Part shown: in pieces, positions 1 to 64,000 of the stretch | Numbering within the stretch: position 1 is the first letter of the stretch | How the letters are laid out: every line of letters starts with the position of its first letter | Origin: a virus | DNA: 64,000 nt | IMG/VR virus record: IMGVR_UViG_3300045976_000096 | Location: 32,001 to 96,000 of that record | Reading direction: 5' to 3' (one strand) | Program-made: the position numbers and the translations under genes | Notes under the pieces: generated by a model | Databases searched by the model: none | Seen by the model: the letters and a program-made list of their open reading frames with translations, nothing else | Told to the model about the DNA's origin: nothing

Positions 1-2
1 CC

Positions 3-290
3 CTGGCCGACGCCGGCGAGAAGGTGACGGAAAAGATGGTCGAGAACGCCGTCAAGCAAGACCCGGAATGGGCGCAGTCCAAGCTGCGTGTGATCGAAGC
101 CGAGCAGGTCGCCAACCGCAACCGCGCCTGCGTCGACTCGCTCAAGGACCGCAAGGACATGCTGGTGCAGCTGGGCGCCGACCGCCGCGAGGAAGGCAAG
201 GGCCAGGTGCGCATTCTGGAAGCGGCCGCCAGCCACGAGGACAAGCGCGCCGCCGCGATGGCGGCCCTGGCCAAGAGCCGCGGCATGTAA
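3..290 (+). CDS. 5'-truncated ORF, possible UvsY-like recombination mediator
   Basis: Frame open from the window start; helical protein lying directly upstream of SSB/exonuclease/RecA. Confidence 0.4.
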   Translation: MADAGEKVTEKMVENAVKQDPEWAQSKLRVIEAEQVANRNRACVDSLKDRKDMLVQLGADRREEGKGQVRILEAAASHEDKRAAAMAALAKSRGM

Positions 291-427
291 CGGCTATGAA
301 TGCCTCGGTTTTGGCTCGAAGTATAAGTCAGAACTGAGGTATAATAGAACTGCCCGACGATGCGAGTCTGACGGCACTGACACACAGACCCAACGAACTA
401 TCCAACCTACTTACACTGGAAACCAAA

Positions 428-1270
428 ATGGCAACTAAAGAACAGATGATGGCCGAAATGATGGCGAAGATGCTGGCGAAGAAGCAGTCGATGAAGAAGT
501 CCGAAAAGACTGTCAAGCTCGAAGTCGGCGAAAACCGCGTGGTCATCCTGCCGGGCTGGCGTGAAGGCGACCCGACGTGGTATCACGACTTCGGTCAGCA
601 CTTCATCAAGGACGAGTCGGACACCATCCAGGCCGTCTACATCTGCACCAACGCCACGTTCGAGCGCGACTGCCCCGTGTGCTCGGCCCTGGCCGCAGCC
701 ACCCGCGCCGCCGCCGACGACACCGTCACCGAAACCCTGGCAAAGGCCAAAGCCAGCCGCACCGTTCTCGTCAACGCCCTGATGCTCGACTCGAAAGAGC
801 CGAACACCCCGGTCATCCTGGAACTGAAACGCGGCATCTTCGAGCAGATCCTGGACATCGTGATCGAGTACGAAGGCAAGCCGCTCGATCCGGACGCCGC
901 GATCATCCTGAAACTGTCGCGCGAAGGCAAGGGCCTGAACACGAAGTACAGCGCCATGCCGACGGCGAGAACCCTGCGCGTGCCGCCGGCCGTTCTGGGC
1001 AAGCTGCACAACCTGGACGAGTACGTCAAGCAGGAATCGGAAGAACAGGAACGCCGTGCGGTCGGCGCCGTCAACAGCGTGGCGGGCGTGCTGGCGGCAC
1101 CGGGCACCGGTCGCGACGTGCCGAAGACCCCGGCGCTGGGTGGTCCGAAGAAGAAGGATGACGACTTCGAGGACGTGCCCGACTTCGACGCGACGCCGGC
1201 AGCTTCCCCTGTCGCCGATCCGTCGCTGGACTCCGACATCGACGCGCTGCTCGGCGAACTGCCCGAGTAA
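428..1270 (+). CDS. single-stranded DNA-binding protein, T4 gp32-like
   Basis: H-F...C...CPVC zinc motif, GLNTKY motif, very acidic C-terminal tail, replication context. Confidence 0.8.
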   Translation: MATKEQMMAEMMAKMLAKKQSMKKSEKTVKLEVGENRVVILPGWREGDPTWYHDFGQHFIKDESDTIQAVYICTNATFERDCPVCSALAAATRAAADDTVTETLAKAKASRTVLVNALMLDSKEPNTPVILELKRGIFEQILDIVIEYEGKPLDPDAAIILKLSREGKGLNTKYSAMPTARTLRVPPAVLGKLHNLDEYVKQESEEQERRAVGAVNSVAGVLAAPGTGRDVPKTPALGGPKKKDDDFEDVPDFDATPAASPVADPSLDSDIDALLGELPE

Positions 1271-1290
1271 CGCCCATCGGTGAACGATCA

Positions 1291-1318
1291 AAGAGCCGGC
1301 CGTGTGCCGGCTCTTTTT
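1291..1318 (+). terminator. intrinsic terminator-like hairpin
   Basis: AAGAGCCGGC-cgtgt-GCCGGCTCTTTTT. Confidence 0.6.
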
Positions 1319-1334
1319 CCCTTCGGAGAAGAAA

Positions 1335-2240
1335 ATGGCACAAAAAGTCCAACTCATAGACGGTAACGCGGTGGGCTATGCCGCCCAGCAGGCCACGCGC
1401 CTGTCCGCTGGCGGTCTCGACACCCAGGCCGCCTACGGCATGATCAAGACCCTGCGTGAACTGCGCCGCGAGTCGCCTAAGCACGTACCCATGTGTCTAT
1501 GGGACGGCCGCGCCGAATGGCGCTTCAAGCTGCACCCCGAGTACAAGTCCAACCGCCGCGACACGCCCGACAAGGTCGCGATGAAAGAGTCCTACGCCAA
1601 GCAGAAGCCCTACATCAATCGCCTGCTACAGCACCTCGGCGTGCGCCAGGTGCTCGCCGTCGACCGCGAAGCCGACGACCTGGCCGGCTACTTCGTCGGC
1701 AAGCTGTCGCAAGACCCGGCCAACGAAATCGAACTCGTCACCGGCGACCAGGACTGGCTGCAGCTGGTGCGCCGCAACGTCTCGTGGAAAGACCCGCGCA
1801 GCGACGCCAAGTTCGTCGACGCCAAGAATTTCTACGACAAGACCGGCTGCAAATCGCCGTTCGCCTTCCTCGAAACCAAGATTCTGACGGGTGATACCTC
1901 GGACTGCATTTCGGGCGTGGGCGGGATCGGGGAAAAGGGCGCGCCAGAATTCATCGCTGAGTTCGGGAGCGTGCGCAACTTCTGGCGCATGTGCGACAGC
2001 GGGGAATTCAAGCCGCGCCTGAAAAAGCACATCAACCTGGCGTCGAAGGAGGGGCGCGCGCTATACAAGCGCAACTTCCAGCTGATGCAGCTGCTCGCCG
2101 TGGCCCCGCCGCCCAAGGAGCAGACCCAGATCAACGCCGGCAAGTTCGACAAGGACGCCTTTGCCGCTGTGTGCGAGGAACTGGCCTTCGGCTCCATCCT
2201 GCGCAACCTCGACGAATTCGTCAAACCATTTCAAAATTAA
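1335..2240 (+). CDS. 5'-3' exonuclease / flap endonuclease (PolI N-terminal, T4 RNase H-like)
   Basis: LIDGN, YKSNR, EADD, TGDQDWLQL, GDTSD..GVGGIGEKGA (helix-hairpin-helix) motifs. Confidence 0.92.
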   Translation: MAQKVQLIDGNAVGYAAQQATRLSAGGLDTQAAYGMIKTLRELRRESPKHVPMCLWDGRAEWRFKLHPEYKSNRRDTPDKVAMKESYAKQKPYINRLLQHLGVRQVLAVDREADDLAGYFVGKLSQDPANEIELVTGDQDWLQLVRRNVSWKDPRSDAKFVDAKNFYDKTGCKSPFAFLETKILTGDTSDCISGVGGIGEKGAPEFIAEFGSVRNFWRMCDSGEFKPRLKKHINLASKEGRALYKRNFQLMQLLAVAPPPKEQTQINAGKFDKDAFAAVCEELAFGSILRNLDEFVKPFQN

Positions 2241-2249
2241 GGAACTAGC

Positions 2250-3257
2250 ATGACCGCAACCGCAGCCCAAATCGCCGCCTTCGACAAGGAGTTCGGCGGC
2301 AACGCCGAGCTGGAAGAACTGGTGTACCTGTCGTCCGGCTTTCCGCCGCTGGATTACGCCTTGTCGGGCAAATACGACGGCGGCTTCGCCTACGGGCGCA
2401 TGTACGAAATCTTCGGCGAGTCCGGCACCGGCAAGACCGCGATCGCCACCGCCGTGATGGCCCTGGCCCAGAAGATCGGCGGCTGCGCCGGCTTCATCGA
2501 TTGGGAACGCACCTTCAACGAAGACCTGGCCGTCAACGGCTACGGCCTGTCGACCGAGAAGCCGTTCTGGTTCTACAAGCGTCCGCAGACGTGGGAGGAG
2601 GGCAACACGCTGGCGGCCAAGTACTGCAAGTGGGTGCGCGAAAACAAAATCATCCCGGCCGACAAGCCGATCGTGATCGTGTACGACTCGATCGCCAGCG
2701 CGATCCCGAACTCGATGGCCGAGAAGGAATTCTCCGAATACTCGATGAACGACACGACGGCCCTGGCGCGCGTGACGTCCACCACGCTCAAGTCGATGGC
2801 CATGTTCGCCGAGCGCTTCAACGCCATCTTCATCTACCTGAACCAGATGCGCCTGAAACCGGGTGTCGTCTATGGCGACCCGCGCACCACACCGGGCGGC
2901 AAGGCGATGGAATTCTACGCCACCGGGCGCCTGGCCCTCGGCAAGGAAAAGGTGATGCAGCAGGTCGCCGGCCAGAAGGAATTCGTGGGCCAGAAGATCG
3001 GCATCCAGGTCGTCAAGACCAAGCTGACCAAGCCGTTCAAGGAAGCGTCGATGCGCATGTCCTTCGACGACATGGGCATGGCCTACTTCGACATCGAGTA
3101 CTCGCTGGTGGAAACGCTGGTCGATGCCAAGAAGCTGGAAGAAGGCCGCAAGGGCTTCTACAAGTGGAAAGGCACCGAGTATTCCAAGAAGCAGCTGGCT
3201 GAGAAGGTGCGCGCCGAAGGCCTGGTCCCGGAACTGGTCGCGATGCTGTCCAGCTGA
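2250..3257 (+). CDS. recA: RecA/UvsX-family recombinase
   Basis: GESGTGKT Walker A, YDSIA Walker B, NQMR, TPGGKAMEFYA. Confidence 0.93.
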   Translation: MTATAAQIAAFDKEFGGNAELEELVYLSSGFPPLDYALSGKYDGGFAYGRMYEIFGESGTGKTAIATAVMALAQKIGGCAGFIDWERTFNEDLAVNGYGLSTEKPFWFYKRPQTWEEGNTLAAKYCKWVRENKIIPADKPIVIVYDSIASAIPNSMAEKEFSEYSMNDTTALARVTSTTLKSMAMFAERFNAIFIYLNQMRLKPGVVYGDPRTTPGGKAMEFYATGRLALGKEKVMQQVAGQKEFVGQKIGIQVVKTKLTKPFKEASMRMSFDDMGMAYFDIEYSLVETLVDAKKLEEGRKGFYKWKGTEYSKKQLAEKVRAEGLVPELVAMLSS

Positions 3258-3307
3258 TCCTGCAACTATAATCGGTCGAGGGGCTTTCCCTCGACCGTGG
3301 AGACGAC

Positions 3308-3658
3308 ATGCAGGTTCAAGTACTGGATTTCATCCCGCCGATCGACGGCGTCGACGCCGAGTTCTCGACCATCCGCCTGGGTCACACGCTGGCCAAGCGC
3401 CTGGCGCCGGGCGACACCGTGTTCCTGATGGACGGCCGCACCAAGACCGTGTTCGGCACCGCGCGCGTGATGCGCGTCGAGACCGGCACCCTCCTGCAAC
3501 AATGTCAGGACTTCGGCGCGACCAACCACCGCGAGCTGGCGAACGATGCGGACGGCGCTGCGGACAGGTTGCTGGCCTACGTTCGCAAGCTGTTCGGACC
3601 CCATATCGCGTGCGACAATAAACGCAGTTGTGTGATCTTTTTAAAACGGTTGGAGTGA
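3308..3658 (+). CDS. hypothetical protein, possibly ASCH/PUA-like
   Basis: GGAG RBS; STIRLG...PGD.V pattern. Confidence 0.5.
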   Translation: MQVQVLDFIPPIDGVDAEFSTIRLGHTLAKRLAPGDTVFLMDGRTKTVFGTARVMRVETGTLLQQCQDFGATNHRELANDADGAADRLLAYVRKLFGPHIACDNKRSCVIFLKRLE

Positions 3659-3660
3659 CC

Positions 3661-4035
3661 ATGAGCGTTGAATTTACGGACATTCTGCAGTTGCCCAAGC
3701 ATAAGGGCAAGACGGTCCAGCAGGTGTACGACACTGAGCCGAGCTACCTGCTGTGGCTGCGTGATCAAAAGCTGGCCGGTGGGCGCAGCGACTATTTCGA
3801 CGGCGAAGTCCTGCGTGCGCTGAACAAGGCGATCGACAAGGACAAACGCCTGCTCAAGAAATTCGACAAGTGGACCGAATTGTCCGACGGGCGCTTCTCG
3901 CCGATGAAGCCGAAAGCCGACGGCACCACGCCGGCGGAAAAGAAGGACGACGAAGACGTCAAGCCGACGATGCAGGAAATCGACGACGCCCAGGCGAAAG
4001 CGCGGGCTTATTCAGGATTGTGGGGGAGCTTCTAA
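3661..4035 (+). CDS. hypothetical protein with C-terminal WGSF
   Basis: N-terminal KHKGKTVQQV...PSYLLWL (exonuclease X C-terminal-like); coupled ORF. Confidence 0.6.
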   Translation: MSVEFTDILQLPKHKGKTVQQVYDTEPSYLLWLRDQKLAGGRSDYFDGEVLRALNKAIDKDKRLLKKFDKWTELSDGRFSPMKPKADGTTPAEKKDDEDVKPTMQEIDDAQAKARAYSGLWGSF

Positions 4036-4268
4036 TGGCAAGTGTAACGCTGATGGCGCAGTACAACGTCACGCTGACCGGCCCGGAAATGCGACTGGTC
4101 TGCCTCGCGCTCGATGGGCGCATCAAGTTCGACGGCAATGGCGCCGACGCGGTCGCCGCGCGCGAGCTTGGCAACATGCTGTTCAAGGCGCGCCACACAC
4201 TGCTGGCGAACGCCGCTGCGGCGCATCAAGGTAAGCAGGAGAGCGATGAGCAAGCGCGAACAGCATAA
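4035..4268 (+). CDS. hypothetical protein
   Basis: TAATG overlap with the previous gene. Confidence 0.5.
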   Translation: MASVTLMAQYNVTLTGPEMRLVCLALDGRIKFDGNGADAVAARELGNMLFKARHTLLANAAAAHQGKQESDEQARTA

Positions 4269-4611
4269 GGTTGCGGGCAAATTCTTCGGCGTGTGGTACG
4301 AGACGGCCGGCGGCAGGAAGCTGTATCTTGGCCACCGGAAGCGCGATCAAATCTATCGCGAGAAAAACGCCTGGTGCATCGACATCTACACGCTGGAACG
4401 CTGCCGCGAAATGGGCGTCACCATGATCGGCATCCTGATCAAGGACGGCGGCACCCGGATGGTGTGGATGACCCTGGTGTCGGATTTCTTCGGGCCGCAC
4501 AGCTTCGCGCACTTCACGCGCACCCGCCAAAGGGGTCTCCCCTTGCCGTATTTCAGGATCGACCCGATGAAGTCGGAGAAATTCATCGCCAAGTCGCTCA
4601 GGATCAAATAA
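4246..4611 (+). CDS. hypothetical protein
   Basis: AGGAG RBS, phage-like codon usage. Confidence 0.6.
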   Translation: MSKREQHKVAGKFFGVWYETAGGRKLYLGHRKRDQIYREKNAWCIDIYTLERCREMGVTMIGILIKDGGTRMVWMTLVSDFFGPHSFAHFTRTRQRGLPLPYFRIDPMKSEKFIAKSLRIK

Positions 4612-4680
4612 GCAATCCTGACACATTCCTGACAAATGTTGGTATCATGTTGCTAATGATCAACGAATGAAGGGATTAAT

Positions 4681-5049
4681 ATGATGACATCAGCACTACT
4701 CTGCCTGGCCGCCGCCATCTACCACGAGGCCCGCGGCGAGCCAGAACAGGGCCAGCAGGCGGTTGCGCTGGTCACGATGAACCGGGCCGAGTGGGAGAAC
4801 AAGCGCGTGTGCCGCGAAGTCCATAAGCCGGGCCAGTATTCCTGGGTCGGCACGGGCGCGAAGCACAGCGACAAGGACGCCTGGCAGCGGGCGCGGAAGG
4901 TGGCCGCAGACGTGCTCGACGGGCGCGTCGACGATTTTACGGATGGTGCGACCTACTTCCACGCCCGCAAGGCCCGACCCAGCTGGCGGCGCAGGCTACA
5001 TTACGTGATGACCGTCGGCGGTCATCGTTTTTACAAACCTTTTGAATAA
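4681..5049 (+). CDS. SleB/Hydrolase_2-family cell wall hydrolase
   Basis: CLAAAIYHEARGEP..GQ.AVA.V..NR, QYSW, GATYFH, GGHRFY. Confidence 0.9.
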   Translation: MMTSALLCLAAAIYHEARGEPEQGQQAVALVTMNRAEWENKRVCREVHKPGQYSWVGTGAKHSDKDAWQRARKVAADVLDGRVDDFTDGATYFHARKARPSWRRRLHYVMTVGGHRFYKPFE

Positions 5050-5056
5050 GTCACAA

Positions 5057-6130
5057 ATGACTATGGAAAAGCCATTCGGCCTTATCAGCGATTCACACCA
5101 CCACGCATGGTCGGCGTTCGCCACCATCAACAGCGACGGCATTAACAGCCGGCTACAGATGATCCTGGATGAAACGCTGCGCGCCGCCACCGAAGTCAAG
5201 GCGGCCGGCGGCGACACCCTGTACCACGGCGGCGACCTGTTTCACGTCCGTGGCTCGATCGCGCCATCGGTCCTGAACCCGACCGTGGACGTCTACAGGA
5301 AGATCGTCAACGAGCTTGGCATGCGCGTGGTGATCAACGCCGGCAATCACGACCTCGAAGGCAAAGACGCGCACCGCGTTTCGTCGGCCATCACGGCGCT
5401 CGAGAATGTCGGCTGCTGGGTTGTCAACGCGCCGAACTACGGCAATTTCGACCACATGGTCGTGATCCCATGGATTCGCAACATTGACGACCTGAAAAAG
5501 GCGATCGAGGCGGTACACCCGTCCAACCGGGCCGACTGCGACCTGCTGCTGCACGCGCCGGTCGATGGCGTGATTCCCGGCCTGCCCGACCACGGTCTGA
5601 CCAGCGCATACCTGGCCAGCCTGGGCTTCCGGCGCGTGTTCAGCGGCCACTACCACCACCACAAGGAAATGGAAGGCGGCAAGGTCTACTCGATCGGCAA
5701 CCTGACGCCGCAGACCTGGAGCGACGTCGGCACCAAGGCCGGCTTCATGATCGTCAACGGCCCGGACGTCGCCTGGCGCAAGAGCCACGCGCCGGGCTTC
5801 GTCGAAATCGACAGCACCACCGACCCGGACGAAATCCCGCTGATCGTCGATGGCAACTACGTGCGCGTGAAAACCACGTCCACGAAGGTGTCCGAGCACG
5901 AAACCCTGCGCCAGTTTCTCACCGACAGCGGCGCGGCCGGCGTGACCATCGTGCCAGTGAAAGACCCGAGCGCGGCGCCCACCACGCGCGCCGGCGGCGG
6001 GATCATCAAGGCGGGAGCCACCCTGTCGCAGTCGATCGGCGATTTCATCCACGCCAAGGGCTTCGCGCGCGCGCCGGAACTGGCGGTCGTGTGCGAGGAA
6101 ATTTTGACGCATGTGAGGAGTGCAGCATGA
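5057..6130 (+). CDS. Mre11/SbcD-like metallophosphoesterase nuclease
   Basis: SDSH, GDLFH, GNHD, GHYH motifs; upstream of a Rad50-like gene. Confidence 0.9.
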   Translation: MTMEKPFGLISDSHHHAWSAFATINSDGINSRLQMILDETLRAATEVKAAGGDTLYHGGDLFHVRGSIAPSVLNPTVDVYRKIVNELGMRVVINAGNHDLEGKDAHRVSSAITALENVGCWVVNAPNYGNFDHMVVIPWIRNIDDLKKAIEAVHPSNRADCDLLLHAPVDGVIPGLPDHGLTSAYLASLGFRRVFSGHYHHHKEMEGGKVYSIGNLTPQTWSDVGTKAGFMIVNGPDVAWRKSHAPGFVEIDSTTDPDEIPLIVDGNYVRVKTTSTKVSEHETLRQFLTDSGAAGVTIVPVKDPSAAPTTRAGGGIIKAGATLSQSIGDFIHAKGFARAPELAVVCEEILTHVRSAA

Positions 6131-6330
6131 GCGCTGTTATTGAAAAGAAAGTTCTAGCCCGTGCCGCGGCCGCACTGATGGCCCAGGCCCGCGACATTGC
6201 CGGCCACAGTCAGGCGCCGCACCTGATCAGCCCGGAGGAAACCCAGGAATGGGCCGACGCCCAAGTCCTGCTGACGGCCCTGAGTGCCGTGCCGCGCGTG
6301 AAGCGCATCAAACTGTCGGTGGACGTATGA
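6127..6330 (+). CDS. hypothetical protein
   Basis: ATGA overlap. Confidence 0.5.
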   Translation: MSAVIEKKVLARAAAALMAQARDIAGHSQAPHLISPEETQEWADAQVLLTALSAVPRVKRIKLSVDV

Positions 6331-6644
6331 GCCAGGTCGGCAGCTGCATCTACACCGTCAAGCCCGGCATCAGCTGGGCCTTGATCGCGCACACCGCGCT
6401 GAACCACAGCGGCGACCGCGGCACCGGCGCCGGCGGCATCATGGCCGCGTCCGCCGACATCGCGGGCATCATCCTGGGCGGCGGCATCGACAGCCTGTTC
6501 ATCTTCCCCGATGAGCGCTTGCCGGCCGGCCTGTACCTGTGGACCGGCACGCTGGAGGAAGATGGCGCCTGCCTCGGGCGCGGCGAACGCCTGCACCCGG
6601 ACTGCATGCAGCACTGGCTCGATCATAACGGGACCACGCCATGA
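6327..6644 (+). CDS. hypothetical protein
   Basis: ATGA overlaps at both ends. Confidence 0.5.
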   Translation: MSQVGSCIYTVKPGISWALIAHTALNHSGDRGTGAGGIMAASADIAGIILGGGIDSLFIFPDERLPAGLYLWTGTLEEDGACLGRGERLHPDCMQHWLDHNGTTP

Positions 6645-7171
6645 GCAGGAAACCTATCGACTGGAGCGGGTTTGACAAGTTCAAGGAAGACTTGATCAAC
6701 AAACTGATCATGCACCACGGCATTGATGTTCGTATCAGCGATGCCAGGATGCGCAAGTTCTATTCCGGGGATTCAGGTCGACGCGAGGACTCTTATTACG
6801 CTTTTTGCTCTGCGAACGATTTTTTCGCCGATGAAATCAATGACGCCTGGGATGAAATGAAAAAGGGCTATCCCAAACTTGGCCGCGACGGCACTTGGGC
6901 GTTGATTGCCAAGGGGTTGAGCAAAGAATACATTCTCGTGACAGGATCAGCCGACATTCGTTTCTTTCATCATGAATACGGCATTGCGATATTTAACTTC
7001 GGTCTTGACGAATACAACGATGTCGGATTTTACTTGTGGCGCGGATTGGTTGAAGAAATGGACAGCCCGACCGCGTACAGCCGCGGCGTTTGCACGATTG
7101 AAAAGATCACCGGCGCCGTAGCGGACAGGTGGATCAAGAAAACCAAACCGAAAACCAAGAAGGCACAATAA
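6641..7171 (+). CDS. hypothetical protein, lower GC
   Basis: ATGA overlap; AT-richer codons; C-terminal half resembles the preceding ORF. Confidence 0.55.
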   Translation: MSRKPIDWSGFDKFKEDLINKLIMHHGIDVRISDARMRKFYSGDSGRREDSYYAFCSANDFFADEINDAWDEMKKGYPKLGRDGTWALIAKGLSKEYILVTGSADIRFFHHEYGIAIFNFGLDEYNDVGFYLWRGLVEEMDSPTAYSRGVCTIEKITGAVADRWIKKTKPKTKKAQ

Positions 7172-9117
7172 TGGACATCAAGAACCTTTCGATTACAAAT
7201 TTTCTCACCATCGGCCAGGCGGAACTGCAGCTGGACGGCCGCGGACTTCTTCTTATACAAGGCGAGAACGGCGACGACACGTCGGCCGCAAGTAATGGCG
7301 CCGGCAAGAGTTCCATCGTCGACGCCCTGTGCTGGTGCCTGTACGGCACCACCGCGCGCGACGTGGAGGGCGACGCCGTCGTCAACGCCACCGCCAAGAA
7401 GGACTGCAAGGTCGAAGTCCTGCTCGACGACGATGGCGCCGAGTACCGCATCACGCGCTACCGCAAGGACAAGGTCCACAAGAACCAGTTGTACGTCCAC
7501 AAGCAGAACGCCACCGGCGGCTGGGACGACCTGTCCAAGGGCACCGACAAGGAAACGCAGGAAGTGGTGCGCAAGGTCATGGGCTGTTCGCTGGACGTGT
7601 TCAAGGGCGCGATCTACGCGGGCCAGGAAGCGATGCCGGACCTGCCGGGCATGACCGACAAGCACCTGAAGCTGCTGATCGAAGAGGCGGCCGGGGTCGA
7701 GGAGCTGTCCGAAGCATTCACGGAAGCCTCTAAACGGGCGCTGGCGGCGAAAAAGGACTTCGATGCTGCCGGCATGCATGTCAAGTCGCTGGAACAGCGC
7801 CTGGAGGCTCTGAACGAGTCCGTGACCAACGCCGAAGCACAGCACAAGCTGTTCGAGGACGGCCGGCGCGACCGGGCGAAAGCCGAACTGGTCAAGGTTA
7901 AGCCGATCAGCGACGGGATTGCTGAAGCCAATGGCAAGCTGGCCGCTTACGATGTTCCCAAGCTGGTGGATCGGCGCCGCGACCTGAATGCGCAGCTGGC
8001 CGGTCGCAAGGCGGAAGAAAAACGTCTCGACGAACTGCAGGCGGCGCTAACTGCCACCACCCGCGCCGCCGCCGGCGCACGCGCCGCCGCCGAGCACCAG
8101 CAAGCAACCGTCAAGCGCCAGGAGCAGGAATTGGCCGACGTCGAGAGCCTGGTCGGCAAACCTTGCGGCGAGTGTGGCAAAACCTATTGCGAGCACGACC
8201 TGGACGAGGCGCGCGAAGCCAGAAAACGCACGATCGCCGCCAGCAAGGAAGAACTGCTGCTACTGCTAAAGACACTCAAGACGGTCAATGGCGAGCGCGA
8301 CAAAGCCAGTGCGGCGGTCGATACCTTCCGCGCCGGCATGACCGACGTCTCGGCCGCCGCGGCCGAACTGACGAAAATCAACGACGACCTGGCGCAAGCC
8401 CAGCGCTACACCAACGCCATCGCCACGCTGGAACGCGACATGAAGCAGGTCAACGTGGATGCGCGCGCCAAGCTGACCGAGCCGAACCCATGGGACAAGG
8501 TGGTGGCCGGCAAGCGCGAAGACCGCCAGCAGTGCGAGAACGACCTCGGCGCCGCGCAAGACCACGCGAAGAAGCTGGAAGCGGTCGCTGACCTGTTCGC
8601 TGACGCAGCGAAGGTGTTCGGCCCCGCGGGCGTCCGCGCCCACATTCTCGACACGGTGACGCCATTCTTGAACGCGCAGACCACCGAGTATCTGGGCGCG
8701 CTGGCGGACGGGAACATTCACGCGACGTGGTCCACGCTGGCGAAGACCGCGAAGGGCGACCTGAAGGAGAAGTTCAACATCGAGGTGGAGAACGACAAGG
8801 GTGGCAAGACCTTCAAGGCGCTGTCCGGTGGCGAGAAGCGCAAGGTGCGCCTGGCCGCCGCGATGGCGCTGCAGGACATGGTCGCCTCGCGCGCCGAGAA
8901 GCCGATCAACCTGTGGATTGGCGACGAAATCGACCACGCGCTCGACGAGCCGGGCCAGGAGCGTCTGATCGGCGTCCTCGAGAAGAAGGCGAAGGAGCGC
9001 GGCACCGTGTTGGTGATCAGCCACAATGCACTCACGGACTGGATCGACGATGTCATCACCGTCAAGAAAGCCGGCGGTGTGTCGATTGTTTCTGGCAGTA
9101 CCCATCGTGGCTTCTGA
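7171..9117 (+). CDS. Rad50/SbcC-like ATPase
   Basis: NGAGKSS Walker A, coiled coils with CGEC zinc hook, LSGGE signature, IGDE Walker B, ISH. Confidence 0.93.
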   Translation: MDIKNLSITNFLTIGQAELQLDGRGLLLIQGENGDDTSAASNGAGKSSIVDALCWCLYGTTARDVEGDAVVNATAKKDCKVEVLLDDDGAEYRITRYRKDKVHKNQLYVHKQNATGGWDDLSKGTDKETQEVVRKVMGCSLDVFKGAIYAGQEAMPDLPGMTDKHLKLLIEEAAGVEELSEAFTEASKRALAAKKDFDAAGMHVKSLEQRLEALNESVTNAEAQHKLFEDGRRDRAKAELVKVKPISDGIAEANGKLAAYDVPKLVDRRRDLNAQLAGRKAEEKRLDELQAALTATTRAAAGARAAAEHQQATVKRQEQELADVESLVGKPCGECGKTYCEHDLDEAREARKRTIAASKEELLLLLKTLKTVNGERDKASAAVDTFRAGMTDVSAAAAELTKINDDLAQAQRYTNAIATLERDMKQVNVDARAKLTEPNPWDKVVAGKREDRQQCENDLGAAQDHAKKLEAVADLFADAAKVFGPAGVRAHILDTVTPFLNAQTTEYLGALADGNIHATWSTLAKTAKGDLKEKFNIEVENDKGGKTFKALSGGEKRKVRLAAAMALQDMVASRAEKPINLWIGDEIDHALDEPGQERLIGVLEKKAKERGTVLVISHNALTDWIDDVITVKKAGGVSIVSGSTHRGF

Positions 9118-9766
9118 CCGGCGCGATAAAATAGATGAACGCGACTTCGTGATCATGACGGGCCGGCGTGCCGGCAAGTCAATGCTCGCGAAGATGCTCA
9201 AGCCTCGACCCGAGATTCGCGGGACCGAGGCTTCGTTCGTCATCATGGACGAATGTACCGACAGCCTTGCGTTCACCAACGAGGATTTCCGCAAACTTTA
9301 CCTGACCGATCCAATGAGCAAAGACGACACCCTGACCGAAGTCCAGCAGGAGCTGGACAAGCTGTGCGAGCGCATGACCGCCTATTTCGCCGCCGCGCCC
9401 GACATCGACATCACGACGACCCTGTCCGGCCCCGGCAACCTGACCGTGAGCGTGCCCGGCAAGGGCTACCGCAAGCGCAACCACGTCGGCGGCGAGGAAT
9501 TCGTCGCCAAGAGCGCGCGCCGCGGCGCCTCCGACAAGATCATCTTCGTGTTCAAGCCCGCCTCGGCCAGCGAATACACGGAGATGGAGATGACCGAGGT
9601 TGACGCAGCCGCCCAGCTCAATGGCGGGCGCGCGCTGCTGAACGCGGCTGCCGGCGGCGACTTCTTTGCCGAACTGCGCAATATCCGCGCCATCGGGCAA
9701 AAGCAGAAGCAGGCGCTCGAAGTGGTGGCCAAGCAGGCGACCTACCCGGACTTCGGATCGTGGTAG
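9107..9766 (+). CDS. hypothetical protein with C-terminal FGSW (start uncertain)
   Basis: Long ORF with phage codon bias; alternative ATG at 9314. Confidence 0.55.
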   Translation: MASDRRDKIDERDFVIMTGRRAGKSMLAKMLKPRPEIRGTEASFVIMDECTDSLAFTNEDFRKLYLTDPMSKDDTLTEVQQELDKLCERMTAYFAAAPDIDITTTLSGPGNLTVSVPGKGYRKRNHVGGEEFVAKSARRGASDKIIFVFKPASASEYTEMEMTEVDAAAQLNGGRALLNAAAGGDFFAELRNIRAIGQKQKQALEVVAKQATYPDFGSW

Positions 9767-10059
9767 CGCCCCTGAACTTCCCGCCGTACATCCACGAACC
9801 GTGGGGTGCGGCCGAGCCGATCAAGACCGCCATCAACAACGTCTCGTCCAATGTCGCCGGCACCCTGTCGACGCTGCACGCGGCGGTCGCCAATCTGGAG
9901 ACGCACACCGGCGTCTCTACCAGCACCGTCAGCGGCGGCCCGACGCCGGAGCAGCGCATCGCCGTCCTGGAGGCGCAGGTGCAGACCCTTTCCAAACAGG
10001 TCGAGGCGCTGACCAAGCGCCTGGCCGACATTCCTCAATCCCCGACCGGGGCCTGGTAA
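9760..10059 (+). CDS. small coiled-coil protein with C-terminal DIPQSPTGAW
   Basis: Overlaps the previous stop; heptad pattern. Confidence 0.55.
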   Translation: MVAPLNFPPYIHEPWGAAEPIKTAINNVSSNVAGTLSTLHAAVANLETHTGVSTSTVSGGPTPEQRIAVLEAQVQTLSKQVEALTKRLADIPQSPTGAW

Positions 10060-10072
10060 CACAAGGAGCAGC

Positions 10073-10675
10073 ATGAGCATTATCAAAATCGTAGGACAAG
10101 ACCCGAGTATGCGGAATTTCGGCGTCGTCCATGCCGACCTGGACGTGGACACGCTGAAATTCACCATCACCAGCATGCGCGTGATTCGCACCGAAGCCGA
10201 GAAGGACAAGGCGGTGCGCAAGGTTGTGCGCAAGAACAGCGAAGACTTGGAGCGCGCGCGCCTGCTGCATGCCGGTGCCATCGAGTCCATCGAGAACGTG
10301 ACGATGGCCTTCATCGAGGTGCCGGTCGGCAGCCAGGATGCGCGCGCAATGGCAAGCTACGGGATGTGCCTGGGCGTGATCGCGGCGGTGGCCAACACCA
10401 TCCCGATCATTCAGGTCACGCCCGGCGAGGTCAAGCTGGCCGGCTTCGGCTCCAAGGATGCGACCAAGGCCGAAATGATCGAGGCGATGATGAAGAAACA
10501 CCCGGAAGCGCCCTGGCCCATGCGCAAGCTCAAGGGAGAAATGGTGCCGAACGCCGCCGAGTGCGAACACCTCGCCGACGCCTGCGCGGCGATCGAGGCG
10601 GGCCTGCAGACCGATGAATTCCGCCAGGCGATCAGCGTGTTCAAGCGGATGGTCAAGACGGGCGCCATCGCCTGA
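10073..10675 (+). CDS. RuvC-like Holliday junction resolvase
   Basis: VGQDPS.RNFG, FIEVP, ATK.EM, HLADA. Confidence 0.85.
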   Translation: MSIIKIVGQDPSMRNFGVVHADLDVDTLKFTITSMRVIRTEAEKDKAVRKVVRKNSEDLERARLLHAGAIESIENVTMAFIEVPVGSQDARAMASYGMCLGVIAAVANTIPIIQVTPGEVKLAGFGSKDATKAEMIEAMMKKHPEAPWPMRKLKGEMVPNAAECEHLADACAAIEAGLQTDEFRQAISVFKRMVKTGAIA

Positions 10676-10684
10676 TTTGCCGCG

Positions 10685-10734
10685 TCCGCAGAGATAAGTC
10701 ACAAGTGATCTATAATGGGTTTGTGACTTATCTC
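10685..10734 (+). promoter_or_regulatory. promoter/operator with 14-bp inverted repeat around TATAAT
   Basis: GAGATAAGTCACAA (10691-10704) / TTGTGACTTATCTC (10721-10734); TATAAT at 10711; 33-bp identical copy at 14745. Confidence 0.75.
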
Positions 10735-10744
10735 GGAGAGAAAC

Positions 10745-11329
10745 GTGGCAATCAGTAAATTCGGAGACCTGTTCTCCTCGGTGTGGTCGACCAGCAAGCC
10801 TGGTGACATGAAGAATGGCGCTGGCGCACCCCACATCAACGACGCGCTGGGCGGCGCCAGCGGCAAGCCCGCCGCCCCGGCGCCGAGAATCACCAGCAGC
10901 CTCGACGACCCGCTGTATGACCCGTATGGCAACATCATCGGTGGCCACCGCCGCCATGCCGCGCGCGAGGAATTGAAGCGCTCCCTGACCGCCGGCGGTG
11001 GCGAAGGCGTCACCGTTAGCGAATCTAGCGTGCGTTTCAAGGGCGGCGAAATCACCGCGGCAGGCAACATGCGCATCGGCCCATCCGAGGAAGAACTCAA
11101 CAAGCGCTTCGCGGAATTCGTTGAAAAGTACAAGAAGGACAGCGAAGCGGCCAGGGCCGCCAGGGAGGAAATCGCAGCCGACATGGACAAGCTGCCGCCC
11201 GCCCGGTCTTCCCTGAACCTGGACGCGCTGCGCGCCAGCCTGGCTGCCAAAGAACACGACCTCAAGAAAAAGGCCGAGGAGTCCAAGGTCAACCGCGACC
11301 GCCCGCAGAACGTGGACGATTCCTGGTAA
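10745..11329 (+). CDS. hypothetical protein with C-terminal DRPQNVDDSW
   Basis: GGAG RBS and GTG start after the promoter. Confidence 0.6.
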   Translation: MAISKFGDLFSSVWSTSKPGDMKNGAGAPHINDALGGASGKPAAPAPRITSSLDDPLYDPYGNIIGGHRRHAAREELKRSLTAGGGEGVTVSESSVRFKGGEITAAGNMRIGPSEEELNKRFAEFVEKYKKDSEAARAAREEIAADMDKLPPARSSLNLDALRASLAAKEHDLKKKAEESKVNRDRPQNVDDSW

Positions 11330-11408
11330 TTTCACCGAACCCGTAGTAAGTCATCGCTGACATAGCTATAATCCTCACCCCACCACCCCACCCACGAAGG
11401 AAGTAATA

Positions 11409-13685
11409 ATGCAAGTAATCAAGCGCGACGGTTCGCGTGAGCCGCGTGACGTATCGAAGATCCACAAGCAGACCGGCTGGGCCTGTGAAGGCCTGAACGT
11501 GTCGCAGTCCGAGCTGGAGCTTGCGGCCGAACTGCAGCTGTTCGATGGCATCAAGACCAGCCAGATCCACGACGCCTTGATCAATGGCGCGGCCAGCCTG
11601 ATTTCGCTCGAGTGCCAGGACGCGACCTTCGCGGCGGCCCGCCTCGTGCTGCTCAAGGTCTACAAGGAAGCCTGGAACGACATCGCCTACCCGCACCTGA
11701 AAACCTACATCGAGGCCGGCATCGGCGCCGAGAAGCTGCACCCGTCGCTGGGTCGCCTGTTCGACCTCGACAAGCTGAACGCGGCCATCGTCCCGACCCG
11801 CGATCGCCAGTTCAACTTCATCGGCATCCAGACCCTCGCCGACCGCTACCTGATCCGCAACAAGGCGCGCCGCGTGATCGAACTGCCGCAGCACATGTGG
11901 ATGCGCGTGGCGATGGGCCTGGCGCTGCGCGAAACCGAACCGACGGATCGCGCCATCGAGTTCTACAACGTGCTGTCCACGTTCGACTTCATGTCGTCGA
12001 CGCCGACCCTGTTCAACGCCGGCACGCTGCACAGCCAGCTGGCCAGCTGCTTCCTGAACACGGTGAAGGACCAGATTTCGGCCGGCGAGGACGACCCCAA
12101 ATACGCCTCGATCTACGGCACCATCGAGGAGTGCGCCAACCTGTCCAAGTACGCCGGCGGCATCGGCACCGACTGGACCCCGGTGCGCGCCGAGGGCGAC
12201 TGGATTCGCGGCACCGACGGCATTTCGTCGGGCGTGGTGCCTTACCTGAAGGTCTACAACGACACCGCCGTGGCCGTGAACCAGGGCGGCAAGCGCCAGG
12301 GTTCGTTCGCGCCCTACCTGGAGCTGTGGCACCCGGACGCGTACGACTTCATGGACCTCAAGAAGGAATCGGGCGACGAGCGCCGCCGCGCGCACGACGT
12401 CTATCCGGCGTGGTGGGCGTCGGACCTGTTCTTCAAGCGTGTGGAAGCGCGCGGCACCTGGAGCTTCTTCTCGCCCAAGGACCACCCGGAACTGCACGAA
12501 CTGTTCGGCGACGCCTTCGAGGCGCGCTACGAGCAGCTGGAAGCCGAGGGCAAGTTCGTGCGTCAGGTGCCGGCCATCGACATGTGGAAACGCATGCTGG
12601 CCTCGCTGTTCGAGACCGGTCACCCGTGGATCACGTTCAAGGACGAAATCAACCGCCGCAGCCCGCAGCAGCACGTCGGCGTGGTGCACTCGTCCAACCT
12701 CTGCACCGAAATCACGCTGAACACGTCCGACGACGAAACCGCCGTCTGCAACATCGGCAGCGTCAACGCGGCGAACCACATCTACAAGGGCAAGCTGGAC
12801 GTCGAGCGCCTGCGTCAGACCGTCACCACCGCGATGCGCATGCTGGACAACGTGATCGACATCAACTTCTATCCGTCGCCGCGCGCCAAGAAGTCGAACC
12901 TGCGCCACCGCCCGGTCGGCCTGGGCATCATGGGCTACACCGAATACCTCGTCCAGCAGGGCATCGATTGGGAAAGCCAGGCGCACCTGGACGCGGCCGA
13001 CGAACTGATGGAGTACTTCTCGTACTTCGCCATCGAGGCGTCGATGAACCTGGCACGCGAGCGCGGCGCCTACTCTACCTTCCCTGGCTCGCTGTGGTCG
13101 CAAGGCATCCTGCCGATGGATACCGGCGCCAAGGGTGTGCGCGCCGAACTGGTGACGCGCGCCACGGTCCTGCCGTGGGATGCGCTGCGCCAGAAGGTCG
13201 TCACCTACGGCATGCGCAACAGCAACACCATGGCGATCGCCCCGACCGCGACCATCAGCAACATCGTCGGCACCACCCCGACCATCGAGCCGATCTTCCA
13301 GCGCGAGTACACGAAAAAGAACCAGTCCGGCTCGTTCCTGGTGACGGACCCGTGCCTGCGCTACGGCCGCCCGGACCTGTGCAAGGAGGCGTTTGAAATC
13401 GACGCCGACTGGATGATCGACGCCGGTGCCGTGCGCCAGTTCTGGCTCGACCAGGCCCAGTCGCTCAACATCTTCGTGCCGTTCGGCATCAAGGGTGCGC
13501 GCCTGTCGCAGATTTACGTACGCGCGTGGAAGCGCAAGCTGAAAACCACCTACTACCTGCGCGGCCAGAGCGCAAAGAAGGAAGAAGCGCCGGTGATCAA
13601 GGAAGCGCCGGTGGTGGTGGCCGAGGAAGACATGACCAACAAACTTTGCTCTCTTGATAATCCTGAGTGCGAATCTTGCCAATGA
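11409..13685 (+). CDS. nrdA: ribonucleotide reductase class Ia alpha subunit
   Basis: ATP cone (VIKRDG), TPTLFNAG, SNLCTEI, APTATIS, KTTYY, C-terminal CESCQ. Confidence 0.97.
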   Translation: MQVIKRDGSREPRDVSKIHKQTGWACEGLNVSQSELELAAELQLFDGIKTSQIHDALINGAASLISLECQDATFAAARLVLLKVYKEAWNDIAYPHLKTYIEAGIGAEKLHPSLGRLFDLDKLNAAIVPTRDRQFNFIGIQTLADRYLIRNKARRVIELPQHMWMRVAMGLALRETEPTDRAIEFYNVLSTFDFMSSTPTLFNAGTLHSQLASCFLNTVKDQISAGEDDPKYASIYGTIEECANLSKYAGGIGTDWTPVRAEGDWIRGTDGISSGVVPYLKVYNDTAVAVNQGGKRQGSFAPYLELWHPDAYDFMDLKKESGDERRRAHDVYPAWWASDLFFKRVEARGTWSFFSPKDHPELHELFGDAFEARYEQLEAEGKFVRQVPAIDMWKRMLASLFETGHPWITFKDEINRRSPQQHVGVVHSSNLCTEITLNTSDDETAVCNIGSVNAANHIYKGKLDVERLRQTVTTAMRMLDNVIDINFYPSPRAKKSNLRHRPVGLGIMGYTEYLVQQGIDWESQAHLDAADELMEYFSYFAIEASMNLARERGAYSTFPGSLWSQGILPMDTGAKGVRAELVTRATVLPWDALRQKVVTYGMRNSNTMAIAPTATISNIVGTTPTIEPIFQREYTKKNQSGSFLVTDPCLRYGRPDLCKEAFEIDADWMIDAGAVRQFWLDQAQSLNIFVPFGIKGARLSQIYVRAWKRKLKTTYYLRGQSAKKEEAPVIKEAPVVVAEEDMTNKLCSLDNPECESCQ

Positions 13686-13733
13686 TGCAATAACTAACGG
13701 GCCGAAAGGCCCGTTTTCAACACGAGACCGAAA

Positions 13734-14744
13734 ATGAACGAAACCCTTATCCAGAAGATCAACAACCGCCGCCTCATCGAAGGTCCACAGGATCGCGCGA
13801 TGTGCATTTCGCCGCTCAAGCATCCGTGGGCAATGGAGGCGTTCAAGCGCTTTCGTCGCAACGATTGGTATCCAGAATCCATCGCGATGGGCGACGACGT
13901 CGCCTGCTACCGCAACCGCCTGGACGATGGCGAGCGCCGCATGTACGACAAGGCGCTGGCGTTCGTGTCGAACCTGGACGGCTTCCAGTTTGAGAACCTG
14001 ACCACCAATATCGGCGCCCACATCACCAGCCCGGAAGTGTCGATGGCGATTTCGCGCCAGGCTTACGAGGAAGCCAACCACGTCACCGCCTACCAGCTGA
14101 TGACCGAGGCGATTTCCGCGCGCCCGCTCGACATCTACGGCATGTACGAGAGCGACCCGATCCTGGCCGCCAAGAACAAGCTGATTCTGGACCAGAACGA
14201 CGAGCTGCGCGGCGGTTTCACGCCGGAGAAGTTCGCGCTGGCCATCGTCGGCAACGTCAACCTGGAAGGCATCTATTTCTACAGCGGCTTCTTCGGCTTC
14301 TATCTGCTGGCGCGCGCCGGCAAGATGCTCAAGAGCGCCGACCAGATCAAGTACATCAACCGCGACGAGGAAGCGCACCTTGGCTTCTTCATCGACATGT
14401 ACCACTGCCTGAAAGCCGAGCGCCCGGAAATCTTCACGCCGGCATTCTACGAGAAAGCGAAGAACATGATGCGCGCGGCGGTCGAACTGGAGAAAGCATG
14501 GGGTAAGCACATCATCAGCGGGGGCGTCCTGGGCGCGACCGACACCATCGTTGACCAGCGCATCGAGTGGCTCGCAAATACCCGCGCCGCGCGCCTGGGC
14601 TGGGAACCGCTGTATCCGGGCGTCGTCAACCCGACGCCGTGGGTCGAGAAGATTTCCGCCATCAACGGGGTGGAGACCAACTTCTTCGAGGGCAAGCCGA
14701 CCGACTACCAGGCGGGCGGAGCACTTGATTTCGACGACCTCTGA
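13734..14744 (+). CDS. nrdB: ribonucleotide reductase beta subunit
   Basis: EEANH..AY, LEGIYFYSGF, RDEEAH, ETNFFE. Confidence 0.96.
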   Translation: MNETLIQKINNRRLIEGPQDRAMCISPLKHPWAMEAFKRFRRNDWYPESIAMGDDVACYRNRLDDGERRMYDKALAFVSNLDGFQFENLTTNIGAHITSPEVSMAISRQAYEEANHVTAYQLMTEAISARPLDIYGMYESDPILAAKNKLILDQNDELRGGFTPEKFALAIVGNVNLEGIYFYSGFFGFYLLARAGKMLKSADQIKYINRDEEAHLGFFIDMYHCLKAERPEIFTPAFYEKAKNMMRAAVELEKAWGKHIISGGVLGATDTIVDQRIEWLANTRAARLGWEPLYPGVVNPTPWVEKISAINGVETNFFEGKPTDYQAGGALDFDDL

Positions 14745-14823
14745 TCCGCAGAGATAAGTCACAAGTGATCTATAATGTATAAGTCAGCAGGGCGCACCGC
14801 CCTGCAGTTACAGGAGCAGCAAA

Positions 14824-15126
14824 GTGGGTGAAGTCGTCAACATGTTCAAGGAGCGCGCCAAGCCGGCCGCACAACCAGCAGCGCAGGAGACGCCCAGGCG
14901 CCAGCCTGGCCCGACCCTGATCGCCAACGCCAGCATGCTGGGCGCCGCCGGCGGCGAAGGGCTGGAGCACCTGCGTCAGATGGAGGAACAGGGCGCGGCG
15001 GCACTGGTTTTGTCCGCTTTGCTGTTCTACGCCCATCAGGGCCAGGATCAGGGTCAGCGCGCGCGCCGCGCCGTGCTCGCGATGCAGGAAGTGATCAAGG
15101 GCGAGGTCAACCCACCCGAGGCATGA
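14824..15126 (+). CDS. hypothetical protein
   Basis: AGGAG RBS after the promoter. Confidence 0.5.
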   Translation: MGEVVNMFKERAKPAAQPAAQETPRRQPGPTLIANASMLGAAGGEGLEHLRQMEEQGAAALVLSALLFYAHQGQDQGQRARRAVLAMQEVIKGEVNPPEA

Positions 15127-15159
15127 CCTGTTTTATTAACTATACTGAAAGAGGGAAAC

Positions 15160-15585
15160 ATGAAGAAATCCTTGATGGCGGTCTCCGCGATGGTGTTGCT
15201 GGGCGTGGTGGCCTGCGGCGAGAAGAAGCCGGAGGTCAAGTTCGACACGCTGGAGGATGCGCGCGCCCAGGCCCGCGCCAACGCGCTGTGGAACGCCAAG
15301 ATGTACGTGGCTGAAAACCCGCGCTTCGACAATCACTCCGTTGTCTCGCATGGCGATTCGACCCAATCGCCGGATTGCCCGCAGGGTGACGGCTGGGCCA
15401 CCGTGTCGATCATGAAGGTCGACGGCAAGGTGATCGAGAAGTACGTTGCCAAGTGCTCGACCGTCTCCGGCACCGTGGGCTGCTATCTGGAGCAGGACTT
15501 CAAGAAGAAGCCCTACGCGAACGAGGAAGGCCAGTGCCAGCCGACCAGCAAAGTGCCATTTCCGATTCCCAAAATCGCAAAATGA
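15160..15585 (+). CDS. putative lipoprotein
   Basis: Signal peptide with VVAC lipobox; Cys-rich periplasmic domain. Confidence 0.75.
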   Translation: MKKSLMAVSAMVLLGVVACGEKKPEVKFDTLEDARAQARANALWNAKMYVAENPRFDNHSVVSHGDSTQSPDCPQGDGWATVSIMKVDGKVIEKYVAKCSTVSGTVGCYLEQDFKKKPYANEEGQCQPTSKVPFPIPKIAK

Positions 15586-15682
15586 TCGCCTTCACCTTCA
15601 CCCAAGCCGCCGTGATCGCGGCGCTCCTGTACGCGGGAGCATTCACCCACGGCGCCTACAAAACCTACCGGAAATTCCGCAA

Positions 15683-16531
15683 GTGACCATCGAAGCCAAA
15701 ATCGTCGAGCACAGCATTGCCGACCACGGCAAGAAGCTCGCCACGTTTCAACTGCGTTACCCGCGCTTCATCCACGCAGAACTGATGACCCATCGCGTGT
15801 TCAGCCGCAACGCCAGCAGCAGCCGCGCCATCCCGGTCGCCAAGCTGATCGCGGAAGTGCGCACCGCGCCGGCCATGCCGATCCACTGGGGCAAGAACCA
15901 ACCCGGCATGCAGGCTCGCGAAGAACTGACCGGCGATGAACTCAAGCTGGCGCAGTACCACTGGCGCCAGGCGGCGATCAACGCCGCAAATACGGCCGAA
16001 CATATGGCGAATGCTGGTGTGCACAAGCAAGTTGTCAATCGCATCCTGGAGCCGTTCCTGCATATCAGCGTAATCGTGACGGCGACCGAGTTCGCAAACT
16101 GGAACGAACTGCGCGCGCACCCGGACGCCCAGCCGGAGATTCACCAGCTGGCGCTCGTCATGCAGGAGGCGGAAGCGGCGTCGACGCCGGTCTACCGTCC
16201 GCGCAACCGCCTGCACGAAAGCGCCTGGCACCTGCCCTACGTGACCGAGCGCGAGCGCCAGGCCTACCACGACCAGCCGTTGTTCCTGGCCAAGCTGTCG
16301 GCGGCCCGGTGCGCCCGCGTGTCCTACCTCAACCACGACGGCAGCGCGCCGATCATCGAGAAGGACATCGCCCTGTACGAAGCGCTGGTCGGCGGCCGCC
16401 CGCTGCACGCCAGCCCGGTCGAACACCAAGGCTACCCGCTGCCGCTGGCGACGCAATCGTCGAAGAACTTCTTCGGCTGGCGCCAGCACCGCGAACTGGT
16501 CGAGCACGAGATTTATCACACCCACAACTAA
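15683..16531 (+). CDS. thyX: flavin-dependent thymidylate synthase
   Basis: ELMTHRVFSRNASSSRAIP, HKQVVNR.LEPF, HASP.EH. Confidence 0.93.
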   Translation: MTIEAKIVEHSIADHGKKLATFQLRYPRFIHAELMTHRVFSRNASSSRAIPVAKLIAEVRTAPAMPIHWGKNQPGMQAREELTGDELKLAQYHWRQAAINAANTAEHMANAGVHKQVVNRILEPFLHISVIVTATEFANWNELRAHPDAQPEIHQLALVMQEAEAASTPVYRPRNRLHESAWHLPYVTERERQAYHDQPLFLAKLSAARCARVSYLNHDGSAPIIEKDIALYEALVGGRPLHASPVEHQGYPLPLATQSSKNFFGWRQHRELVEHEIYHTHN

Positions 16532-16543
16532 GGAGAAGCACAG

Positions 16544-16801
16544 ATGTTCACTTTTGGCAAGAAAACCACCGCAACCGTCCTGGCGTCGTTCAACCAAACC
16601 CTGGCCGACCTGCAGCAGGTGGAGCAGGAGCACGCGATCGAAGCGGAAGCCAAGCGTGTCGAGGCTGACCAGGCGCTCGCCGCCTCGCTGGCCGCCGCCG
16701 AAGAAGCGAAGGCCGCACGTACCGTCGCCGGCCGCATCCAGGCCCTGCTGAACACCGAAGGCATCGCTGACGGCATCGGCGGCGCTGCTCCTGCCCTGTA
16801 A
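16544..16801 (+). CDS. small coiled-coil hypothetical protein
   Basis: AAGGAG RBS. Confidence 0.6.
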   Translation: MFTFGKKTTATVLASFNQTLADLQQVEQEHAIEAEAKRVEADQALAASLAAAEEAKAARTVAGRIQALLNTEGIADGIGGAAPAL

Positions 16802-16858
16802 GACAAACACCGACCGCGGCGCCGGGCGCCGCACCCACCACAATAACGAAAGCATCAC

Positions 16859-17512
16859 ATGGACTCGAACACCTATATCGCCAACGCCCTGCGCACCGAG
16901 AGCGTGCCGACGCAGCTGGACATCAATGAAGTGGCGCTGCACGCCATTCTCGAGCTGGCGATCGCCGCCGGCATCCTGGTCGACCAGGCCAAGCGCCGTC
17001 TGTACTACAACAGCGCCGCCAAGACCGTCCTGCTGGACAAGGACAAGATGCTGGGCGCGCTGGCCACGCTGCACGGCCTGTCAGGCTTCCTGGGTCACGC
17101 GCTGCAAAACGACGAGATGGACTTCGACACGCGCCTGGAGCCGCAAGCGCTGACCGCCATGACCGAGGGCATGAAGGAGGGCGGCAACTTCCAGCTGGCC
17201 AACCTGGACGTGCGCCTGACCCACGCGGCGCTCGGCTGCTTTACCGAATCGGGCGAACTGCTGGAAGCGATCAAGGCCCAGTACGAGACCGGCATCATCG
17301 ACCGCGTCAACTTCGGCGAGGAAATCGGCGGTGACATCTCCTGGTATCAAGCCATCGGCATCGACGCGGCCGGTCTTGACCTCGACGACCAGCGTGCCAA
17401 AAACATCGAGAAACTGCGCATCCGGTTCCCGGACAAGTTCAGCTCCGAGAACGCCATCACGCGCGACTTGACTGCGGAACGCGCAGCACTGGAAGGCAAA
17501 GCAAGCACTTAA
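16859..17512 (+). CDS. MazG-like NTP pyrophosphohydrolase
   Basis: HAALG..TESGELLEAIK, EEIGGDISWY, NIEKL..RFPDKF. Confidence 0.85.
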   Translation: MDSNTYIANALRTESVPTQLDINEVALHAILELAIAAGILVDQAKRRLYYNSAAKTVLLDKDKMLGALATLHGLSGFLGHALQNDEMDFDTRLEPQALTAMTEGMKEGGNFQLANLDVRLTHAALGCFTESGELLEAIKAQYETGIIDRVNFGEEIGGDISWYQAIGIDAAGLDLDDQRAKNIEKLRIRFPDKFSSENAITRDLTAERAALEGKAST

Positions 17513-17530
17513 CATTGAAGAAAGATAATT

Positions 17531-17830
17531 ATGGCAAAGAAGAAATTCCCAATCACGATGTTCCAGGTCACGCCCAGCATGAACATCAAGGAAGTCGTCC
17601 TGACCGGCAAGGCTATGCGCTCCGGCTGGGGTGGCACCTACGAAATGACCGGCTATGCGAAGGATGAAAAGGGACGCGAACATTATGTCGCCTCCCTGTT
17701 CGACAGCCGTGCCGCCGCGCTGGAAGCTGCCGAGCGTGCAGTCGTCGATCAGGAAGCGCGCCACAAGAAGGCGGGCGAGAACATCGCCAAGCGGCGCGCC
17801 AACCTGGAAAAGGCGAAAGGAGCCGCATAG
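17531..17830 (+). CDS. hypothetical protein
   Basis: ORF within the operon. Confidence 0.55.
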   Translation: MAKKKFPITMFQVTPSMNIKEVVLTGKAMRSGWGGTYEMTGYAKDEKGREHYVASLFDSRAAALEAAERAVVDQEARHKKAGENIAKRRANLEKAKGAA

Positions 17831-17831
17831 C

Positions 17832-18467
17832 ATGATTGGCATTGTCGGCCCGCATCGATGTGGGAAATCAACACTGGCAAGGGCGTACGCGGACAAGAAC
17901 GGCGCGACCTTCGTCGAGACTTCGGTCTCGGCGATGTTCAAGGATATGGGCTACAGCCCGTCCGGCACCTTCGACTTCGCGACGCGCCTGACCATCCAGG
18001 AGGAGATCCTCAAACGCATCGACGTGGTCTACGCCGGCGTCAAGCCGGGCAGCTTTGCGATTACCGATCGCACGCCGCTGGACCTTCTTGGCTACACGAT
18101 GGCCGAGGCGGCGGGCGACGCGGTGCCGGCCGCCCTGCAGGACCGCTTCGAGCAGTACGTCACCGACTGCTTCGATGTCCTGAACAAGCGCTTCTCGATG
18201 GTGGTCCTGGTCCAGCCCGGCATCCCGCTGGTCGAAGCCGAGGGCAAGGCGGCGCTGAACCGCGCCTACATCGAGCACCTGTCGGCGATCATGTTCGGCC
18301 TGATGATGGGTGAACGTACGAAGTGCGCGCGCTTCTACATCCGGCGCCTGATGCTGGACCTGGACGAGCGCGTCGCGGCGCTGGAGTCGGCCGCGATGAC
18401 GACCGAGCATCAGGTGCACCAGGAAATCAAGACCTACATCAACGCCACCGGCGGGCGGCTGCAGTAG
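17832..18467 (+). CDS. P-loop nucleotide kinase-like (AAA_28 type)
   Basis: GPHRCGKST, TDRTPLD. Confidence 0.75.
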   Translation: MIGIVGPHRCGKSTLARAYADKNGATFVETSVSAMFKDMGYSPSGTFDFATRLTIQEEILKRIDVVYAGVKPGSFAITDRTPLDLLGYTMAEAAGDAVPAALQDRFEQYVTDCFDVLNKRFSMVVLVQPGIPLVEAEGKAALNRAYIEHLSAIMFGLMMGERTKCARFYIRRLMLDLDERVAALESAAMTTEHQVHQEIKTYINATGGRLQ

Positions 18468-18569
18468 AGGCATGACGTCAGGCTAAGTCACCCATGACTT
18501 GTAAGTCCTGACGTTCTTATTCATACTGTGTATGTCGCGATGTGCGACAGACATTTAGAGAGACGCTCG

Positions 18570-19349
18570 ATGAGCCAAATGAAAACCCAAATCCTGACCG
18601 TCACCAAAGAGCTGGCGGATAAAATGCTCGAGTCCAACACCACGAACCGCGAAGTACGCCCGGCCAACGTGGAGAAGTACGTCAAGATCCTCAAGGCGGG
18701 CGAGTGGAAGCTGACCCATCAGGGAATCGCCTTCGACACCGACGGCAAGCTGGTCGACGGCCAGCACCGCTTGATGGCAATCTCGCAGACCGGCATCGAG
18801 GCGACGATGATGGTCACGCACGGCGTCGACCCGGAGACCTTCATGGTGCTCGATCAGGGCGCGCGCCGTAACGCCGCCGACATTCTGCACCTGAACCCGC
18901 GTGTCGCCGAAGTGATCAACCTGGCGGCGCGCGTGCTGACGCATGAGCAGTCGCCTTCGCCCGCGAGCCTCAAGAAGATGGAAGCGGCGATTCGTCCGAT
19001 CGTCGAGCGATTGATGGCGAAATGCAACCTGAACGCCATCTTCTTCTCGTCGGCGGCCATGAAGCTGGGCGCCGTTTCGCGCGTCCTGCTGGGCGAGGAC
19101 GAGGATTACGTCTTCAACCTGTACGCACAGCTGTGCCGCAGCGAGGTGGACCAGCTGCCGCCGGTGGCCGCCGCGTTGGTCAAGGCGCATCTGCAGGGCC
19201 GCACCAGCGCCGTCAACAAGAATCAGACGATGGCCCAGGCGCTCTACGTGTTCACCCGCAGCAACGCCAATTTCAAACAGCTGCGCATCGACACGGCCGG
19301 CGCCGGCGATGTGATCCGCTTTGCGATCGCTACCGTGTACGGCCGCTAA
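18570..19349 (+). CDS. ParB/DGQHR-domain protein
   Basis: NR.V....V..Y, LVDGQHRL, DQGARR. Confidence 0.75.
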   Translation: MSQMKTQILTVTKELADKMLESNTTNREVRPANVEKYVKILKAGEWKLTHQGIAFDTDGKLVDGQHRLMAISQTGIEATMMVTHGVDPETFMVLDQGARRNAADILHLNPRVAEVINLAARVLTHEQSPSPASLKKMEAAIRPIVERLMAKCNLNAIFFSSAAMKLGAVSRVLLGEDEDYVFNLYAQLCRSEVDQLPPVAAALVKAHLQGRTSAVNKNQTMAQALYVFTRSNANFKQLRIDTAGAGDVIRFAIATVYGR

Positions 19350-19449
19350 TGTTGCCTGGAGCGATCAGTCAGTTATGACTTGTCGCTCCTGATTCGCACC
19401 TGTAAGATGGTGCTTGTTACAACTACGCGCATGTGCGCAGGGATGATCA

Positions 19450-19872
19450 ATGAGCGCCGTACCCGATCTTCGCGAGGAACTCGACCGTAAGTCGATGGAG
19501 ACCATCGAATTCCTGTACACCGGACTGGACAATGGCAAGCTGACGCTGCCCCAGTTCTCGACCGGCCTGGACACCCTGTTCATGGCGGTTGCCGGTCTTG
19601 TCGACAAGGAAATTGTCGACTTCGTCAGCAACGGCAGCCTGATCGTTGCCAACGCCCCGGACCAGTTCTGCGCCAAGCGCGCGTTCCTGAACCCGGTCCA
19701 GACCGTCGCGCTGTGCCGCAAGCTGGGCGGCGACACCTTTACCGTGGACGTCTATCAGGGCGGCCACCTCGTCAAGCAGGAGCGCAAGGAATACCTGCTG
19801 GCCAAGCAGGCGACTGACGCCATGAACACCCTTGCCGGCCGATTGCTGGCGGCGGGCTATATCGAAATTTAA
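19450..19872 (+). CDS. hypothetical protein
   Basis: ORF downstream of an operator/promoter. Confidence 0.6.
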   Translation: MSAVPDLREELDRKSMETIEFLYTGLDNGKLTLPQFSTGLDTLFMAVAGLVDKEIVDFVSNGSLIVANAPDQFCAKRAFLNPVQTVALCRKLGGDTFTVDVYQGGHLVKQERKEYLLAKQATDAMNTLAGRLLAAGYIEI

Positions 19873-19884
19873 TCAGGAGGAAAT

Positions 19885-20706
19885 ATGGCAAATAACAAGA
19901 ATGCCGCCCACCCTATCGGACAGGTATCGCCCGCTATCGAACAGGCTGCGCCGGCCGGCTGGGCGAGCCGTCGAGTAGACAATGGCGAGTTCGGCAGTTG
20001 GCTGCACGCATCGAAGGAAGCCGCCGAGCGACACAGCGCGAACAACGGGCCAGCGGCACCGAAGTATGAACACGTTCCCGTCTACGCCGCCCCTGCCGCT
20101 GTCTCGCCTGCCGACGCGACGGGGAAAGCTACCGACCTGACTGACGCCGAGTTCCTGTCGAAGCGCCTCGCCCGCGTGGCAAGGGCGGCTGGCGTCAAGA
20201 TACCCGAAGGCCCGCACGAGTTCATCGCTGGGGTGGCTGGGACGATTCTGGGCGAAATCGCGCGCAAGCTCGAATCCGCAACGGGGAAAGCCGACGATGC
20301 CAGTGCGGGCGGCGCGGAGCCTGAAGGTTGGCGTGAGTTCATCGAGAACATCGCAACGCCGTATAGCGAGCCAGTAAACAGCATGGTTGCCTATCGTGAC
20401 CTGGCATCCCGACAGGAACACATGCGCGATTTACGGGCCGCTGCCGCCGCACTGCTGACCAGCCACTCCCCCGCCACCAGCGCGTCTGCCGCGATGGACG
20501 CGACGCACGAGGCAATCCAGCGCGCGTGCCGTGATCTGCCCGACGACTACGAAATCTCCATTGAGCTTGAACGCGGCTCGGGGTGCGTCATGTGGCACGA
20601 ACGCGGCGGCGACTGGAATGCAATCGAGGGCGAAGGCTACCTCTGCGACGACATCCACAAGGCCATCGATTCGGCAATGGCGGCAAGCCGCAAGGGCACC
20701 AAATAA
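19885..20706 (+). CDS. mosaic hypothetical phage protein
   Basis: AGGAGG RBS; modules joined by duplicated ATGKA(T/D)D linkers. Confidence 0.6.
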   Translation: MANNKNAAHPIGQVSPAIEQAAPAGWASRRVDNGEFGSWLHASKEAAERHSANNGPAAPKYEHVPVYAAPAAVSPADATGKATDLTDAEFLSKRLARVARAAGVKIPEGPHEFIAGVAGTILGEIARKLESATGKADDASAGGAEPEGWREFIENIATPYSEPVNSMVAYRDLASRQEHMRDLRAAAAALLTSHSPATSASAAMDATHEAIQRACRDLPDDYEISIELERGSGCVMWHERGGDWNAIEGEGYLCDDIHKAIDSAMAASRKGTK

Positions 20707-20730
20707 TTTTATTTAACCAAGGAGGAAAAC

Positions 20731-20973
20731 ATGAGCATCAGCAAAGACTTGAGCGTTGCCGTATTTGGCCGCGCCGGCACCGGCAAGAGCACGGTCGCCA
20801 TCATCATCGCCGACGCCCTGAAGGCGGCCGGCATCAACGTTACCGTGCGCGACGAGGACACGCATCCCGAGGCGCTGGTGAACAATCAGGAATCGCGCCT
20901 GACGGTGTTGAAGGACCGCCTGAACGGCGACACCGTCGAAATCATGCAGGTTCAGCTGCCGCGGAGGACTTGA
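20731..20973 (+). CDS. 80-aa protein with an isolated P-loop
   Basis: GRAGTGKST; strong RBS. Confidence 0.55.
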   Translation: MSISKDLSVAVFGRAGTGKSTVAIIIADALKAAGINVTVRDEDTHPEALVNNQESRLTVLKDRLNGDTVEIMQVQLPRRT

Positions 20974-20974
20974 C

Positions 20975-21586
20975 ATGCCGACCGGATACACGCACGCGCT
21001 GACCGAGCGCGACCTGAGCTTCCAGGAATACGCACTGACCTGCGCGCGCGCCTTTGGCGCCTTCGTTCATATGCGCGACGAGCCGCTCGGCGCGCCGCTG
21101 CGCCCAGACACCGTCACGTCATACTACGACGACAAGCTGACCGAAGCCAAAGCCGACCTGGACAAGTTCCAGCACATGTCGCTGGAAGATGCGCGCGTCC
21201 TGTACAACGCCGAACGTGCCGAACGGCGCACGCGTGCCGAGCAGCGCATCGAGGAAATGAAGGTGATCGAGGCGCGCTATCGCGCGCTCAAGGAAAAGAT
21301 CGACGCCTGGGCGCCGCCGACACCGGAACACCAGAGCCTCAAGCGCTTCATGCTGGAGCAGTTGATGGTATCGGCCAGCGATTACGACTCGTCCTATTAC
21401 GCGGAAGACGCCGCCCTGGCGCCGACCGTGACCGACGCCGAAGCGAGCGAATGGGTGCAGGAAAAGATCCGGGCCGCCATCAAGCAGATTGGCTACTGCA
21501 GCGACCAGCGTCGCAAGGAGCAGGAGCGCGTCGACCAGCGCAACGAATGGGCGCGCCAACTGCAGGAGTCGTTGAAAGATGGATAA
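20975..21586 (+). CDS. hypothetical phage protein (MPTGYT...CARAFGA)
   Basis: GGAGG RBS; coiled coil. Confidence 0.65.
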   Translation: MPTGYTHALTERDLSFQEYALTCARAFGAFVHMRDEPLGAPLRPDTVTSYYDDKLTEAKADLDKFQHMSLEDARVLYNAERAERRTRAEQRIEEMKVIEARYRALKEKIDAWAPPTPEHQSLKRFMLEQLMVSASDYDSSYYAEDAALAPTVTDAEASEWVQEKIRAAIKQIGYCSDQRRKEQERVDQRNEWARQLQESLKDG

Positions 21587-22130
21587 AAAGGTTGAGCTGA
21601 AGGATTTCGTCGGCAAGGAGTTCGACCTGACGGCGGTCTCCACCGCCGAGGTCGTCGCCAACGATAAATATGGCGACTTCGCAAACGCCAGCACCATCAC
21701 CTTCACGCTCGATGGCGTGACGTATCAGGCGGTGGAAGACCCGAGCGACGGCTACCGGTCCTCGCTTCGGGAAATCTTCATCTGCGACACGGAACCGGCA
21801 AACCGGTTTCCAGCCCAGCGCGTGAAGGCGACGTGGAAGGAGCCGGGTTCTTACGACAACGACACGGTCGAATTCCGTTCGGTCGCCTCGGACCTGATCG
21901 TGATGGAAGTCGGCACCGACCATGTGAATGACTATTATCCATGCTTCGTCAGCAATTTCGAGCCGAAGAACATGGACATCAACCGCACGGACGACATCCG
22001 GCAGAAGATCGCGATGGAGGAAGCCAAGCGACTCGAGGACGAACGGCATGCCCAAGATGTGCGGGACAAGCTGAACGCCAAAGCAAAGCTGGACGCGCAG
22101 CGCGACGACGCAGGCTGGGGCACCTTTTGA
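21579..22130 (+). CDS. hypothetical protein with C-terminal WGTF
   Basis: EDPSDGYRS and VGTD..DYYP motifs. Confidence 0.65.
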   Translation: MDKKVELKDFVGKEFDLTAVSTAEVVANDKYGDFANASTITFTLDGVTYQAVEDPSDGYRSSLREIFICDTEPANRFPAQRVKATWKEPGSYDNDTVEFRSVASDLIVMEVGTDHVNDYYPCFVSNFEPKNMDINRTDDIRQKIAMEEAKRLEDERHAQDVRDKLNAKAKLDAQRDDAGWGTF

Positions 22131-22210
22131 CTTATCAGCCGGGCTGAACGCCCGGTTTTTGCTCTATAATGTGTAAGTCAGCAATGACTTTTAATATAAA
22201 CGAGGACAAC

Positions 22211-22744
22211 ATGACGCGAACCATCCCGCAACTCGGCCATATCGTGCGCGACGCCACGACCGGCTTTACCGGCACTGCCACCCAGTACATCGAAATGCTG
22301 TCCGGCACCGTGCAGCTGGCGGTGCAGCCGATGCTGCCCGAAGGCTCCACCCACACCGGCGACGCGCTGGCGATTCCGACCGCGCTCTCCATCGACCTGC
22401 CGCAGCTGGACTACGTCAGCGCCGGCATCGCCAGCCGCGTGATCGCGCCGGCGCCGCAGACCATCAGGCTGGGCGAGGAAGTCGAGGACATCGTGACGGG
22501 CCTGCGCGGCATCACCGTGCAGCGCTCGACCTTCATCAACGGCTGCGTCTACTACAACGTGCAGCCGAAGCAGACCGCCAAGCAGAAGGAAGAAGGCACG
22601 TTCAGCGATACCGGCTTCGTCGCGGCGCAGCGCCTGGAAGTCGTCGGCGACGGCGTGGCGGCCAAGATGGCGCCGGCAACCGCGGCCCCGGCCGCCAAGC
22701 GCCCCGGCGGCCCGACCACCCGCGCACAGCGTCCGGGCTGCTGA
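22211..22744 (+). CDS. hypothetical protein with a duplicated SH3-like repeat
   Basis: Two LG..V.D..TG..G repeats. Confidence 0.65.
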   Translation: MTRTIPQLGHIVRDATTGFTGTATQYIEMLSGTVQLAVQPMLPEGSTHTGDALAIPTALSIDLPQLDYVSAGIASRVIAPAPQTIRLGEEVEDIVTGLRGITVQRSTFINGCVYYNVQPKQTAKQKEEGTFSDTGFVAAQRLEVVGDGVAAKMAPATAAPAAKRPGGPTTRAQRPGC

Positions 22745-23094
22745 TGAAGACCCTGCACATTCCGCCGCTCGGCACCGAACTGACCCTGGCGGCCGACTGG
22801 ACCTTCACCCTGTACGACGAGCACCGCAACAGCGCCTTGTTCGCCGGCTTGAAGCTCAAGTTTCCGGTCGACGCCAGGGGTCATCGCCAGTGCTGGGGCG
22901 CCAACATGCTCAGCGTGCCGGCGACGCTCCCGGCCGGCACCGTGCTGACCGTGCGCCGCTACTACATCCGGCTGGGCCAGGGCGCGTTCGACAGCGTCAC
23001 CTTCTCGGCCCGGATCGGCAAGAAGTCGCACCGCTTCTGGGTCAAGCTGGCGGACGCGAACCGCATCCAGCTGGCCGACGAGGAGGCGGCATGA
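22744..23094 (+). CDS. hypothetical protein
   Basis: TGATG overlap. Confidence 0.6.
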   Translation: MKTLHIPPLGTELTLAADWTFTLYDEHRNSALFAGLKLKFPVDARGHRQCWGANMLSVPATLPAGTVLTVRRYYIRLGQGAFDSVTFSARIGKKSHRFWVKLADANRIQLADEEAA

Positions 23095-23345
23095 TCCGCG
23101 GTGCCTGGGAAGGCTTCAAGGCCGGTGTGCGCTGGTGCGTCACCACCTGGCCGTTCGGCTACCTGTGCGACTTCGAGTGGGGCCATCAGGGCCGCATCCG
23201 GGTCACGAAGGACTTGTGGGTGATCGTCGGCGACAAGGGCGGCGGCACCGACGCGCTGCCGATCACCTTCTGCTCGCCGCAGCTGATCGCCCGCGTCGAG
23301 GAAGAACTGACGGGCCGCTGGTACGCGCCAACGACCAAGAACTGA
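23091..23345 (+). CDS. hypothetical protein
   Basis: ATGA overlap, GGAGG RBS. Confidence 0.5.
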   Translation: MIRGAWEGFKAGVRWCVTTWPFGYLCDFEWGHQGRIRVTKDLWVIVGDKGGGTDALPITFCSPQLIARVEEELTGRWYAPTTKN

Positions 23346-23431
23346 ATCCGCGCACGCTCCAGATATGGGCGTGCATAATACCACCATGACAACAACGTCA
23401 TGACTGACTTACTTAACCACATGGAGAAAAT

Positions 23432-24580
23432 ATGTCCGAAACCATTCTGCAATCGAAGGCGGTGTTCTTCCGCGACGGCAACGACTTCACGATCGGCGAC
23501 CGCGAGAACCTGCAAATGTCCGACACGCTGCCGGTCGGCACCTACCGCCTGGATGCGGACATGCAGCGCGGCCTGTTCCTGACCAAGATCGAGAACATGA
23601 CGACGCCGGCCAAGCTGTACGGTCACACCCGCGAGCAGGCCGAGCGCATCCTGGCCACGTTCAAGGATCGCCCGTACACCACCGGCGCCCTGCTGTCGGG
23701 CACCGCCGGCTCGGGCAAGACCATGCTGTCCATGCTGATTTCGCAGATGGGCCTGCAGCAGGACTACATCACCATCGTGGTCAACCAGCGCCTGGTCGGC
23801 GAACAAGTGAATGCCTTCCTGACCCAGATCAAGCAGCCGGCGATCATCCTGTTCGACGAGTTCGAGAAGATTTTCGACGCCGAAAGCCAGAACAAACTGC
23901 TGACGCTGCTGGACGGCTCGTTCAAGTCCAAGAAGCTGTACATCCTGACCGTGAACGACACGACCAAGGTCAACCGCTACATGACCAACCGGCCCGGTCG
24001 CCTGTTCTACGCGCTGGAATTCCGCGGTCTGGACAAGGACTTCATCAAGGAGTACTGCGACGACAAGCTGATCAACAAGGCCAACACGCTCGGCGTGATC
24101 ATGGCGTCGCAATTCTTCTGGGAATTCTCCTTCGACATGCTGCAGGCGCTCGTCGAGGAAATGAACCGCTACAACGAGAACGCCACCCAGGCCATGAAGA
24201 TGCTGAACATGCGCCCGCTGAACTCGTCCTCGGGCACGTACGAAGTCCACCTGTACCACAATGGCAAGGAACTGAATGTGCGCAAGGGCCACGACACGAC
24301 CATTGACGGCACGCCGATGGCCAAAGCGGAGCAGGAATACCAGCTGGACCTGTACCCGCCTGTCTACCGCGACAAGGACGGCAGCGCCGACTACTCCGGC
24401 AAGCAGGTCAAGGAAAACGACCTCAAGGAGCACATGTCCATCGTGATCGACAACGACAAGATGATCAAATACGACATGGACAAGGACGTGTTCATCTACA
24501 ACACCGAGCACGACGGCTATCAGGTCCACTTCAAGCGCGTGAAGGCCCGCTCCACCTACTACAACTACGACGCCCTCTAA
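23432..24580 (+). CDS. AAA+ ATPase
   Basis: GTAGSGKT, ILFDEFEK, LLDG, NRPGR arginine finger. Confidence 0.9.
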   Translation: MSETILQSKAVFFRDGNDFTIGDRENLQMSDTLPVGTYRLDADMQRGLFLTKIENMTTPAKLYGHTREQAERILATFKDRPYTTGALLSGTAGSGKTMLSMLISQMGLQQDYITIVVNQRLVGEQVNAFLTQIKQPAIILFDEFEKIFDAESQNKLLTLLDGSFKSKKLYILTVNDTTKVNRYMTNRPGRLFYALEFRGLDKDFIKEYCDDKLINKANTLGVIMASQFFWEFSFDMLQALVEEMNRYNENATQAMKMLNMRPLNSSSGTYEVHLYHNGKELNVRKGHDTTIDGTPMAKAEQEYQLDLYPPVYRDKDGSADYSGKQVKENDLKEHMSIVIDNDKMIKYDMDKDVFIYNTEHDGYQVHFKRVKARSTYYNYDAL

Positions 24581-24636
24581 CAACCCGCAAGGGCCGGCCC
24601 ACGCCGGCCCACCCTCAACCTCAACTAGGAACCACG

Positions 24637-24951
24637 ATGTCCGACAATACCGTCACCGAAAAAGCCGAGACCTACAACCCGAATCACCTGCTGGACGTCC
24701 TGCTGGCCAAGATGCAGCTGAAAAACGACGCCGCGCTGTCGCGCATGCTGGAAGTGGCGCCGCCGGTGATCAGCAAGATTCGCCACAACAAGCTGCCAGT
24801 CGGCGCCAGCCTGCTGCTGCGCATGCACGAAGTCACCGGCATTTCCGTGCGCGACCTGCGCGACCTGATGGGCGACCGCCGCCAGAAGTACCGCCTGTCC
24901 GACGCGCAGGGCAAGCCGAAGACCACCGAATCCACCACCAACCAGGAGTAA
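24637..24951 (+). CDS. XRE-like HTH DNA-binding protein of a host-like family
   Basis: LKNDAALSRMLEVAPPVISKIRH helix-turn-helix. Confidence 0.75.
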   Translation: MSDNTVTEKAETYNPNHLLDVLLAKMQLKNDAALSRMLEVAPPVISKIRHNKLPVGASLLLRMHEVTGISVRDLRDLMGDRRQKYRLSDAQGKPKTTESTTNQE

Positions 24952-24954
24952 TCC

Positions 24955-25362
24955 ATGAGCAAAGTCATCATGTACAAGGCGAACGACGGTTCGCTGCACG
25001 AAACCCAGAAGGCGTGCGACGCCAAGAACATCGAACTGCGCACCGCGCCGCTGGTCGAGGAATTCGTCAACAGCCTGACCGCCGGCTCTGTCGGCGTAAC
25101 CGCCGACAGCGGTCATGTCTACATCGACCTTGCCAACCTGCCGGACTTCCTGGTCGCGCATGCCGATGTTCTGCGCGCGCTGCTGAACCGCGCCGTGCAG
25201 CCGGCGGGTCGCCCGCGCAAGCCGCGTGATCCGAACACGCCGAAGGCGCAGCGCAAACCGCGCGCCAAGAAGACCGATGCGCCGCCGGCCCCGGTCGATA
25301 CGCCCGCACCCGCCGGCGGCATCGACGACGTCCTCAAGGATCTGGGCGGCGATGCGGCCTAG
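24955..25362 (+). CDS. hypothetical protein with a basic Pro-rich tail
   Basis: AGGAG RBS. Confidence 0.6.
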   Translation: MSKVIMYKANDGSLHETQKACDAKNIELRTAPLVEEFVNSLTAGSVGVTADSGHVYIDLANLPDFLVAHADVLRALLNRAVQPAGRPRKPRDPNTPKAQRKPRAKKTDAPPAPVDTPAPAGGIDDVLKDLGGDAA

Positions 25363-25598
25363 TGACGGCGGCAAGGGCGACGACCGTCGTCCCGAGGACA
25401 ATGAGCGCTATCGGCAGAACCACGACCGGGTCGACTGGTCGAAGAAGGTGCCGCCAGCGCCACCCAAGCCCCAGGCGTGCTCCCGCTGGCCATTCGATGT
25501 CCGCAGGATCGACGAATAGCCGGTCCCGCATCCTGACATAGCTTGGTATCATGTGCGTCAGTCAGCAATGACCGACGCACTTTTCATTTGAGGACAAC

Positions 25599-25886
25599 AT
25601 GGAAGACAAAAGTAAATCACCAATTAAATCCGGGTGGCGCGGCGACCTGAATGGCTATGTTGAAAATTGCGACAATACGCATGTTGCGGTGTCGGAGATT
25701 ACGCTGAAACTGGATGGCGGCACCGCCTGGGCATTGTGCAATCTGCTGACCGATAGCCAGGTCGAAAACCACCCAATGCTGGAAAAGCACCAGCGTGAAA
25801 AGATGTCCACTCTTGGCGCCGCGCTGGGTCGCTTGATCGACCACGGCGCCGCAAACAACGGCAAACGCGAGGTTATCAAACCATGA
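25599..25886 (+). CDS. hypothetical protein
   Basis: GAGGA RBS after a promoter/operator. Confidence 0.55.
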   Translation: MEDKSKSPIKSGWRGDLNGYVENCDNTHVAVSEITLKLDGGTAWALCNLLTDSQVENHPMLEKHQREKMSTLGAALGRLIDHGAANNGKREVIKP

Positions 25887-26446
25887 CCTTCCTGATCAAC
25901 GGCATCGATACCGAAACCACCGGCGTCGACCAGCCCAAAGGCGACCGCATCATCGAGGTCGCGATCCTGACCTTCGATTTCGCCACTCGCAAGATGGTGG
26001 ACCGCTACGTGCAGCGGATTGACCCCGAGCGTCCCATCGCCGCGGCCGCCCAGGCGGTACACGGCATTTCCTACAGCGACCTCGTCGGCCAGCCGAAATG
26101 GGAAGACGTGGCGCCCGAGGTTGGTCGCCGGCTGGACGCGGCGCCGCTGGCGATCGCGCACAACATGGATTTCGACGGCCCCTTCATCGCCGGCGAAATG
26201 GTGCGCGTGGGCCTGCCGCCGCCGAATCCGGTCGCCTTCTGCACCATGCGGAACGGGCGCTGGGCGACGTTCGACGGGAAAAGCCCGAAGCTGCAGGAAT
26301 TGGCGTTCAGTCTTGGCGTCAATTATGATCCGAAGCTCGCACACGCCGCCGAGTATGATGTTGCAATTATGATGGCGTGCTTCTTCCGCGCATACGATCG
26401 TGGCTTTTTCAAGCTGCCGGAATCCCTTCTGGCGAAAGCAGCATGA
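25883..26446 (+). CDS. DEDDh 3'-5' exonuclease (DnaQ/epsilon-like)
   Basis: IDTETTG, VHGI, AHNMDFD, AHAAEYD. Confidence 0.92.
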   Translation: MTFLINGIDTETTGVDQPKGDRIIEVAILTFDFATRKMVDRYVQRIDPERPIAAAAQAVHGISYSDLVGQPKWEDVAPEVGRRLDAAPLAIAHNMDFDGPFIAGEMVRVGLPPPNPVAFCTMRNGRWATFDGKSPKLQELAFSLGVNYDPKLAHAAEYDVAIMMACFFRAYDRGFFKLPESLLAKAA

Positions 26447-27201
26447 TCCCGGCGCAGCCTGGCATTTATGCCATCGTGAACCTGACCAACGGCCGGCACT
26501 ATGTCGGCAGCGCCATCAACATCAGAAAACGCAAGGCTGTCCACCTATGCGAGCTACGTAAGGGTAAGCACGATAACTCCAAACTGCAGCGCGCTTTCAA
26601 CAAGTACGGCGAAGCCGAATTCAGGTTCGATGTGTTGGAGCTGGTAGCGGACACCACGCTGCTGATCGAGCGCGAGCAGTTCTGGATGGATTCAACCAGG
26701 CCCTTCTACAATATCCTGCGCGTCGCCGGCAGCTCGCTTGGTCGAAAGGCGACCGACGAAACCAAGGCGAAGATCGCGGCTAAAGCCCGTGGCAGGAAGT
26801 GCAATTTCACTGCCGAACATCGAGCGAACATCAGTAGGGCGACCAAGGGCAAGCGTCACGGACCACTGTCGGAAGCGCACCGGGCGCAGATCAGCGAGGT
26901 CCAAAAAGCCCGCTGGACCGATGAAGAACGACAGCGGTATGGCGAGCGCGCAGCGACGCTATTTCTCGGCAAGGAGCACACCGAGGAGACCAAGCAGGCG
27001 CTGCGTGACGTCAAGGCGGTCTACGACTACCTGATTACGGCGCCGGATGGCACCGAGCACCGGACCAACAGCATGACGAAGTTCTGCGCCGACCATCCCG
27101 AACTGCATGCCTGCGCCATGATGCGGGTCGCGCACGGCAAGCAGAAGGCGCACAAGGGATGGACGGTCATAGCCACGCACAAGCCTGGCACCGTCGCGTA
27201 A
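26443..27201 (+). mobile_element. free-standing GIY-YIG homing endonuclease with NUMOD3 repeats
   Basis: GIYAI...YVGSA, R...H, EREQ, YN, H(T/S)EETK repeats. Confidence 0.9.
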
Positions 27202-27234
27202 GATGGTGTCAGTTACACAACAGGGAGAAAGAGC

Positions 27235-27399
27235 ATGACGAGAAAGCCAAAGCTGACCGGCTGGAAGGACGATCGAGCGCGCACTGACGACGCCGGTCGA
27301 AACGAAGAAAAGGAAGAAAACATGAAGATGACTGAATGCTTCTGGCGCGGCCTGGATCGTGGCTTCTATCAGCTGCCGGAATCAAGGAGGGCAGCATGA
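27235..27399 (+). pseudogene. chimeric remnant ORF
   Basis: N-terminus MTRKPKLTGWKDD matches the gene at 27670; C-terminus CFWRGLDRGFYQLPES..AA matches the end of the exonuclease. Confidence 0.6.
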
Positions 27400-27593
27400 T
27401 CGAAGCGCCGGTACTCAAAACGGCCAACGATTTCGACCACGCTGTTCTGGTCTGGGACGCGATGACCGACGTCGTCGGCGATGACGAAAGTCACCCGCTG
27501 TTTCCGATGATGATCCTGCTGATGGAAAGTATCGGCGCATGGGAAAAGGCAGACCCGGAAGTGCAGACTTTCCTGAACAGCGAAGGCAAATGA
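27396..27593 (+). CDS. HigA antitoxin N-terminal-like protein without HTH
   Basis: KTANDFDHA...D.VGDDESHPL..MM.LL..SI.AWE pattern. Confidence 0.55.
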   Translation: MIEAPVLKTANDFDHAVLVWDAMTDVVGDDESHPLFPMMILLMESIGAWEKADPEVQTFLNSEGK

Positions 27594-27669
27594 TCGTCGC
27601 CAGCTGAATCATCCGAACGGGCGCCGCGTGCGCCCGTTCATACTTGAGACTCAACAAAGGGAGAAATAC

Positions 27670-27936
27670 ATGGCGCAACAACCAAAAATGACCGGCTGGA
27701 AGGACGATCCACCACCGATGGTGGGCGAATATAACGCCAGTACCTGCTACGACAGGGACGTGCTGCGCTGGTGGAATGGCCGCACTTGGTCATCGCCGTA
27801 CTGGCCGCACTGGGAAGATTGCCAGAAGCGCATTCGTCGTCGCATGGCGGCCCAGTCCAACATCAGCATCAAGTGGCGCGGCCTGGTCGAGAAGCCGGAC
27901 TATCCATTCCCGCCCGGTCCACTGGAGAAGCCGTGA
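27670..27936 (+). CDS. Trp-rich small protein, paralog 1
   Basis: P..VGEY...WWNGRTW...WRG. Confidence 0.6.
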   Translation: MAQQPKMTGWKDDPPPMVGEYNASTCYDRDVLRWWNGRTWSSPYWPHWEDCQKRIRRRMAAQSNISIKWRGLVEKPDYPFPPGPLEKP

Positions 27937-28181
27937 TGACGCGCACCACCGAAACACAATATTTCGACCCCGAAGTCAAGCCGGCCGTGGACGGCGTCTA
28001 CAAGGTCAAGCACGACATCTGGTGGGGTGGCACGCGGTTCTCGCTGTGGAAGAACAGCCAATGGCACTTTGCAAGCAGTTCGCCGGATATCGCCGAACGC
28101 GAGACAATGCGTAGCATCCTGCTGTACGAGCGCGGCTTCGAGGGCTGGTGCGGCGTGATCGAGAAGCCGGAGTGGGCATGA
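27936..28181 (+). CDS. Trp-rich small protein, paralog 2
   Basis: P..DGVY...WKNSQW...WCG. Confidence 0.6.
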   Translation: MTRTTETQYFDPEVKPAVDGVYKVKHDIWWGGTRFSLWKNSQWHFASSSPDIAERETMRSILLYERGFEGWCGVIEKPEWA

Positions 28182-28402
28182 GCGAGTGGGCGGTCAGCGG
28201 CACGCCGGCGATCGGCGTACACGAAACGGCGGTGGCCTACAGCGACGTCATCAAGCCCCGGCGCAAGCGCTACCAGCACTGGAACGGCCGCTTCTGGGGC
28301 GCCATCGGCACCACCCCGGAACAGGCTCGCGCATACCGCGACGAGCCAACCCAATATCTGCCCGCGTACTGGCGGGCCATCGAGGAGGAAGTATTCGCAT
28401 GA
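28178..28402 (+). CDS. Trp-rich small protein, paralog 3
   Basis: P.IGVH...HWNGRFW...WRA. Confidence 0.6.
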   Translation: MSEWAVSGTPAIGVHETAVAYSDVIKPRRKRYQHWNGRFWGAIGTTPEQARAYRDEPTQYLPAYWRAIEEEVFA

Positions 28403-28749
28403 AACTGAACTGCAAAGTCGGCGACCTGGCCTACGTGAAGACGTCGAAGAAGACGCCGGAACTGGTCGGACGCGTCGTCGTGGTCGTGCGCGCGGCGAAC
28501 GAAACGGAAGAAATCTGCGGCATCAAGGGGCGCTTGCCGAACCGGCCCGGCGACCAGTGGTGGATCATTCGCTCGGCGGTCGATGGTGAAAGCCTGCCGG
28601 CCCACATGCCACATGTCGATGGCCCGATCATCAAGATCATGCTGCCGGAGCGCCCGGTGCTGGATAGCCAGCTGCGTCCGATCAGGGACGGCGAAGGTCC
28701 GGACGAAACGATGGTGTGGAAGCGCCGCGAAGACAAGGTGACGGCATGA
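28399..28749 (+). CDS. hypothetical phage protein
   Basis: LNCKVGDLA...DSQLRPIRD.EG.DETM pattern. Confidence 0.6.
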   Translation: MKLNCKVGDLAYVKTSKKTPELVGRVVVVVRAANETEEICGIKGRLPNRPGDQWWIIRSAVDGESLPAHMPHVDGPIIKIMLPERPVLDSQLRPIRDGEGPDETMVWKRREDKVTA

Positions 28750-29219
28750 GCGAGCGCGCCCCGATCTGCCCGTACTGTGGCCGGCCATCCAAGCTCGTCA
28801 CCGGCGCCGCCATCTACACGCCCTGCCCGCCCGACCTCCTGGCGCGCTACTTCTGGCGATGCGATCCGTGCGACGCCCACGTGGGCTGCCACCGCGCCAA
28901 CAACGGCATGCGCCAGACCTTCAACGACGGCAAGGTGCCGCTCGGGCGCCTGGCCAACCCCGAACTGCGCATGTGGAAGGGTAACGCGCATGCCGTGTTC
29001 GACGGTTACTGGCAACGCCGGCTCGACGCCGAGATTCGGTCGCGCGGCGGCCACGCGCCCAAGGGCATCAAGCAGCGCCACCGCACCGAAGCCTACAAGC
29101 GCCTGGCGCAAGACCTCAAGATCGAGCAGGACCAGTGCCACATCGGCATGTTCGATGTGGATATGTGCAAACGTGTGGTGCGCGTCGTGCGTGCCTGGAC
29201 AGGAGACAACCCGATATGA
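28746..29219 (+). CDS. zinc-finger protein (DUF3268-like)
   Basis: CPYC, C..CDAHVGCH, PLGRLAN, CHIGMFD. Confidence 0.8.
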   Translation: MSERAPICPYCGRPSKLVTGAAIYTPCPPDLLARYFWRCDPCDAHVGCHRANNGMRQTFNDGKVPLGRLANPELRMWKGNAHAVFDGYWQRRLDAEIRSRGGHAPKGIKQRHRTEAYKRLAQDLKIEQDQCHIGMFDVDMCKRVVRVVRAWTGDNPI

Positions 29220-29689
29220 AGATCGACCTTCCCAAACTGCCTGAACTGAACGGCGGCGGCTATTCCGCCGACGCCCTGGCCCGGATGCTGACCGACTACG
29301 CCGAGAAGGCGGTGCGGCTGGAGCGCGAAAGGCTGCTCGGCCCGGCGGTCGACGAGCCGGTCGACCTGACCCAGGCGAAGCGCCTGATCGTCCAGTTGCG
29401 CGGGCGGGTGGCCGACCTGAACGCCGCCCTGGCCGCGCCGATCAACCTGAACTCGCGCGCCAGCGTCACGCTGTCGGCCAATGGCGCCGAAGTGTTCAAC
29501 GCCTACTACGACCGCCTGTACGCGCTGATGCCGCCGGCGGCCCAGGAATACAAGCCGGCGCGCGCCGCAGCCGGCCATGTGCATGAGGACCAGTTGTGGA
29601 GCATCCTGCAGATTTTCGGGCCGAACATCATCATGGGCATGGCTTCGCCGTTCGATCCGAATGGCATCACGATCCTCAAGCGCGTGTAG
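29216..29689 (+). CDS. hypothetical protein
   Basis: ATGA overlap. Confidence 0.55.
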   Translation: MKIDLPKLPELNGGGYSADALARMLTDYAEKAVRLERERLLGPAVDEPVDLTQAKRLIVQLRGRVADLNAALAAPINLNSRASVTLSANGAEVFNAYYDRLYALMPPAAQEYKPARAAAGHVHEDQLWSILQIFGPNIIMGMASPFDPNGITILKRV

Positions 29690-29781
29690 GCGCGCTGCGC
29701 GGCGGGTGCGCGTTGGCCACACCAGCGCCGCATGCCCGCTGCGATAATGCATTCATCGACAACAACCCAAAAGGGAAAATC

Positions 29782-29994
29782 ATGCAGCAGACCACCCGCG
29801 CGGCCCAGCCCGCCACGCCCATCACCGACCCGAGCTTCGCTTACGTGTCGTCGGCGGCGACCGACATCACGGCGACCCTCAAGCGCTTCGGCTGGACCGA
29901 GCCGGATCGCGAACGCCAGCGCGCCACCAAGCGCCGCCTGAACCCGATTGACGAGACGGGCCTGGGCGAGCAGCTGGTCGACGCGCGCCTGTAA
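29782..29994 (+). CDS. hypothetical protein
   Basis: Follows a KCC-class promoter and RBS. Confidence 0.55.
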   Translation: MQQTTRAAQPATPITDPSFAYVSSAATDITATLKRFGWTEPDRERQRATKRRLNPIDETGLGEQLVDARL

Positions 29995-30020
29995 CGGTCA
30001 GTCACAACTGAGAGAGCAAC

Positions 30021-30467
30021 ATGGCAACAGTCTTATACCTGGACCACGACGGCAACCGGATCAGCCTTGAGCAGTACAAGGCGCATCAGGCCGACCCGAC
30101 CTACACGCAGGTACACGCCTACGACAACGGTCGTGTGCGCGCCGTCGTGACCTGGATCGGCCGCATCGTCGACCCCGGCTCGACCTTCCCGGACTACTAC
30201 AAGCTGTTCAAGGTGGAAGTCTGGAACTACACCGAGGGCGGCGAGCTGGCGAAAGATCCTGGCTATCCGAAATTCTTCCCGACCAGGGACAAGGCGGTCG
30301 AGGAATACAACTTCTTCGTCGCGCGCTGGAGCGAATCCGAGCTGGATGACGAGGGGCAGCTGATCGAGGCGGGCAACACCCTGACACCTCCGCCACCACC
30401 CAACCCGGACGCGCCAAGCTCGGCGCCGCCGGCCGACGACGACATTGCAGGAGTAGGAGCATGGTAA
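30021..30467 (+). CDS. hypothetical protein with C-terminal GVGAW
   Basis: Follows an operator site; Pro/acidic linker before the tail. Confidence 0.6.
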   Translation: MATVLYLDHDGNRISLEQYKAHQADPTYTQVHAYDNGRVRAVVTWIGRIVDPGSTFPDYYKLFKVEVWNYTEGGELAKDPGYPKFFPTRDKAVEEYNFFVARWSESELDDEGQLIEAGNTLTPPPPPNPDAPSSAPPADDDIAGVGAW

Positions 30468-30802
30468 GCAAATCGATCAAGGATAGCGACATCCTGAAGG
30501 AGGCGCGCAAGCACATCGAGCAGGACAAGTACATCGTCCTGTGCGTGGCGATCAGAAATTCATTCAGGTACTGCGGCGTCATCGAGCGCCACGCCAAGCT
30601 GATCGCCTGGATCGAGAAGATGCTCGGCCCGCACTTCTACTACTCGCACTGGCTGAAGGCAAACCATCCGGCCTTCTACCACAAACAGTACCGCAAGTGG
30701 AAGATGGGTGGCCGCTGCGGCTCGCCCTGGAAGGAAGGCCGGCTCGCCTGGCTCGACTGGATGATCGCCGAGTGCGAAAGGGAGGAGACCCAGCATGGCT
30801 AA
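30461..30802 (+). CDS. hypothetical protein
   Basis: ATGGTAA overlap; RLAWLDWMI motif. Confidence 0.6.
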   Translation: MVSKSIKDSDILKEARKHIEQDKYIVLCVAIRNSFRYCGVIERHAKLIAWIEKMLGPHFYYSHWLKANHPAFYHKQYRKWKMGGRCGSPWKEGRLAWLDWMIAECEREETQHG

Positions 30803-31016
30803 GAAGGCGAACTACTCGGCGTCGAAGCGTATCAACGACGTCATCGTGGCCCTGATCCGGGCGGGCTGGGAATACCTCGGACGCAACAAGCATTCGCGCG
30901 TGCGCAGCCCGGACGGCAAGACCACGATCACGGTGCCATTCAAGATGAGCGACCACCGCGCGGAGCTGAACTGGATCAGCCAGCTTCGCCGCATGGGTGT
31001 GGAGGTGCCAGCATGA
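30795..31016 (+). CDS. HicA-like toxin (dsRBD fold)
   Basis: L...GW....R.KH.RV..PDG...ITVP. Confidence 0.65.
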   Translation: MAKKANYSASKRINDVIVALIRAGWEYLGRNKHSRVRSPDGKTTITVPFKMSDHRAELNWISQLRRMGVEVPA

Positions 31017-31411
31017 GCAAGGAACTGCAGAAGATCCTGAAACCGGGCGACCAGATCATCGCCATCGAGGACGCCCGGTTCCCGGCGCATATCTCGAAGG
31101 AGCGCCACTACTCCCAGCGCATCGGCGACATCCTGATGGTGAACAACCCGAGGGCCTGGTCGAACAGCGTCGGCGGCACCCACCTGAACGGCCATTCGTA
31201 CGACGGCCGGCCCTCCATCGGACTGGGTGGATTGCTGAATATCGGCACCTTCCGCATGGCCACGCCGGACGATCCCGGCTTCATGGCCACACGCGCGCAG
31301 TGGGCGGACATCCGCGACGCCGAGATTCGTCGGCTGCGTGACATGAACTTCGTGCTCGGCGCATGTCTGCTCACCTGCATCGGTCTGGTCATCCTTCCCT
31401 GCCTTCGCTGA
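31013..31411 (+). CDS. hypothetical protein with a C-terminal TM helix
   Basis: FVLGACLLTCIGLVILP. Confidence 0.55.
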   Translation: MSKELQKILKPGDQIIAIEDARFPAHISKERHYSQRIGDILMVNNPRAWSNSVGGTHLNGHSYDGRPSIGLGGLLNIGTFRMATPDDPGFMATRAQWADIRDAEIRRLRDMNFVLGACLLTCIGLVILPCLR

Positions 31412-31782
31412 AGGTGGCGCCTGCGGGCGCCTTTTCTTTCGGCCCGGCGCCGCCTTGGCGATCCTCGGCGCTGACGCGGACCACTGCAGCCATCCTGACC
31501 CGCGCCGCACATGGCGTGATACGCGCGGGCGCGCATTTTCATCTACCCGCCTGCCCGGCCCAGGCAACGTGCAGCGCCGACCTGGCCCCGCCGCGAAACC
31601 CGCTATGCACGCCTGATCTGGACCCGTAAAGTTCACCCATCGACGCAGCGTACAGAGCGCAGCGAACGACGCAGCAAGGGCAGCGCAGCGGGCCACGAAA
31701 TTGTCCCTATCGCCATACACCGACCTGCATACTTGACCTGTCGCGATGTGCGACACCACCAAACCTTTTTATGGAGTTTGAC

Positions 31783-32850
31783 ATGGCAGCGAAAAAGAAC
31801 AAAGCGACGGACGGCAACCTGAACGTGGCGAGCGACACCGTCGCGGGGCCGGAAGACGCGGTGCTGGCGGGGCTGCTCGAAGAACTGGAAGTGGCCGATC
31901 CGACCGTGCAGCCCGACGGCGCGAGCGGCGACGAAATCCTGGAAATCGAACCCGATGCCTCAGCGGTGGGTGTCGCCGACGAACTGATCGGCGAGGTGAG
32001 CGCGCAAGCCGCCGACACCGTGGTCGCCCTGAATGCCGAAGTCGACGCCGACGACACCGACACCCCGGTCGCCGACGTGGTCATCGGCCAGCCCGAAGCG
32101 TTCGCCGCAGCTGACGACGCCGGCATCGACTCCCTGCTCGACGACGTGGCGGGCGAACTGCACGCCGATGGCGCCGCCCAACCCGACGCCGACCCGCTCG
32201 ATTCCCTGCTCGAGGATGTCGCCAGCGACGCCGCGCGCATCGAAGCCAAGCAAAAGCTCTACGCGGAACAGGAAGCGCCCGCTGCCGCCGGCGAGGGCGA
32301 CACGCCGCAGGAGGCCGCACCGGGCAAGAAGGGCGGCAAGAAGAAGGACGCGGCGCCGAAAGAGCCGAAGGCACCCGCTCCGTCCAAGGTGACGCACAAG
32401 CGCGGCGACCTGCTGCTCGCCAAGCTGGGCGCGAAGGTCGGCGACTACCTCGTATTCGATGCCGATCCCGCCATCAACGACATGAAGCGCGACGCCTTCA
32501 TCGAGCGCATGAACGACAACAAGGCGATCGCCGACAAGGTGCGCGACAAGATCCTGATGCTCATGACGTGGATGGCCAACGGCCGCGCGCCGAGCGAACT
32601 GAACGAGGTTCTGCGCCGGGCGTTCACGGTCCTGCACGAACAGGGCGAACTCACCAGCGGAGATAAAGGCAATCTCCAGCTCAATCTTCTGGAGAAGCCG
32701 TACTCGATCGGGACTAGCCGGAGCCAGGCTTCGCAAATCTTCATGCTCTTGCCTGAACTCGACATGGTTGTAAAAACCAAAGGCAAGATGGTGCCGAATC
32801 CCAACAGTGTCATGCTCCAGGCGGTAAATCATCAGCTCGGACTGGTATAA
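31783..32850 (+). CDS. acidic N-terminus plus putative winged-helix C-terminal domain
   Basis: D/E/A-rich N-half, Lys-rich linker, YSIGT..SQASQ motif shared with ORF 44833. Confidence 0.65.
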   Translation: MAAKKNKATDGNLNVASDTVAGPEDAVLAGLLEELEVADPTVQPDGASGDEILEIEPDASAVGVADELIGEVSAQAADTVVALNAEVDADDTDTPVADVVIGQPEAFAAADDAGIDSLLDDVAGELHADGAAQPDADPLDSLLEDVASDAARIEAKQKLYAEQEAPAAAGEGDTPQEAAPGKKGGKKKDAAPKEPKAPAPSKVTHKRGDLLLAKLGAKVGDYLVFDADPAINDMKRDAFIERMNDNKAIADKVRDKILMLMTWMANGRAPSELNEVLRRAFTVLHEQGELTSGDKGNLQLNLLEKPYSIGTSRSQASQIFMLLPELDMVVKTKGKMVPNPNSVMLQAVNHQLGLV

Positions 32851-32952
32851 GGCGAGGGCGGGCCTCGCGCCCGCCCAAATAAGTCACGAAGGACTGTTGA
32901 CACGGACTCGGCGGCATCCTACGATAGGGTTTTACTTTCTAGGAACAGCAAG

Positions 32953-33831
32953 ATGACAAGTGGCGTCTACTCCATCACCAACACCGTCAGCGGCAAACGG
33001 TACATTGGTAGCTCGCAGAAGATCGCGACACGCTGGCGCATCCACCGTAACGATCTGCGAAACGGCAAGCACCACAGCCGGCATCTGCAGCACGCCTGGA
33101 ACCTGGATGGCGAGGATGCCTTCGTATTTGAAATCCTGCTCGAGTGTGGCGTCGACGATCTGTTACGTGAGGAGCAGCGACTGATGGATGAAAGGCGCGC
33201 AAGGGAAGGCAACCACGGCTACAACACGGCACCCGTTGCTGGCTCCCGTCGTGGTGTTCCGCATTCGCCCGAGGTGCGCGCCAGGATGAGTGAGAAGGCA
33301 CGCGCTCGCCCGCCAATGAAGGATGAACATCGCAAGGCGCTATCTGCCGCACTGCGTAAGGCACGATCGGAGGGTCGTCTGTTCACCGACGAGCATCGAC
33401 GCAAGATTTCGGAGTCACTCACCGGAAGGCAGTATTCGGATGAAACCCGCGCGAAGATCGGCGCCGCCGGCCGCGGTCGTCCGGTATCGGACGAAACGAA
33501 GGAGAAGCTGCGTGCCGCCTTGAAGGGCAAGCCGCTCTCCGACGAGAACTACCAGCGGCTCTTGGAGCGCAGCCGCACGACCAATGTGATCACGCCTGAA
33601 ATTCGAGCCAAGATGGTCGAATCGCGCAAGGCAACACTGGCCGCCAGGCGCAAGGAGGTCGCCGCACAAATCATCGCGCTCAAGGAGGAAGGGCTGTCGT
33701 TCTCCAAGATCGCGAAGCGTCTCACCGAGGATAAGGTGCCGACGCTGAATAGCAGGAAAGAAGGCGCGGAGCCAAGCTATAACTGGTTTCCCGCCATTGT
33801 TATCAAAATCTATAACGAGGCAACACCATGA
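32953..33831 (+). mobile_element. free-standing GIY-YIG homing endonuclease with NUMOD3 repeats
   Basis: GVYSI...YIGSS, REEQ, GYN, SDETRAKI/SDETKEKL repeats. Confidence 0.9.
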
Positions 33832-34169
33832 ACGACAAACTGAAGGCATTACCGGACGACGCGCTGGTTCGCCTCAAGGAGCAGGTGGACGAGGAATTCA
33901 AGCGCCGGCGCAACCACCTGTTCGCCATCGGCAAGCACGCCACCTTCTTCTCGGAGCGGTATGGGCGCGAAGTGCGCATCCTGATCACCGGGCGCGGCCC
34001 GAAGAACCTCGTCGGCTTCGAGTGCGACGAGTACGGCAACAAGGTCGGCCCGCAATGGCGCTGCCACCCCAGCGCGCTGACGCCGGTGCTGCCGAAACCG
34101 AAGCCCGTCGCGCCGACGGTGGGCGTGGGCCGCGACGCGCCCGCGTCGGCAATGGCGGGATCGTTTTAA
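33828..34169 (+). CDS. hypothetical protein with C-terminal DAP...GSF
   Basis: ATGA overlap; followed by a terminator. Confidence 0.6.
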   Translation: MNDKLKALPDDALVRLKEQVDEEFKRRRNHLFAIGKHATFFSERYGREVRILITGRGPKNLVGFECDEYGNKVGPQWRCHPSALTPVLPKPKPVAPTVGVGRDAPASAMAGSF

Positions 34170-34484
34170 GGAAGGGCGCCGCGGGCGCCTTTTCTTCGCG
34201 CCGGCCAAGCGCCTAGGACCGGGCCGCGATACTGGGCACCCAGCGTGCGCGTCGCCCGCGCACGACCCGCGCATGCCTGCCCACAGAACGCGCTGTACGC
34301 GCTTGGATCAGTCCCGCCCATACCCGCGCACCAGTCGCGCATCCGGCCGCCCAGAACGCGCGCTATGCGTTTCGCGGCAATGGGCATTGGCTGTTCGGCT
34401 ATAAGTCAGCCCTGACTTGCAGGCGAGTGGCAGGACGACGTACCATTCTGTTGTCGCGATGTGCGACGCAACCGGGAAATCCAA

Positions 34485-34790
34485 ATGTCGAATTTCACAA
34501 CACCCGCCGACGCGGGCGCGGGCTTCCGCACCCGCCTGACCATCTTCAACGCCGACGTGCATGTCAGCTTCCACGTCGCGCGCGACGGCTCGGGCCTGGG
34601 CAAGATGGTGGTGATGCCGCTGAATCGCGTGGGCGGCACGGTGTACTACTGCAATCTGCGCCAGCAGAACCACTACGCCAATGAGGTCAACTACCGCCTG
34701 CTCAACGACGAGGGTTTGTCGAGCGCTTCCTACGAGGGCATTGTCGCCTGGCTCGACACGCACGAAGCGCTGGTCAAGGAGAGGGCGTGA
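34485..34790 (+). CDS. hypothetical protein
   Basis: After an operator and 5' hairpin. Confidence 0.55.
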   Translation: MSNFTTPADAGAGFRTRLTIFNADVHVSFHVARDGSGLGKMVVMPLNRVGGTVYYCNLRQQNHYANEVNYRLLNDEGLSSASYEGIVAWLDTHEALVKERA

Positions 34791-35236
34791 TGGGCAAGAT
34801 CCACGAGCGCTTCAAGAGCCAGGCGACGCGCCAGCACACGATCATGGTGGACGCACGCGTGGCCCAGGCGGCCGCCAACCAGAAACCCGACACCGCGCGC
34901 CGCATGAGCGTCTTCATGGCCGACCTCGACCGCGTGCGCGCCGACCGTACGCTCGATACCGCGGCGCGCCACTTCACGATGGATCGCCTGGCCGAGGAGG
35001 CGCGGGCGCTGGGTCTCAAGGGTCGCTGGAACCTGCTGTGCAACCGGGCCCAGTGCCTGCGCACGCCGGCGACGTGGTACAACCGCGGCAGCTACGCCTT
35101 TTACTGCGCCGACTGCGCGCGCGACCTGAGCGCCGACCGGTTCAACCGGCGCGAAGCCGAGAGACTGTTTGGCGGGTCGCTGTGCATCAACATCGGCAGT
35201 GCCGAAGAAGCAGCCGAGCTGCACGTAATGCCATGA
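34790..35236 (+). CDS. zinc-binding hypothetical protein
   Basis: CNR..C, YC..CA. Confidence 0.6.
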   Translation: MGKIHERFKSQATRQHTIMVDARVAQAAANQKPDTARRMSVFMADLDRVRADRTLDTAARHFTMDRLAEEARALGLKGRWNLLCNRAQCLRTPATWYNRGSYAFYCADCARDLSADRFNRREAERLFGGSLCINIGSAEEAAELHVMP

Positions 35237-35490
35237 TCACGCCATTTCCGTACCCGGTGGGCCACAAGGTCCGCCGCCTGACCGAAAAGCCGAAGCTGTA
35301 CCGCGGCTGGACGATCTACGCCTACCAGACATGGTGTCAGCAGTACGGTGCCGCGCACGGCGAGTGGCACGACCTGGCGCTGGCGTGCAAGACAGGCGCG
35401 CCGGTGATCGCCGGCGTGGGCGACCTGTACAAGGCAATCGACCAGGCGGTCGAGACGGGCCAGCCACCCGCCGCACTCTGGGCGTCATAA
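35233..35490 (+). CDS. hypothetical protein
   Basis: ATGA overlap. Confidence 0.5.
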   Translation: MITPFPYPVGHKVRRLTEKPKLYRGWTIYAYQTWCQQYGAAHGEWHDLALACKTGAPVIAGVGDLYKAIDQAVETGQPPAALWAS

Positions 35491-35525
35491 TAGCTTTACC
35501 GCAACAACGTAATAAGGGAACAACG

Positions 35526-35795
35526 ATGGACGACAATATCAAGTGGCGCGATTTCACGCGCACGCACAAGGCGATCGGGCAGTTCAAGGCGACGCAGGGT
35601 CAGCGCAACGGCTTGTGGAACACGGTCGAATGCATCGCCGACATCGAGAAAGCGGACGCCGCCGAGCGCGCCGCGCTGCAGCTGGTGCAGGACGCCTTTT
35701 ACCAGGATACGGCCGACATCAACCGCCTGGACGACTGCCGGCTCCTGCAAGTGCAAGACATCATCCACATGACCGACTGGAAGGCACCGGCATGA
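35526..35795 (+). CDS. hypothetical protein
   Basis: AAGGGA RBS. Confidence 0.5.
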   Translation: MDDNIKWRDFTRTHKAIGQFKATQGQRNGLWNTVECIADIEKADAAERAALQLVQDAFYQDTADINRLDDCRLLQVQDIIHMTDWKAPA

Positions 35796-36421
35796 GCGCG
35801 TTCCTGAACCTCACCGATCCGGGCGTGCGCGCCGCGCTGCGTCACCCGGCCCTGGCCGGCAAGAAGCGCATCGGGCGCGGCGGCTTCTGCGCCGTGTACG
35901 ACAACGGCGACACGGTCCTGAAACTCACCGCCGACGGCGTCGCGCACGACTTCGCGGCGTCTGCGTGGCGCCCGCAGGGCGAGCACTTCCCGCGTCTGGT
36001 CGACAGTCACTTCTGCATCGGCGAAACCAGCGGCGGCGATCTGCTCTACCTGTACGAGGCGGAAAAGCTGCAGCCGATCGGCCGCGACAGCCTGTACCAC
36101 ATCAAGAAGGCGGTCAAGGATCTGAACGTGAAGGTTGGCGCGACCTACGCCAATCAAGAGTTCAGAGGCCACAACACCGAGGTTTACAACAGCAGCCGCG
36201 CGTGCGAGGAATTGGCCCAGAACGTGTCGCTGCCGGATACCATGCGCGACGCATTCAGCCAGCTGGCCACGTTCATCGCCAGCTGGAATGCCGCGCTCGA
36301 CTTCCACAGCAAGAATGTCATGCTGCGCGGCGACACCATCGTCCTGAACGACCCGATCGTCGGCGCCGACGCCATCAAGAAATACCGCGACTTGAACCGG
36401 AAGAACCGGTTCGGCTACTGA
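35792..36421 (+). CDS. Ser/Thr protein kinase-like (T7 gp0.7-like)
   Basis: IGRGGFCAVY Gly loop, VLK, DFHSKNVM catalytic loop, NDP. Confidence 0.75.
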   Translation: MSAFLNLTDPGVRAALRHPALAGKKRIGRGGFCAVYDNGDTVLKLTADGVAHDFAASAWRPQGEHFPRLVDSHFCIGETSGGDLLYLYEAEKLQPIGRDSLYHIKKAVKDLNVKVGATYANQEFRGHNTEVYNSSRACEELAQNVSLPDTMRDAFSQLATFIASWNAALDFHSKNVMLRGDTIVLNDPIVGADAIKKYRDLNRKNRFGY

Positions 36422-36428
36422 GGGCACC

Positions 36429-36686
36429 ATGAAGATACTCGCCAAGCTGTACCTGCCGCCTGGCCCGCACAAGACCGGCGAAATGCATCTGTTCGAGGAC
36501 AGCATGTATGCGGCGCGTGACCGCGTCGCCGCCAGTCTTGCGCTGATCGACTGGATGACGGAAGAAAACTGGTGCGTATGCTCCGGCGCGCTGGACGCGC
36601 CGCGCATCCTGCACTACCGCATGAAGAAGGGCGACGACACCGCCTACTTCACACTTCGCAATTTGGATCACGTTTGGGAGGAATAA
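36429..36686 (+). CDS. hypothetical protein
   Basis: ORF within the operon. Confidence 0.5.
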   Translation: MKILAKLYLPPGPHKTGEMHLFEDSMYAARDRVAASLALIDWMTEENWCVCSGALDAPRILHYRMKKGDDTAYFTLRNLDHVWEE

Positions 36687-36886
36687 TGCAGATCATCATC
36701 ACCGAGCACATCAGGAAACCCGGACGCGGCTGGCTGCGCGGCCGCCAGGCACCCGCCACCGACCCGCACTGGAGCGCGGGCGACAAGCTGTGGATCAACC
36801 AGCTGGTCGAATCCGGCGACACCGTCCTGACCGTGGGCGACACCATGTACCAGGCCCAGCTGGTGCGCGGCGAGGTGGCGTCATGA
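36686..36886 (+). CDS. hypothetical protein
   Basis: TAATG overlap, GGAGG RBS. Confidence 0.5.
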   Translation: MQIIITEHIRKPGRGWLRGRQAPATDPHWSAGDKLWINQLVESGDTVLTVGDTMYQAQLVRGEVAS

Positions 36887-37077
36887 GCGCCGCGCCGATG
36901 ACCCAGACCGACTACGTGGCGATGGATGGCGGCTGCTGCCCGTTTTGCGGCGGCACCGACATCGTCGGCGGCGTGATCACGATCGCGGAAGGCGCGGCGC
37001 ACCAGGAGGTCGGCTGCAACGAATGCGACCGCGAGTGGAACGACACCTACAAGCTGACCGGCTACCAGGAGATATGA
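36883..37077 (+). CDS. zinc-ribbon protein
   Basis: CPFC...CNEC. Confidence 0.6.
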   Translation: MSAAPMTQTDYVAMDGGCCPFCGGTDIVGGVITIAEGAAHQEVGCNECDREWNDTYKLTGYQEI

Positions 37078-37116
37078 TGGCGGGAAGTCTGAAGCCCGCG
37101 CGCGGCGCGCGCCAGC

Positions 37117-37497
37117 ATGCCCATCGAGGCGATCGAGGTCGGCGAGGACATCGTCGGCTGCGGTTACTGCGGCGGGCAGCTGCTGCTGATCGAAATGATG
37201 CCGGACGGCCACCACGAAATCTGCAACGACTGCGGACAGCACTACCATGTGACGGACGAAGGCGAGAGTGCCGAGGACATCACAGCGGCGTTGGCCGCCG
37301 ACATCGAAATCGTGGACGACGCCACCGGCGAGGTGGTCGGCACCACCGCGCCCGGCATGACCCACCCGTCCGAGCTGGACCGCCTGCTGCAGGAGCTGGG
37401 CGGCGAGGTGCCGATGGCCAGCGCCGCGGACCTGAACCACCTGTTCGGCATCAAGGACAAGCCCTGCCCGTATGGCGACGAGTTTGGCTCATTCTGA
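37117..37497 (+). CDS. zinc-ribbon protein with C-terminal FGSF
   Basis: CGYC...CNDC; acidic. Confidence 0.6.
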   Translation: MPIEAIEVGEDIVGCGYCGGQLLLIEMMPDGHHEICNDCGQHYHVTDEGESAEDITAALAADIEIVDDATGEVVGTTAPGMTHPSELDRLLQELGGEVPMASAADLNHLFGIKDKPCPYGDEFGSF

Positions 37498-37578
37498 CGC
37501 GCCGCGCACACGCCGCAGTTGCGCAACGATAATAACTACATCGCAAGTTCGCGATGACACGAAAGGGAGAAGGACAAA

Positions 37579-38524
37579 ATGTTAACGGCGCAGATTCACG
37601 ACGTCACGCTCGGCAAGTACGACATGCCGCAGATTCACTTCAGCCTGCACGACGGCGAGGACACCGGCATGGTGTCGTTCGAGGACACGATCGGGTTGGC
37701 GCATGCGACCTTCCTGATCGAGCACTCGATCGTCACCGCCAACAACGCCTACGGCCGCATGCTCAACGCCTTCATCGGTGCCGATCACCCGCAGGGCCTG
37801 GTTGGCCAGGAATTCATCGATGTCGAGGAGAACGAGGAATGAAAACCATCGAATGCAAGCGCGTCGACCTGTGGGACGGCGGCGAGCGGCACAACTTCGG
37901 CTACCGGGTCAACATCGGCGTGCCGGACGGACTGATCGAACTGCGCGATCCGCATTGCAACATCACGAAGGAAGTGATCACCGTTTTTGACAGCCTCGCC
38001 GAAGTCGACGACAACAGCGTCGCCAAGCTGCGCAAGAGCGCCTGGAACAAGCTGACCCCGCAGGAACGCCAAGCCCTGAACATGAAGGAGCCGACATGAG
38101 CCGCCACACCATCGCCATCACCATCGACAGTCCCGCCGACATGAGCGCAAACCAGGCGACCGCGTTTGTCGCCGGCGCGATCGACACTGTGCGTGGCAAC
38201 TACCTTGCCATGCAGCGCACCGGCATGCTGAACGGCAGCGCCGACAAGTTCGCCGAGAACCTCGGCGGCAGCGTGATCGTCACGGCGCTGCAAAGTCCGA
38301 TGCGCGCCAAATTCGCGCTGGAGGTTGGCGCGGAACTGCAGAACGACATCGCCAAGCTAATCGAGGAAAAGGACGGCATGCTGCCGGCGCCGGCCCGCGG
38401 CCTGGCGCAGGACATCATCGACATCGTGATGCGCAGCCAGCTGGTTCACCCGGAAGCGCGCGCGCTGTACGAAGTGATGCCGGACACGGCCGGCTCGGTG
38501 CCGCGAACCCAGAAGGCGGACTGA
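37579..38524 (+). CDS. three coupled hypothetical ORFs (37579-37842, 37839-38099, 38096-38524)
   Basis: ATGA overlaps, RBSs, upstream KCC-class promoter. Confidence 0.55.
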
Positions 38525-38616
38525 AACCCAGCCTCGTTGCCAAATTGCACTGCCTGTGTTGCGTTGCGATAATGACTCTATCGACACAACGCGCACAGCG
38601 CAGAAAGGGAAACATC

Positions 38617-38916
38617 ATGCAGCAAGTCAAGACCTTATTTCCGCCCGCCAGCCTGCAGCGCGACGCCTGGTTCGGGTACGCGCCGCAGCTGGTCGCCGCC
38701 TACCGCGCCGGCCAGTACCGCGCCGGTCCCGCCTTCTACACCCGCAAGGCGGGCGAGGACGCGGTCGAGGAAGCGTTCGACCTGTCCAACAACCCGTCGC
38801 GCCAGGACGAGCGCGACCTCGTGTTCGGCGACCACCGCAGCGTTTCGGTTGGCGACATCGTGGAGGTGGGTAGTGATGCCTACCTGTGCAAATCCTCGGG
38901 CTGGGAGAAACTGTGA
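38617..38916 (+). CDS. YodL-like domain protein
   Basis: RSVSVGDIV......Y.C...GW. Confidence 0.6.
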   Translation: MQQVKTLFPPASLQRDAWFGYAPQLVAAYRAGQYRAGPAFYTRKAGEDAVEEAFDLSNNPSRQDERDLVFGDHRSVSVGDIVEVGSDAYLCKSSGWEKL

Positions 38917-39905
38917 TGCTGTGGATGATCACCGGCGACAAACTGCACAGGGACGGCCCGAACCTGATCGGCCGCTGCGGCGACGACCTGTGCGCGAGCC
39001 TGGGCGACATTCGCGTGCCGCCCACCCGGCAGCCCGGCATCAAGGCGGACTGCAACTACGATTTCCGTCTGCTCGATGGCGACGGCGAGCATTGCTTCAC
39101 CGGCGTGTGCAAGGATCTCGACGACCAGGATGGCGACGCCGCCTTCGAGCCGCTCGACATGTTCATGCACGGCTTCGGCGTGGTGGAAATGCAGTACCGG
39201 AAGAAAGGCGAGAAAGAATGGAAAACACTGTGAACCCCGCCGAGCGCATCACCGACACCATGCTGCAGGCAGCGCTCGGCGTCGACGACCTCGACGAGGC
39301 GATCGGCACCATCATGGAGCAGGTCGGCATTACCGATGGCGGCATCGCCGGGATGGTATTCTCGGGCGCCTACAACCACGACTGGTGGCGCGAAGCTGAC
39401 CGTCAGGACCGCTTGTGGAAGCTGTGCGAGTGGCGCGACTACGAACAGACGCTCGCCTGCATTTAACGGATTTTTACAATGACCGGCATACCGCCGGTCA
39501 CTTTACCAAGAGGAAGTGAAGATGTGCCAAACTGAAAACAAAACCCCGGCCCTGTCGCTGGAAGCGAACCTGCTGGCTGCCCTGCTGGGTCGCGGCATCG
39601 CCCTCGACGTGGCCCAGGCGGCGACCAAGGACGTGATCACCACCTTCGCCAACAGCGAGGTGGCGCACCCGTGCTGGGCCGATCAGGTGCGCGGCATTGC
39701 GCCGGCGGAGAGCATCGAGGAAAAAGAGACCACCCAGGCCAGCATCGACCCGGACGGCACGATGGAGCTGTTTCCCGGCGTACGCGTGCAAGTCGTGCGC
39801 ATCGGCGAGGACGACAAGCCGGAAGACGTCACTGCCGGCATGCCAGAGAGCCTGAAGGCGGTGTTGCGCGGCATTGCCACGACGCTGGAGGCGCGCCGCA
39901 AGTAA
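38916..39905 (+). CDS. three hypothetical ORFs (38916-39233, 39218-39466, 39522-39905)
   Basis: Coupled or RBS-led ORFs; terminator at about 39933-39960. Confidence 0.5.
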
Positions 39906-40281
39906 CCCACAGACAACTTGACACTTAGGCAAGAAAAGCAGGCTTCACGCCTGCTTTTTGCGTGATAAAATCCCTCCTAGGAAAAGTTCTTTGAAATCAA
40001 GGACTTACGCCAATCTTATTGCGGAGTAAGTGCGGGCCTAACGCTGAACTCCTGCAACCACAAACCAGCACAGCAGGTCAGCACGCGCGACACCGTCGGA
40101 AAGGGCATCAGAACGCGCTACAAGCGCTTGGATTGACCCGGTTGATACCCGCACACCACCCAGCGCAAAAACGTCTCAAAAGCCCGATTTTGCGTTTTCA
40201 GGCTTGACCATTGCCGGGCACAATCCGCGCACCGGGCGCTACACTTGCGTATCGAGTACTCAACCATACGAGGAGAGCAGG

Positions 40282-40560
40282 ATGAACGGCTACCGGGTAG
40301 CGAACGACATGGAGTACAAGCTGTACCAGGAGATTACCGGCCCGAGCGTGGCCATGATGGAGAACGGTGCCGGCATGCGGGAACTGGAGCGGGCGGTGAA
40401 AATCGCGGAAGCCCGGCTCGAGCGCCTCGGCATGGTGACGACCCAGGCGGGCCTGCTGGTGCGCGACGACCAGGACATCTTGGATACCGACGACCTGACC
40501 GCCGCGGCAGCACGACTGAAGATGTTCGACATCCTCAACAGGGTCATGCAGGCTCCCTAA
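40282..40560 (+). CDS. hypothetical protein
   Basis: AGGAG RBS. Confidence 0.5.
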   Translation: MNGYRVANDMEYKLYQEITGPSVAMMENGAGMRELERAVKIAEARLERLGMVTTQAGLLVRDDQDILDTDDLTAAAARLKMFDILNRVMQAP

Positions 40561-40697
40561 GAACGCGACCTACCGGCGCAAGGAAATTATAGCCCGGATT
40601 GCAATCGACGCAACTTATCGCGCCGCAACGCTTCCGAAAATAATTGTTTAAGCTGTAGAAGTATGAAATACCTATAGAAAGCAGAGGAGAGTGATAA

Positions 40698-41003
40698 GTG
40701 AACGCACCGGCCCCAAGTCCACGCCCGCCGCTACATTTCATCGTGTGGCGCGTGACCTACAGCAGCGGCAGGACCACCGTCTCGGCGATCGACAAGAACC
40801 AGTTCGAGGCGCACATGGAGGAAAGCCCCGACTACCTCGACGGCTCGGCCTGTGTGAAAGCAATCAGCATCGCCGAGGCGGAAGACCTCGCGCGTGATCC
40901 GAACCTGTGGGAACCGATCCCGGCCCACGTAATCGAACAGGCACAAGAGCAACACCGGCAAGCAAAACTCGCGGCCAAGGCCCATTACCCGGCCGCATGG
41001 TAA
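40698..41003 (+). CDS. hypothetical protein with C-terminal YPAAW
   Basis: AGGAG RBS, GTG start. Confidence 0.5.
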   Translation: MNAPAPSPRPPLHFIVWRVTYSSGRTTVSAIDKNQFEAHMEESPDYLDGSACVKAISIAEAEDLARDPNLWEPIPAHVIEQAQEQHRQAKLAAKAHYPAAW

Positions 41004-41034
41004 GCGAAACCACCAGGCCACAACAAGGAAAACC

Positions 41035-41400
41035 ATGAAACCCGAATACGAACAGGCCTTGAAGGAAGTCGCCGACCTGCACAACGAAATGTACCGGATG
41101 CGGCGGCAAGCGGACAACAAGCTGCGGCAACTCGTCAACGACCTCGTCAAGGAAGACAACCCGCACACGATCATGGAAATGCTCAGGAAGATCCCACCAG
41201 GCCCATACCGCATGGAACTGAGCATTCACCACGCCGACCGGCTTCAGGACAAGAACTACCGGCACCGCAGCGAACAGGCAGCAATCAACCTGCCCAACGC
41301 ACGCACGCAATGGAACAACGCAGTGAAAGGACTGCTGCACGGCACACCAAACGGCATCATGACCACATACACGGGAGGAACAGGAACACCACGACGGTAG
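41035..41400 (+). CDS. hypothetical protein
   Basis: AAGGA RBS. Confidence 0.5.
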   Translation: MKPEYEQALKEVADLHNEMYRMRRQADNKLRQLVNDLVKEDNPHTIMEMLRKIPPGPYRMELSIHHADRLQDKNYRHRSEQAAINLPNARTQWNNAVKGLLHGTPNGIMTTYTGGTGTPRR

Positions 41401-41584
41401 ACAGACATCATGACCACCATACCGGTCCTCACATACACATCACATGCCTGTGTAGAGACAAGGATTGCATGGGCACATGGAAGGATCGCCTGGCGACGTA
41501 TTGCCTCCTTCAATCCACCCGCAATCCCGGCTTTCCTTCCGTTCTCCCTATGAGAACACCCCGTTGCCAAGGCGGTAGCGGGTA

Positions 41585-41600
41585 TGTTTCACGTGAAACA
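41585..41600. promoter_or_regulatory. parS: parS palindrome (chromosomal consensus)
   Basis: Perfect TGTTTCACGTGAAACA. Confidence 0.85.
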
Positions 41601-42001
41601 TCGCTATAAGGATCGATCCTCGGCCCGCCTTGGCCCTATAAGAACGCGGCTTTCATCCTATAAGGACACTCTTATACTTTGACCCGAAATCCTATAAGGA
41701 TGGGGTTGCGCCTAGGCGAAAACGACTCTTATACATTATATCGCGACAGCAAACGGCAGCTGCGGCGACGGGTAATCCGAAGTTTCGCGCGGGCGCGCGG
41801 AAGGGCCAAGGATCGCCTAGGAACCCACCCGGCCACGGCGTGCCGAGGCTTTCCTAGGCCCAGGGAGCGGACGATGCCTGCGGTGCGCCAAGGATTTCCT
41901 AGGCCCTCGCCTGGTCGGTGAGACGGGCGTGAACGAGCCACCCACGCGCCGCACCTGCGCGGTCATACTACGTTCTCACCAACCACACATGAAAGCACAG
42001 C

Positions 42002-42292
42002 ATGACCCTCTTACACATCACCACGGGCGCCGAGACCGAAACCGAAGGCACGATGGTTGTCGTCTTCAACGTCACCGAGAACGGTAAGCCTTACGCCCAG
42101 ATCGCGACCGAGTCCAACAATGACGACCAGTGGGCCAAGATGCAGGTCACGCTCGCCGCGGGCGTCTACGTCGATCCGCTGTGGGTGCAGGTCGAAGCGA
42201 TGAAGGCGGTGTACGACGTCCTGAACCGCGACGGGTACAGCACCTTCGCCGACCTGTTCGCCGAGGTCGGGCACATCGTCTTCGAGATGTAA
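42002..42292 (+). CDS. hypothetical protein (cassette 1)
   Basis: Own promoter at 41937. Confidence 0.6.
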   Translation: MTLLHITTGAETETEGTMVVVFNVTENGKPYAQIATESNNDDQWAKMQVTLAAGVYVDPLWVQVEAMKAVYDVLNRDGYSTFADLFAEVGHIVFEM

Positions 42293-42451
42293 GGCGATCA
42301 CACCGGTTCGCACCGGTGTTTGTCTCCCAGGCCATGCCAAGGCTTGCCAAGGCTTGCCGGCCACCCTTGAGGACGCTGCGAACAAGCCACCCACCCGCCT
42401 GTGTCGGGTGGGCATAATGGTGTTTCTTCAACGACACATGAAAGGGACATC

Positions 42452-42796
42452 ATGCACCATGTACAGGCCACCATCACCCATTACAGCAATGCCCAGGCGC
42501 GCAACCAAGCTGTCGGCTTATCGGCCTTGCGCGCGCTTGCGCACGACCCGGCCTGCAAATTCTACGCGCACGACGGGAACGACTACCTGATCGTCGAGAC
42601 CGAGCTTGCGGGCGCGCCTCTGTACACCTTGATCGTGCTGACCAACCTGATCGACATCGGCGCGCACAACGGGATGCAGAAAGTCGAGACCGGCCTGGGC
42701 GACGTCATCGCGCTGTTCAGCACAGGCATCTACCACGAAGCGCTTGCTGAGGCGCTGCAGATCATGAAAGACGATGCAGGCCTGCACGACGAATAA
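42452..42796 (+). CDS. hypothetical protein (cassette 2)
   Basis: Own promoter at 42386. Confidence 0.6.
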   Translation: MHHVQATITHYSNAQARNQAVGLSALRALAHDPACKFYAHDGNDYLIVETELAGAPLYTLIVLTNLIDIGAHNGMQKVETGLGDVIALFSTGIYHEALAEALQIMKDDAGLHDE

Positions 42797-42995
42797 AGTA
42801 CAAGGCGGTTGTGAGGCCCAGTGCTGACCTGGGCCTCGAAACGCTGACCTAAAATTGCCTAGGCGACAATGGGTCCGCACGCCAACGCTGACCCAATGCT
42901 GACCGGCGTGCTGAAGGAAGGCTGACCTGGGCCACGCACACGCCTCACCTGGCTTGCGACAATGGGTCTTCACCAACCACACAGCAGAGGTTTTC

Positions 42996-43223
42996 ATGTC
43001 CAAGTTCTACAACTTCCGTCCCGAAACCATCAACGGCGTGACCATCCCGGCCGGCACCGCCTTACGCGACCTTGGCGACGGCGCCATGCCCCAGATGCTC
43101 CGCTTTGAATTGCCGACCAGCCTGCACCACTGCGGCATGCGCCACATCGACCTGTATCCACATCAGGTCGGTGACAGCGCCTTGTATGACGAGTTCGCGG
43201 CAGCGATGCGCGACCGGCCGTAA
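42996..43223 (+). CDS. hypothetical protein (cassette 3)
   Basis: Own promoter at 42931; terminator at about 43232-43256. Confidence 0.6.
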   Translation: MSKFYNFRPETINGVTIPAGTALRDLGDGAMPQMLRFELPTSLHHCGMRHIDLYPHQVGDSALYDEFAAAMRDRP

Positions 43224-43490
43224 CAAGCCACAGGCGCCCACCAGGCGCCTTTTGTATTGACCGGGCCACGCCAAGGCTTTCCTAGGCCGTTACGAGGCCG
43301 TACGCCGGCCACCAGGCGCAAGCCAGGCCACCAGGCTTGCCGAGGCCACAGCCAGGCCATAGGCCGTGCGGCGGGCGCGGGATGGACACGGGTATGGATG
43401 ATGTGACCGGGCCAGCCACCCGCCGCAGCTGCGTCGTCATACTGTGGTCTCTGCTGCGATGTGCAGCGCAACCCACCCTAGAAAGAGACC

Positions 43491-43858
43491 ATGAGCACCT
43501 TACTGACCTGCCTCGCGACCCTGATGCACGCCCAGCGCACCCGTACCGTACCGGCATGCGTCGACGTGCGTGAAAGCACCCATCTGGTCCTGTGCAACGA
43601 CAGCGGGCGCGTGCTGGGCCTGCAGCGCAGTGTCACTATGCAGGGCCGCACCTTCTCCGCCGCCATCGAGCAGGTGATCGCATGAACGGCTACAGCCTCA
43701 CCGACTTCGACCCGACCCCGCGCCTGTTCTACTCGCAGCGCGCCAGGGTATGCCACGGTTACACGTTCTGCCAAGGTCCGTTCGTGACAGACGACTTCGG
43801 CAACAGCGTGCGGGTCAGCAACGACAGCCTGACGCACTACCTGCGCCAGAGCCATTAA
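43491..43858 (+). CDS. two small ORFs (43491-43685, 43682-43858; cassette 4)
   Basis: Promoter at 43411, ATGA overlap, terminator at about 43879-43903. Confidence 0.5.
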
Positions 43859-44095
43859 GCCAGCCGCATAGCCACATCAAGGGCGCCGACCGGGCGCCCT
43901 TTATATTGCGCCACCCAGTTGCCAAGGAAGCGCCTGTCACTGCGCTGCAGGAACACCATGCGAGCACGCCTTGGCAACGCCAGCCGCGGCGAAGGTATTC
44001 CGTGGACGTTCCGCTTTCAACGCCAGCTGCGGCGACGTCATATGCAGGATTTGTCGCGCCGCCCTCGCGCCTTGGCATGCCGGTCGCGACAGAGG

Positions 44096-44305
44096 ATGAT
44101 TCACATGCGAACCATTCACATGCTAATAGTTCGTAACCTAACCATTTGCGTGCTAATGATTCGCATACACATAGTTCGCATACGAACCATTCACATGCTA
44201 ATGATTCGTATGCTAATCGTTCACATGCTAATCGTTCGCGTGCTAATGATTCGTATGCTAATCGTTCGCATGTGAACAGTTGACGTATCAACAGTTGAAT
44301 ACGCA
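44096..44305. repeat. 15-bp tandem repeat array, about 14 units
   Basis: Units such as ATGATTCGTATGCTA, ACCATTCACATGCTA, ATCGTTCACATGCTA with an exact 15-bp period. Confidence 0.9.
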
Positions 44306-44653
44306 AGTAACCCGAATCGGGTTTAGCTCACCTGTGACTGACCTTGTCAATAGGTCATTGACCAATGCACAAACAAATTTCTTGCGCAAGCTGTGCATTT
44401 GTACAGTAAAAACCACTCTTGTATAAGACATGGTCAAACTGACAATTTTAACGCTTGTAAGTCATTGATTTTAAAGCGAACCCTCTAGGTTCAACGAACA
44501 GACAGGTCCCGGTATGGTTCTATCAACAAAGGGAAAAACCTCACCACGGGCTTAAAAAGGGCATTTGCGGGCATATATTTTTGCGTGATGTTTTTGTGCG
44601 TCTACATGACATCAGAATCTAATTTCACGCATAAAAAAAATCACGCAAAAGTA

Positions 44654-44682
44654 TTGACCTGGCAATTTTCGATCTGTATAGT
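44654..44682 (+). promoter_or_regulatory. sigma70-type promoter
   Basis: TTGACC-17bp-TATAGT with upstream A tracts. Confidence 0.75.
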
Positions 44683-44832
44683 TCTATTCATGCACTGACG
44701 AACACAACGATTCGCAGCGCTGCGCAAGCAAGTGGTTACATAACCCGCGCGCCCGGTACTGTGGTTCGCTCTCGCAGATACTGACCGGGCAAACAAAATA
44801 CTCTTTCACAACATTATATAAAGGTAACTATC

Positions 44833-45519
44833 ATGGGTAAGCAATTGAAAGCTGCAACTATCGTTAACAAACTGGGCGCAGCAGTCGCACAGCGCGTGCA
44901 AGCGCTGAAAGACAACGAGACGCACGTCGCGACCGAGTTTAAGGGCATCTTAGCGTGCTACGCGCCCGACGGTAACAATCGCGGTTCGTTCGAGCGTGCA
45001 ATCGAAAGCGTGAAAGATCAGATCGATTTTGACTTCTTAATCAAGATCATCGGTAAGCACGCAGAAACGGGCAAGAACGACCCGAACTATGTGCAAGCAA
45101 AAACGATTGTGAAAATCAATCGCTTGCTATTCGGTCTCGCAACGAAAGACATGCGCGCGCTCGACAACCATTCGCGCTCGTTGATCGTGAATGCAACGCT
45201 GAATGGTAAGCTCTCTAGCAAAGCAGCGTTCGCAACGCTGGTACGTGTTCAATGGGGGGAAGAGATCGAAGAAGCGCTGCGCGAGCGTAACAACTACAGC
45301 GCGGGTACGGGTTCGACGCAACTCTCTAGCACAAAAGAAATGATGCGCGTTTTGGGATTAAGCGACAACCCGAAGGGCACGAAAAACGCAGACTTCGCTT
45401 TCACCGACGAAGCTCGTACGCTACTGTGCGAACGGTTCGCGCGTCTCGCAGAACTGGTCAAGACCGCTGACAAGATCGATGCAGAGCTTGACGCAGCAAT
45501 CGAAGAAGCAGCAGAGTAA
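44833..45519 (+). CDS. putative DNA-binding protein, first gene of the motif-free island
   Basis: 228 aa; YSAGT.STQ.S motif shared with ORF 31783; terminator at about 45524-45551. Confidence 0.7.
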   Translation: MGKQLKAATIVNKLGAAVAQRVQALKDNETHVATEFKGILACYAPDGNNRGSFERAIESVKDQIDFDFLIKIIGKHAETGKNDPNYVQAKTIVKINRLLFGLATKDMRALDNHSRSLIVNATLNGKLSSKAAFATLVRVQWGEEIEEALRERNNYSAGTGSTQLSSTKEMMRVLGLSDNPKGTKNADFAFTDEARTLLCERFARLAELVKTADKIDAELDAAIEEAAE

Positions 45520-45547
45520 ATCACAAGGGCGCACTACGGTGCGCCCT

Positions 45548-45563
45548 TGTTTCACGTGAAACA
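45548..45563. promoter_or_regulatory. parS: parS palindrome (chromosomal consensus)
   Basis: Perfect TGTTTCACGTGAAACA. Confidence 0.85.
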
Positions 45564-45578
45564 CACAAGGGAAACATC

Positions 45579-46253
45579 ATGCACAAGATCGAAGAATACG
45601 ACGAGCAAAGCGACGAATTCACGGTGCGCGCACCTGACGGGACGCGTTATTTCGCTAACGCAGAAACACTCGCGCATATGCTGAATCATTACGACGAACC
45701 GAGCGCGTTTCTTGGTATGCAGTTCACTACAACCATTAAGGTGCAAGCATGAAAAGCGAATATCTGAAACAGCAGCGCGCGACGCGCAACGACGAGATCA
45801 CGCTGTGCGTCGTCGCGCTGCTGTGTGTCGTGCTGTGCATGGGCGTGCTGATTAACGCAGCAATTGAGAGTGAACAGCGCGCAGCGCAGCGCGCGAGCGA
45901 CGCACGGTTAGCGCGTACGGGTTCGCGCTTATGCTTGCAAGACGGTCGCACGATTGACCAAATGCGGTTTGACGAACCCGTACGCGCGATGTCTGCGCGT
46001 TGGTGCAAACGTTAAGGGGAAAGACATGACTGACTTAGAAAAAGCAATGCAAGAGTTCGCAGCGCGTAACGGTGTGACGCAATGCGCACCCGTCACGAGC
46101 GCGAAGCAAGCAAACGAGCTTGCGAAAGCGCGACGCGTCGAACAGCGCGAACGCGAACGTGCAGAACGCGCTGCGCGCTGCGCAGAACAGAACGCAGAGA
46201 ACGCGCGCTATGATCGCGAAGGTGTGTGGTACGTGGGCGGGTTCGCATCGTAG
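45579..46253 (+). CDS. three small ORFs (45579-45752; 45749-46015 with a TM helix; 46026-46253)
   Basis: AAGGGA/AAGGTG/AAGGGGA RBSs, ATGA overlap. Confidence 0.55.
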
Positions 46254-46473
46254 CACATACGCAACAGTAGCACGCACCGCTTGACACGGTGCGTGCGATA
46301 TGCGATGTCTTAGAAAAATTTTCAACCCGAGGAGGCCCTGCCTTCCTCGACTTCCGGTCTCCGAACACCCTTCCTTACAGAATCCTGGGCGGCCGCAAAA
46401 GCCAATCCTTATACATCCAAGATCCAAACATCCACGATCCAGGATTCCACATTTCCCCACTTATCCCCGCAAT

Positions 46474-48521
46474 TCACCAGTTATCCACAATCCCCTTGGG
46501 CCGATCCTTCGACGCCAGGCGCGAGCCATCGAAACGCCCGGCCGGCGCTGCCGCGCCTCGCCGGGGTACGTCCTGCGCGCGTGGAATGATTGCCGCCTGA
46601 ATGAACAGAGGCTGGACCTCCCATTCTGCTTTCGACTCGAATGACCGGTTGCCGCTTGGGACCAGCGCCAGGTAATTTTCCCACGACAGGTCGCGATCCT
46701 TCTGCAGGGCCAGGCACTTGCCGACCAGCTCCTTGATGATGCGCTTTTGCTCTAACGGCCAGACGCCATCCCACCTATGGGCAGGCATGTCGCCGTTCTC
46801 CTGCTCGCCCAGCTGACGCCGAAGGTACAGGTAGTCCTCGTAGTTCGGGAAGGACAGGATTTTCGCCAGGTCTCTCACCAGATCACCTCCACGACGGTTT
46901 GCGGCCTGTCCGAGCCGGCGGCGCCTTGCGTTCTCGGGGTGCGCCGCACTTCCTCGCGCAGCTCCTCCATCATGTCCATCCGTGCTTTCAGGGGCATGGC
47001 GCGCCAGACGGCCTCTGAAATCGGCTCGTACTTGAGCGCCAGCGACAGCTCCACGTAGCGCTGGTAGGTGTTCACCATACGACGTCCACCGGGGTTTGCG
47101 GTTGATCGCCCTTCGGTTGGGCGGTGGCGCGCGCACGGTCGCGCATGACGCGCTGCTGGTGCTGTAGAACGTTGATCGTGATCTTGCGCATGATGGGCTT
47201 CATGTCGGTCCAGGCGTTGGCATCGATGCAGACTTCGTTGTCGAAGTGCCCGGCCAGCCAGGTGCGCATGTAGTCGTCGTAGGAGATGTTCACCAGTGGT
47301 CTCCGCCAAAACGTTCCAGTTCCTTGTTGCGTCGGTCGACGGCAGCCTGCATCTGGGCCACCATGCTCTCCTGCGCCTTCTGATCACAGCCATTCCAGAC
47401 GTGCTCTGCAATAAGGCCGAAATCGTCGTCGAACCCGGCTTCCACGCGCAGTCGGCGGTAGCGCTGGTACAGGCTCATGCGTCACCCCGCTGCCAGGCGA
47501 TGAAGTCCTCGGTGCCGTCGGCAAAGCCGCGCTCCCAGGCCTCGACCAGCACGGGTGTAGTGTACGGACAGGCCGGCACTTCCGTGACCAGTTCGTAGCG
47601 CCCGGTGCGCCAGCCGGCATCGAGACCGTCGGCATAAGCGTCGGCGTCAGCGGTCCACTTCACCATACCACCTCCACCGTGGTCTTCGGCGTGTCGCCCT
47701 TGCCGGTAAGCCGGTCAATCTCGTCCTGCGACGCCTCGCGCCACTCGCCGGCGCGCACGCTGGTGTCGATCGTCACGGTGGTATAGGTGATGTGCGGCAC
47801 GGCACGCCCATCCCGGAACATCAGTCGCCCGGTATGGGTATCGTGACCCGGCTCGAAGTCGATGCAGATGGCGCGCAAGGTGTCGCGCCAGGTGCCGTGC
47901 GGACCCTGCACGAAGTAGCGTTTCATCACGTTCTTGCGCTGGCCACTGTCGTCGGCAGGCCTGCCGGCGCCGGCCACGCCGAGCCAGTCGATATTCGTCA
48001 CCATGCGTCCACCCCGTCGGTCTTGGGTTTGTCGCCTCTTGGTGTGCCGGGGTCGACCTGGGCCTGCTTGGCCAGCGCCACGATGACGTTGCGGCGTTCC
48101 TCCTCGGGAACCAGATCGTTCCAGATCTCGTACGTGGCGGGCCTGTCCGCGCGCTTGGCCAGCCGGCACAGGCGCAGGTAGTTGTCGTAGCTGGTGTCTA
48201 CCATGCTCCGCCCTCCACTTCGGTTTGCGGCACGTCGGGCAGACGCACGCGCGCGCCGGCCGCCATCTTCAGCTGGTACTCGCTCGGCTCGAAGTAGGCG
48301 TTTTCGTTGTTAGGCTCCTGCAGCACCTCGATCATGGTGCCGGATTCGACGTGGCTCATCACGTCCTTGAAGCTCCACGGGCAGTGTACGGCGACGCTGC
48401 CATCGTGCTTGATGCCGCGCCGCGTCGTGATCGCGCCTTCTCCTTCGCCGAAGTCGAACTCGATGTGGTGAATGCGGTCGTTGATCGGCTTGGCGCCTGG
48501 CAGCATGAACACGCGCTTCAT
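46474..48521 (-). CDS. array of eight coupled small ORFs (48198-48521, 47998-48204, 47660-48004, 47475-47666, 47290-47478, 47072-47293, 46875-47078, 46474-46878); seven end in Trp
   Basis: Stop/start overlaps throughout; shared YxxY...W domain in five and shared C-terminal tail. Confidence 0.7.
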
Positions 48522-48799
48522 GGCGTCACCAGCGCCTCGACCTGGGCCAGCGCCTCGGGCGGCAGCGTGCGCAGCTTGGCGGCAAGCTCGCGCGCGCGGG
48601 TGCGGGCATCCAGCTTGTGCTGGCGCCGGGCCGCGAAGATGTGGTCGACATTGTCCAGTCCGCCGATGATGTCGAGCATGACCTCGATCGCCTCGCCCTG
48701 CGTCAGCTTGTGGGTCTTGGCCAGCTGGTTCAGATGCTCGCGCGCTTCGGCGCTCAGGTCGATGGTGTAGCGCGGGCGCGCCGGGTTGGTGGTGCCCAT
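48518..48799 (-). CDS. ribbon-helix-helix-like regulator
   Basis: RYTIDLSAEAREHLNQLAKTHKLTQGEAIE; degenerate operator just upstream. Confidence 0.6.
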   Translation of the reverse strand: MGTTNPARPRYTIDLSAEAREHLNQLAKTHKLTQGEAIEVMLDIIGGLDNVDHIFAARRQHKLDARTRARELAAKLRTLPPEALAQVEALVTP

Positions 48800-48911
48800 G
48801 TTGTTTTCTCCCTATAAGGTTCAGTGACAACTGATTATAACGCACGCGCAAACTTATCACGCAAAAAAAGCGCCCCGAAGGGCGCTTGAAAGGCACTACA
48901 TGGGAAAGGAG

Positions 48912-49115
48912 TCAGGCGATGTCGGCGGTGAAACCGATCGGCTTCGAGTCGTCATCGTCGTCGCCGCCCTGCACCATGAAGCGGGGCAGCTCGGGGCCGT
49001 GCGCGTCCATCTGCAGAAAGGTCAGCGCCAAGAGCGCCAGCGGGTTCTGCAGCCAGACGACCACGGCCAGGATGGCCAGGACAATCATAACATTAACGGC
49101 CAGGGTGGATTTCAT
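48912..49115 (-). CDS. small membrane protein
   Basis: Hydrophobic N-terminal hairpin, acidic tail. Confidence 0.6.
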   Translation of the reverse strand: MKSTLAVNVMIVLAILAVVVWLQNPLALLALTFLQMDAHGPELPRFMVQGGDDDDDSKPIGFTADIA

Positions 49116-49178
49116 GATGGTCCTTGGATAAGTCAGCGGTGAACCAACGGTAACACGCCGGCGCCGGCTGCGCAACCC

Positions 49179-50918
49179 CTACGCGGCCGTCATCAAGACG
49201 GGAAAGCCCAGCGCCGCCAGGTCCACATCGCGCCCGTGCTCGTGGATGAAGCGGTCGAACCCGGCAGTCTCCTTGATGATGCTCTGGCGCTGCTTGGCGT
49301 GCAGTTTCAGATGGTCGTTAAAGTCGTCGGCGAAGTCGGTCACGAAACACAGGTTCGGCCCCTTCTTTTTCGCCCGCAGGCCGCGCCCGATGCGCTGCCT
49401 GAGCGCCACCTCGGCCTTGCCGCCGCCGGCCAGGCAGACATGGCCCACGGCCGGCACGTCCACGCCCACGTCGAGGATCGTGGTGCCGATCAGGACGTCG
49501 ATGTCGCCGGCGGCCAGGCGCGCAAGCGCGCGCTTCCGCTCGTCCTGGTCGTTCTCGCCGCGGATGAAGCACACGCGCAGGCCGGCCGCGCGCATGGCGG
49601 CTTCCAGCACGTCGCCATGCTTGGTCTGCTGGATCAGAACCATCGAGGTCAGGCCGTGGCGCGCGAACATGCTGCAGCGGTCCACGATGATGTCGTTGCG
49701 GTATTCGTTCTCGACGATGCCGATCCGGTACGCGCTCTGCCAGCCGGTGCCGCGAAACAGCTTGGCCGGCTTGTGGCGCAGCTGGATGAAGGTGAAGTGC
49801 GGCTGCGCCAGGATGCCGCGGTCGATCAGCATTTCCTCGCTGATCTTGATGGCGATCGGGCCGGAGCACGCCATCAGGCGCATGTTCGATTCCTGGTCGC
49901 CCTTCATGAACGGCGTGCCGGTCAGCGCCAGGCGGTAATAGGCGTTCTTGCAGTGTTTCAGGATCTGGTAGTAGCTCTCGCCCGACGCCTCGTGCGCTTC
50001 TTCGAGAATCACGAGACCGAAACGCTCCAGCAGGGCAATTACGCGCGCGCGCTCGCGCATATGTTCGTTCACCTTCACCGCGGCATCGGCGCGCAGGCTG
50101 GCCGCGATCTTCTTGCGCTCGATTTCCTGGTTTTGCTCGAATTCCTTGAGCAGGCGACGCTTTTCCGCCGGCGGCGTGCGCAATAAACCGAGCTTCGTCT
50201 CGTATTCCTTGTAGTCCTTGAGTTCTTTCTTGACGCGCGCGTCCATCATTTTTTCGAGTTCGCCCTCGACGGTCTTCTCCTCGACGCGCGCGGCGAGCGT
50301 CTGCACCATGCCGACGCAGATTTTGCGCACCGCGCGCCCGCCGCCCGCCGTCTCGTGCCCGAACTGGCCGTCGCCCAGCACGGAGCAGGCGGTGCCCATT
50401 TCCTCGAACGCGTCCTTCATCTGGTACATCAGGATGCCGCGCGTGGTCAGGAACAGGGTCGGCAGGTTGATCGAAGCGTAGGCCATGCGCGCGATGCGGC
50501 TCTTGCCGCCGCCAGTGGCCACGCGCGCGATGATCTGGCCGTGCTTGCGCAACTGCTTGACCACCTCCGGCTGGTAGTCGTAGCGCGGATCGTAGCCGAA
50601 CGAGTCGATGTCGGGACGCTCCGGCCCCTGCGGCTCGGGCAGGGGGCGCTTGACGTGGCGCACCTGATAGCCTTGCGCGCGCAGCTTGGCCGAGACGTAA
50701 TGCACGAAGCCGGCCGGGAAGGTGCCGGCGCGAAAGTCCAGGAACGAGCTGCGGCCATCCCAGTTGCCCTTCTTGAAGGACATGACGTGCTCGGCGCCGG
50801 CAACCGCGTACGAGAGAATCTCCTGGACCGCCAGCTTGACCACCCGGTCGGGGTCGTGCAACTTGGCGATGACGGCGTTACTGGCGATTGTGATTGTAAG
50901 GCTCATTGCGCTTGCCAT
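49179..50918 (-). CDS. superfamily 2 (UvsW/DEAH-like) helicase
   Basis: ATGGGKS, EEAH, LTGTP, LDVGVDVP, QRIGRGLR. Confidence 0.92.
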   Translation of the reverse strand: MASAMSLTITIASNAVIAKLHDPDRVVKLAVQEILSYAVAGAEHVMSFKKGNWDGRSSFLDFRAGTFPAGFVHYVSAKLRAQGYQVRHVKRPLPEPQGPERPDIDSFGYDPRYDYQPEVVKQLRKHGQIIARVATGGGKSRIARMAYASINLPTLFLTTRGILMYQMKDAFEEMGTACSVLGDGQFGHETAGGGRAVRKICVGMVQTLAARVEEKTVEGELEKMMDARVKKELKDYKEYETKLGLLRTPPAEKRRLLKEFEQNQEIERKKIAASLRADAAVKVNEHMRERARVIALLERFGLVILEEAHEASGESYYQILKHCKNAYYRLALTGTPFMKGDQESNMRLMACSGPIAIKISEEMLIDRGILAQPHFTFIQLRHKPAKLFRGTGWQSAYRIGIVENEYRNDIIVDRCSMFARHGLTSMVLIQQTKHGDVLEAAMRAAGLRVCFIRGENDQDERKRALARLAAGDIDVLIGTTILDVGVDVPAVGHVCLAGGGKAEVALRQRIGRGLRAKKKGPNLCFVTDFADDFNDHLKLHAKQRQSIIKETAGFDRFIHEHGRDVDLAALGFPVLMTAA

Positions 50919-50977
50919 TTCTCTTAGGAAGGAATAAAGTATAAGTCACGACTGACTTATCCGCAATCTCTCTGCAC

Positions 50978-51628
50978 ATGCCCACCACTCTCCTGCAGGA
51001 CATCGACCCCCGGCTGCTGCAGCCGAACCCCTGGAACACGAACGTCGTGTCGCCTGACAACGAAGCCAAGATCGACGCCTCGGTCAAGCGTCTCGGCATG
51101 TTCAAACCCATCATCGTGCGCACCCTCCCTGACGGCACCCTGCAAATTCTCGGCGGCGCGCACCGGCGCGATTCCGCGATCCGCCTGCACATGACCACCG
51201 TCCCGGTGATCAACCTCGGCATCATCGACGACAAGAAAGCCAAGGAAGTCGGTATCGTCGACAACGGCCGCTACGGCGAAGACGACACGCTGGGCCTGGC
51301 CGAATTGCTGGAATCGCTGGGTTCGCCCGGCGAGCTGGCCGAATTCATGCCGTTCACGAACGCGGATTTCGAGTCGATCTTCGCTTCAAGCAATATAGCA
51401 CTCGACGAGCTGGATTTGCCCGACGAATCCGGTTCGCCGGCACCGTCGCCTGCAACCAAGCCTGCCCAGACCCACGTCGTCATGCGCTTCAAGGTGCCAC
51501 TGGGCGACGACGGCATGATCGCCGACGCCATCGCGCAGGTGCAGAAGCAGCAGGGCTTCACCGACGAGGACGCGCTGTCCAACGCCGGCAACGCCCTGGT
51601 CCACATCTTCAAGAGGGCGGGGTACTGA
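50978..51628 (+). CDS. ParB/Srx N-terminal domain protein
   Basis: PNPWN.N, G..KPIIVR, GGAHR. Confidence 0.85.
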   Translation: MPTTLLQDIDPRLLQPNPWNTNVVSPDNEAKIDASVKRLGMFKPIIVRTLPDGTLQILGGAHRRDSAIRLHMTTVPVINLGIIDDKKAKEVGIVDNGRYGEDDTLGLAELLESLGSPGELAEFMPFTNADFESIFASSNIALDELDLPDESGSPAPSPATKPAQTHVVMRFKVPLGDDGMIADAIAQVQKQQGFTDEDALSNAGNALVHIFKRAGY

Positions 51629-51629
51629 C

Positions 51630-51797
51630 ATGCCCAAGGCCCGCTTTGAATTCTGTGACGCCTGCGTCAACAGCGAAATTCCCTACGAGTGCGTGACCTG
51701 CAAGGACGGCAGCAAGTTCGAGGCGGCCGACGCCGTCGAGGAGCTGACCGTCCACGAGCTGCGCATGATGACCATCCCCACCGAAGACGACGAATAA
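51630..51797 (+). CDS. small Cys-rich protein
   Basis: CDAC...CVTC; TAATG overlap. Confidence 0.5.
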   Translation: MPKARFEFCDACVNSEIPYECVTCKDGSKFEAADAVEELTVHELRMMTIPTEDDE

Positions 51798-52096
51798 TGG
51801 ACAACCAACACAGAAAAATTCGTGGCTACCGCGAGCTGTCGCAGGCTGAAATCGACCTGATGAACAAGATCAAGGAACAAGGCCTGGCCCTGGCAGCGCT
51901 GATCACCGAGGTCCAGCTGCACCACAAGGCCCAGCGCGCGGCGTGCACCCAGACGCCGACTGCCGCCGGCGACGAGCAAGAGCAGGAGCGCCTGCGCCTG
52001 GCCGAGCCGGAGCGCTGGGCCTCGATTGGCCGCACCCACTTCCAGGAAGGTCTGATGGCCTTGACGCGCAGCGTGGCGCAGCCGGGGTTCTTCTGA
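51797..52096 (+). CDS. acb2: anti-CBASS cyclic-nucleotide sponge Acb2 (Vs.4 family)
   Basis: MDNQHRKIRGYRELSQAEIDLMNKIK...EPERWASIGRTHFQEGLMALTRSVAQP matches the recalled Acb2 signature. Confidence 0.88.
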   Translation: MDNQHRKIRGYRELSQAEIDLMNKIKEQGLALAALITEVQLHHKAQRAACTQTPTAAGDEQEQERLRLAEPERWASIGRTHFQEGLMALTRSVAQPGFF

Positions 52097-52397
52097 TGAC
52101 GCCCGCTGACGTATTCGTCTGGACCTGCACGATCACGACATGCTGCCTGGTTGTCGGGGCCGGCGTGGGCCTGCTGGCGCTTGGCTTTAACGCGCTCGAA
52201 AAGGAGATTTTCAAATGATCGCCTGGTGGATTCTACCGCTGGCCATCAGCGTGTCCTGCCTGCTTACGATCGCCTGGTGGTGTGACGAGAACATGCCCTA
52301 CCGCAGCCTGATGGCGGCCGTCGCAGTATTCCTCGCCATCGTGCCGAACGCCATCGTCTGGGTGTTTGCCTTCCTGATTTCCCGAATGATGCCATGA
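52096..52397 (+). CDS. two tiny membrane ORFs (52096-52218, 52215-52397)
   Basis: Hydrophobic, coupled. Confidence 0.45.
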
Positions 52398-53041
52398 CCG
52401 ACCACAACATCCAGATGTGGGACACCTCCCGTCCCAAACCCTACGCGCTGAACGCCAAGATTCACGACGACGCGCAGGTGACGAAGATCGCCGCCTCGAT
52501 CCAGAAGTTCGGTTGGCGCGGCAATCCCATCGTCGTCGACGAGAACGAGGTGATCCTGGCCGGCCACGGCCGCCGCCTGGCCGCCCTGAAGCTGGGCCTG
52601 AAGCAGGTGCCGGTGGTCCAGATGAAGGACATGACCGAGGACGAGAAGCGCGCGTATCGTCTGGCCGACAACCGCGTCGCCATCTCGAACCTGGACGCCG
52701 ACATCCTGGCTCAGGAAATCGAGGGCCTGGACTTCGACCTGAACGAGTTCTTCGACGCCAAGGAAATCAGCTTCGTCACCGCCGACCTCGGCACCCTGAA
52801 CGAAAGCGCCTTCGTGGCCGACCTGGACGCGGAAATCGACGCCCAGAGCGCCGAGACGACGGCAACGATCGCCGCGGCCGCCGACAAGCCGGTGCCGGTC
52901 GCCAAGGCGCTCGGCTTCAAGACCATCAAGGGGGCCGACGAACGGGCCGTGGCGCGCTTCATGGCCACGATCGAGGCCGACACCGGCAAGACCGGCGTCG
53001 ACGCCTTCATGGCCTTCGTACGTAGCGTGGTGGGCAAATGA
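52394..53041 (+). CDS. ParB/Srx N-terminal domain protein
   Basis: PY..NAK.H, PIVVD, AGHGR, ADNR. Confidence 0.88.
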   Translation: MTDHNIQMWDTSRPKPYALNAKIHDDAQVTKIAASIQKFGWRGNPIVVDENEVILAGHGRRLAALKLGLKQVPVVQMKDMTEDEKRAYRLADNRVAISNLDADILAQEIEGLDFDLNEFFDAKEISFVTADLGTLNESAFVADLDAEIDAQSAETTATIAAAADKPVPVAKALGFKTIKGADERAVARFMATIEADTGKTGVDAFMAFVRSVVGK

Positions 53042-53374
53042 GGGACGACGTCTGCTTCTGGATTGCCCGCCATCTGCCGCGGCGCCTGGTGTACTGGTGC
53101 GCGGTGCGTCTGATGGCGCATGGCGCCGCCGCCAACCCGACCCGCGAAGTGCCGGCGATGACCGGCATCGACTACCTGATGGCTTGGAGGAAGCGATGAC
53201 CGAGCTGAAACGCGGCCGCCTGACCATCAGGGGCAACCAGACCACGAAGGGCTTCGGCTGCCACTGCAGTGGCCCGGCCTACGGCACCGAGTTCTGCCTG
53301 TGCGAACTGGCCCGGATGCAGGCCGAGCAGGAGGAGCGCGGTGACGATGACGACGATTACGAGGATCGCAAGAA

Positions 53375-54031
53375 ATGACCACTTTTACCATCGACAAGCG
53401 CTTCCACACGACCGTGGAGCGCACCGACCGCGTGCTGGAAATCGCCGAAGCGTTCGGCCTGGGCCTGGACGACAAGGAATTCGTCGTGTTCGACCAGCAG
53501 CCGATCGACATCGAGCAGGGTGACGTCGTCTACGTGACGGGCCAGTCGGGCGCCGGCAAATCCACCGTGCTGCGCGAGCTGGCGGCCCAGATGCAGGCCG
53601 CCGGCCTGGCCGTGACCGACATCGACGCCATCCCGCTGCTGGACAAGCCGCTGATCGACCAGATCGGCAAGACCACCCAGGAGGCGCTGAACTTCCTGTC
53701 GATCGCCGGCCTGAATGACGCCTACCTGTTCATCAGGAAGCCGGCCGAGCTGTCCGACGGCCAGCGCTACCGCTTCCGCCTGGCCAAGCTGATCGAGTCG
53801 GGCGCGCGCGTCTGGGTCGCCGACGAGTTCCTGGCCGTGCTCGACCGCACCACCGCCAAGGTGATCGCGTTCAACCTGCAAAAGACCGCGAGAAAGACCG
53901 GCGCCACCCTGATCGTGGCCACCACCCACACCGACATGGTCGACGACCTGGCGCCCAACCTTTACGTGGAGAAGCGTTACAGGGAAAAGATCCAGATCAT
54001 TCGCGCGCCAGAGGGCATGAAGAATGTCTAA
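53375..54031 (+). CDS. soluble ABC-type ATPase
   Basis: GQSGAGKS, LSDGQ, VADEF, ATTH. Confidence 0.88.
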   Translation: MTTFTIDKRFHTTVERTDRVLEIAEAFGLGLDDKEFVVFDQQPIDIEQGDVVYVTGQSGAGKSTVLRELAAQMQAAGLAVTDIDAIPLLDKPLIDQIGKTTQEALNFLSIAGLNDAYLFIRKPAELSDGQRYRFRLAKLIESGARVWVADEFLAVLDRTTAKVIAFNLQKTARKTGATLIVATTHTDMVDDLAPNLYVEKRYREKIQIIRAPEGMKNV

Positions 54032-54581
54032 GGCGGGCATCTACCGGATCAGCAACCGCGAGAACGGCAAGTTCTATGTCGGCAGCGCGGTCAACCTGGA
54101 AAAGCGGTTCTACCTGCACCGCAACCAGCTCGACCTCGGCAAGCACCGGAACAGCCACCTGCAGCGCGCCTGGGACAAGCACGGCGCCGACGCCTTCGAC
54201 TTTACGGTCCTGCAGTACGTCGAGGACAAGACGCAGCTGGTGGCGATCGAGCAGAACTGGATCGACACCCTGCGCGCTACCGAGCTCGGCTACAACATCT
54301 GCAAGGTGGCTAACAGCCGCCTGGGTGTGAAGGCCAGCGACGAGACCAAGGCGCGCATGTCGGCGGCAATGGCCGGGAAGACGCACACCGAAGAGACCCG
54401 AAAGAAAATGTCGGCCGCCAAGGCCGGCGTACCGAAACCACCACGATCGGCTGAGCATCGCGAAAAGCTCGGCGCCGTCCACCGCGGCAAGATCGTGTCC
54501 GAAGAAACGCGCGCAAAGCTGCGCGCCGCGCGAGCTGCACGCGAAGCACGTCGCGCACCCGAAGGAATGAAGAATGCATAA
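54024..54581 (+). mobile_element. free-standing GIY-YIG homing endonuclease with NUMOD3 repeats
   Basis: GIYRI...YVGSA, IEQ, GYN, HTEETRKKMS. Confidence 0.9.
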
Positions 54582-54894
54582 CACCCACAACACCGCCTTT
54601 TTCGACGACGTGCTGAAGGCATCCTACGCCGCGCCGGTCGTGGTCATGTTCCACGCCAGCTGGTGCGGCCCGTGCCGCGGCATGAAGCCGCTGGTCGAGG
54701 CCATGGCGGCCGAACTGGGCTTCACCCTGGTCGGCGTTGACGCCGGCGAGCAGCGCGACCTGGCTGCCATGGAAGGCGTGCGCGGCGTGCCGACCATCAT
54801 CGTCTACAGAAACGCGGTCGCGGTCGGTCAGCCCTCGGTCGGCGGCAAGACCGAAGCCCAGCTGCGCAGCTTCCTGGCTGCGGCGGGGGTATGA
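54574..54894 (+). CDS. trxA: thioredoxin
   Basis: WCGPC active site, GVPT cis-Pro loop. Confidence 0.92.
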   Translation: MHNTHNTAFFDDVLKASYAAPVVVMFHASWCGPCRGMKPLVEAMAAELGFTLVGVDAGEQRDLAAMEGVRGVPTIIVYRNAVAVGQPSVGGKTEAQLRSFLAAAGV

Positions 54895-54952
54895 CCATGT
54901 TCCATACGCTCGCACACAAGCAGACCCGCCCGGTCGACACCAAGGAGAAGAA

Positions 54953-55306
54953 ATGACCGCCGACAATTTCGTCCACTGGCTGCAGGGCTTTTTCGACTGC
55001 ATGGACGGCAAGCCGCTGCTGCCGGCCGACGTGGCCAAGATCCAGATGAAGATGGCCGAGATCGACAGCAAGCCGAGCCAGCACGTCAGCTTCCCGCCCG
55101 GTATCCGCGGCCTGGGCACCGGCGGGCCGGTCGCCACCGACCTGCTGTACCGGGGCGGCACCGTCGGCGTACCGTTCTCCACCTCGCGCGCACACCCGAC
55201 CGACCCGAACATCGCCCTGTGCAGCTCCGGCGTCAGCGGCAGCCTGGTCGCCGCCGGCACGCTGGACGCATCCGCCGTGACCGCCTCGCGCGAGGTGGCG
55301 CAATGA
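54953..55306 (+). CDS. hypothetical protein
   Basis: AAGGAG RBS; NFVHWLQGFF motif. Confidence 0.55.
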   Translation: MTADNFVHWLQGFFDCMDGKPLLPADVAKIQMKMAEIDSKPSQHVSFPPGIRGLGTGGPVATDLLYRGGTVGVPFSTSRAHPTDPNIALCSSGVSGSLVAAGTLDASAVTASREVAQ

Positions 55307-55414
55307 GCTGGATGGCCATCCTGATGATCATCTTCGGCGGAGGCAAGAAGTGAATACCGGCCTTCTAATTTTGGTGATTTTAGCAATCATGATCTGGTTT
55401 TTGAGGGGTCGCAA

Positions 55415-56392
55415 ATGACGACCATCATCGACAACGCGGACGTGCGCATCGTGCGCCGCGCCATGCCTGCCAACCACACGCTGTCGCTTCTGGACCGCAT
55501 CTACGTCGAGCGCGGCACCAAGGCGGACTGGGATCTGCTGCACGAGCTGCACTACAAGGCCGAGCGTCTCGGGATCGGCCCGAAAATCTACCGCTGCGTG
55601 CTCGATGGCCAGGTGATCGGCGTGGGTGTGATGACGGTGCCGAAAATGCTGCTTTCGGGCCGCAACGAGGCCATGCCGCACATGCGTCCCAACGTGGACG
55701 GGCGCGACACGCGCCTGATCAACCGCACACGCGCGCTGTGGCTCAACGCGCACGCCTGCACCAACAGCCGCCTGGTGCTGGACACGATGTACCGCGGCGC
55801 CGGCATCGCGTACCGCATGCAGAACCTCATGATGCGCATGACCGGCTGCCGCTACGTCGAATTCCAGTCGTCGATGAGCAAATTCAACCCGTTCGCGGCG
55901 AAGGCCGGCATGCGCTTCACGAAACCCAAGCGCAGCTCCAACTACGAGAAGGGCCTGGCCTTTTTCCAGCGCTGGTTCGAGAGCGTGCCGATGGATTATG
56001 TCGGCATCAAGGCGGAAATCGACGCCATGCCGCCGGCGGTACAGACAAAGTGCATCGCCGAGATGCGCAAGTTCTACTACACCTGCTCGTCGATGGAGAA
56101 ATCCGGCGACAACCGCGCCAATGGCACCACGCGCGTCGACGCGATGGCGGTCGGCTACCTCTTGAAAAGCCTGCAGCAGCTCGTGCTGGCCAGTCCGCTG
56201 TACGGGATTTTCGAGAACCCCGATTTCTGCCACCCGCTGCCAGCGCGCCTGCCGCTGGTCGCGTTCGACAATCAATCCCTCGGGTCGCCACTCGATTTGG
56301 AAGCCGCCTACGTGCAAATGGGCCGCATTCCGGTCGTCGACGACCTGACCAACCCGGAAGACGAAGATGCACCTGACAGCCAAGCAGATTGA
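55415..56392 (+). CDS. GNAT-fold (Mom-like) acyltransferase
   Basis: LHY, SRLVLDTMYRGAGIA acyl-CoA motif, MSKFNPF..KAGM. Confidence 0.7.
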   Translation: MTTIIDNADVRIVRRAMPANHTLSLLDRIYVERGTKADWDLLHELHYKAERLGIGPKIYRCVLDGQVIGVGVMTVPKMLLSGRNEAMPHMRPNVDGRDTRLINRTRALWLNAHACTNSRLVLDTMYRGAGIAYRMQNLMMRMTGCRYVEFQSSMSKFNPFAAKAGMRFTKPKRSSNYEKGLAFFQRWFESVPMDYVGIKAEIDAMPPAVQTKCIAEMRKFYYTCSSMEKSGDNRANGTTRVDAMAVGYLLKSLQQLVLASPLYGIFENPDFCHPLPARLPLVAFDNQSLGSPLDLEAAYVQMGRIPVVDDLTNPEDEDAPDSQAD

Positions 56393-56687
56393 ACTTTTGC
56401 GCGTGATCGGCGCCGGCGGGCCGGATGGTTCGTGCGACCTGGACGAAATTCTCGCCAACGTGCGCTACCAGACCACCAAGGCCAGCCTGCAGTTCTCGAT
56501 CCGCGCGCTGGTCAACCACGGCCTGATCGAAAAGCTGGCGGTCGAGAAGCGCCGCGGGCGCCAGCGCCGGCCGATCGGCCTGACGGAAATGGGTCGCGCA
56601 CTGGCCGGCACCGGCAAGAAGTCCGAAGCCGCGGTGTTGGTCGCGCCCGAGGATGACTTTCTGGACGAAATCATCGAGTTGTCATAA
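56367..56687 (+). CDS. winged-helix DNA-binding protein
   Basis: LT.KQ..LL, S...SIRALV.HGLIEK, LTEMGR. Confidence 0.75.
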   Translation: MHLTAKQIELLRVIGAGGPDGSCDLDEILANVRYQTTKASLQFSIRALVNHGLIEKLAVEKRRGRQRRPIGLTEMGRALAGTGKKSEAAVLVAPEDDFLDEIIELS

Positions 56688-56690
56688 TGG

Positions 56691-57024
56691 GTACGTTTTT
56701 ACGATGTGAAAAACGTACTCAGGATGACAACACTCCCGCGACTTATCTCACGCAGGATTTTGCGGGCGATAAGTACCAAAAGTTACCCGCTTCCGCGCGA
56801 GATAAGTACCAAAAGTTACTCCATTCCGCGGTTTCTGCGTGAGATAAGTCGCCAAAAACAGTGGAAAAACGATGCTTTTTGGAACTTATCATTTCCCGGA
56901 TGAAACTTATCACTCGGGGTCTCTTCTATAAAGTATTTAATACTTATAGAGAGTAAGAAGTAAGAAGTAAAAAGTATTTCGGAAAATCCGCGGAGTGATA
57001 AGTTTCCCGGATGCAATGATAAGT
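56691..57024. repeat. origin- or pac-like region with GATAAGT iterons, nested inverted repeats and an AT-rich core
   Basis: 19-bp direct repeat 56768/56801; 18-bp inverted repeat 56738/56835; imperfect inverted repeat 56884-56915 / 56993-57024 around an AT-rich tract. Confidence 0.7.
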
Positions 57025-57184
57025 CCGGGCGCGGAAGGATCGCGGAATGGAAAACCTGCGGCCCGAAAATAAGTCATCACTGACTTGACACCGGACCCCG
57101 GACGGGTTACAGTGCGTCCATATTGTTCTCCAATGGGCGCCCTTCTCCCAGCGCCCATTTTTTTTGCCTTGAAGGAATAGAACA

Positions 57185-57832
57185 GTGACAGCAGCACCGA
57201 AGACCACGAAACACCGCCTGTCCGCGAAGCAGTGGGCCGAGGCGGAAGCGCTCTGGGAGAGCGGCACCGTCACGTACGAAGACCTGATGAAGAAGTTCGG
57301 CCTGGCCCAGTCCAGCTTCGAGCGCCACTTCAAGAAGACCGGCACGGTCAAGGGTGCGCGCGCCGCCGCCATCAAGGCGAAGGTCGACGAGAAGCTGGCT
57401 ACGGCCGCGATCGACGAAGCCACCGTCATCGCCGCCCGCATCAAGGAGACCAAGGAGCAGCACTACACGATGTCGGCCAACCTGTCCAAGCTGGCCTACG
57501 CGGAAATCCTGCAGGCGAAGAAGGACGGGCACCCGGTCGCGGTGGCGCTAAACAACCTGAAAGCCCTCGACAAGGCGATGGACGTGCTGGCCAAGGGTCG
57601 CGCCGAGCGTTACGCGATCCTCGGTCTGGACCGCCCGGACGCCGTCAACCCGGACGAGCTGCCGGAACTGGTCATTTCCGAACTGACCGCGGAGCAGATC
57701 GAGGAGCTGCGCAAACGCGACGAGGCGGACCTGGACGAGGTGCCGACCGGCGCCAACCAGAACGCGGTGCAGGCGGACGAGGTCGATGACGACCTCGAGG
57801 ACGACGGCGACGCCGTGGTCGAGGAGTCCTGA
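57185..57832 (+). CDS. terS: terminase small subunit (putative)
   Basis: N-terminal HTH, coupled to TerL. Confidence 0.7.
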   Translation: MTAAPKTTKHRLSAKQWAEAEALWESGTVTYEDLMKKFGLAQSSFERHFKKTGTVKGARAAAIKAKVDEKLATAAIDEATVIAARIKETKEQHYTMSANLSKLAYAEILQAKKDGHPVAVALNNLKALDKAMDVLAKGRAERYAILGLDRPDAVNPDELPELVISELTAEQIEELRKRDEADLDEVPTGANQNAVQADEVDDDLEDDGDAVVEES

Positions 57833-59097
57833 TGGCCGGCAAGGCGTCGCTCAAGCTGCACCCGAAGCAGATGATGGTGTACCGCTGCGAGAAGCGCTTT
57901 CGCGTGGTGGTCGCCGGTCGCCGCTGGGGCAAAACGGCGCTGTCGCGCGTCCTGATTATCACCCGCGCCAGGAAACGCAAGAGCAAAATCTGGTACGTCG
58001 CGCCGACCTACAAGATGGCCAAGCAGATCATGTGGAACGATCTGCTGGAAGCCGTGCCAAAGCGCTGGATCAGGAAGGTCAACGAGACGCGCCTGGAAAT
58101 CACCCTCGTCAACGGCACCATCATCGAGCTGAAAGGCGCCGACAAGGGCGACTCGCTGCGCGGCGTGGGCGTGGACTTCCTGGTGCTGGACGAATTCCAG
58201 GACATCGACCCCGAGACCTGGACCAAGGTCTTGCGTCCGACCCTGGCCGACCGCCAGGGTCACGCGATCTTCATCGGCACGCCCAAGGCCTACAACTACC
58301 TGTACACGCTGTACCAGTACGGCCAGCGCGGCGACATCTACCTCGACGAGAACGGCCGCGAGCGCAAGAACCAGTGGGCGTCGTGGCAGTTTCCGACCAT
58401 GACCTCGCCCTTCATTCCGCTGTCGGAAATCGAGGCGGCCAAGCAGGACATGGACGAGAAATCGTTCAACCAGGAGTTCAACGCCTCCTTCGAGACCATG
58501 AGCGGCCGGGTCTACTACCCGTTCGACCGCATGGAGCACGTCGGCAGCTACCCGTTCAATCCAAAGCTGCCGATCTGGGTCGGCATGGACTTCAACATCG
58601 ACCCGATGTCCACCGTGATCTACCAGCCGCAGAAGAACGGCGAGCTGTGGGCGGTGGATGAAATCGTGCTGTTTTCGTCCAACACCGAGGAAATCTGCGA
58701 GGAGCTGGAAAAGCGCTACTGGCGCCATCTGGTCCAGATCGTGATGTATCCCGACCCCGCCGGCGGCCAGCGCCAGCACGCGCGCGGCGAGACCGACCTC
58801 GATATCCTGCGCGAGAAAGGCTTCAAGCGCATCAAGTACCGCAAGAAGCACCCGGCCGTGGCCGACCGCGTCAACGCCGTGAACCGCATGCTGAAAGCGG
58901 CCGACGGCACCATCCGGCTGCGCGTGGACGAGAAGTGCAAGCATTTCATCAACGCCCTGGAGCAGACCATCTACAAGCCAGGCTCGCGCGACGTCGACAA
59001 GACCGGCGGCACCGAACACAGCGCCGACGCCGGCGGTTACTGCATCGAGCTGGAATTCCCGGTGCGTAAGGTGGAAATCGGCGGCATGTCGCGATAG
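57832..59097 (+). CDS. terL: terminase large subunit
   Basis: AGRRWGKT, LVLDE, GTP, GMDFN, HSADA. Confidence 0.95.
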   Translation: MAGKASLKLHPKQMMVYRCEKRFRVVVAGRRWGKTALSRVLIITRARKRKSKIWYVAPTYKMAKQIMWNDLLEAVPKRWIRKVNETRLEITLVNGTIIELKGADKGDSLRGVGVDFLVLDEFQDIDPETWTKVLRPTLADRQGHAIFIGTPKAYNYLYTLYQYGQRGDIYLDENGRERKNQWASWQFPTMTSPFIPLSEIEAAKQDMDEKSFNQEFNASFETMSGRVYYPFDRMEHVGSYPFNPKLPIWVGMDFNIDPMSTVIYQPQKNGELWAVDEIVLFSSNTEEICEELEKRYWRHLVQIVMYPDPAGGQRQHARGETDLDILREKGFKRIKYRKKHPAVADRVNAVNRMLKAADGTIRLRVDEKCKHFINALEQTIYKPGSRDVDKTGGTEHSADAGGYCIELEFPVRKVEIGGMSR

Positions 59098-59138
59098 GCT
59101 TGACATATAAGTCACCACTGAATTACCATCGGAATCCT

Positions 59139-60767
59139 ATGAGCACAGACCTGCAGATCACCAAGCCCGGCGCCACCGGCGTCATCGACCCGAAGGACGA
59201 AAGCAACTTCGCCGTGCCGGTGATGACGGACGACCAGAAGCGCCTGCGCGCGCTGATCACCCGCCGCCATCCCGAGTATTCGGACAAGATGAAGCACTGG
59301 GAATTCCTGTGCGCCACCTACGAGGGTGGCCGCGACTGGTTCAAGGCTGGCAACATCTTCCGCTACATCAAGGAAGGCGACGGCGAGTATCGCGACCGCG
59401 TGGCGCGCTGCTACCGCTTCAACCACTCGCGCGAGGTGGTCGACCTGCTCAACAAGTACCTGTTCAAGCAGAACATCACCCGCAGCACCGACGCCCCGGA
59501 AAGCGTCAAAGCATTCTGGGACAAGTCCACCAAGAACGGGCTGGGGATTCGTGACTTCGTGCGCCAGGCGGGCAAGAAAGCGTCGGTATCGGGCCGGATC
59601 GGGGTCGTGATCGACAACAACGCGCAGGGTGACGTCGTCACCAAGGCGGACGAGAAGGAAGCTGGCGTGCGCACCTACGGCTACATCGTCAGTCCGACCC
59701 AACTGCTCGACTACGACTTCGACGAAGACGGCGACCTGAACTGGATTCTCATCCAGGAAGTCGCGCGCGACGCCGCCGATCCGTTCACCTCCAGTGGCGC
59801 GCAGGTCGAGCGCTACCGCCTGTGGGACAAGCAGACCTGGCGCCTGTTCGAGGAGCGCCAGATCGGCCGCAGCGGCAAGACTCGCGTGGTCGAGATCGCC
59901 AACGGCGAGCATGGCCTGGGCGAAGTCCCGGTGATCCTGCACGACCACATCATCAGCGACGAGGACTACGCGCCGCAGGCCCTGATCGACGACATCGCCT
60001 ACCTGGACCGCGCGGTCGCGAACTACCTGTCCAACCTGGACGCGATCATCCAGGACCAGACCTTCTCGCAGCTGGCCATGCCGGCGCAGAACGTGCTGCC
60101 GGGCGAGGACAACTACAACAAGCTCTTGGAAATGGGCACCAAGCGCATCTTCCTGTACGACGGCGAAGGCGGCGCGCAGCCGTTCTACCTGTCGCCGGAC
60201 CCGAAGCAGGCCCAGATGATCCTGGCGGTCATCAACAAGATCATCAACGAGATTTACCACACCGTCGGCCTGGCCGGCGAGCGCACCAAGCAGGACAACG
60301 CGCTCGGCATCGACAACAGCTCCGGTGTGGCCAAGGCGTATGACTTCGAGCGCGTCAACGCGCTGCTGCAAGCGAAAGCGGACAGCCTGGAAGTGCTCGA
60401 GAACCGGATCGTCCGGCTGGTCGCGCTGTGGAATGGCGAGGAGAACAAGGTCGACAAGCCCCTGGTTTCGTACCCGGACAACTTCGACACCCGCGGCCTC
60501 TACGACGAATTCGACATCGCGGCCCGCCTGATGCTGGTCGATGCGCCGAAGGAAGTGCGTCAGCACCAGATGGAAATGGTCATCGACAAGCTGTTCCCGC
60601 AGCTGGCCGAGGATCTGAAGACCAAGATGCTCGACGCGCTCAAGGACTGGCCGGTAGACCCGGTCGAGCAGGCCGCCGCGATGGCACAAGCCACCGCCCC
60701 TGACCAGGCCGCGCTCCAGAAGGGCGCGGCCAAGCAGACGGCCGGCGAAACACTGAGCAACAACTAA
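59139..60767 (+). CDS. portal protein
   Basis: Position after TerL; YEGG, LGEVPV, SSGVAKAYDF. Confidence 0.85.
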   Translation: MSTDLQITKPGATGVIDPKDESNFAVPVMTDDQKRLRALITRRHPEYSDKMKHWEFLCATYEGGRDWFKAGNIFRYIKEGDGEYRDRVARCYRFNHSREVVDLLNKYLFKQNITRSTDAPESVKAFWDKSTKNGLGIRDFVRQAGKKASVSGRIGVVIDNNAQGDVVTKADEKEAGVRTYGYIVSPTQLLDYDFDEDGDLNWILIQEVARDAADPFTSSGAQVERYRLWDKQTWRLFEERQIGRSGKTRVVEIANGEHGLGEVPVILHDHIISDEDYAPQALIDDIAYLDRAVANYLSNLDAIIQDQTFSQLAMPAQNVLPGEDNYNKLLEMGTKRIFLYDGEGGAQPFYLSPDPKQAQMILAVINKIINEIYHTVGLAGERTKQDNALGIDNSSGVAKAYDFERVNALLQAKADSLEVLENRIVRLVALWNGEENKVDKPLVSYPDNFDTRGLYDEFDIAARLMLVDAPKEVRQHQMEMVIDKLFPQLAEDLKTKMLDALKDWPVDPVEQAAAMAQATAPDQAALQKGAAKQTAGETLSNN

Positions 60768-60848
60768 CCCACCCGTGGCGCCCAGCGAACCGGCGCCACA
60801 CAACCACCACCCACTGATGGCCGAGAGATAGGCCCGAAAGGTAAAACG

Positions 60849-61730
60849 ATGCACCCGAAATACTGGAAATTCCCTGGCGCGGCATACCGTGACGCAGCAA
60901 CCGGCGACGAGGGCGGCAAGTCCGCGGGCGGCTCCGGCGGCAACGAGCCGAGCGACGCGGACAAGGCTGCGGCCGAAAAAGCTGCTGCCGAAAAGGCCGC
61001 CGCTGACGCCGCGGCGGCCGCCGGCAAGCCGACCGACGCGGAAGCCAAGCTGCTCAAGGAAGTCATGCAGAAGAAGGAAGCCCTGAAGGCGCTCGAAGCC
61101 GAGGCCGCAGCCGCCAAGGCGCGCCTGGCCGAATTCGACGGCGTCGACCCGGCCGAAATCAAGAAGCTGCTGGCCGAGCGCAAGAGCGCCGAGGAAGCGG
61201 CGCTGGCCGCCAAGGGCGACTTCGAGACGCTGAAGGCGCGTATGGCCGAGGAGCACACCAAGGTCACGTCCAGCCTGTCCGACCAGATCAAGGCGCTGCA
61301 GGAACAGCTGGCCGCCAAGGACCGCGTGGTCGACGAGCTGTCGATCGGCAACCAGTTCGGGCAGTCGCAGTACATCACCAAGGAGCTGACCCTGACCCCG
61401 GCCAAGGCGCGCGCCCTGTATGGCGCCCACTTCGACCTGGAAGACGGCAAGGTGGTCGGCTACGACAAGCCGCGCGGCGCCGCCGGCCGCGCGCCGCTGG
61501 TCGACCAGCGCGGCGACGCGCTGCCGTTCGAGCAGGCGATGGCGCGCATCATCGAAGCGGACCCGGACAAGGATTCGCTGCTGCGCTCGAAGGTCAAGCC
61601 CGGCGCCGGCAGCCAGTCGGCCACCAGCGCCAAGCCGGTCGACGCCAGTCGCTCGACCAACCTGGAACCGTCGGCCAAGATCGCGGCCGGCCTGGCCAGC
61701 CTGAATCTGCTGGGACAGGCGCCACTGTAA
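60849..61730 (+). CDS. capsid scaffolding protein
   Basis: Coiled coil between the portal and capsid genes. Confidence 0.75.
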   Translation: MHPKYWKFPGAAYRDAATGDEGGKSAGGSGGNEPSDADKAAAEKAAAEKAAADAAAAAGKPTDAEAKLLKEVMQKKEALKALEAEAAAAKARLAEFDGVDPAEIKKLLAERKSAEEAALAAKGDFETLKARMAEEHTKVTSSLSDQIKALQEQLAAKDRVVDELSIGNQFGQSQYITKELTLTPAKARALYGAHFDLEDGKVVGYDKPRGAAGRAPLVDQRGDALPFEQAMARIIEADPDKDSLLRSKVKPGAGSQSATSAKPVDASRSTNLEPSAKIAAGLASLNLLGQAPL

Positions 61731-61867
61731 GGCCGAGTCGTGAGTAAGTCACCGGTGACTTGACAATTTCCTCAAAATAGGATATTGTCTCGCCTCAACC
61801 GGTGACTAGAGCGACTTAGGCCCGAGTAACGAAACTCACTTTTTCTTTCTCTTTAAGGAATCGAAGA

Positions 61868-62800
61868 ATGCCTTTGCTGCGCACCGAAGCCGAGGGTTTG
61901 AGCAACAACCAGCTCATCTCCGGCGTCATCGACGAAATCATCGACCGCGATGATATGTTCGCCATCCTGCCTTTCGTTCGTACCGAAGGCAAGGCGTACA
62001 TGTACAACCGCGAAAAGACCAATGCCGGCGCCGACTGGCTCGACCCGAACGATCCGATCAATGAATCGGCATCGACCTTCCAGGAAGTCGTGGCGAAGCT
62101 GCGCATCCTGGCTGGCGACGTGGACATCGACAAGTTCCTGCAGGCGACCATGAGCGACACCAACAACCAGATGGCGACCCAGATCGCCAAAAAGGCCAAG
62201 GGTGTTGCGCGCGCGTTTCATATCGCGATGGCCACCGGCGATTCGACCGTGGACCCGAAGGTGTTCGACGGTCTGCCGAAACTGCTGGCTGACGCGCAAG
62301 CCTACTCGGCCACGGCCGGCGGCTCGCAGATCGTCTCGGCTGGCGCCAATGGCAATCCGCTGACGCTGACGATGCTGGACGAACTGTGCGACGCGGTGCC
62401 GAACGGCGCCGACGTCATCGTGATGCGTCGCGGCACGATCCGCGCCTTCCGCGCCCTGCTGCGCGCCACCTACGGCACCGACGCCGTGATGCAGCAGCTG
62501 GAGAACTTCGGTCGCCCGATGCTGACCCACAACGGCATCCCGGTCATCATGAACGAGTTCCTGGCCGGTAACGAGACCAAGGGTTCCAACAACAACACCT
62601 GCTCGGTCTACGCGCTGCGCCTGAACGAGACGGACGGTCTGCACGGCCTGTACGGCGGCGACAACGCCGGCATCGTGGTCGAGAACATCGGCACGGTGCA
62701 AAACAAGGACGCGACGCGCATCCGTCTGAAGTGGTACACCGGCATGGCCCTGAAGTCGACCCGCTCGATTGCCGGCCTGCAAGGCGTCACCAACATCTAA
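61868..62800 (+). CDS. major capsid protein (HK97 fold)
   Basis: LPF......Y.YNRE, GDVDIDKF, FDGL; terminator at about 62834-62859. Confidence 0.88.
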   Translation: MPLLRTEAEGLSNNQLISGVIDEIIDRDDMFAILPFVRTEGKAYMYNREKTNAGADWLDPNDPINESASTFQEVVAKLRILAGDVDIDKFLQATMSDTNNQMATQIAKKAKGVARAFHIAMATGDSTVDPKVFDGLPKLLADAQAYSATAGGSQIVSAGANGNPLTLTMLDELCDAVPNGADVIVMRRGTIRAFRALLRATYGTDAVMQQLENFGRPMLTHNGIPVIMNEFLAGNETKGSNNNTCSVYALRLNETDGLHGLYGGDNAGIVVENIGTVQNKDATRIRLKWYTGMALKSTRSIAGLQGVTNI

Positions 62801-62877
62801 TCGTTGCGACTCAGTCACGACTGATTTAGAATGAAAGGCGGGCTTCGGCCCGCCTTTTTCACATTCAAGGACCGAAC

Positions 62878-63330
62878 ATGAAAATCCGCCTGACCCAACC
62901 GGGTTATGAATCCTTCACCGGCCAGATGGGCACGGTGTTCTTCGAGAACGGCCTGTCGACGACCGATGTGCGCCCGAACGACGCCGTGCGCATGGCCGCC
63001 CAGTTCCTGTGCGAATGGGAGGACGGCAGTACCGCCAGCGTGGCCCAGTCGATCCTGGACCACTCGCATGCGACCGTCCACACGATCGGCGTGGCGCAGA
63101 ACGCCGACCAGGCCTTGTCCGCCGAAACCGCGTACGCGGCCCGGCTGGCCGGCGCCGAACTGCAGCCGGATGGCACGGAAGCTCCGGCGCACCGCTATAC
63201 CGAGGACGAGCTGGCCGCGGTGGCCGACAAGGATGGCATCAAAGGTCTGCGCGCCATCGCCGACCCGCTCGGCATCAAGGGCAACGCGATCGCCGAGCTG
63301 ATTCGCGCCATTCTGGCCAGGCAGGAGTAA
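62878..63330 (+). CDS. virion-associated protein with a C-terminal HeH-like motif
   Basis: DGIKGLRAIADPLGIKG...ELIRAIL. Confidence 0.6.
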   Translation: MKIRLTQPGYESFTGQMGTVFFENGLSTTDVRPNDAVRMAAQFLCEWEDGSTASVAQSILDHSHATVHTIGVAQNADQALSAETAYAARLAGAELQPDGTEAPAHRYTEDELAAVADKDGIKGLRAIADPLGIKGNAIAELIRAILARQE

Positions 63331-63333
63331 TCG

Positions 63334-64000
63334 ATGAACGTGTTCTCCGCCGGCACCGACGTGACGATGTATGTGCCGCTCCAGGACGCCAGCGGCAACC
63401 TGCTGAACGTCACGGCGGTTCAGTACCGCGTGGTCGATCAGAATGGCAGCGAACTGGTTGCCAGTACGGCGCTGGATGCCTTCGCGCCTGGCAGTGAGAC
63501 CGCCGACATCACCGTGCCGGCGGAGAGCAACGTTCTGGCGGCCGGCAGCGCGCGCGATCTGCGCGCCATCGAGCTGACCTGCGTCATCGACGACGTCAAC
63601 ACGATCGTCCTGCATGCGGCCTACGCCATCCAGGTGGCCGACGCGCTGGTGGTCGGCGTCAACTCGTTCGCCACCTTCGTTCAGGCCCACTTCGCGGCGC
63701 TGTCGATCCCCGCCCTGGACGCCTGGAAGGCCGCGTCCGAGCAGGAACAGACCGAGGCCCTGATCGAGGCCAGGTCGCACATCGTCCGGCTCAACTTCGC
63801 GCCGCTCAACAGCAACATCAACTGGGGCCAGGACAGCCTGAACTTCATCCCCGAGGGCGCGTACGACACCAACTACATCGGCAGCTCGGACATGTTCATG
63901 TTCAACGGCAGCCTGGAATTGCTGCGCCCGGACCAGTTCGCGAAACTGCCGTCGCGCTTCATCGAGGCGCTGATCAAGGCCCAGGTGGCCGAGGCCGATT
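63334..64000 (+). CDS. head-tail adaptor-like protein, 3'-truncated
   Basis: AGGAG RBS; NSF.T..A...W......AL.EA pattern; frame runs off the window end. Confidence 0.6.
   Translation, partial: MNVFSAGTDVTMYVPLQDASGNLLNVTAVQYRVVDQNGSELVASTALDAFAPGSETADITVPAESNVLAAGSARDLRAIELTCVIDDVNTIVLHAAYAIQVADALVVGVNSFATFVQAHFAALSIPALDAWKAASEQEQTEALIEARSHIVRLNFAPLNSNINWGQDSLNFIPEGAYDTNYIGSSDMFMFNGSLELLRPDQFAKLPSRFIEALIKAQVAEAD

Follow-up and report, generated by a model that had tools for sequence, protein, structure and literature searches.

To determine why about one in ten proteins of a phage, otherwise unrelated to each other, end in a common short tryptophan or phenylalanine peptide, and what might read such a peptide, we analyzed a 64,000-nucleotide stretch of viral DNA (the window) together with the genome from which it derives. 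The window corresponds to bases 32001-96000 of a 112,422-bp SSU5/nickie/RHEph10-like siphophage genome. We find that the shared ending is strongly enriched and is kept by related phages, each with its own variant, and is thus most likely an address label read by one partner, possibly the "cobalt chelatase-like" CobS/CobT motor of the phage.

Distribution and sequence of the C-terminal tag

The initial annotation listed 16 open reading frames with a C-terminal aromatic tag, and this observation is confirmed and is stronger than first described: all 16 C-termini are present, 12 ending in Trp and four in Phe. A codon-usage gene call of the whole genome gives 161 genes, 14 of which end in Trp; since Trp accounts for 1.3% of residues, 2.0 are expected (binomial p = 2.3e-8). 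In total, 18 proteins carry the tag, 16 of them in the window and two just outside it, directly after the primase gene (Table 1). The tag takes two forms, [FWY]-G/A-[STA]-[WF]-COOH and D-x-P-[QK]-[TS]-x(2-6)-W-COOH, and the core [FWY][GAS]x[WF] sits at the extreme C-terminus of six proteins, against 0.17 expected at any one fixed position. With the last 12 residues removed, no pair of the 18 tagged proteins matches by BLASTP at E<0.01, although the small helical proteins of the minus-strand operon are distant paralogs by alignment.

Table 1. Tagged proteins and other features discussed in the text. Coordinates are those of the window unless marked L001 or genome; G001 and the other G numbers denote related genomes, and L044 is a further source of a positional counterpart.
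Coordinates	Strand	Feature	C-terminus	Observations
L001:17335-17781		Tagged, after the primase gene	RWGSW	Outside the window
L001:17781-17993		Tagged, after the primase gene	HWATW	Outside the window
genome 22471-25779		CobS/CobT-like pair		Outside the window
3661..4035	+	Protein A, 124 aa, encoded after RecA	LWGSF	N-terminal ExoX_C/DUF3820-like motif (PF20600, E 2.6e-5), acidic linker, tag; orthologs end QWGAF, SWGSF, AWGSW, VWGSW
9107..9766	+	Protein B, 219 aa, or 173 aa if it starts at 9245; always directly after SbcC	YPDFGSW	Small beta-barrel plus a long helix plus the tag; AF2 model pLDDT 78.7, no clear PDB fold match
9760..10059	+	Protein C, 99 aa, coiled-coil-like	DIPQSPTGAW	TGG TAA, then a 13-nt gap, no overlap; positional counterparts in G001 and L044 end DIPTSTPTW and DRPQTTPTW
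10745..11329	+	Protein D, 194 aa, between RuvC and NrdA	DRPQNVDDSW	79-nt gap downstream; relatives at the same position end DRPQTAMDAW, DRPQTAADAW, DRPQTEVDAW, with synonymous codon changes
21579..22130	+	Protein E, 183 aa (phrog_27926)	DDAGWGTF	80-nt gap downstream; no homolog in the 8 whole relatives compared
23432-24580		AAA+ gene		Generic-looking AAA ATPase
30021..30467	+	Protein F, 148 aa, Pro/Ala-rich linker	DIAGVGAW	7-nt start-codon overlap; orthologs end GDAAW (G001), VAGVGAW (G002), PDFGAAW (G003), GGVGAW (G004), AGAYA (G012)
33828..34169	+	Protein G, 113 aa, Pro-rich linker	DAPASAMAGSF	291-nt gap downstream; orthologs end AAGSW (G002) and AGGSW (G004), so terminal F and W interchange
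37117..37497	+	Protein H, 126 aa, zinc-ribbon-like N-terminus	DKPCPYGDEFGSF	81-nt gap downstream; the G004 relative ends PDFGSF
40698..41003	+	Protein I, 101 aa, or 86 aa from 40743; a weaker member	HYPAAW	No overlap; the G002 ortholog (47% identity) ends HYPEVW
46474..48521	-	Operon of eight small genes downstream of the UvsW-like helicase		Seven genes end in W
46474-46878	-	Operon gene	DRPKGIVDNW
46875-47078	-	Operon gene	DRPQTVVEVIW
47072-47293	-	Operon gene	DQPQTPVDVVW
47290-47478	-	Operon gene	FGGDHW
47475-47666	-	Operon gene, untagged
47660-48004	-	Operon gene	DTPKTTVEVVW
47998-48204	-	Operon gene	DKPKTDGVDAW
48198-48521	-	Operon gene	DVPQTEVEGGAW
49179-50906	-	UvsW-like helicase

The bodies of the operon proteins fall into a helical family, in which Y5 and W25 are invariant, and others. 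The position of this operon carries D-x-P...W tags in G001 and G002 but [FWY]GTW tags in G005, so the two forms are interchangeable.

The initial annotation cautioned that overlaps of the ATGGTGA type can create Trp-stop ends, which raises the possibility that the endings have no function and are by-products of overlapping start codons, of ribosome-binding sites, or of recent paralogy. Six of the 18 genes indeed have a 7-nt overlap in which the ATG or GTG start codon of the downstream gene overlaps the final TGG codon, and in a few operon genes the last residues (V-E-V-V-W) are also coded by a GGAGG ribosome-binding site plus an ATG; the caveat holds for those genes only. The remaining 12 genes have no such overlap, and the bodies are unrelated, despite the partial paralogy of the operon genes. 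A by-product of this kind would require conservation at synonymous sites and loss of the tag wherever the overlap is absent, neither of which is seen (below), and we regard this reading as extremely unlikely.

Conservation of the tag among related phages

We next asked whether the tag is conserved as a peptide or merely as DNA, since loss of the terminal W/F in orthologs, or conservation at the DNA level only, had been named beforehand as grounds for rejection; neither is found. Orthologs at 25-45% identity keep the tag while using synonymous codons. In 23 + 16 nonredundant tags from 37 SbcC-anchored loci, F is coded by TTT/TTC, G by all four codons, and S by both TCN and AGY, the stop is TAA, TAG, or TGA, and the downstream sequence is unrelated. 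In an alignment of 18 protein B orthologs at 17-50% identity, the terminal Trp is the only invariant residue; the tag is the most conserved element of its carriers.

All 14 related genomes examined carry the tag, each with its own variant: FGxW[AS] in phage nickie, NPxFGRF in RHEph10, WATW in SSU5, and WGxYA in an uncultured relative. Other W-ending lineages give 14, 10, 7, 8, and 8 proteins ending in Trp. The motif is found at the C-terminus or one residue before it in 6-10 proteins per genome in ten of the eleven genomes first tallied, against about 0.15 expected at one position (Poisson p from 1e-3 to 1e-11). These variants change together on unrelated proteins of one genome, which implies one co-evolving reader. 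The two positional orthologs encoded after DnaG and after SbcC end RWGSW/DFGSW here, GWGAFG/DFGGWA in nickie, RFGMF/NFGRF in RHEph10, and GWATW/TWATW in SSU5, and in G012 the proteins after SbcC end WG.YA.

Candidate readers of the tag

The initial annotation read the tag as a modular docking or sorting signal for one hub, proposing an AAA+ unfoldase (the gene at 23432), a capsid-loading route, or a host complex; this interpretation is partly supported, in that docking to a single hub is well supported, while the hub that was named is not. The AAA+ gene occurs in only 2 of 9 whole relatives compared; tblastn finds it only in G001 among 8 whole relatives that carry the tag, and a search of G002-G011 found it in none. 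A capsid-loading or virion-incorporation signal for proteins injected with the DNA has a precedent in the T4 capsid-targeting sequence, and some carriers, such as the Gam-like protein in nickie, could be useful on entry. However, all tagged genes lie in the early/replication half and none in the structural module, there is no link to the prohead protease or scaffold, and plasmid modules with analogous tails (below) have no capsid, making this reading very unlikely.

In our best explanation, held with about even confidence, the shared ending is a portable short docking peptide with a core of a hydrophobic/aromatic residue, two small residues, and then Trp or Phe, at or one residue before the free carboxyl end, often following [RK]-P or D-x-P and a flexible linker. 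The peptide would tether a changing set of accessory proteins to one common reader. The carriers are mostly DNA-end, recombination, and early proteins: a WGR-domain protein after the primase gene, a DUF3820-like protein after RecA, the protein after SbcCD, proteins around RuvC, and the small proteins after the UvsW-like helicase. Our analysis establishes that the tag exists, is strongly enriched, is under peptide-level selection, sits on unrelated proteins, and changes together within each genome; that one co-evolving reader binds it is inferred, although we consider it very likely, and that this reader is the CobS/CobT-like machine is a weaker, tentative inference, somewhat less likely than not, made from sequence and genomic correlation alone.

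CobS and CobT, encoded about 16 kb upstream of the window and not considered in the initial annotation, are the best candidate for the hub; they are core genes in all 14 genomes, and their presence thus cannot discriminate within the group. CobS is a MoxR-type AAA+ ring (AAA_5+CbbQ_C by Pfam), while CobT (CobT+CobT_C/VWA) has an N-terminal M48-like zincin domain, with HExxH...E invariant in most lineages, an acidic linker, and a vWA domain with an intact metal-binding (MIDAS) site. The vWA part matches Brucella CobT at E 4e-48, and the MIDAS residues D-x-S-x-S...T...D are invariant, including in the nickie clade. Structural support for the zincin fold is weak, with a best VIA Z of 5.0 to ZMPSTE24 and 4.4 to Ste24p and to ArdC, and Foldseek found nothing. 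In this model, the carboxylate and aromatic side chain of the tail would dock on CobT, either at the vWA MIDAS site or in the zincin groove, and CobS would then use ATP to remodel, release, or hand over the client. This follows what is proposed for MoxR-vWA pairs in general, where a substrate peptide is captured at the MIDAS site (PMC7159879), and what the CobSTN structures show for the client CobN, where the M48-like domain of CobT_N contacts CobN and the finger of CobT enters the CobS pore (10.64898/2026.07.21.739949).

Two correlations link this pair to the tag. First, the only proteins shared (phmmer E<0.01) between these phages and the IncC plasmid hde region are the CobS-like AAA and the CobT-like zincin-vWA, and in that region Vcrx090, Bet, Exo, DUF3150, and an upstream ORF also end in aromatic residues (DHFF, GSYY, TFYW, DYFF, and ELVW), although these tails differ in sequence from the phage tags. 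Two other plasmid CobS-like/DUF3150 modules, one with an annotated vWA gene and the other with a 684-aa protein with an HExxH motif, show their own shared tails, [SA]LFL and [LI]M/LxF. Second, tag position tracks the zincin motif: in four genomes with a degenerate motif (SEISK, GEIAK, REVAK), 0 of 37 tags end at the aromatic residue and all carry one more small residue, whereas in 10 genomes with HExxH, 40 of 50 end exactly at it. This covariation may rest on only one or two evolutionary events and has a clear exception in G013, which has an intact HEVGH but tags WGAWS/WGSWS, while G002 and G014 are mixed. Furthermore, the tagged genes are spread over about 63 kb and are not clustered round CobST.

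The zincin motif also bears on whether the tag is a degradation signal, marking early and accessory proteins for timed turnover by a host protease (Lon, ClpXP/ClpAP, HslUV, or FtsH) or by the CobT zincin domain fed by CobS as a two-part ATP-dependent protease. The tag is exposed, hydrophobic/aromatic, and C-terminal, and lies after flexible linkers, most carriers are small early-region proteins, and HExxH...E is invariant in the CobT N-domain of 22 diverse relatives. However, lineages with a dead zincin motif (nickie, G006, G007, and G012) keep a full set of tags, the tags do not resemble known ClpX or ssrA-type ends, the most conserved carriers are stable-looking DNA-repair accessory proteins kept across the whole group, and host proteases are conserved whereas the variants differ between lineages. 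We therefore consider this reading unlikely.

Other core proteins, including the gp32-like SSB (PF08804), the RecA/UvsX-like recombinase, the UvsW-like helicase, DnaB, and ligase, or a host protein, could equally be the reader, and a sliding clamp or a host replisome protein may also be envisioned. Tagged genes sit beside the primase, RecA, SbcCD, RuvC, and UvsW-like helicase genes, many tags follow acidic residues, and several D-x-P tags read Q-x-x-hydrophobic-x-x-W, a PIP-like spacing. On the other hand, the tags do not fit the bacterial clamp consensus QL[SD]LF, the phage DnaE ends in its own different motif (QVA[DE]IF-like in nickie, G006, and G007), and no phage clamp was found. The bacterial clamp pocket is very conserved, which fits poorly with lineage-specific variants, and none of these candidate hubs is shared with the plasmid modules that show the same kind of tails. 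A replication or recombination hub is thus possible but appears unlikely.

Comparison with known C-terminal peptide systems

By analogy, a replisome hub would resemble the C-terminal docking tips of replisome proteins, including the bacterial SSB tip (DDDIPF), the acidic Phe-ended tails of T7 gp2.5 and gp4, the clamp-binding tails of T4 gp43, gp33, and gp55, and PIP boxes. In each, a short terminal peptide ending in an aromatic residue is tethered by a flexible segment, sits on DNA-metabolism proteins, and serves as a plug for a pocket on a partner. In SSB and gp2.5, one hub protein carries the tail and many partners read it, whereas here 10-18 unrelated proteins carry it and one reader is implied, which is more like PIP or clamp motifs. 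The sequences described here ([FWY]-G-[ST]-W and D-x-P-Q-T..W) match none of those consensus motifs, are found on about 10% of the proteome, and have lineage-specific variants.

Among MoxR AAA+/vWA pairs, the closest is CobS-CobT of aerobic cobaltochelatase (Brucella CobSTN structures, 10.64898/2026.07.21.739949; Rhodobacter CobST, 10.64898/2026.10.09.757910), considered with the general peptide-capture model (Kaur et al. 2020, PMC7159879). The phage proteins share this domain organization, and in the published model a client is held by CobT and worked on by the CobS ring. However, no CobN-like client is evident in the phage, the phage CobT N-domain keeps a full HExxH...E zincin motif, and the proposed clients, whose docking on CobT is inferred only, are many tail-tagged proteins and not one chelatase subunit. 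The hde (host defence evasion) operon of IncC plasmids, vcrx089-vcrx093 (Roy et al. 2020, PMC7498323), contains a CobS-like AAA_5/CbbQ_C ATPase and, nearby, a CobT-like HExxH + vWA protein, and also deals with DNA ends and restriction. It is found on a plasmid and not a phage, only about five proteins are tagged, and the tails, which the paper does not mention, are acidic plus two aromatic residues and not [FWY]-G-x-W.

The FxSxx-COOH peptides of actinobacteria, coupled to vWA-MoxR ternary systems and a zincin peptidase (Haft and Basu 2011, as cited in PMC7159879), likewise place a conserved C-terminal peptide on otherwise variable small proteins, and the nickie variant F-G-S-W-A literally fits F-x-S-x-x-COOH. 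Those are small precursor peptides thought to be cleaved and modified by a radical-SAM/SPASM enzyme, whereas here the carriers are folded proteins of many kinds, no such enzyme was seen, and most lineages end at the aromatic residue. Finally, the invariant C-terminal tryptophan of McdB (PMC11321042) lies on a disordered tail and mediates docking of an adaptor onto a large assembly, but belongs to one protein family with a different partner, the carboxysome shell, and is not a tag shared by unrelated proteins.

Genomic context and extent of the C-terminal tag

The window covers bases 32001-96000 of a single 112,422-bp virus record. To place the tagged proteins in their genomic context, we compared this virus genome with published phages and found that the portal, terminase and capsid proteins are 53 to 61% identical to those of Salmonella phage SSU5, Rhizobium phages such as RHEph10, and Pseudomonas phage nickie. 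Mapping of the genes onto the nickie annotation and Pfam gives a T4-like recombination and replication set arranged around a DnaE polymerase, which includes PhoH, DnaB, DnaG, ligase, CobT, CobS and DnaE; a gp32-like SSB, a FEN/RNase H-like exonuclease and RecA; SbcD, SbcC, RuvC, NrdA/B, thymidylate kinase and DnaQ; and a UvsW-like helicase, ParB, a methyltransferase and two ABC ATPases. The helicase assignment rests on a weak UvsW_N hit together with ResIII and Helicase_C, and the phage thus combines T4-type recombination proteins with a bacterial-type DnaE/DnaQ polymerase. In G004, one of the whole relatives described below, DnaE is called as two ORFs (784 aa and 419 aa) separated by about 730 bases that include a 164-aa ORF, and may be a split or an invaded polymerase gene. 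A 251-aa protein encoded between CobS and DnaE reads like a divergent sigma factor, with region-2-like and region-4-like segments, although Pfam finds nothing in it. Coordinates of the features discussed here are collected in the accompanying table.

Coordinates of features discussed in the text (L numbers denote individual loci; G000 is the genome under study)
Sequence	Coordinates	Strand	Feature
Window	428-1270	+	gp32-like SSB
Window	4246-4611		Small protein, ORF 4246
Window	19450-19872		Small protein, ORF 19450
Window	23432-24580		AAA ATPase, 382 aa (phrog_2376)
Window	49179-50906	-	UvsW-like helicase
Window	53375-54031 and 54024-54581 (paralog at 26443-27201)		ABC-type ATPase and the next protein
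G000, outside the window	22471-24450 (L002:2471-4450) and 24580-25779 (L002:4580-5779)		CobT-like protein and CobS-like ATPase
G000, outside the window	25806-26561 (L002:5806-6561)		Sigma factor-like protein, 251 aa
Phage nickie	L007:22500-23264 and L007:23846-24862		Two small proteins between NrdA and NrdB, and NrdB (also G007, L035, L045, L046)
G004 (L069-L070)	genome 96484-100825		DnaE called as two ORFs
IncC plasmid	L103:8880-9410		SSB of the hde operon

All 16 aromatic C-termini listed in the initial annotation are present, and the observation therefore holds. A codon-usage gene call of the whole genome, in which key genes were checked by hand, gives 161 genes, 14 of which end in Trp against 2.0 expected (p = 2.3e-8). 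Two further tagged genes lie just outside the window, directly after the primase gene, and end in RWGSW and HWATW; together with the Phe-ended members, this gives 18 tagged proteins. The tag takes two forms, [FWY]-G/A-[STA]-[WF]-COOH and D-x-P-[QK]-[TSGN]-x(2-6)-W-COOH, and many tails follow Pro/Ala-rich or acidic linkers. With the tail trimmed, the bodies of these proteins show no BLASTP match to each other at E<0.01. They include a WGR domain, an ExoX_C/DUF3820-like motif, a zinc-ribbon-like protein, a small beta-barrel protein and small helical proteins.

Searches for the identity of the bodies returned little. Pfam and PHROGs give almost nothing beyond WGR, ExoX_C-like, a weak zinc ribbon and families of unknown function. 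No DNA-level relatives of the tagged regions were found in GenBank phages, and tblastn of protein B, the tagged protein encoded directly after SbcC, against GenBank phages gave no match. A large protein-database search with the B family returned only 11 hits, one of them in a Massilia genome, which harbors the closest named relative of one tagged protein. The predicted fold of protein B, a small beta-barrel plus helix, has no significant PDB match, and a PDB profile search with the small helical operon family, made to examine a possible resemblance to T4 UvsW.1, found nothing. The ABC-type ATPase of the window and the next protein end in almost the same nine residues (R-A-P-E-G-M-K-N-V/A), which looks like a second, separate shared C-terminal peptide. 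In the nickie clade, two small proteins encoded between NrdA and NrdB end in L-I-P-E-W and L-D-V-K-W, and NrdB itself ends in G-L-E-W; since the NrdB tail is what binds NrdA, these may be tail mimics that compete for or regulate the reductase.

Peptide-level conservation and lineage-specific variants

We next asked whether the tag might be a by-product of gene overlap or of ribosome-binding sites. Six of the 18 genes have the 7-nt overlap that puts the start codon of the next gene across the final TGG, whereas 12 do not. We anchored 37 IMG/VR loci on SbcC and found that in the nonredundant tags from these loci every codon varies synonymously, with Phe encoded by TTT/TTC, Gly by all four codons, Ser by both TCN and AGY, Asp, Pro, Gln and Thr likewise, and all three stop codons in use, while the downstream DNA is unrelated. 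In an alignment of 18 proteins encoded directly after SbcC (17-50% identity), the terminal Trp is the only invariant residue. These data reject a DNA-level artifact, and neither of the two outcomes named beforehand as counting against the tag, loss of the terminal Trp or Phe in orthologs or conservation only at the DNA level, was observed.

In an effort to define the distribution of the tag, we assembled ten whole relatives from IMG/VR (G001-G007 and G012-G014) and three published phages. G001 to G005 contain 14, 10, 7, 8 and 8 Trp-ending proteins, respectively, against about 2 expected. Phage nickie, G006 and G007 at first appear tag-free; however, about ten proteins in each carry the same motif with one extra small residue, [RK]-P-x-x-[FY]-G-x-[WF]-[ASG]-COOH. 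Seven proteins of RHEph10 end in [NH]-P-x-[FY]-G-[RM]-F, SSU5 uses W-A-T-W, G012 uses W/A-G-x-[YF]-A, and G013 uses W-G-[AS]-W-[SA] in addition to D-x-P...W. The motif at the end, or one residue before it, is 20 to 60 times over expectation in nearly every genome. The [RK]-P of the nickie form and the D-[RK]-P of the second form in the window suggest that the two forms are variants of one ancestral peptide. In G005, the operon after the UvsW-like helicase carries [FWY]-G-T-W tags, where the window has D-x-P...W tags. Positional orthologs keep a tag everywhere, including the WGR protein after DnaG, the protein after SbcC, the protein after RecA, and those around RuvC. The variant changes together on unrelated proteins of the same genome, the simplest reading of which is one reader that coevolves with all its clients. 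This makes a fast-evolving phage-encoded reader more likely than a conserved host protein, although change in concert is only indirect evidence for a common partner.

Candidate readers of the tag

The proposal in the initial annotation that the tag is a docking or sorting signal for one hub is partly supported, in that a common reader is likely but the AAA+ gene put forward as a candidate for it is not that reader. Among the nine whole relatives compared by tblastn, this AAA ATPase has a homolog only in the closest one (G001, 62% identical), with a distant homolog (35%) on an unrelated 54.8-kb viral contig; it is an accessory gene and not part of the tag system. Two small proteins, ORF 4246 and ORF 19450, co-occur only with the lineages whose tags end exactly in Trp; they are missing from the nickie clade, which also has tags, and are therefore not the universal reader. 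Pfam and PHROGs say nothing about them.

Among the core genes, the CobS/CobT pair stands out. Pfam identifies an AAA_5 + CbbQ_C ATPase next to a CobT-type vWA protein. The pair belongs to the MoxR-AAA+/vWA class, for which capture of a substrate peptide by the vWA MIDAS site followed by ATP-driven remodeling is the accepted general model (PMC7159879). The phage CobT keeps an invariant MIDAS site, D-x-S-x-S...T...D (D463, S465, S467, T501 and D589), and is clearly homologous to Brucella CobT (E 4e-48 to 9uka). None of the genes mapped to the nickie annotation is CobN. The CobT N-domain keeps a full HExxH...E zincin motif, and H69, E70, H73, E98, D99 and E103 are invariant in 22 diverse relatives, but the motif is degenerate in the nickie clade and G012. 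The AF2 model of this domain (pLDDT 87.7) only weakly resembles M48 zincins and the ArdC anti-restriction protease domain, with VIA Z scores of 5.0 to ZMPSTE24 and 4.4 to Ste24p and ArdC, and Foldseek found nothing; the Brucella structures describe an M48-like CobT N-domain that touches the client CobN. The CobS-like ATPase has an N-terminal stretch with a weak Ros/MucR zinc-finger match, below the Pfam cut-off, that hints at DNA binding.

Further considerations come from plasmids and from tag position. The IncC plasmid hde region shares with these phages only the CobS-like and CobT-like proteins (phmmer), and four other proteins of that operon region (Vcrx090, Bet, Exo and DUF3150) and one ORF about 0.7 kb upstream end in aromatic pairs, whereas the plasmid SSB of the hde operon has its DDDIPF tip followed by nine extra residues and thus not at the terminus. 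Two further plasmid modules have their own shared tails on DUF3150 and a neighbor. The plasmid tails differ in sequence from the phage tags. In the four genomes in which the zincin motif is degenerate, none of 37 tags ends at the aromatic residue, whereas 40 of 50 do where the motif is intact. This covariation may reflect one or two events, and a strict rule that an intact zincin motif means a tag ending at the aromatic residue does not hold, with G013 as the counterexample. Finally, vWA-MoxR systems are reported to be coupled to a zincin peptidase and FxSxx-COOH peptides, a pattern that the nickie variant F-G-S-W-A fits.

The presence of the tag on proteins with unrelated bodies, its peptide-level conservation and its concerted change within genomes are thus established by these comparisons, whereas binding to any partner, the existence of a single common reader and the identity of that reader are inferred. 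We consider a docking tag with one common reader highly likely, but the assignment of that reader to CobS/CobT is tentative, since all of the evidence for it is correlative and CobS/CobT is present in every relative, such that its presence cannot discriminate within the group. The gp32-like SSB, RecA, the UvsW-like helicase, DnaB or a host protein are the main alternatives. A role as a degradation signal is possible and would be compatible with an active CobT zincin, but the lineages with a dead motif keep their tags. Capsid loading is unlikely because no tagged gene lies in the structural module and the plasmids have the same kind of tails.

A broader and more speculative possibility, which we regard as less likely than not, is that the "cobalt chelatase" CobS/CobT genes common in phages and conjugative plasmids are not vitamin B12 genes, but the motor and adaptor of a client-handling hub that recognizes a short aromatic C-terminal address. 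In this view, the tag would define the clientele of the hub, that is, DNA-end sensors, recombination accessory proteins and small early proteins, which the hub would organize or remodel on incoming or replicating DNA, for example for break repair and escape from restriction; the phage group would have expanded this from 2 to 5 clients in plasmids to 7 to 18. If a single reader exists, one short peptide gives an experimental handle on about 10% of the proteome of a widespread phage and phage-plasmid group, which includes SSU5-type plasmids of Salmonella, E. coli and Klebsiella and the culturable Pseudomonas phage nickie, and in which nearly all of the tagged proteins are "hypothetical." It would also make testable the long-standing puzzle of what the CobS/CobT-like genes of phages and plasmids do, one of which is already known to help IncC plasmids escape restriction (PMC7498323). 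Furthermore, the lineage-specific variants offer natural orthogonal tag-reader pairs.

Comparison with known terminal peptides

Literature searches for the tag in SSU5, nickie or RHEph10 papers found nothing, and we found no paper that describes this tag, its expansion to about 10% of a phage proteome, its lineage-specific variants or its link to CobS/CobT. Terminal docking peptides as such are known and include the SSB tip, the T7 tails, clamp and PIP motifs, and the terminal Trp of McdB. None of the 18 tags fits the bacterial beta-clamp-binding consensus Q-L-[SD]-L-F or Q-x-x-L-x-F, and some D-x-P tags have the Q-x-x-V/M-x-x-W spacing only. The SSB-type acidic tip is a D-D-D-I-P-F-like end on an OB-fold SSB; the carriers here are not SSBs, and the phage SSB is gp32-like and ends in LLGELPE. 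The T4-type capsid-targeting sequence is an N-terminal peptide removed by the prohead protease, whereas the tag described here is C-terminal and its carriers are encoded outside the structural module. The FxSxx-COOH systems place F-x-S-x-x at the carboxyl end of small precursor proteins with a radical-SAM/SPASM partner; only the nickie-clade variant fits F-x-S-x-x, while the tags of the window end at the aromatic residue and are carried by folded proteins.

Follow-up and report, generated by a model that had tools for sequence, protein, structure and literature searches.

The 112-kb phage studied here, which is probably a phage-plasmid, carries about twenty conserved putative promoters with one or two KCC words, KCC being (G/T)CC, at fixed distances 5' of a -10 box, and these promoters probably need a phage-made factor to fire. 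Sequence comparisons support a KCC class that is real, strand-specific, promoter-like and conserved across phages, and a promoter class specific to this phage clade appears to be its best explanation. The prime suspects for reading it are a sigma-70-family factor of the phage and the zinc-ribbon/HTH-like protein encoded next to it. The sites form two subclasses: two words without a -35 TTG, and one word, mostly with TTG. They are listed by position in the window (the whole stretch of 64,000 nucleotides that was analysed), while sigma gene coordinates, given further below, are whole-genome positions.

4616–4648, + strand: two-word site, tandem TCCTGACA (two copies, 11-bp period) preceding TGG-TATCAT; gene 4681 and SbcCD-like genes follow downstream (Pfam)
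18506–18527, + strand: one-word site, TCCTGAC-N9-CATACT; TTG at -35 to -33; palindrome TAAGTCA-N4-TGACTTG centred near -41.5; ortholog in relative L032
19387–19408, + strand: one-word site, TCCTGAT-N9-TAAGAT; TTG at -35; palindrome upstream
23347–23379, + strand: two-word site upstream of an AAA ATPase gene; three orthologs aligned; inverted repeat between words and -10 (hairpin z = -4.0)
25531–25552, + strand: one-word site, TCCTGAC-N9-TGG-TATCAT; ortholog L032:12748
27172–27204, + strand: two-word site, GCCACGCACAAGCC-N13-TAAGAT; overlaps the end of gene 26443–27201
27612–27644, + strand: ambiguous two-word match; lies within a hairpin (10 bp, perfect) that CATACT follows; arrangement kept in L032
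29716–29748, + strand: two-word site, TGC-GATAAT, TGn present
31712–31733, + strand: one-word site, GCC-N13-CATACT, then hairpin GTCGC-GATGT-GCGAC
35459–35491, + strand: two-word site, GCCAGCCACCCGCC-N13-CATAAT; in the end of gene 35233–35490
37501–37533, + strand: two-word site, GCCGCGCACACGCC-N13-GATAAT
38552–38573, + strand: one-word site, GCCTGTG..TTGC-GATAAT; TTG at -35; TGn
40213–40245, + strand: two-word site, GCCGGGCACAATCC-N13-TACACT
41937–41969, + strand: two-word site that opens a series of four promoter / small gene / terminator-like units in a row
42386–42418, + strand: two-word site, 14-mer and spacer forming an 8-bp inverted repeat
42931–42963, + strand: two-word site, TGC-GACAAT; near-identical cassette in relative L029
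43411–43443, + strand: two-word site, GCCAGCCACCCGCC-N13-CATACT

To count sites we used a neutral definition, KCC-N8-KCC-N13-hexamer, with A at the second and T at the sixth position of the hexamer and at least four of six matches to TATAAT. In the whole 112-kb genome the + strand has 13 matches and the - strand has one, as compared to 1.0 ± 1.0 per strand in 200 dinucleotide shuffles (maximum 4 on the + and 6 on the - strand). The spacing (8,13) is the sole enriched cell of a 7x7 grid on the + strand, with 13 matches versus 0–3 elsewhere. One of the 13 lies outside the window and is a coding chance match; the 12 two-word sites of promoter zones, which span 4.6–43.4 kb and for the most part precede small ORFs, all have a + strand start codon 25–52 bp downstream. 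An unbiased profile of 57 -10-like hexamers from promoter zones, with coding regions as controls, picks out the same two distances: KCC starts 16 bp upstream of the hexamer in 35% and 27 bp upstream in 21%, all other offsets staying at or below 7% and the coding controls at 3–4%. The eight two-word and five one-word sites of a preliminary description match the letters quoted for them exactly; all eight of the former are real and seven have CAC at offset +6 (the exception being 29716), but four more were missed (27172, 27612, 35459 and 40213).

With numbering that presumes the hexamer at -12 to -7, the near word would occupy -28 to -25 in all sites and the far word -39 to -36 in the two-word subclass alone. 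The -10 box is weak, nA(T/C)A(A/C)T, usually with a base other than T at -12. As had been claimed, the two-word sites have no canonical TTGACA (best match 3/6 at 16–18 bp spacing), and in this genome TGn and T at -12 are each found in 3 of 12 and TTG in none; 22 of 33 two-word sites carry G at -14. Of the -35 hexamer, A-32 and C-31 are retained in 9 of 10 two-word sites from this genome. The one-word sites described earlier are likewise present, but three of them (18506, 19387 and 38552) do carry TTG at -35 to -33. In the pooled set, T, T and G of these positions occur in 20, 20 and 18 of 30 one-word sites, and those of this genome often have T at -12. Each word holds about 5 bits of information; the base that follows it, for which there was no selection, is C in 1 of 96 words, hence our use of KCCD, (G/T)CC(A/G/T). 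Most two-word sites combine two words that are unlike outside KCC. Hairpins are significant at three sites, and none was found at 8 of the 11 tested. The four sites at 41.9–43.4 kb have a common sequence from -40 to about +35, and a terminator-like hairpin follows each of the four units at 41.9–43.9 kb (read by eye; one scored). Since several two-word sites thus resemble paralogous cassettes, within-genome similarity partly reflects shared descent.

The pattern recurs in five related metagenomic phages, every time co-oriented with genes. Forward and reverse counts of the strict pattern relative to gene direction are 11/0 in this genome, 7/0 in G001, 4/0 in G002 and 3/0 in G004, with reversed-pattern controls giving 0; L041 yields 3/0, and L038 and L040 show the same architecture with variant hexamers (TACCAT, TACTAT, GACCAT). 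Relatives keep both words while the interior of the 14-mer varies: in five orthologous promoter pairs, positions -39 to -36, -28 to -24, -11, -8 and -7 are kept and the spacer drifts. Relatives do not keep the base triplet of the true -35 position, and many of them have sites with TGn, e.g. TTGCGATAAT and TTGAAACAAT. Retention in relatives marks the pair of (G/T)CC(not-C) words, spaced by one turn of the helix, as the constrained part of the element, in support of the earlier proposal.

The reading we favour, while giving it a little less than an even chance, combines a sigma-70-family holoenzyme on the weak -10 box with a phage DNA-binding factor on the KCCD words. The RNA polymerase holoenzyme would read nA(T/C)A(A/C)T, the words at their fixed places would replace or supplement the -35 hexamer, and the phage-encoded factor, bound as activator or co-factor on both sides of -35, would recruit or stabilise polymerase. 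The words lie about 5–6 bp either side of the -35 centre and 11 bp apart, and so have one helical face in common, which we infer to be roughly opposite that used by sigma region 4. Because they flank -35 with the geometry of lambda PRE, an activator or co-factor astride -35 seems the best reading; the tandem TCCTGACA at an 11-bp period in site 4616 suggests head-to-tail binding units. Dependence of the two-word sites on an extra factor is plausible given that none has a -35 and that TGn and T at -12 are each missing from most. As regards the earlier comparison with T4, MotA and AsiA homologues are absent, and a MotA box is not what the words represent. The one-word promoters stand before replication genes and the phage sigma operon and have a -35 TTG, and so host polymerase can probably start them; the two-word promoters should depend on the factor, and an early-to-middle cascade would result. 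With words of such low information a free-standing activator would meet hundreds of chance pairs, and a polymerase-tethered reader fits better. Among known activator families, Mor, CII, CP76, the OmpR-type C-terminal domain, MotA and AsiA are absent from the phage.

The candidate reader encoded by the phage lies outside the window.

Genome 25806–26561: sigma-70-family factor, 251 aa, 6 kb before the window

This gene and its conserved neighbour had been overlooked in the preliminary description. It is possible, if rather unlikely, that the phage's own sigma forms the holoenzyme that uses the KCC promoters, perhaps together with the 218-aa neighbour; the KCCD words would then be an upstream specificity element, and a base other than T at -12 would disfavour host sigma-70. 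The assignment as a sigma factor draws on a match to PHROG 351 'RNA polymerase sigma factor' (7e-10), a Pfam Sigma70_r2 match just under cut-off, a family profile that matches SigA chains over regions 2–3 (1.5e-9), and an AlphaFold model (pLDDT 83) whose top Foldseek matches are all sigma factors, with about 250 columns aligned. The gene is present in G004, which has the strict pattern, and in G005, which has it only with variant hexamers; nickie and SSU5 have neither gene nor pattern, but RHEph10 has a distant sigma-like gene and no pattern. The zinc-ribbon/HTH-like neighbour, with four invariant Cys at its N-terminus and an HTH-like C-terminal segment, is conserved and co-occurs with sigma on the same contigs. 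Complex prediction for the pair lends weak support (score 0.39; best of three controls 0.00; at least 41% contact agreement among runs, partner pLDDT at least 70): of 80 solved complexes 58 reach this mark, as against 2 among 110 mismatched pairs, and with scores at or below 0.60 only 7 of the 80 reach it, along with both mismatches that passed. Upstream of the sigma operon are one-word promoters with a -35 TTG and TATGAT; sigma could thus be made first, by host polymerase, which suggests a cascade other than one led by the KCCD-free island. Sigma-70-family region 4 usually contacts DNA 16–18 bp from the -10 hexamer, however, and gaps of 13 bp (near word) and 24 bp (far word) are outside its reach; nor is the -35 triplet conserved. 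In the profile alignment the W433/W434 pair of region 2.3 is missing from this sigma, so a TATAAT-like -10 preference is not to be assumed, and other -35-less classes here (palindrome plus TATAAT) could equally be its targets.

It is distinctly unlikely that host sigma-70 alone suffices, with the sites acting as weak or extended -10 promoters and the words being repressor operators or serving another DNA-level function. The frequent G at -14, TGn in many relatives, the retained A-32 and C-31 and the proper -35 TTG with a 17-bp spacer in one-word sites would fit, but TGn and T at -12 are each missing from 9 of the 12 two-word sites and TTG from all 12, and by E. coli rules such promoters are nearly inactive alone (PMC2613000). 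A repressor operator also fails to explain why both words are strictly phased to the -10 and why the far word appears where the -35 TTG is missing. That the pattern has no function and arises from GC-rich composition, hairpins or recently duplicated intergenic cassettes is very unlikely, the least probable of these readings: the likeness of the four sites at 41.9–43.4 kb and the three significant hairpins point that way, but shuffles, spacing grid, strand bias and placement relative to genes contradict it, the words are conserved despite a divergent interior in six genomes, and 8 of 11 sites have no hairpin. We allow a slim chance that a phage DNA modification targets KCCD and that the promoter words are read in modified form, a reading that starts from one zone.

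44097–46329, no strand assigned: zone nearly free of KCCD/HGGM words, with iterons (array 44099–44272), ORF 44833–45519 (sigma-70-consensus promoter at 44654–44682) and a second parS (45548)

The zone is real, as previously described: the 2.2 kb around ORF 44833 hold 1 KCCD-class word versus 70 ± 6 in shuffles, and four relatives conserve a word-free gap of 1.06–1.1 kb around the homologue, the longest elsewhere being about 100 bp, which implies that single KCCD words on the DNA are read by something. The neighbourhood also holds two genes with a ParB_N domain and an ABC-type ATPase. Against modification, no modification enzyme was found, the proposed GNAT (55415–56392) has no Pfam match at E <= 0.01, and avoidance could reflect a nuclease, silencer or host defence unrelated to transcription. 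Neither a DNA-binding fold nor a known family was found for ORF 44833, and the proposed cascade in which this island comes first is thus left with nothing beyond the ORF's sigma-70-like promoter.

Among known systems, promoters read by phage sigmas (SPO1 gp28 with gp33/34, T4 gp55, phiEco32 gp36) likewise pair a sigma-70-family gene with a promoter class unlike the host consensus, but here the word positions misfit region-4 contact and the sigma is a candidate reader. T4 middle promoters resemble the class in being numerous, in driving replication and small genes, and in joining a host-type -10 to a phage-specific element in place of -35; a low-information element also suits a polymerase-tethered reader. 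The MotA box is TGCTT centred at -30, whereas this phage has no such box, a bipartite element and no MotA/AsiA homologues, and it encodes a sigma, which T4 uses for late genes only and not for its middle class. OmpR, PhoB, GlnR and SARP regulators also bind direct repeats that, spaced by a helical turn, occupy a single DNA face just 5' of -10, an arrangement that the tandem TCCTGACA of site 4616 recalls; the repeats bound by AfsR overlap -35 at 8 nt 5' of -10, and neighbouring major grooves accommodate its two DNA-binding domains, while GlnR, lambda cII and AfsR bind both upstream and downstream of -35 (PMC11301090). The phage differs in lacking a Trans_reg_C domain and in having two words that are unlike beyond KCC. 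Lambda PRE, which we read from the lambda genome as TTGC-N6-TTGC-N13-AAGTAT, needs CII and belongs to the TGn/-10 promoters, its -35 being poor and its -10 non-canonical (PMC2613000). Its words are TTGC with a 10-bp period rather than (G/T)CC(not C) with 11 bp, CII serves three lysogeny promoters (PRE, PI and PaQ) as opposed to at least 20 per genome driving replication genes and small ORFs, and the phage encodes neither a Phage_CII nor a CP76 family protein. In both systems, however, two short direct-repeat words straddle a poor -35, with the first word starting at -39 and the near word ending exactly 13 bp before a non-canonical -10, and as judged by this geometry the KCC element resembles lambda PRE/CII more closely than the MotA box.

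All promoter sites quoted in the preliminary description, in which two KCCD words ((G/T)CC followed by any base other than C) precede a −10-like hexamer, read in the sequence as they were given there. We scored the arrangement under a neutral definition: KCC-N8-KCC-N13-hexamer, the hexamer having A at position 2, T at position 6 and at least four of six matches to TATAAT. The whole genome contains 13 such two-word matches on the + strand and 1 on the − strand, as compared to the 1.0 ± 1.0 per strand expected from 200 dinucleotide shuffles, and among the 49 spacing combinations compared enrichment was observed at (8,13) only, that is, at an 11-bp period. Four sites had been overlooked (27172, 27612, 35459 and 40213; sites are named by their window start positions), 27612 being an ambiguous match; one further match, located in coding DNA, is due to chance. 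The 12 promoter-zone sites have a + strand start codon 25–52 bp downstream. We also built a motif-free profile from 57 intergenic −10-like hexamers ending 15–70 nt before a + strand start codon: 35% of these have a KCC beginning 16 bp upstream and 21% have one beginning 27 bp upstream, with all other offsets at or below 7%, as compared to 3–4% at each offset for control hexamers inside genes. The two-word observation is confirmed, and extends beyond the sites originally listed.

The numbering used here assumes a hexamer at −12 to −7, which places the words at −39 to −36 and −28 to −25. In a pooled set of 63 sites (33 two-word, and 30 one-word with only the KCC 16 bp before the hexamer) the two-word consensus is CKCCD at −29 to −25 plus KCCD at −39 to −36. 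The search definition itself imposes an A on position −11 and a T on −7. Of the positions left free, −9 is A in 22/33 two-word sites and −8 is A or C in all 33; G is found at −14 in 22/33 and T at −15 in 14/33. In this genome TGn is present in 3/12 two-word sites, and T at −12 in just 3/12. The earlier statement that these sites have no canonical TTGACA is borne out: matches do not exceed 3/6 at 16–18 bp spacing, TTG is found at −35 in none, and a sigma-70 consensus scan returned no match at any two-word site. The fourth base of the word, a position not selected for, is C in only 1 of the 96 pooled words, and the reading of the word as KCCD is therefore correct. An interior ‘CAC’, by contrast, does not define the class: it is common here and in the related phage G002, but not in the relatives G001, L038 and L041, and probably reflects shared descent or the leftover A-32/C-31 of a −35 hexamer.

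Eleven of the 12 two-word sites lie within 23.3–43.4 kb and, with the exception of 4616 and 23347, the two-word sites precede small ORFs of unidentified function. The four at 41.9–43.4 kb form units of promoter, small gene and terminator-like hairpin (one hairpin scored), and site 4616 is special in carrying TCCTGACA twice, 11 bp apart, as a tandem 8-mer. Window 41560–43400 has its own short-repeat array ahead of each two-word promoter (CCAAGG/CCTAGG words, TGCCAAGGCT in 2.4 copies, six GCTGACC, and AGGCC runs); orthologous promoters in the related contig L029 likewise have CCTAGG arrays upstream. A CA-rich leader, TCATCGACAACAAC..AAAGGGA, is common to many KCC promoters.

Of the 30 one-word sites, 20 have T at −35, 20 have T at −34 and 18 have G at −33; these bases open a canonical −35 hexamer that is separated from the −10 by 17 bp. 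Their word is frequently KCCTGAC, and in this genome their hexamers are often TATCAT or TATGAT. Here they are found ahead of replication and recombination genes and of the cobT-cobS-sigma-PolIII operon. Seven of them carry the palindrome TAAGTCA-N4-TGACTTG with its right half at −39 to −33 and its centre near −41.5. The 18-bp form TAAGTCA-N4-TGACTTA has 33 matches at ≤3 mismatches in the whole genome, 29 of them wholly intergenic, for example:

Palindrome TAAGTCA-N4-TGACTTA, example positions
window 324, 10695, 11347, 14755, 18484, 19365, 22174
window 32880, 34402, 50942, 57070, 59108, 61745, 62811

Besides the −41.5 register at one-word KCC promoters, it lies across the spacer and −10 of TATAAT promoters without a −35, over or beside the TTGACA of late-gene promoters, or just past the −10. 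It resembles an operator for a dimeric regulator of global reach that would act from repressor as well as activator positions, in the manner of the C1 operators dispersed over P1 or of the Lpa late promoters of that phage.

The window comes from a single contig of 112,422 bp (62% GC) with nearly all genes on the + strand. Its portal, terminase and capsid genes indicate a distant relation to SSU5-like phage-plasmids, Rhizobium phage RHEph10 and Pseudomonas phage nickie (53–56% portal protein identity to these groups), and a DNA-level search of GenBank phages found no close relative. Large genes encode DNA polymerase III alpha, CobT/CobS-like, DnaB-like, primase, ligase, SbcCD-like and ribonucleotide reductase proteins; no phage RNA polymerase was seen among the genes. 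The iteron array and parS pair read as replication and partition features of a plasmid-like kind, and together with two genes with ParB N-terminal domains they suggest a plasmid-like lifestyle. Massilia and Duganella records label the homologues of the phage’s sigma-like protein ‘sigma factor’, and the homologues lie on several ~110 kb contigs; the host is therefore probably an Oxalobacteraceae bacterium of the Massilia/Duganella type.

Features of the genome
window 44099–44272, iteron-like array, 15-bp unit, 11.6 copies
window 41585–41600 and 45548–45563, perfect chromosomal-type parS consensus sites, TGTTTCACGTGAAACA
window 51797–52096, Acb2/Tad1 hairpin-domain protein (Pfam 1.6e-17), candidate anti-CBASS/anti-Thoeris sponge
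window 32953–33831, GIY-YIG-type putative homing endonuclease, Pfam-confirmed (GIY-YIG + NUMOD3)
window 26443–27201 and 54024–54581, two more GIY-YIG-type putative homing endonucleases, by eye (GIY..YVGS motif)
genome 27501–30953 (segment L036:7501–10953), DNA polymerase III alpha with a C-terminal uracil-DNA-glycosylase-superfamily domain (Pfam UDG 4e-7)

A small protein at window 30795–31016 gives a sub-threshold HicA-toxin match. At window 59098–59141 the called portal start lies only 9 nt past a TTGACA-N18-TACCAT promoter: either the portal transcript has almost no leader or the start has been called at the wrong codon.

To find relatives, we scanned IMG/VR for the pattern and then searched with anchor proteins. 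The exact 14-mer scan yielded one true relative, L029, and 30 chance singletons; an AAA ATPase search of genome contigs gave no relative, and the corresponding metagenome scan gave one contig of 3 kb. Neither these promoters nor phages of this clade were described in the literature that our searches returned.

Relatives
G001, 114 kb, AAA ATPase 62% identical
G002, 58-kb fragment
G004 and G005, 111 kb each
L038, L041 and one 3-kb metagenome contig

The strict pattern is co-oriented with the genes throughout (co-oriented/opposite: 11/0 in this genome, 7/0 in G001, 4/0 in G002, 3/0 in G004 and 3/0 in L041), and reversed-pattern controls gave 0. L038 and L040 (the latter within G005) have the same architecture with hexamers TACCAT, TACTAT and GACCAT, and the pattern is absent from nickie and SSU5. 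Both words are kept in G001, L039 and L041, while the 8 bases in between are not conserved; in five orthologous promoter pairs shared with G001, positions −39 to −36, −28 to −24, −11, −8 and −7 are constant while the spacer and far-upstream DNA drift.

Several sites are self-complementary, and we therefore considered hairpin readings, in which the sites would be N4-like hairpin or cruciform promoters, or terminators. Folding of −41 to −11 beats shuffles only at 23347, 27612 and 42386, and the set as a whole (mean z −1.15) folds no differently from a GC-matched background (p = 0.57); hairpins are therefore not class-defining. Two orthologs retain the inverted repeat of site 23347 with other bases in the stem, and this repeat may be a local, gene-specific operator. 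No Rfam family was found in 22–46.5 kb. A separate short and conserved hairpin, GTCGC-GATGT-GCGAC and its variants, lies right after the −10 at window 18530–18550, 31735–31755, 34450–34470 and 43450–43470, with hairpins of this type also in L029, L032 and L040; it probably sits at the transcript 5′ end.

The KCCD-free island previously pointed out is real: window 44097–46329 contains 1 word, as compared to 70 ± 6 (minimum 49) in dinucleotide shuffles. Within it lies ORF 44833 (window 44833–45519), which has a promoter of sigma-70 consensus. In four related contigs a gap of 1.06–1.1 kb without any KCCD/HGGM covers the homologue of this ORF (40–70% identical), other longest gaps being ~100 bp.

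Word-free gaps
L038:9808–10870
L039:9778–10886
L040:7224–8320
L041:6670–7773

Because the zone is depleted and the depletion is conserved, something appears to act on single KCCD words in DNA. Word depletion does not show that the ORF 44833 product is the activator: this protein has no recognisable fold or family. It matches nothing in Pfam, its two PHROGs have unknown function, its Atlas clusters are all hypothetical, and its all-helical model lacks a PDB match. The purge of the same four-base word from a conserved 1–2 kb iteron/parS/ORF 44833 zone is hard for transcription alone to explain and could indicate a DNA-level recognition system not yet described; this link is the most unusual aspect of the promoter class. 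A reading that would unite the two, though we consider it unlikely, is that KCCD is a word ‘read’ genome-wide: a polymerase-tethered reader at −28/−39 would define middle promoters, and the ori/par/ORF 44833 island would be word-free in every relative to escape it. The reader may then be the phage sigma with a zinc-ribbon/HTH partner, or a protein that recognises a base modification at KCCD. Modification read by a phage system is unsupported, the GNAT proposed for it having no Pfam match.

We favour a phage-encoded factor that would bind the words and recruit polymerase, since the words flank −35 as in the lambda promoter PRE and since GlnR and AfsR provide precedents. Host polymerase alone would be partly competent at the one-word promoters, and the two-word promoters would depend on the factor. 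The words carry little information, which argues for a reader acting within the polymerase–promoter complex and not for a free-standing activator. Overlooked in the preliminary description, the phage’s own sigma-70-family factor is the main rival to, or partner in, this activator-type reading. Sigma may be the polymerase subunit at these promoters, and the words may be read by its neighbour or by another HTH protein.

Candidate readers
genome 25806–27217 (L036:5806–7217), sigma + 218-aa conserved pair, 6.2–4.8 kb ahead of the window start, between cobS-like and DNA polymerase III alpha
window 24637–24951, 104-aa Cro/C1-type HTH protein
genome 21384–21848, 154-aa XRE-type HTH protein

The sigma protein (251 aa, genome 25806–26561) matches a PHROG sigma family (7e-10) and SigA chains by profile (1.5e-9), with a Pfam region 2 match just under cut-off; its structure model is confident, its Foldseek matches are all sigma factors, and tblastn against GenBank phages gave no match. 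The 218-aa protein encoded downstream (genome 26561–27217), assigned to a PHROG of unknown function and found on the same contigs as sigma, has four invariant N-terminal cysteines and a helix-turn-helix-like C-terminal segment. Complex prediction for the two scores 0.39 versus 0.00 for the best of three controls, in a range (≤0.60) where only 7/80 solved complexes, and both passing mismatches, reached the mark; overall the mark is reached by 58/80 solved complexes and 2/110 mismatched pairs. With at least 41% of contacts agreeing between runs and partner pLDDT of at least 70, the prediction lends weak support to the pair. Since its one-word promoters are potentially usable by host polymerase, the pair would be a natural candidate switch.

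How does this architecture compare with known systems? Region 4 of a sigma-70-family factor needs a 16–18 bp spacer, and neither word is therefore at region-4 distance; the words sit about half a helical turn either side of the −35 position and, 11 bp apart, on one DNA face. T4 middle promoters have a MotA box at −30, whereas here CKCCD at −29 to −25 and KCCD at −39 to −36 are found instead; MotA and AsiA (PF09114, PF09010) have no match in this genome, and the Mor family is absent. The proposed activator-type promoter class is thus partly supported, its closest architecture being that of lambda CII and not of T4 MotA. PRE, which in NC_001416 reads TTGC-N6-TTGC-N13-AAGTAT, is described as a CII-requiring promoter of the TGn/−10 kind, whose −35 is very poor and whose −10 is non-canonical (PMC2613000). 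In both systems the repeats flank −35, the proximal one lies 13 bp from the −10, and the two words together span −39 to −26; the difference is in the words, (G/T)CC(A/G/T) at an 11-bp period here as compared to TTGC at a 10-bp period in lambda. In a six-frame search neither the CII family (PF05269) nor CP76 (PF06892) was matched at E ≤ 1. GlnR and SARPs such as AfsR activate from sites up- and downstream of −35, the AfsR direct repeats being situated 8 nt upstream of the −10 and two domains binding adjacent major grooves (PMC11301090). The sites resemble those of OmpR/PhoB/SARP-type regulators in their tandem repeats overlapping −35, in the 11-bp period that alone is enriched and in the 4616 tandem 8-mer; the OmpR-type Trans_reg_C winged helix (PF00486) is absent from the phage genome. 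Word identity, the 11-bp period and the 13 bp to the −10 are predictions testable by mutation, and the list of readers is short. If confirmed, the class would follow lambda CII as the second well-defined case of two short words straddling −35 in phage promoters, a design used here on the scale of a regulon (at least 20 promoters) in an uncultivated ~110-kb phage-plasmid-like clade with its own sigma.

Follow-up and report, generated by a model that had tools for sequence, protein, structure and literature searches.

A recoded, motif-free gene unit in ~110-kb siphophages and phage-plasmids and a possible GG-word control layer

The chlorovirus nickase Nt.CviPII recognises the short word CCD. In T5-like and T7-like phages, only sites in the first-entering DNA lead to restriction (PMC10644984, PMC12455610), and in T5 the A1-dependent destruction of host DNA proceeds from first-step DNA, the escape of the phage's own DNA being an unsolved question (bioRxiv 10.64898/2026.04.02.716235). 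A precedent for motif-specific marks on phage DNA is dPreQ0 of phage CAjan, found at GA and GGC (cited in PMC11780129); the nicked Pseudomonas phages of the same paper were considered as counterparts and set aside, since both their family and their motif are different. Here we describe a locus in a 112,422-bp phage genome that lacks one short word almost entirely. All coordinates refer to the window, the whole stretch of 64,000 nucleotides that was analysed. At about even odds, in our view, the ~110-kb supergroup of siphophages and phage-plasmids of the SSU5, nickie and RHEph10 types has an undescribed control layer based on GG words, to which one gene, ORF1, has been made invisible by recoding. 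The factor behind such a layer would read a GG-type word of 2-4 nt that occurs approximately every 12 bp in phage and host DNA.

The island and its surroundings

The word HGGM and its complement KCCD occur 8985 times in the 112,422-bp genome (79.9 per kb) and once in the island at 44094..46329, which was delimited on both strands by motif counts, a gap scan and codon resampling. Within 44097-46328 there is no KCCD and a single HGGM (TGGC at 44660), compared to 38.4 and 43.5 per kb, respectively, elsewhere in the window; these counts bear out the 2.2-kb island and its one exception that the first-pass annotation had read from the letters. The same annotation held that GGC, GGA, GCC and TCC are confined to runs of at least three G or C, which is true for every instance in the island, that GCGC-type words are still common, and that both borders are sharp. 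Indeed, GCGC and CGCG are as frequent inside as outside, at a GC content of 0.50 vs 0.63, and the island is flanked by AGGA words at 44093 (left) and 46330 (right). Of all site-free gaps in the genome, the two longest (1670 and 567 bp) meet at 44660, and the third measures 139 bp. An unbiased scan over every 2-4-mer in the IUPAC alphabet puts HGGM and the island position first, with a 4-mer gap statistic of 124, whereas the background maxima are 38 for phage ANB28 and 17 for T5 (bases 1-64000, first-step DNA included). The four ORFs of the island contain no site, and synonymous-codon resampling expects 91 +/- 6 with the codon usage of the genome and 45 +/- 5 (minimum 27, n=2000) with that of the island itself; the depletion thus withstands the codon-preserving shuffle proposed as a check (0 sites vs 45-91 expected). 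The non-coding part, 44097-44832, has one site where a first-order Markov model expects 20 +/- 4.

The island opens with tandem repeats detected by repeat search (44099..44272; 15-bp unit in 11.6 copies, or 45-bp super-unit in 3.4 copies), which have no counterpart in the islands of G001-G003 and were seen in this genome's island only. An iteron plasmid replicon was rejected as a candidate because ORF1 matches neither Rep nor any other Pfam family and the 15-bp repeats are present only here. The sigma70-type promoter that had been proposed at 44654 is indeed found on the plus strand (44654..44682, TTGACC-17-TATAGT, 10 of 12 consensus matches), with 560 bp of purged DNA ahead of it, and in counts of sigma-70-like promoters the island does not stand out. 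The sole HGGM of the island (TGGC, 44660-44663) is located in the spacer of this promoter; by eye, a single motif between the -35 and -10 boxes is also kept by G002 and G003, not by G001. Downstream on the plus strand are ORF1 (44833..45519, 228 aa), the conserved island gene characterised from the ORF list, PHROGs and structure prediction, a hairpin with a 12-bp stem (45523..45550), and three small genes without family matches, namely ORF2 (45579..45752, 57 aa), ORF3 (45749..46015, 88 aa, with a hydrophobic segment) and ORF4 (46026..46253, 75 aa). A similar 57-aa ORF follows ORF1 in G003. A hairpin with a 10-bp stem, read from the sequence (46270..46296), closes the cassette. When the island and its border were scanned for Rfam families and tRNAs, only sub-threshold noise resulted.

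At the right border, the element GATGTCTTAGAA (46304..46315, plus strand; family consensus GAAGTCYTAGA), often the loop of a short hairpin, has one pattern match per genome in 16 of 20 genomes, including the island-less G011 and ANB28. A relaxed pattern, applied to the island vicinity only, located it beside the island in G007, G008 and G015, and a pattern search did not find it in SSU5. Wherever it was located (G000, G011, G012, ANB28), TerL lies 10-12 kb upstream of it. A motif-dense non-coding block follows (46330..46500), consisting of GGCCCTGCCTTCCTC, then two or three YCCTTAYA boxes and GCCGGC, with a DnaA-box-like TTATCCACA at 46481-46489; it is conserved in G001-G006, G009 and G011. 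The convergent small-protein operon on the minus strand (46474..50918) ends in a UvsW/DEAD-type helicase (49179-50918) and is syntenic in SSU5.

Perfect chromosomal-type parS sites (TGTTTCACGTGAAACA) were found outside the island (41585..41600) and within it (45548..45563). The islands of G003, G004 (two copies) and G005 also contain parS, which is present nowhere else in these three genomes; its occurrence in four islands only marks it as an accessory feature. One ParB_N-like protein (50978-51628) scores above the Pfam cut-off, and another (52394-53041) scores below it but matches phrog_930 at 1e-73; both a consensus parS and a ParB-type protein, as in parABS partition, are present. The GNAT mentioned in the first-pass annotation was not confirmed: a 325-aa protein lacks a Pfam match and matches phrog_886, an ABC ATP-binding subunit.

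Orthologous islands and the ORF1 protein

Related genomes were reached via TerL; tblastn of ORF1 against a phage collection and back-translated patterns against IMG/VR gave no matches, and 17 metagenomic ORF1 homologs were found. Among the 20 SSU5/nickie/RHEph10-type genomes, 15 have a clear island, exactly one per genome, whereas the island is weak in SSU5 and decayed in G007 and G014, and ANB28 has neither island nor ORF1. Every island spans a promoter and an orthologous ORF1. Matching cassettes are carried by the cultured phages nickie (gp019) and RHEph10 (gp097), and the weak island of SSU5 contains SSU5_120. The island is strongest in nickie-type phages; for the nickievirus psageB1, temperate behaviour was not seen (PMC8537276). 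The orthologous islands that the first-pass annotation had proposed to look for thus exist, with a motif that differs by lineage: the banned set is HGGC, HGGM, all GGC, GGS, GGV, or every GG/CC, the shared core being HGGC. Wherever the ban extends to every GG/CC, the ORF1 protein is devoid of Gly, Pro and Trp; its composition thus yields to the DNA constraint, a rare and clean case of a nucleotide constraint of this kind.

The GC content of the island is 10-25 points under that of the genome, as would be expected of a recent import from a biased donor or of local deaminase hypermutation. Both origins have a negligible probability and are refuted by the comparative data: the islands are orthologous across the family at 27-70% protein identity, their ORFs are intact, synonymous sites are under selection, and the motif returns in a broken gene. 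The ORF1 of G007 is interrupted by two stop codons, and the motif there is returning, at 1-7 per 250 bp vs 15.8, showing that the purge is held by selection tied to the gene and not by mutation bias.

The ban is stricter on the sense strand in G014 (2 GG vs 31 CC) and G015, which is consistent with immunity at the RNA level, i.e., an ORF1 message written without a word that is attacked by a GG-word endoribonuclease or an RNA-modifying toxin. T4 RegB acts at GGAG and CmdT at GA, and by eye the ribosome-binding sites avoid GGAG, reading GAGAGA in G012 and G013. We consider this scenario quite improbable, since the antisense strand and the DNA upstream of the promoter are equally purged in 13 of the 15 clear islands (the exceptions being G015 and, in part, G004), and an RNA mechanism offers no explanation for the co-variation, described below, with palindromes of duplex DNA that lie outside the unit.

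The orthologs of ORF1 are all-helical proteins of 180-280 aa, one in every island, with an invariant segment GTGSTQxSST. ORF1 matches phrog_9272/4202, both of unknown function, and has no match in Pfam. Its AF2 model (pLDDT 88) is all-helical with a winged-helix-like C-terminal half. Residues 96-226 align to MarR, ORC and H1 winged helices with VIA-align Z of 6-8, within the noise range of the tool, and Foldseek against the PDB gave nothing at E <= 0.001. A second protein, g31, is a predicted zinc-finger/winged-helix DNA binder whose C-terminal half is modelled as winged-helix-like, as in ORF1; for both proteins the winged-helix fold matches are at noise level (Z 6-8; Foldseek E > 0.1), and profile searches against PDB sequences found nothing. 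The ESM Atlas returned large clusters of hypothetical proteins only. Among the G000 proteins compared by tblastn, g31 alone shares the distribution of the islands.

Upstream palindromes and the nature of the proposed reader

The region 41567..44075, just ahead of the island, contains 18 CCWWGG palindromes, mostly KCCWWGGM, nearly all intergenic and located ahead of small plus-strand genes. Eighteen in 3 kb vs 3.0 expected (P 4e-9) make this the densest window of the genome, and C or A follows GG in 36 of 38 palindrome half-sites. Four tandem pairs are spaced 10 bp and produce the KCC-N8-KCC part of promoters proposed earlier in the form KCC-N8-KCC-N13 followed by a -10 box; no convincing -10 hexamers were seen by eye. 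New in this analysis is that, in 11-12 of the 15 genomes with a clear island, CCWWGG clusters just upstream of it and has a flank that co-varies with the ban. The enrichment is 4-12-fold in the 3 kb upstream in 11 of these 15, and the stretch is the densest CCWWGG window of the genome in 11 genomes, that of G013 lying within a few kb. G001, G003 and G012 have weak clusters or none, and no significant one was found in G011, G014, G007 or SSU5. The densest window of ANB28 (12 vs 3.3 expected, P ~6e-3) is remote from the border element. Which HGGN words are purged is predicted by the base next to GG in the palindromes (Spearman -0.74, p 2e-10, over 52 genome-by-base cells that are not phylogenetically independent; -0.72 without C), suggesting that the purged word is the half-site of a lineage-specific DNA-recognising factor. 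Co-variation of the motif in relatives had been proposed as a check; the motif co-varies with the nearby palindromes and not visibly with the recognition helix of ORF1.

Avoidance of host defence, such as restriction sites, CRISPR protospacer-adjacent motifs with GG/CC or phosphorothioate-type systems, would account for a word-free stretch, since DNA without GG/CC is untargetable via NGG or CC motifs, and the restriction of T5-like and T7-like phages through first-entering DNA alone was counted in its favour. The probability is nevertheless very low: the core word is identical though the hosts are alpha-, beta- and gamma-proteobacteria, phage-borne palindromes track the banned set, and shielding 1-2 kb cannot save a genome that is targetable elsewhere. 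To our knowledge, a degenerate word of 3-4 nt is not a restriction specificity, which also argues against such avoidance.

The co-variation is equally expected if the specificity of a writer enzyme sets both palindromes and purge. An enzyme of unknown family would place a phage-wide mark on G or C in HGG plus flank and leave the ORF1 unit free of markable sites; unadapted host RNA polymerase would have to read ORF1 from incoming marked DNA, and the CCWWGG palindromes would be doubly marked switches in early promoters. A covalent mark fits a ban that is total at the level of single sites, on both strands, from promoter to hairpin. We regard it as doubtful, given the gene content: the 112-kb genome encodes none of PF01702, PF01555, PF00145, PF02086 and PF00303 (controls positive), i.e., there is no gene resembling TGT/DpdA, an N6/N4, C5 or D12 methylase, or thymidylate synthase. 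A PHROGs or Pfam scan of about 60 proteins turned up no base-modifying enzyme, and phyletic profiling aimed at the writer yielded only g31. Nor is the conserved ParB/ParB/ABC-ATPase cluster confined to genomes with an island; ANB28 and G011, which lack one, have it too, and this speaks against a role in marking. The earlier suggestion of a chemically marked remainder of the genome is not supported by this inventory of TGT/DpdA, methylase and thymidylate-synthase-like genes.

A total ban would also follow if a single cut were harmful, as with a frequent-cutting nickase or nuclease of (K)CC(D) type that shreds DNA early, either the phage's destroyer of host DNA or an enzyme delivered by the virion. 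The cassette active at that time would lack every site and would perhaps be the first DNA to enter, with the rest arriving or gaining protection later. The sense-GG (template-CC) strictness in G014 and G015 fits a nickase of the CC strand that blocks RNA polymerase. The nickievirus Nican01 was assigned 'DTR (long)', i.e., long direct terminal repeats, by PhageTerm (PMC11256456), and two metagenomic contigs begin 34 and 58 nt ahead of the border element; these starts may reflect assembly breaks at a variable region, and the contig ends are 127-bp assembly overlaps or arbitrary. We consider this reading unlikely, because no candidate nuclease shares the distribution of the island, the intergenic tandem palindromes resemble operators rather than cleavage sites, and T5 first-step DNA shows no short-motif purge, its best gap statistic of 17 being background.

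The favoured reading, to which we give a probability of roughly 0.45, is that the island is held free of the half-sites of a DNA-recognising factor specific to the phage lineage, so that the ORF1 unit is exempt. The island would be a self-contained transcription unit with a sigma-70-like promoter, ORF1 and, here, three small extra ORFs, from which selection would remove the (H)GG+flank half-sites on both strands; the full sites of the factor would be the CCWWGG palindromes that crowd the promoter-rich stretch directly upstream. A unit without any site is blind to the factor, and ORF1, a predicted winged-helix-like DNA binder, could be made while the remaining genome is bound, silenced, marked or attacked. 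Most likely the factor is a DNA-binding regulator or a coating protein, for which ORF1 itself or g31 are candidates, with ORF1 in the role of exempt pioneer or master gene. What is observed directly is the purge, along with its conservation, lineage variation, decay with gene loss and co-variation with the palindromes; that a phage-encoded protein is the reader, that the harm lies in binding rather than chemistry, and when the unit is expressed are inferences. Of the original interpretation, the part that a reader of a KCCD-like word is kept off the island stands, as the purge covers promoter, genes and spacers on both strands, is conserved and decays in G007; first injection and a chemically marked remainder of the genome find no support.

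A dimeric regulator usually binds its isolated half-sites with low affinity, and ordinary operator logic would not lead one to expect that single half-sites are banned altogether; such a ban suggests that a single site already does harm, as in cutting, covalent marking or a hard roadblock. We know of no regulator gene that has been cleared of all half-sites of its own or a partner operator. Further observations weigh against an exempt unit: some 150 other genes are rich in the word yet need expression, the sense-biased ban of G014 and G015 is not what a symmetric duplex binder would lead one to expect, and the recognition-helix region of ORF1 lacks visible co-variation with the banned set. The noise-level fold matches of ORF1 and g31, the phylogenetic dependence of the genome-by-base cells and the weak or missing palindrome clusters of some genomes count against it as well.

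Significance and comparison with known systems

If the exempt-unit reading is true, a DNA-level reader with a specificity of 2-4 nt operates across the whole genome in a large, widespread group of phages, which includes SSU5-type enterobacterial phage-plasmids and Pseudomonas syringae biocontrol phages, the problem of self-targeting is solved by recoding one gene, and an exempt first gene may be a general phage strategy. A motif-free island with adjoining palindromes offers a computational handle on the pioneer gene and the reader specificity in any genome, and the cultured carriers nickie gp019, RHEph10 gp097 and SSU5_120 allow direct testing. The island is also a testable parallel to the question of how T5 spares its own first-acting DNA.

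In the first-step DNA of T5/BF23 and the leading region of Autographiviridae, the outcome of infection depends on whether a small early block is free of particular words, irrespective of sites in the remaining genome (PMC10644984, PMC12455610), and the T5 block has repeats and DnaA boxes at its inner border (PMC10644984), as at the island. Those phages avoid single host restriction sites of 5-13 bp, whereas the island lacks a word of 2-4 nt that is expected ~180 times. The DpdA-dependent 7-deazaguanine marks of CAjan (GA, GGC) resemble the island word in their very short, degenerate recognition, and chlorovirus Nt.CviPII/M.CviPII, which recognise CC followed by not-C, have a similar flavour; unlike these systems, the 112-kb genome has neither TGT/DpdA nor methylase. 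Lambda Cro/CI and T4 MotA with its MotA boxes present clustered short promoter palindromes beside the gene of a small DNA-binding-like protein, as here, although ORF1 matches none of these proteins in sequence, nor in fold at a significant level, and its DNA binding is a prediction. By analogy, the idea that the island may share with lambda Cro/CI and MotA is that of an early protein reprogramming later promoters.

The motif-free island and its setting

Within positions 44097–46328, the complementary words KCCD and HGGM, whose combined frequency outside the island is about 80 per kb, were counted zero times and once (TGGC at 44660), respectively, exactly as the first-pass annotation had read them. 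This leaves site-free gaps of 567 and 1670 bp, far exceeding any other in the genome (the third-longest is 139 bp). When all IUPAC 4-mers were ranked by their longest occurrence-free gap, HGGM at the island came first (statistic 124); the best scores in Stenotrophomonas phage ANB28 and in T5 were 38 and 17. Low GC does not explain the purge, since GCGC and CGCG are as frequent in the island as outside and resampling of synonymous codons predicts many sites in the four ORFs, where none is observed (91 ± 6 expected under the genome's codon usage and 45 ± 5 under the island's own). The depletion extends to the 736 bp of non-coding island DNA, with one site versus 20 ± 4 expected.

Along the plus strand, the island comprises 15-bp tandem repeats (44099–44272), a sigma-70-like promoter (44654–44682) whose spacer carries the single exception, ORF1 (a 228-aa gene, 44833–45519), a hairpin and a perfect parS, three small ORFs (57, 88 and 75 aa), a second hairpin, and the border element GATGTCTTAGAA (46304–46315). 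The parS is of the chromosomal type, TGTTTCACGTGAAACA, and occurs at 41585–41600 and 45548–45563. Perfect parS sequences lie within the motif-free islands of four genomes (this one and the relatives G003, G004, with two copies, and G005) and are almost absent elsewhere in them; the parS sequence itself has no GG or CC. Next to the island is a conserved, motif-dense non-coding block (46330–46500) with GCCTTCCTC, then two or three YCCTTAYA boxes and GCCGGC; it also holds a DnaA-box-like TTATCCACA between the island and a convergent minus-strand operon ending in a UvsW-type helicase gene. The small minus-strand proteins adjoining the island (46474–48896) have C-terminal tails ending in W (e.g., DRPKGIVDNW) and gave no family hits.

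The 112,422-bp genome, with almost all genes on the plus strand, encodes a DnaB-like helicase, a DnaG-like primase, a PolIII-alpha-like polymerase, SSB, a UvsX-like recombinase, SbcCD, RuvC, ribonucleotide reductase, PhoH, CobT/CobS-like proteins, thioredoxin, an ABC-type ATPase, two ParB_N-like proteins, TerS/TerL and siphovirus structural proteins. Three GIY-YIG-type homing endonuclease genes, two assigned by PHROG hits only, are scattered at 26377–27201, 32953–33831 and 54024–54581. By TerL and helicase comparisons, the genome groups with SSU5-type phage-plasmids, Nickievirus, Rhizobium phage RHEph10 and phage ANB28.

Conservation of the island and drift of the banned word

We applied the gap scan blind to 20 whole genomes: this one, 15 near-complete IMG/VR relatives (G001–G015), ANB28, nickie, RHEph10 and SSU5. 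In each of 15 genomes exactly one gap stood out, and SSU5 had a weaker one; in every case it lay over the ORF1 ortholog and its promoter. The orthologs, annotated only as hypothetical in cultured phages (nickie gp019, RHEph10 gp097, SSU5_120), are 27–70% identical and have in common a (G/S)T(G/A)STQxSST(K/R) segment, of which only TQ is left in the most distant members. Because the island is conserved across relatives, import or hypermutation as its origin is excluded, including the recent import that the first-pass annotation had named as a possible refutation. Avoidance of a host defence fits the host range poorly and is highly improbable.

The banned set differs between relatives, a variation that had been proposed for examination. 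Only HGGC, plus sense-strand GGA, is banned in G015; HGGM in this genome, G001, G002, G003 and G009; every GGC/GCC and most GGG in G004, G005, G006 and RHEph10; GGS in G008; GGV in G010; and every GG and CC in G012, G013 and nickie, the last with a GG/CC-free gap of 1137 bp (statistic 140). HGGC/GCCD is banned in all islands, whereas GGT/ACC is lost last. Where GG and CC are absent altogether, the encoded ORF1 protein lacks Gly, Pro and Trp, and GAGAGA-like sequences serve as ribosome-binding sites.

Several relatives show what follows from loss or relaxation of the system. In G007, ORF1 has two stop codons and the motif is returning (1–7 per 250 bp versus a genome mean of 15.8). In G014, the ban persists only for sense-strand GG: the ORF1 homolog at 93360–94120, 74% identical to that of G012, has 2 GG and 31 CC on its sense strand, a remnant of the ban confined to one strand. 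Finally, both ORF1 and the island are absent from G011 and ANB28.

Neighbouring palindromes and the border element

To the left of the island, 18 CCWWGG palindromes, almost all intergenic and including four tandem pairs with 10-bp spacing, occur in 41567–44075 versus 3.0 expected. Of the 15 clear-island genomes, 11 have a comparable enrichment next to the island, on its promoter side (P between 4e-4 and 7e-15). In 11 genomes this is also the densest CCWWGG window of all, and that of G013 lies within a few kb. No significant cluster was found in G011, G014, G007 or SSU5, and the densest window of ANB28 (P about 6e-3) is away from the border element.

The base after GG in the palindromes matches the banned set. 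For example, HGGM genomes, whose islands tolerate HGGG, have C or A flanks (36 of 38 half-sites in this genome) and never or almost never G, whereas G004, G005 and G008, where GGG is banned, have C or G; A flanks are few in G008, which tolerates GGA, and the preference is broad in G010 and nickie. Across 52 genome-by-base cells, which are phylogenetically non-independent, operator-flank share correlates with the island observed/expected ratio (Spearman −0.74, p 2e-10; −0.72 without C), and the pattern recurs in separate lineages. This makes the purged word the half-site of whichever factor recognises CCWWGG, with a specificity that drifts along phage lineages. Immunity acting at the RNA level is improbable, being contradicted by this tie to palindromes and by the strand symmetry of the purge.

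The GAAGTCYTAGA-type element marking the far border was found at one place per genome in 19 of the 20, including island-less G011 and ANB28, mostly as the loop of a short hairpin and, where TerL was located, 10–12 kb upstream of it. Candidate roles are origin, packaging site or end. Two IMG/VR fragment contigs, L031 and L052 (1–70), start 34 and 58 nt before it (about 0.04 cases expected by chance), explained either by a physical end or by assembly having broken off at a variable region.

Candidate readers and comparison with T5

What the data call for is a reader acting on DNA, whether encoded or tuned by the phage lineage, together with a cassette that has to stay invisible to it. The ORF1 product is confidently modelled as all-helical (pLDDT 88); its residues 96–226 resemble MarR, ORC and H1 winged helices at a level within noise (Z 6–8), its sole significant structural relative is an uncharacterised viral protein (E 4e-7), and the Atlas clusters around it are large and consist of hypothetical proteins. 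When all predicted proteins were profiled across the 20 genomes, g31 (genome positions 26561–27217, beyond the window) was the only gene besides ORF1 with the distribution of the island. Its product has a Cys-rich (Cys4) N-terminus and a helix-helix-helix-hairpin C-terminal domain, for which the nearest fold neighbours are winged-helix regulators, at a non-significant level. Upstream, g31 adjoins g30, a weakly sigma-70-region-2-like gene (pair at 25806–27217; L185:5806–7214). A 325-aa protein (55415–56392) previously taken for a Mom-like GNAT has no Pfam hit, matches phrog_886 (ABC transporter ATP-binding subunit; 8e-131) and is kept even in island-less relatives.

We favour, at a probability of about 0.45, a DNA-binding regulator or coating protein that would read the GG-type word, with ORF1 as an exempt pioneer or master gene in a unit without sites for this factor. 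This choice rests on the operator-like appearance of the palindromes, on two DNA-binder-like proteins that share the island's distribution and on the failure to find a writer enzyme. The weak point of a regulator or coating protein is the total ban on single half-sites, which suggests that one site is enough for harm. A covalent DNA mark at the purged word fits this ban better and is possible, though on the unlikely side, as none of the known families of base-modifying enzymes is present in the genome. The ban would likewise be better explained by a nickase or nuclease, perhaps combined with two-step entry of the T5 kind, a reading that we consider quite unlikely. Long terminal repeats have been reported for a nickievirus (PMC11256456), and how T5 spares itself is still unsolved in the literature; T5, however, has no comparable short-word purge (best gap score 17).

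Follow-up and report, generated by a model that had tools for sequence, protein, structure and literature searches.

Tryptophan-ended tails on a coupled array of small phage proteins, and aromatic tails of the same kind on about a tenth of the proteins, suggest an undescribed docking tag

Replication and repair proteins can be organised by exposed C-terminal peptides that sit on a flexible linker and need a free carboxylate, e.g., the SSB-Ct of E. coli (..DDDIPF) and the acidic, F-ended tails of T7 gp2.5 and gp4. Short linear motifs that wire proteins to a hub are central in cell biology and little explored in phages, most of whose small early genes lack a known function. Here we analyzed a window of 64,000 nucleotides (positions 32,001 to 96,000 of IMG/VR record IMGVR_UViG_3300045976_000096; positions below are those of this window unless a genome is named), in which one minus-strand operon encodes a series of small proteins ending in tryptophan (W). 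In this phage and its relatives, approximately one protein in ten has an aromatic tail of the same kind, and together these ends suggest an undescribed docking tag.

The operon (46474-48799, minus strand) consists of nine overlapping genes, i.e., an RHH-like gene (g1) and eight small genes (g2 to g9). Consistent with an earlier note on this DNA, which had described eight translationally coupled reading frames, seven of them W-ended, seven of the eight proteins downstream of g1 terminate in W, the exception being g5 (..GDA); given that W represents about 1.1-1.6% of residues, the probability of at least seven W termini among eight is approx. 2e-12. The gene models also bear out the claim that a stop overlaps the next start at every junction, as ATGA (g1/g2 and g5/g6), ATGGTAG (g2/g3), ATGGTGA (g3/g4, g4/g5 and g7/g8) or, with a GTG start, CTGGTGA (g6/g7 and g8/g9). 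Close upstream of g1 is an intrinsic terminator (48868-48887, minus strand), in which a T run follows a GC-rich stem of 8 bp and which closes the unit of helicase and membrane-protein genes directly preceding the operon. A perfect TATAAT (48834-48839, minus strand), likewise close to g1, was read from the sequence as a putative -10 element of the operon's promoter; it is not accompanied by a good -35, and a consensus scan found no full sigma-70 promoter. Downstream of g9 there is no substantial gene, merely a 22-codon ORF. The DNA of the region had no match among 50,697 phage records, and g2 to g9 had none in Pfam and PHROGs except for a weak RMF match of g5.

The first gene, g1 (48518-48799; 93 aa), encodes a putative RHH-like regulator. 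It matched PHROG 3203 (E = 1.6e-6), which has no assigned function; no RHH family in Pfam matched at E <= 1 and no PDB sequence at E <= 10. Its nearest named ESM Atlas clusters (RHH_5, RHH_9 and RHH_1, i.e., CopG/RHH; cosine 0.90-0.91, TM 0.45-0.50) are a lead only, as are its structural neighbours, which include RHH_1/CopG at TM scores of 0.42-0.50. Orthologues of g1 were found in G001, G002, G004, G005, L024, L033 and L072 and, by position, also in Stenotrophomonas phage ANB28 and Xanthomonas phage JGB6, and the gene is kept ahead of the arrays in relatives.

The eight small proteins, all encoded on the minus strand, comprise family A, a beta/alpha domain (g2 and g4), the unrelated family B, a three-helix "YxxY" module (g3, g6, g7, g8 and g9), and the RMF-like, tail-less g5. 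Family A is represented by g2 (48198-48521; 107 aa; alignment A2), in which the domain is followed by a linker and the tail ..PDVPQTEVEGGAW, and which has orthologues P0001, P0002 and L038:10091-10402, and by g4 (47660-48004; 114 aa; alignment A2), in which a 26-residue N-terminal extension precedes the domain and the tail reads ..DTPKTTVEVVW; P0005 matched the family-A profile with E = 2e-22. The prototype of family B, g6 (47290-47478; 62 aa; tail ..RFGGDHW), has orthologues in L038, L033, L007, L072 and L071 and had no usable match in the ESM Atlas. The other members are g3 (47998-48204; 68 aa; tail ..DKPKTDGVDAW; alignment A1), g7 (47072-47293; 73 aa; GTG start; tail ..DQPQTPVDVVW; alignment A1), g8 (46875-47078; 67 aa; tail ..DRPQTVVEVIW) and the operon's last gene, g9 (46474-46878; 134 aa; GTG start), where the module, a partial second module and a long linker lead to the tail ..DRPKGIVDNW. 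The sole protein without a W tail, g5 (47475-47666; 63 aa), matched Pfam PF04957 (Ribosome modulation factor) over residues 32-54 only (E = 9.4e-5), with 22.8 bits against a required 27.9, as well as phrog_26347 (E = 1.3e-3), and a CPY..W..G pattern is recognisable by eye.

That five of the reading frames share a YxxY module had been claimed from the letters of the sequence. A profile HMM derived from 37 external homologues alone, each trimmed of its last 8 residues, was run on the whole proteome of the phage and recovered exactly these five, i.e., g6 (E = 4e-20), g8 (1.3e-11, or ~1e-11), g9 (1.2e-7), g3 (4.5e-6) and g7 (2e-3, as compared to 1e-4 when the tail was included), the next-best protein having E = 0.47; mutual profile similarity is thus present. 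The reported repeat of the module as "SWENY" in g9 likewise fits a partial tandem copy in alignment A1, and homologues with several family-B modules were found (P0015, P0017, P0031 and L024:11005-11634). Against 1.84 billion representatives, the family-B profile gave 58 matches at E <= 1e-3. W is the last residue of 44 of the 53 external members; another 3 terminate in W-G-x-F and 2 in W-x-W-G, and Gly dominates at position -4. Judged by these profile comparisons, family B is a true family that has no Pfam or PHROG name. Word-based homologue searches gave only 2-9 relatives. In fold searches (Foldseek-PDB and VIA-wide), neither family had a significant neighbour, and the highest Z scores, 5.2 (B) and 4.3 (A), were within noise; matches to HMG-box, Red-beta CTD and WGR folds were all weak, and the proposal that family A is a divergent WGR domain was unsupported by hhalign. 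The N-terminal domains, described earlier as variable, do differ along the operon but not freely, as they represent the paralogous families A and B plus the RMF-like g5.

Families A and B have in common only a flexible linker and the C-terminal tail: in a profile-profile comparison of alignments A1 and A2, the last 13 columns alone aligned, and the two families also occur fused in P0033 and P0061, each with one terminal tail. In the AF2 models of g2 (pLDDT 68.7) and g6 (three helices; pLDDT 87.5) the domains are folded and the linker is disordered; the constant tail that had been proposed is indeed found behind such a linker, residues 89-107 of g2 forming a disordered tail with pLDDT <50. The operon tails read D-x-P-[QK]-T-x-V-[DE]-x-x-W or F-G-G-D-H-W, and, clade-wide, the tail generally takes the form aromatic-Gly-x(1-2)-aromatic-COOH or, as a longer variant, D-x-P-[QKA]-[TS]-x(2-5)-[DE]-x-W-COOH; acidic residues before the end are usually limited to one D or E at -3, or absent (WGSW, YGGW). 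Sequence comparison points to protein-level selection on the tail, which is a short linear motif. As the main operon tail (..V-E-V-x-W) is unlike Ar-G-x-Ar, the two forms could serve different partners. Moreover, GTGGAGGTG within the tail codons is also the Shine-Dalgarno site of the next gene, and conservation of V-E-V may therefore be partly at the RNA level.

The tail is not a feature of the operon alone, as it had first appeared, but is found throughout the clade and on about 17 proteins of this phage as judged from their C-terminal sequences, many of them from the DNA replication and repair region. On the plus strand of the window, tail-bearing proteins are encoded at 3628-4035 (..LWGSF; a weak ExoX-like_C Pfam match below the cut-off), 9026-9766 (..YPDFGSW; adjoining Rad50/Mre11), 9760-10059 (..DIPQSPTGAW; a coiled-coil protein), 10745-11329 (..RDRPQNVDDSW, of the operon's tail class and without a coupled downstream gene), 21579-22130 (..AGWGTF), 30021-30467 (..DDDIAGVGAW; behind a proline-rich linker), 37117-37497 (..YGDEFGSF) and 40698-41003 (..AHYPAAW; without a coupled downstream gene). 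A tailed WGR-like protein (G000 17269-17781) matched PF05406 with E = 2.2e-4 and 21.7 bits, just under the cut-off of 22.0, and the tail-bearers of ANB28 include two BRCT proteins and, with a related ending, dCMP deaminase. The motif is thus spread over unrelated folds. Ten tail-bearers from Rhizobium phage RHEph10, G007 and G009 had no match in PHROGs.

Across related phages of ~110 kb, W-ended genes represent 6-9% of genes. Among the called genes of seven genomes, 70 of 951 have W termini, as compared to 2.6% of non-coding ORFs (P = 6e-13; Fisher's exact test); as genes were called with our own crude caller, these counts are approximate and too low for small overlapping genes. Two related phages that served as tail-less controls, nickie and Klebsiella ST13-OXA48phi12.3, show no motif. 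The two Rhizobium-type phages, G009 and RHEph10, have no W termini at all and instead carry 5-6 F-G-x-F tails. In a coordinated switch, orthologous WGR proteins and Rad50 neighbours have changed from WGSW/FGSW to FGRF, with ..NPNFGRF adopted by orthologues of the latter in 7 genomes, and in one G009 copy the tail is duplicated in tandem. The content of the array, described earlier as diversified, turns over fast among relatives: BLAST orthologues were found only for g1, g2 and g6, L006 has five family-A genes instead, and L024 has family-B genes with one to three modules. A search for related loci with P0036 found none.

One possible explanation for the W-ended tails is that the terminal W and the residues before it are a by-product of translational coupling, in which a GGAGG Shine-Dalgarno site and an [A/G]TGG or TG-GTG-A overlap dictate the letters and the peptide has no role. 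Most operon junctions do read [A/C]TGGTGA or ATGGTAG with GTGGAGGTG 5-7 nt ahead of the next start, and an [A/G]TGG overlap with the following start is likewise seen for many W-ended genes elsewhere. A GTGA overlap requires merely NNG as the final codon, however, and W is thus not forced. The tail is also independent of gene overlap: W tails are kept where no downstream start is nearby (window positions 40698-41003, ANB28 a9, JGB6 8500-8700 and 11968-12255, and, in three genomes, the group of G000 42745-43329), and in ANB28 and JGB6 they also precede gaps of 170-300 nt. In addition, the Y-G-x-W peptide of ANB28 is kept across three junction types and registers with synonymous codon variation, F-G-x-F in related lineages uses TTY codons that are incapable of start overlap, and one protein contains a tandem duplication of the tail. 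The uncoupled cases have already largely refuted a coupling by-product, judging from the gene sequences, and we regard it as very improbable. Even less credible, and the least probable of the alternatives, is that the junctions are short conserved linkers that promote recombination and cassette shuffling, with the similarity of the peptides being secondary. Conserved boundary sequences between mosaic modules are described in lambdoid phages and array content does differ quickly among relatives, but the junctions are just ~65-75% identical over ~25 nt, with differences at synonymous sites, and tails are also found on single conserved genes far from arrays.

Two other readings accept the tail as a functional peptide. 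The tail could be a degradation or timing tag through which a host or phage protease or unfoldase removes early and middle proteins on schedule. Non-polar tags at the C-terminus are known to direct proteins to ClpXP, ClpAP, FtsH and Tsp, the tail is exposed on a disordered linker, and a classical AAA+ ATPase is encoded directly upstream of the tailed array of ANB28; this ATPase is absent from G000, the motif is unlike any ClpX, ClpA or Lon C-degron known to us, enzymes such as dCMP deaminase have a related ending, and the lineage-wide W-to-F switch and the tandem duplication are more easily explained by a co-evolving binding pocket. We thus consider a degron unlikely, and slightly more unlikely an address label for a place, i.e., for capsid loading and co-injection in the manner of encapsulin cargo or for a phage-made compartment or condensate. 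The bearers that can be recognised, i.e., the WGR, BRCT and Rad50-neighbour proteins, point to intracellular DNA transactions, no compartment genes were recognised, and none of the recognisable virion proteins carries the tail (the tail-tip J-like protein ends in ..IGIW, which looks unrelated to the motif). Such a label would nevertheless suit small diversifying early-region proteins, which are typical counter-defence cargo, and a short C-terminal peptide joined to a domain by a disordered linker is also the arrangement of encapsulin cargo-loading peptides and PTS1.

We lean towards reading the tail as an aromatic docking motif used at C-termini across the proteome (Ar-G-x-Ar-COOH and variants), and the operon as a fast-turnover library of small tagged proteins. 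The operon would then be a translationally coupled array of small non-structural phage proteins led by a regulator (g1), each protein built from a compact domain (A or B), a flexible linker and a W-ended tail. A pocket on one common partner would receive the terminal aromatic side chain and the free carboxylate, and the tagged proteins, including the diversifying library of small modules, would thereby be recruited to one machine, probably that of phage DNA replication and recombination. Among the hub candidates examined, none emerged as a binding partner. The AAA+ ATPase of ANB28 was rejected as a hub, having no homologue in G000; the MoxR/VWA pair, helicase, DnaE, gp32-like SSB, RecA and Mre11/Rad50 all occur also in the tail-less nickie and/or Klebsiella phage; and the only protein singled out by its phyletic profile, an HTH protein (G000 21384-21926), is missing from ANB28. 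Pfam models of clamps (including PF02768) and SSB had no match in G000. A literature search on phage C-terminal tryptophan motifs and the tail strings returned nothing relevant and no description of such a tag.

If the tail is a docking tag, one sequence rule would join ~10% of otherwise unannotated genes, across a whole phage clade, into one functional network, and would offer a handle on the hub in cultured relatives, e.g., ANB28, JGB6 and RHEph10. The W-to-F switch would represent a natural example of receptor and motif co-evolution, and the reuse of one constant connector would explain how small effector domains can be quickly invented and discarded.

Among described systems, the operon resembles the tandem arrays of small early "accessory" genes of large phages, associated with anti-defence and host takeover, in that the genes are short, overlapping, fast-changing and without database annotation, follow a small regulator and adjoin replication genes; to our knowledge, such arrays do not have a C-terminal motif in common with core replication and repair proteins. 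With PTS1 (-SKL), encapsulin cargo peptides and McdB, the phage proteins share a very short C-terminal tag, a disordered linker and unrelated cargo, whereas the destination of those tags is a compartment or shell, and for the phage tail the search gave no receptor; we know of no such compartment in siphophage-like genomes of this kind. In McdB, an invariant terminal tryptophan serves to bind carboxysomes (PMC11321042). As in SSB-Ct and T7 gp2.5, a terminal W or F lies on an exposed tail behind a disordered linker, and the phage bearers cluster in the replication and repair region. However, in those systems one hub is tailed and many partners have pockets, while here many proteins are tailed; the phage tails have no acidic run, Gly at -3 or -4 and a second aromatic being typical, and the phage's own gp32-like SSB (G000; window positions 428-1270) ends in ..LGELPE, which is not the motif. 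Clamp-binding peptides, i.e., bacterial QL[SD]LF, the archaeal and eukaryotic PIP box and the C-termini of T4 gp43, gp33 and gp55 on gp45, differ in their residues, as the phage tails have no Q and no L-x-L (no Q-L-[SD]-L-F or Q-x-x-L-x-x-F-type pattern was found in any of the listed tails) and no PF02768 clamp gene was detected in G000; by analogy, the proposed logic would nevertheless be theirs, with many unrelated proteins carrying one short, often C-terminal motif for one ring-shaped hub. As a bolder and more tentative possibility, the tails, in both their forms, would make up a proteome-wide "address code" that co-evolves with one receptor pocket (W in the Xanthomonadales type, F in the Rhizobium type) and plugs an evolvable library of tiny domains (A and B) into the replication and repair machine, as an undescribed viral counterpart of PIP-box and PTS1 logic.

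The nine genes form a predicted minus-strand operon in a complete virus (112,422 bp, GC 62%; the window represents bases 32001-96000 of this record). An intrinsic terminator (48868-48887, minus strand) lies upstream of g1, with a perfect TATAAT on the same strand between the two, and g1 (48518-48799) is followed by g2 to g9 (46474-48521), all overlapping head to tail. The junctions are of the types ATGA (two), ATGGTAG (one), ATGGTGA (three) and CTGGTGA with a GTG start (two), and tryptophan is the last residue in seven of the eight products of g2 to g9 (P about 2e-12 given the W content); coupled reading frames with seven W ends, as described in the earlier note, are thus borne out. Judged solely by its language-model and fold neighbours, g1 looks RHH-like, while Pfam gives no support; g2 to g9 matched no Pfam or PHROG family, except for a weak RMF-like match of g5. 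This gene (47475-47666, minus strand), the only array member without a terminal W, resembles ribosome modulation factor in its C-P-Y..W..G pattern (match to PF04957 at E = 9.4e-5, under the Pfam cut-off); a phage-encoded RMF-like protein would merit interest by itself. Immediately past the g9 stop (window 46400-46470), the convergent gap between minus-strand and plus-strand operons contains the word GGAT five times at intervals of 7-8 nt (..cctGGATcgtGGATgtttGGATcttGGATgtataaGGATtgg), which may represent a protein-binding array.

Family B (g3, g6, g7, g8 and g9) has the signature [ST]-Y-x-x-Y-x-x-L-R ... V-W-x-G-C ... Q-x-x-M (alignment A1). To avoid circularity, a profile HMM was built from 37 external members only, with the last eight residues trimmed; against the whole proteome it retrieved g6, g8, g9, g3 and g7 (4e-20 to 2e-3; next protein 0.47), i.e., exactly the five reading frames that the earlier note had related through a YxxY module. 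The predicted fold, structure prediction being one of the checks proposed there, consists of three helices (AF2 pLDDT 87.5). Family A comprises g2 and the C-terminal 88 residues of g4, with M-x-[KR]-R-Y-F at the start and G-x-W-x-E-[IV] within, and is predicted to form a small beta/alpha domain (pLDDT 68.7); both models rest on shallow alignments (of 9 and 11 sequences), and neither family had significant structural neighbours. In a profile-profile comparison the two families aligned only over the last 13 columns, i.e., the tail, and the g2 model shows disorder over its last 19 residues. The proposed constant tail is therefore upheld as the sole stretch common to A and B, while the supposedly variable N-domains reduce to two families plus the RMF-like g5. 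One external match, P0060 (607 aa; Pfam DUF7167 and DUF3106), carries approx. ten W-[DE]-x-L-[ST]-x-E-[EQ]-Q repeats and matches the W..Q stretch in the middle of family B; it may link this module distantly to DUF7167/DUF3106 repeats.

As GTGGAGGTG within the V-E-V codons also provides the downstream gene with its Shine-Dalgarno site, and the W codon overlaps the start of that gene, we tested whether the terminal W and V-E-V residues are a by-product of translational coupling. However, in an orthologue group represented at window 10745-11329, ..D-[RK]-P-[QK]-[TN]-x-x-D-x-W is kept in three genomes with no ORF start near the stop, and several further genes with a W end are uncoupled as well. 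The syntenic array of Stenotrophomonas phage ANB28 and Xanthomonas phage JGB6 (helicase 45% identical), which follows the helicase and the RHH-like gene, has W ends too, but in the tail form P-E-N-Y-G-x-W; here the W end is kept across three junction types and synonymous codon variation, and some W-ended members are followed by a gap of 170-300 nt. Searching 1.84 billion representative proteins with a family B profile gave 58 matches (E <= 1e-3); W ends were found in 44 of 53 external proteins (typically H-G-E-V-W, Y-G-D-A-W or W-G-x-W), W-G-x-F in three and W-x-W-G in two. Moreover, proteins in which A is fused to B (P0033, P0061) carry a single tail, at the extreme end, and in lineages that use F the start-codon overlap cannot account for the last residue. 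The tail is a peptide feature, and a coupling artefact is largely excluded, as is the reading of the junctions as recombination linkers.

Tails also occur well outside the operon. Using our own simple codon-usage gene caller (counts are approximate and small overlapping genes undercounted), W-ended genes represented 5.9%-8.8% per genome in this phage (G000), ANB28 and five relatives (G001, G002 and G005 from IMG/VR, GC near 60%; G004, GC 41%; and G007), or 70 of 951 genes in total compared to 2.6% of non-coding ORFs (P = 6e-13; Fisher's exact test). G000 encodes at least 14 proteins ending in W and three more ending in [WF]-G-[ST]-F; its tail-bearers outside the operon are a WGR-like protein (..ERWGSW) encoded between primase and ligase, the product of the small gene after it, a protein adjoining Mre11/Rad50 (..PDFGSW), two encoded before ribonucleotide reductase and several without functional assignment. 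In ANB28, two proteins with a BRCT domain and a dCMP deaminase, all scoring above Pfam cut-offs, are among the tail-bearers. G009 and Rhizobium phage RHEph10, which are more distant, lack W termini altogether and instead have five to six N-P-x-F-G-[RA]-F tails, on orthologues (BLAST clustering) of the WGR-like and Rad50-neighbour proteins named above; the latter bears a tandem double tail in G009 (L091:4376-4870, ..NPIFGAF-LIPNFGAF). In alignments of tailed orthologues, domains are conserved, linkers variable and the last four residues Ar-G-x-Ar, with genome-specific dialects (Y..W in ANB28, W..W in G007, F..F in G009 and RHEph10, mixed in G000, G001, G002 and G005). Pseudomonas phage nickie and a Klebsiella phage-plasmid, which have core replication and virion genes in common with the clade, lack the motif and detectable homologues of the tail-bearers. 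By these sequence comparisons, the operon appears to be the most conspicuous part of a tagging habit that extends over the whole clade. Separately, the ribonucleotide reductase small subunit ends in ..GGALVW in the low-GC G004 (L070, 108362-109369) and in ..LDFDDL in the window (13734-14744); the subunit-docking tail of this RNR beta protein has changed in its last residues between the two genomes.

Array content, a comparison suggested in the earlier note, indeed differs among relatives. Only g1, g2 and g6 have BLAST-detectable orthologues; the array of the closest relative (L038, helicase 80% identical) has only those of g2 and g6, L006 has five family A paralogues, L072 two A and one B, and L024 family B genes of one to three modules with its own tail, ..Q-T-H-G-[SA]-A-W. 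The locus is thus a hotspot where genes are duplicated, lost and diverge, whereas the tail stays constant. A conserved protein of approx. 125-134 aa (V-T-G-G-R...G-A-D motif) follows the tailed array in L006 (12444-12815) and L072 (6374-6778) and is absent from the window.

The exposed C-terminal position, the invariant last aromatic residue, the occurrence on unrelated folds, the dialects, the tandem tail and a glycine permitting a tight turn all suggest that the tail is a short linear motif for docking, whose receptor would co-evolve with it. Judging from the WGR and BRCT proteins, the Rad50 neighbour, a weak ExoX-C-like match and the map positions, the destination would probably be the replication and recombination apparatus. 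Alternatively, the tail may serve as a degradation tag, or as a label directing proteins to packaging or to a compartment. A receptor search by homologue distribution and Pfam clamp and SSB models found no partner; neither a clamp nor an SSB Pfam domain was detected, a gp32-like SSB nevertheless being present. In ANB28, a classical-clade AAA+ ATPase of 481 aa (L002:8517-9962) lies between the array of W-tailed genes and a cell-wall hydrolase; it was rejected as it is absent from G000, and the only candidate from the phyletic profile, an HTH protein, as it is missing from ANB28. All replisome genes, as well as the CobT-like VWA protein and MoxR/CbbQ-type AAA+ ATPase (L093:10465-13779; G000 22465-25779), which are core to the whole clade, were rejected as they also occur in tail-less phages.

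No description of this tail system was found in the literature searched. Clamp-binding peptides, PIP boxes, SSB-Ct, T7 acidic tails, PTS1 and encapsulin cargo peptides follow a similar logic, but the tail sequence described here fits none of them. Since a single receptor is presumed for the many proteins that bear the tail, the direction of the system would be that of clamp-binding and address peptides, unlike that of SSB-Ct.
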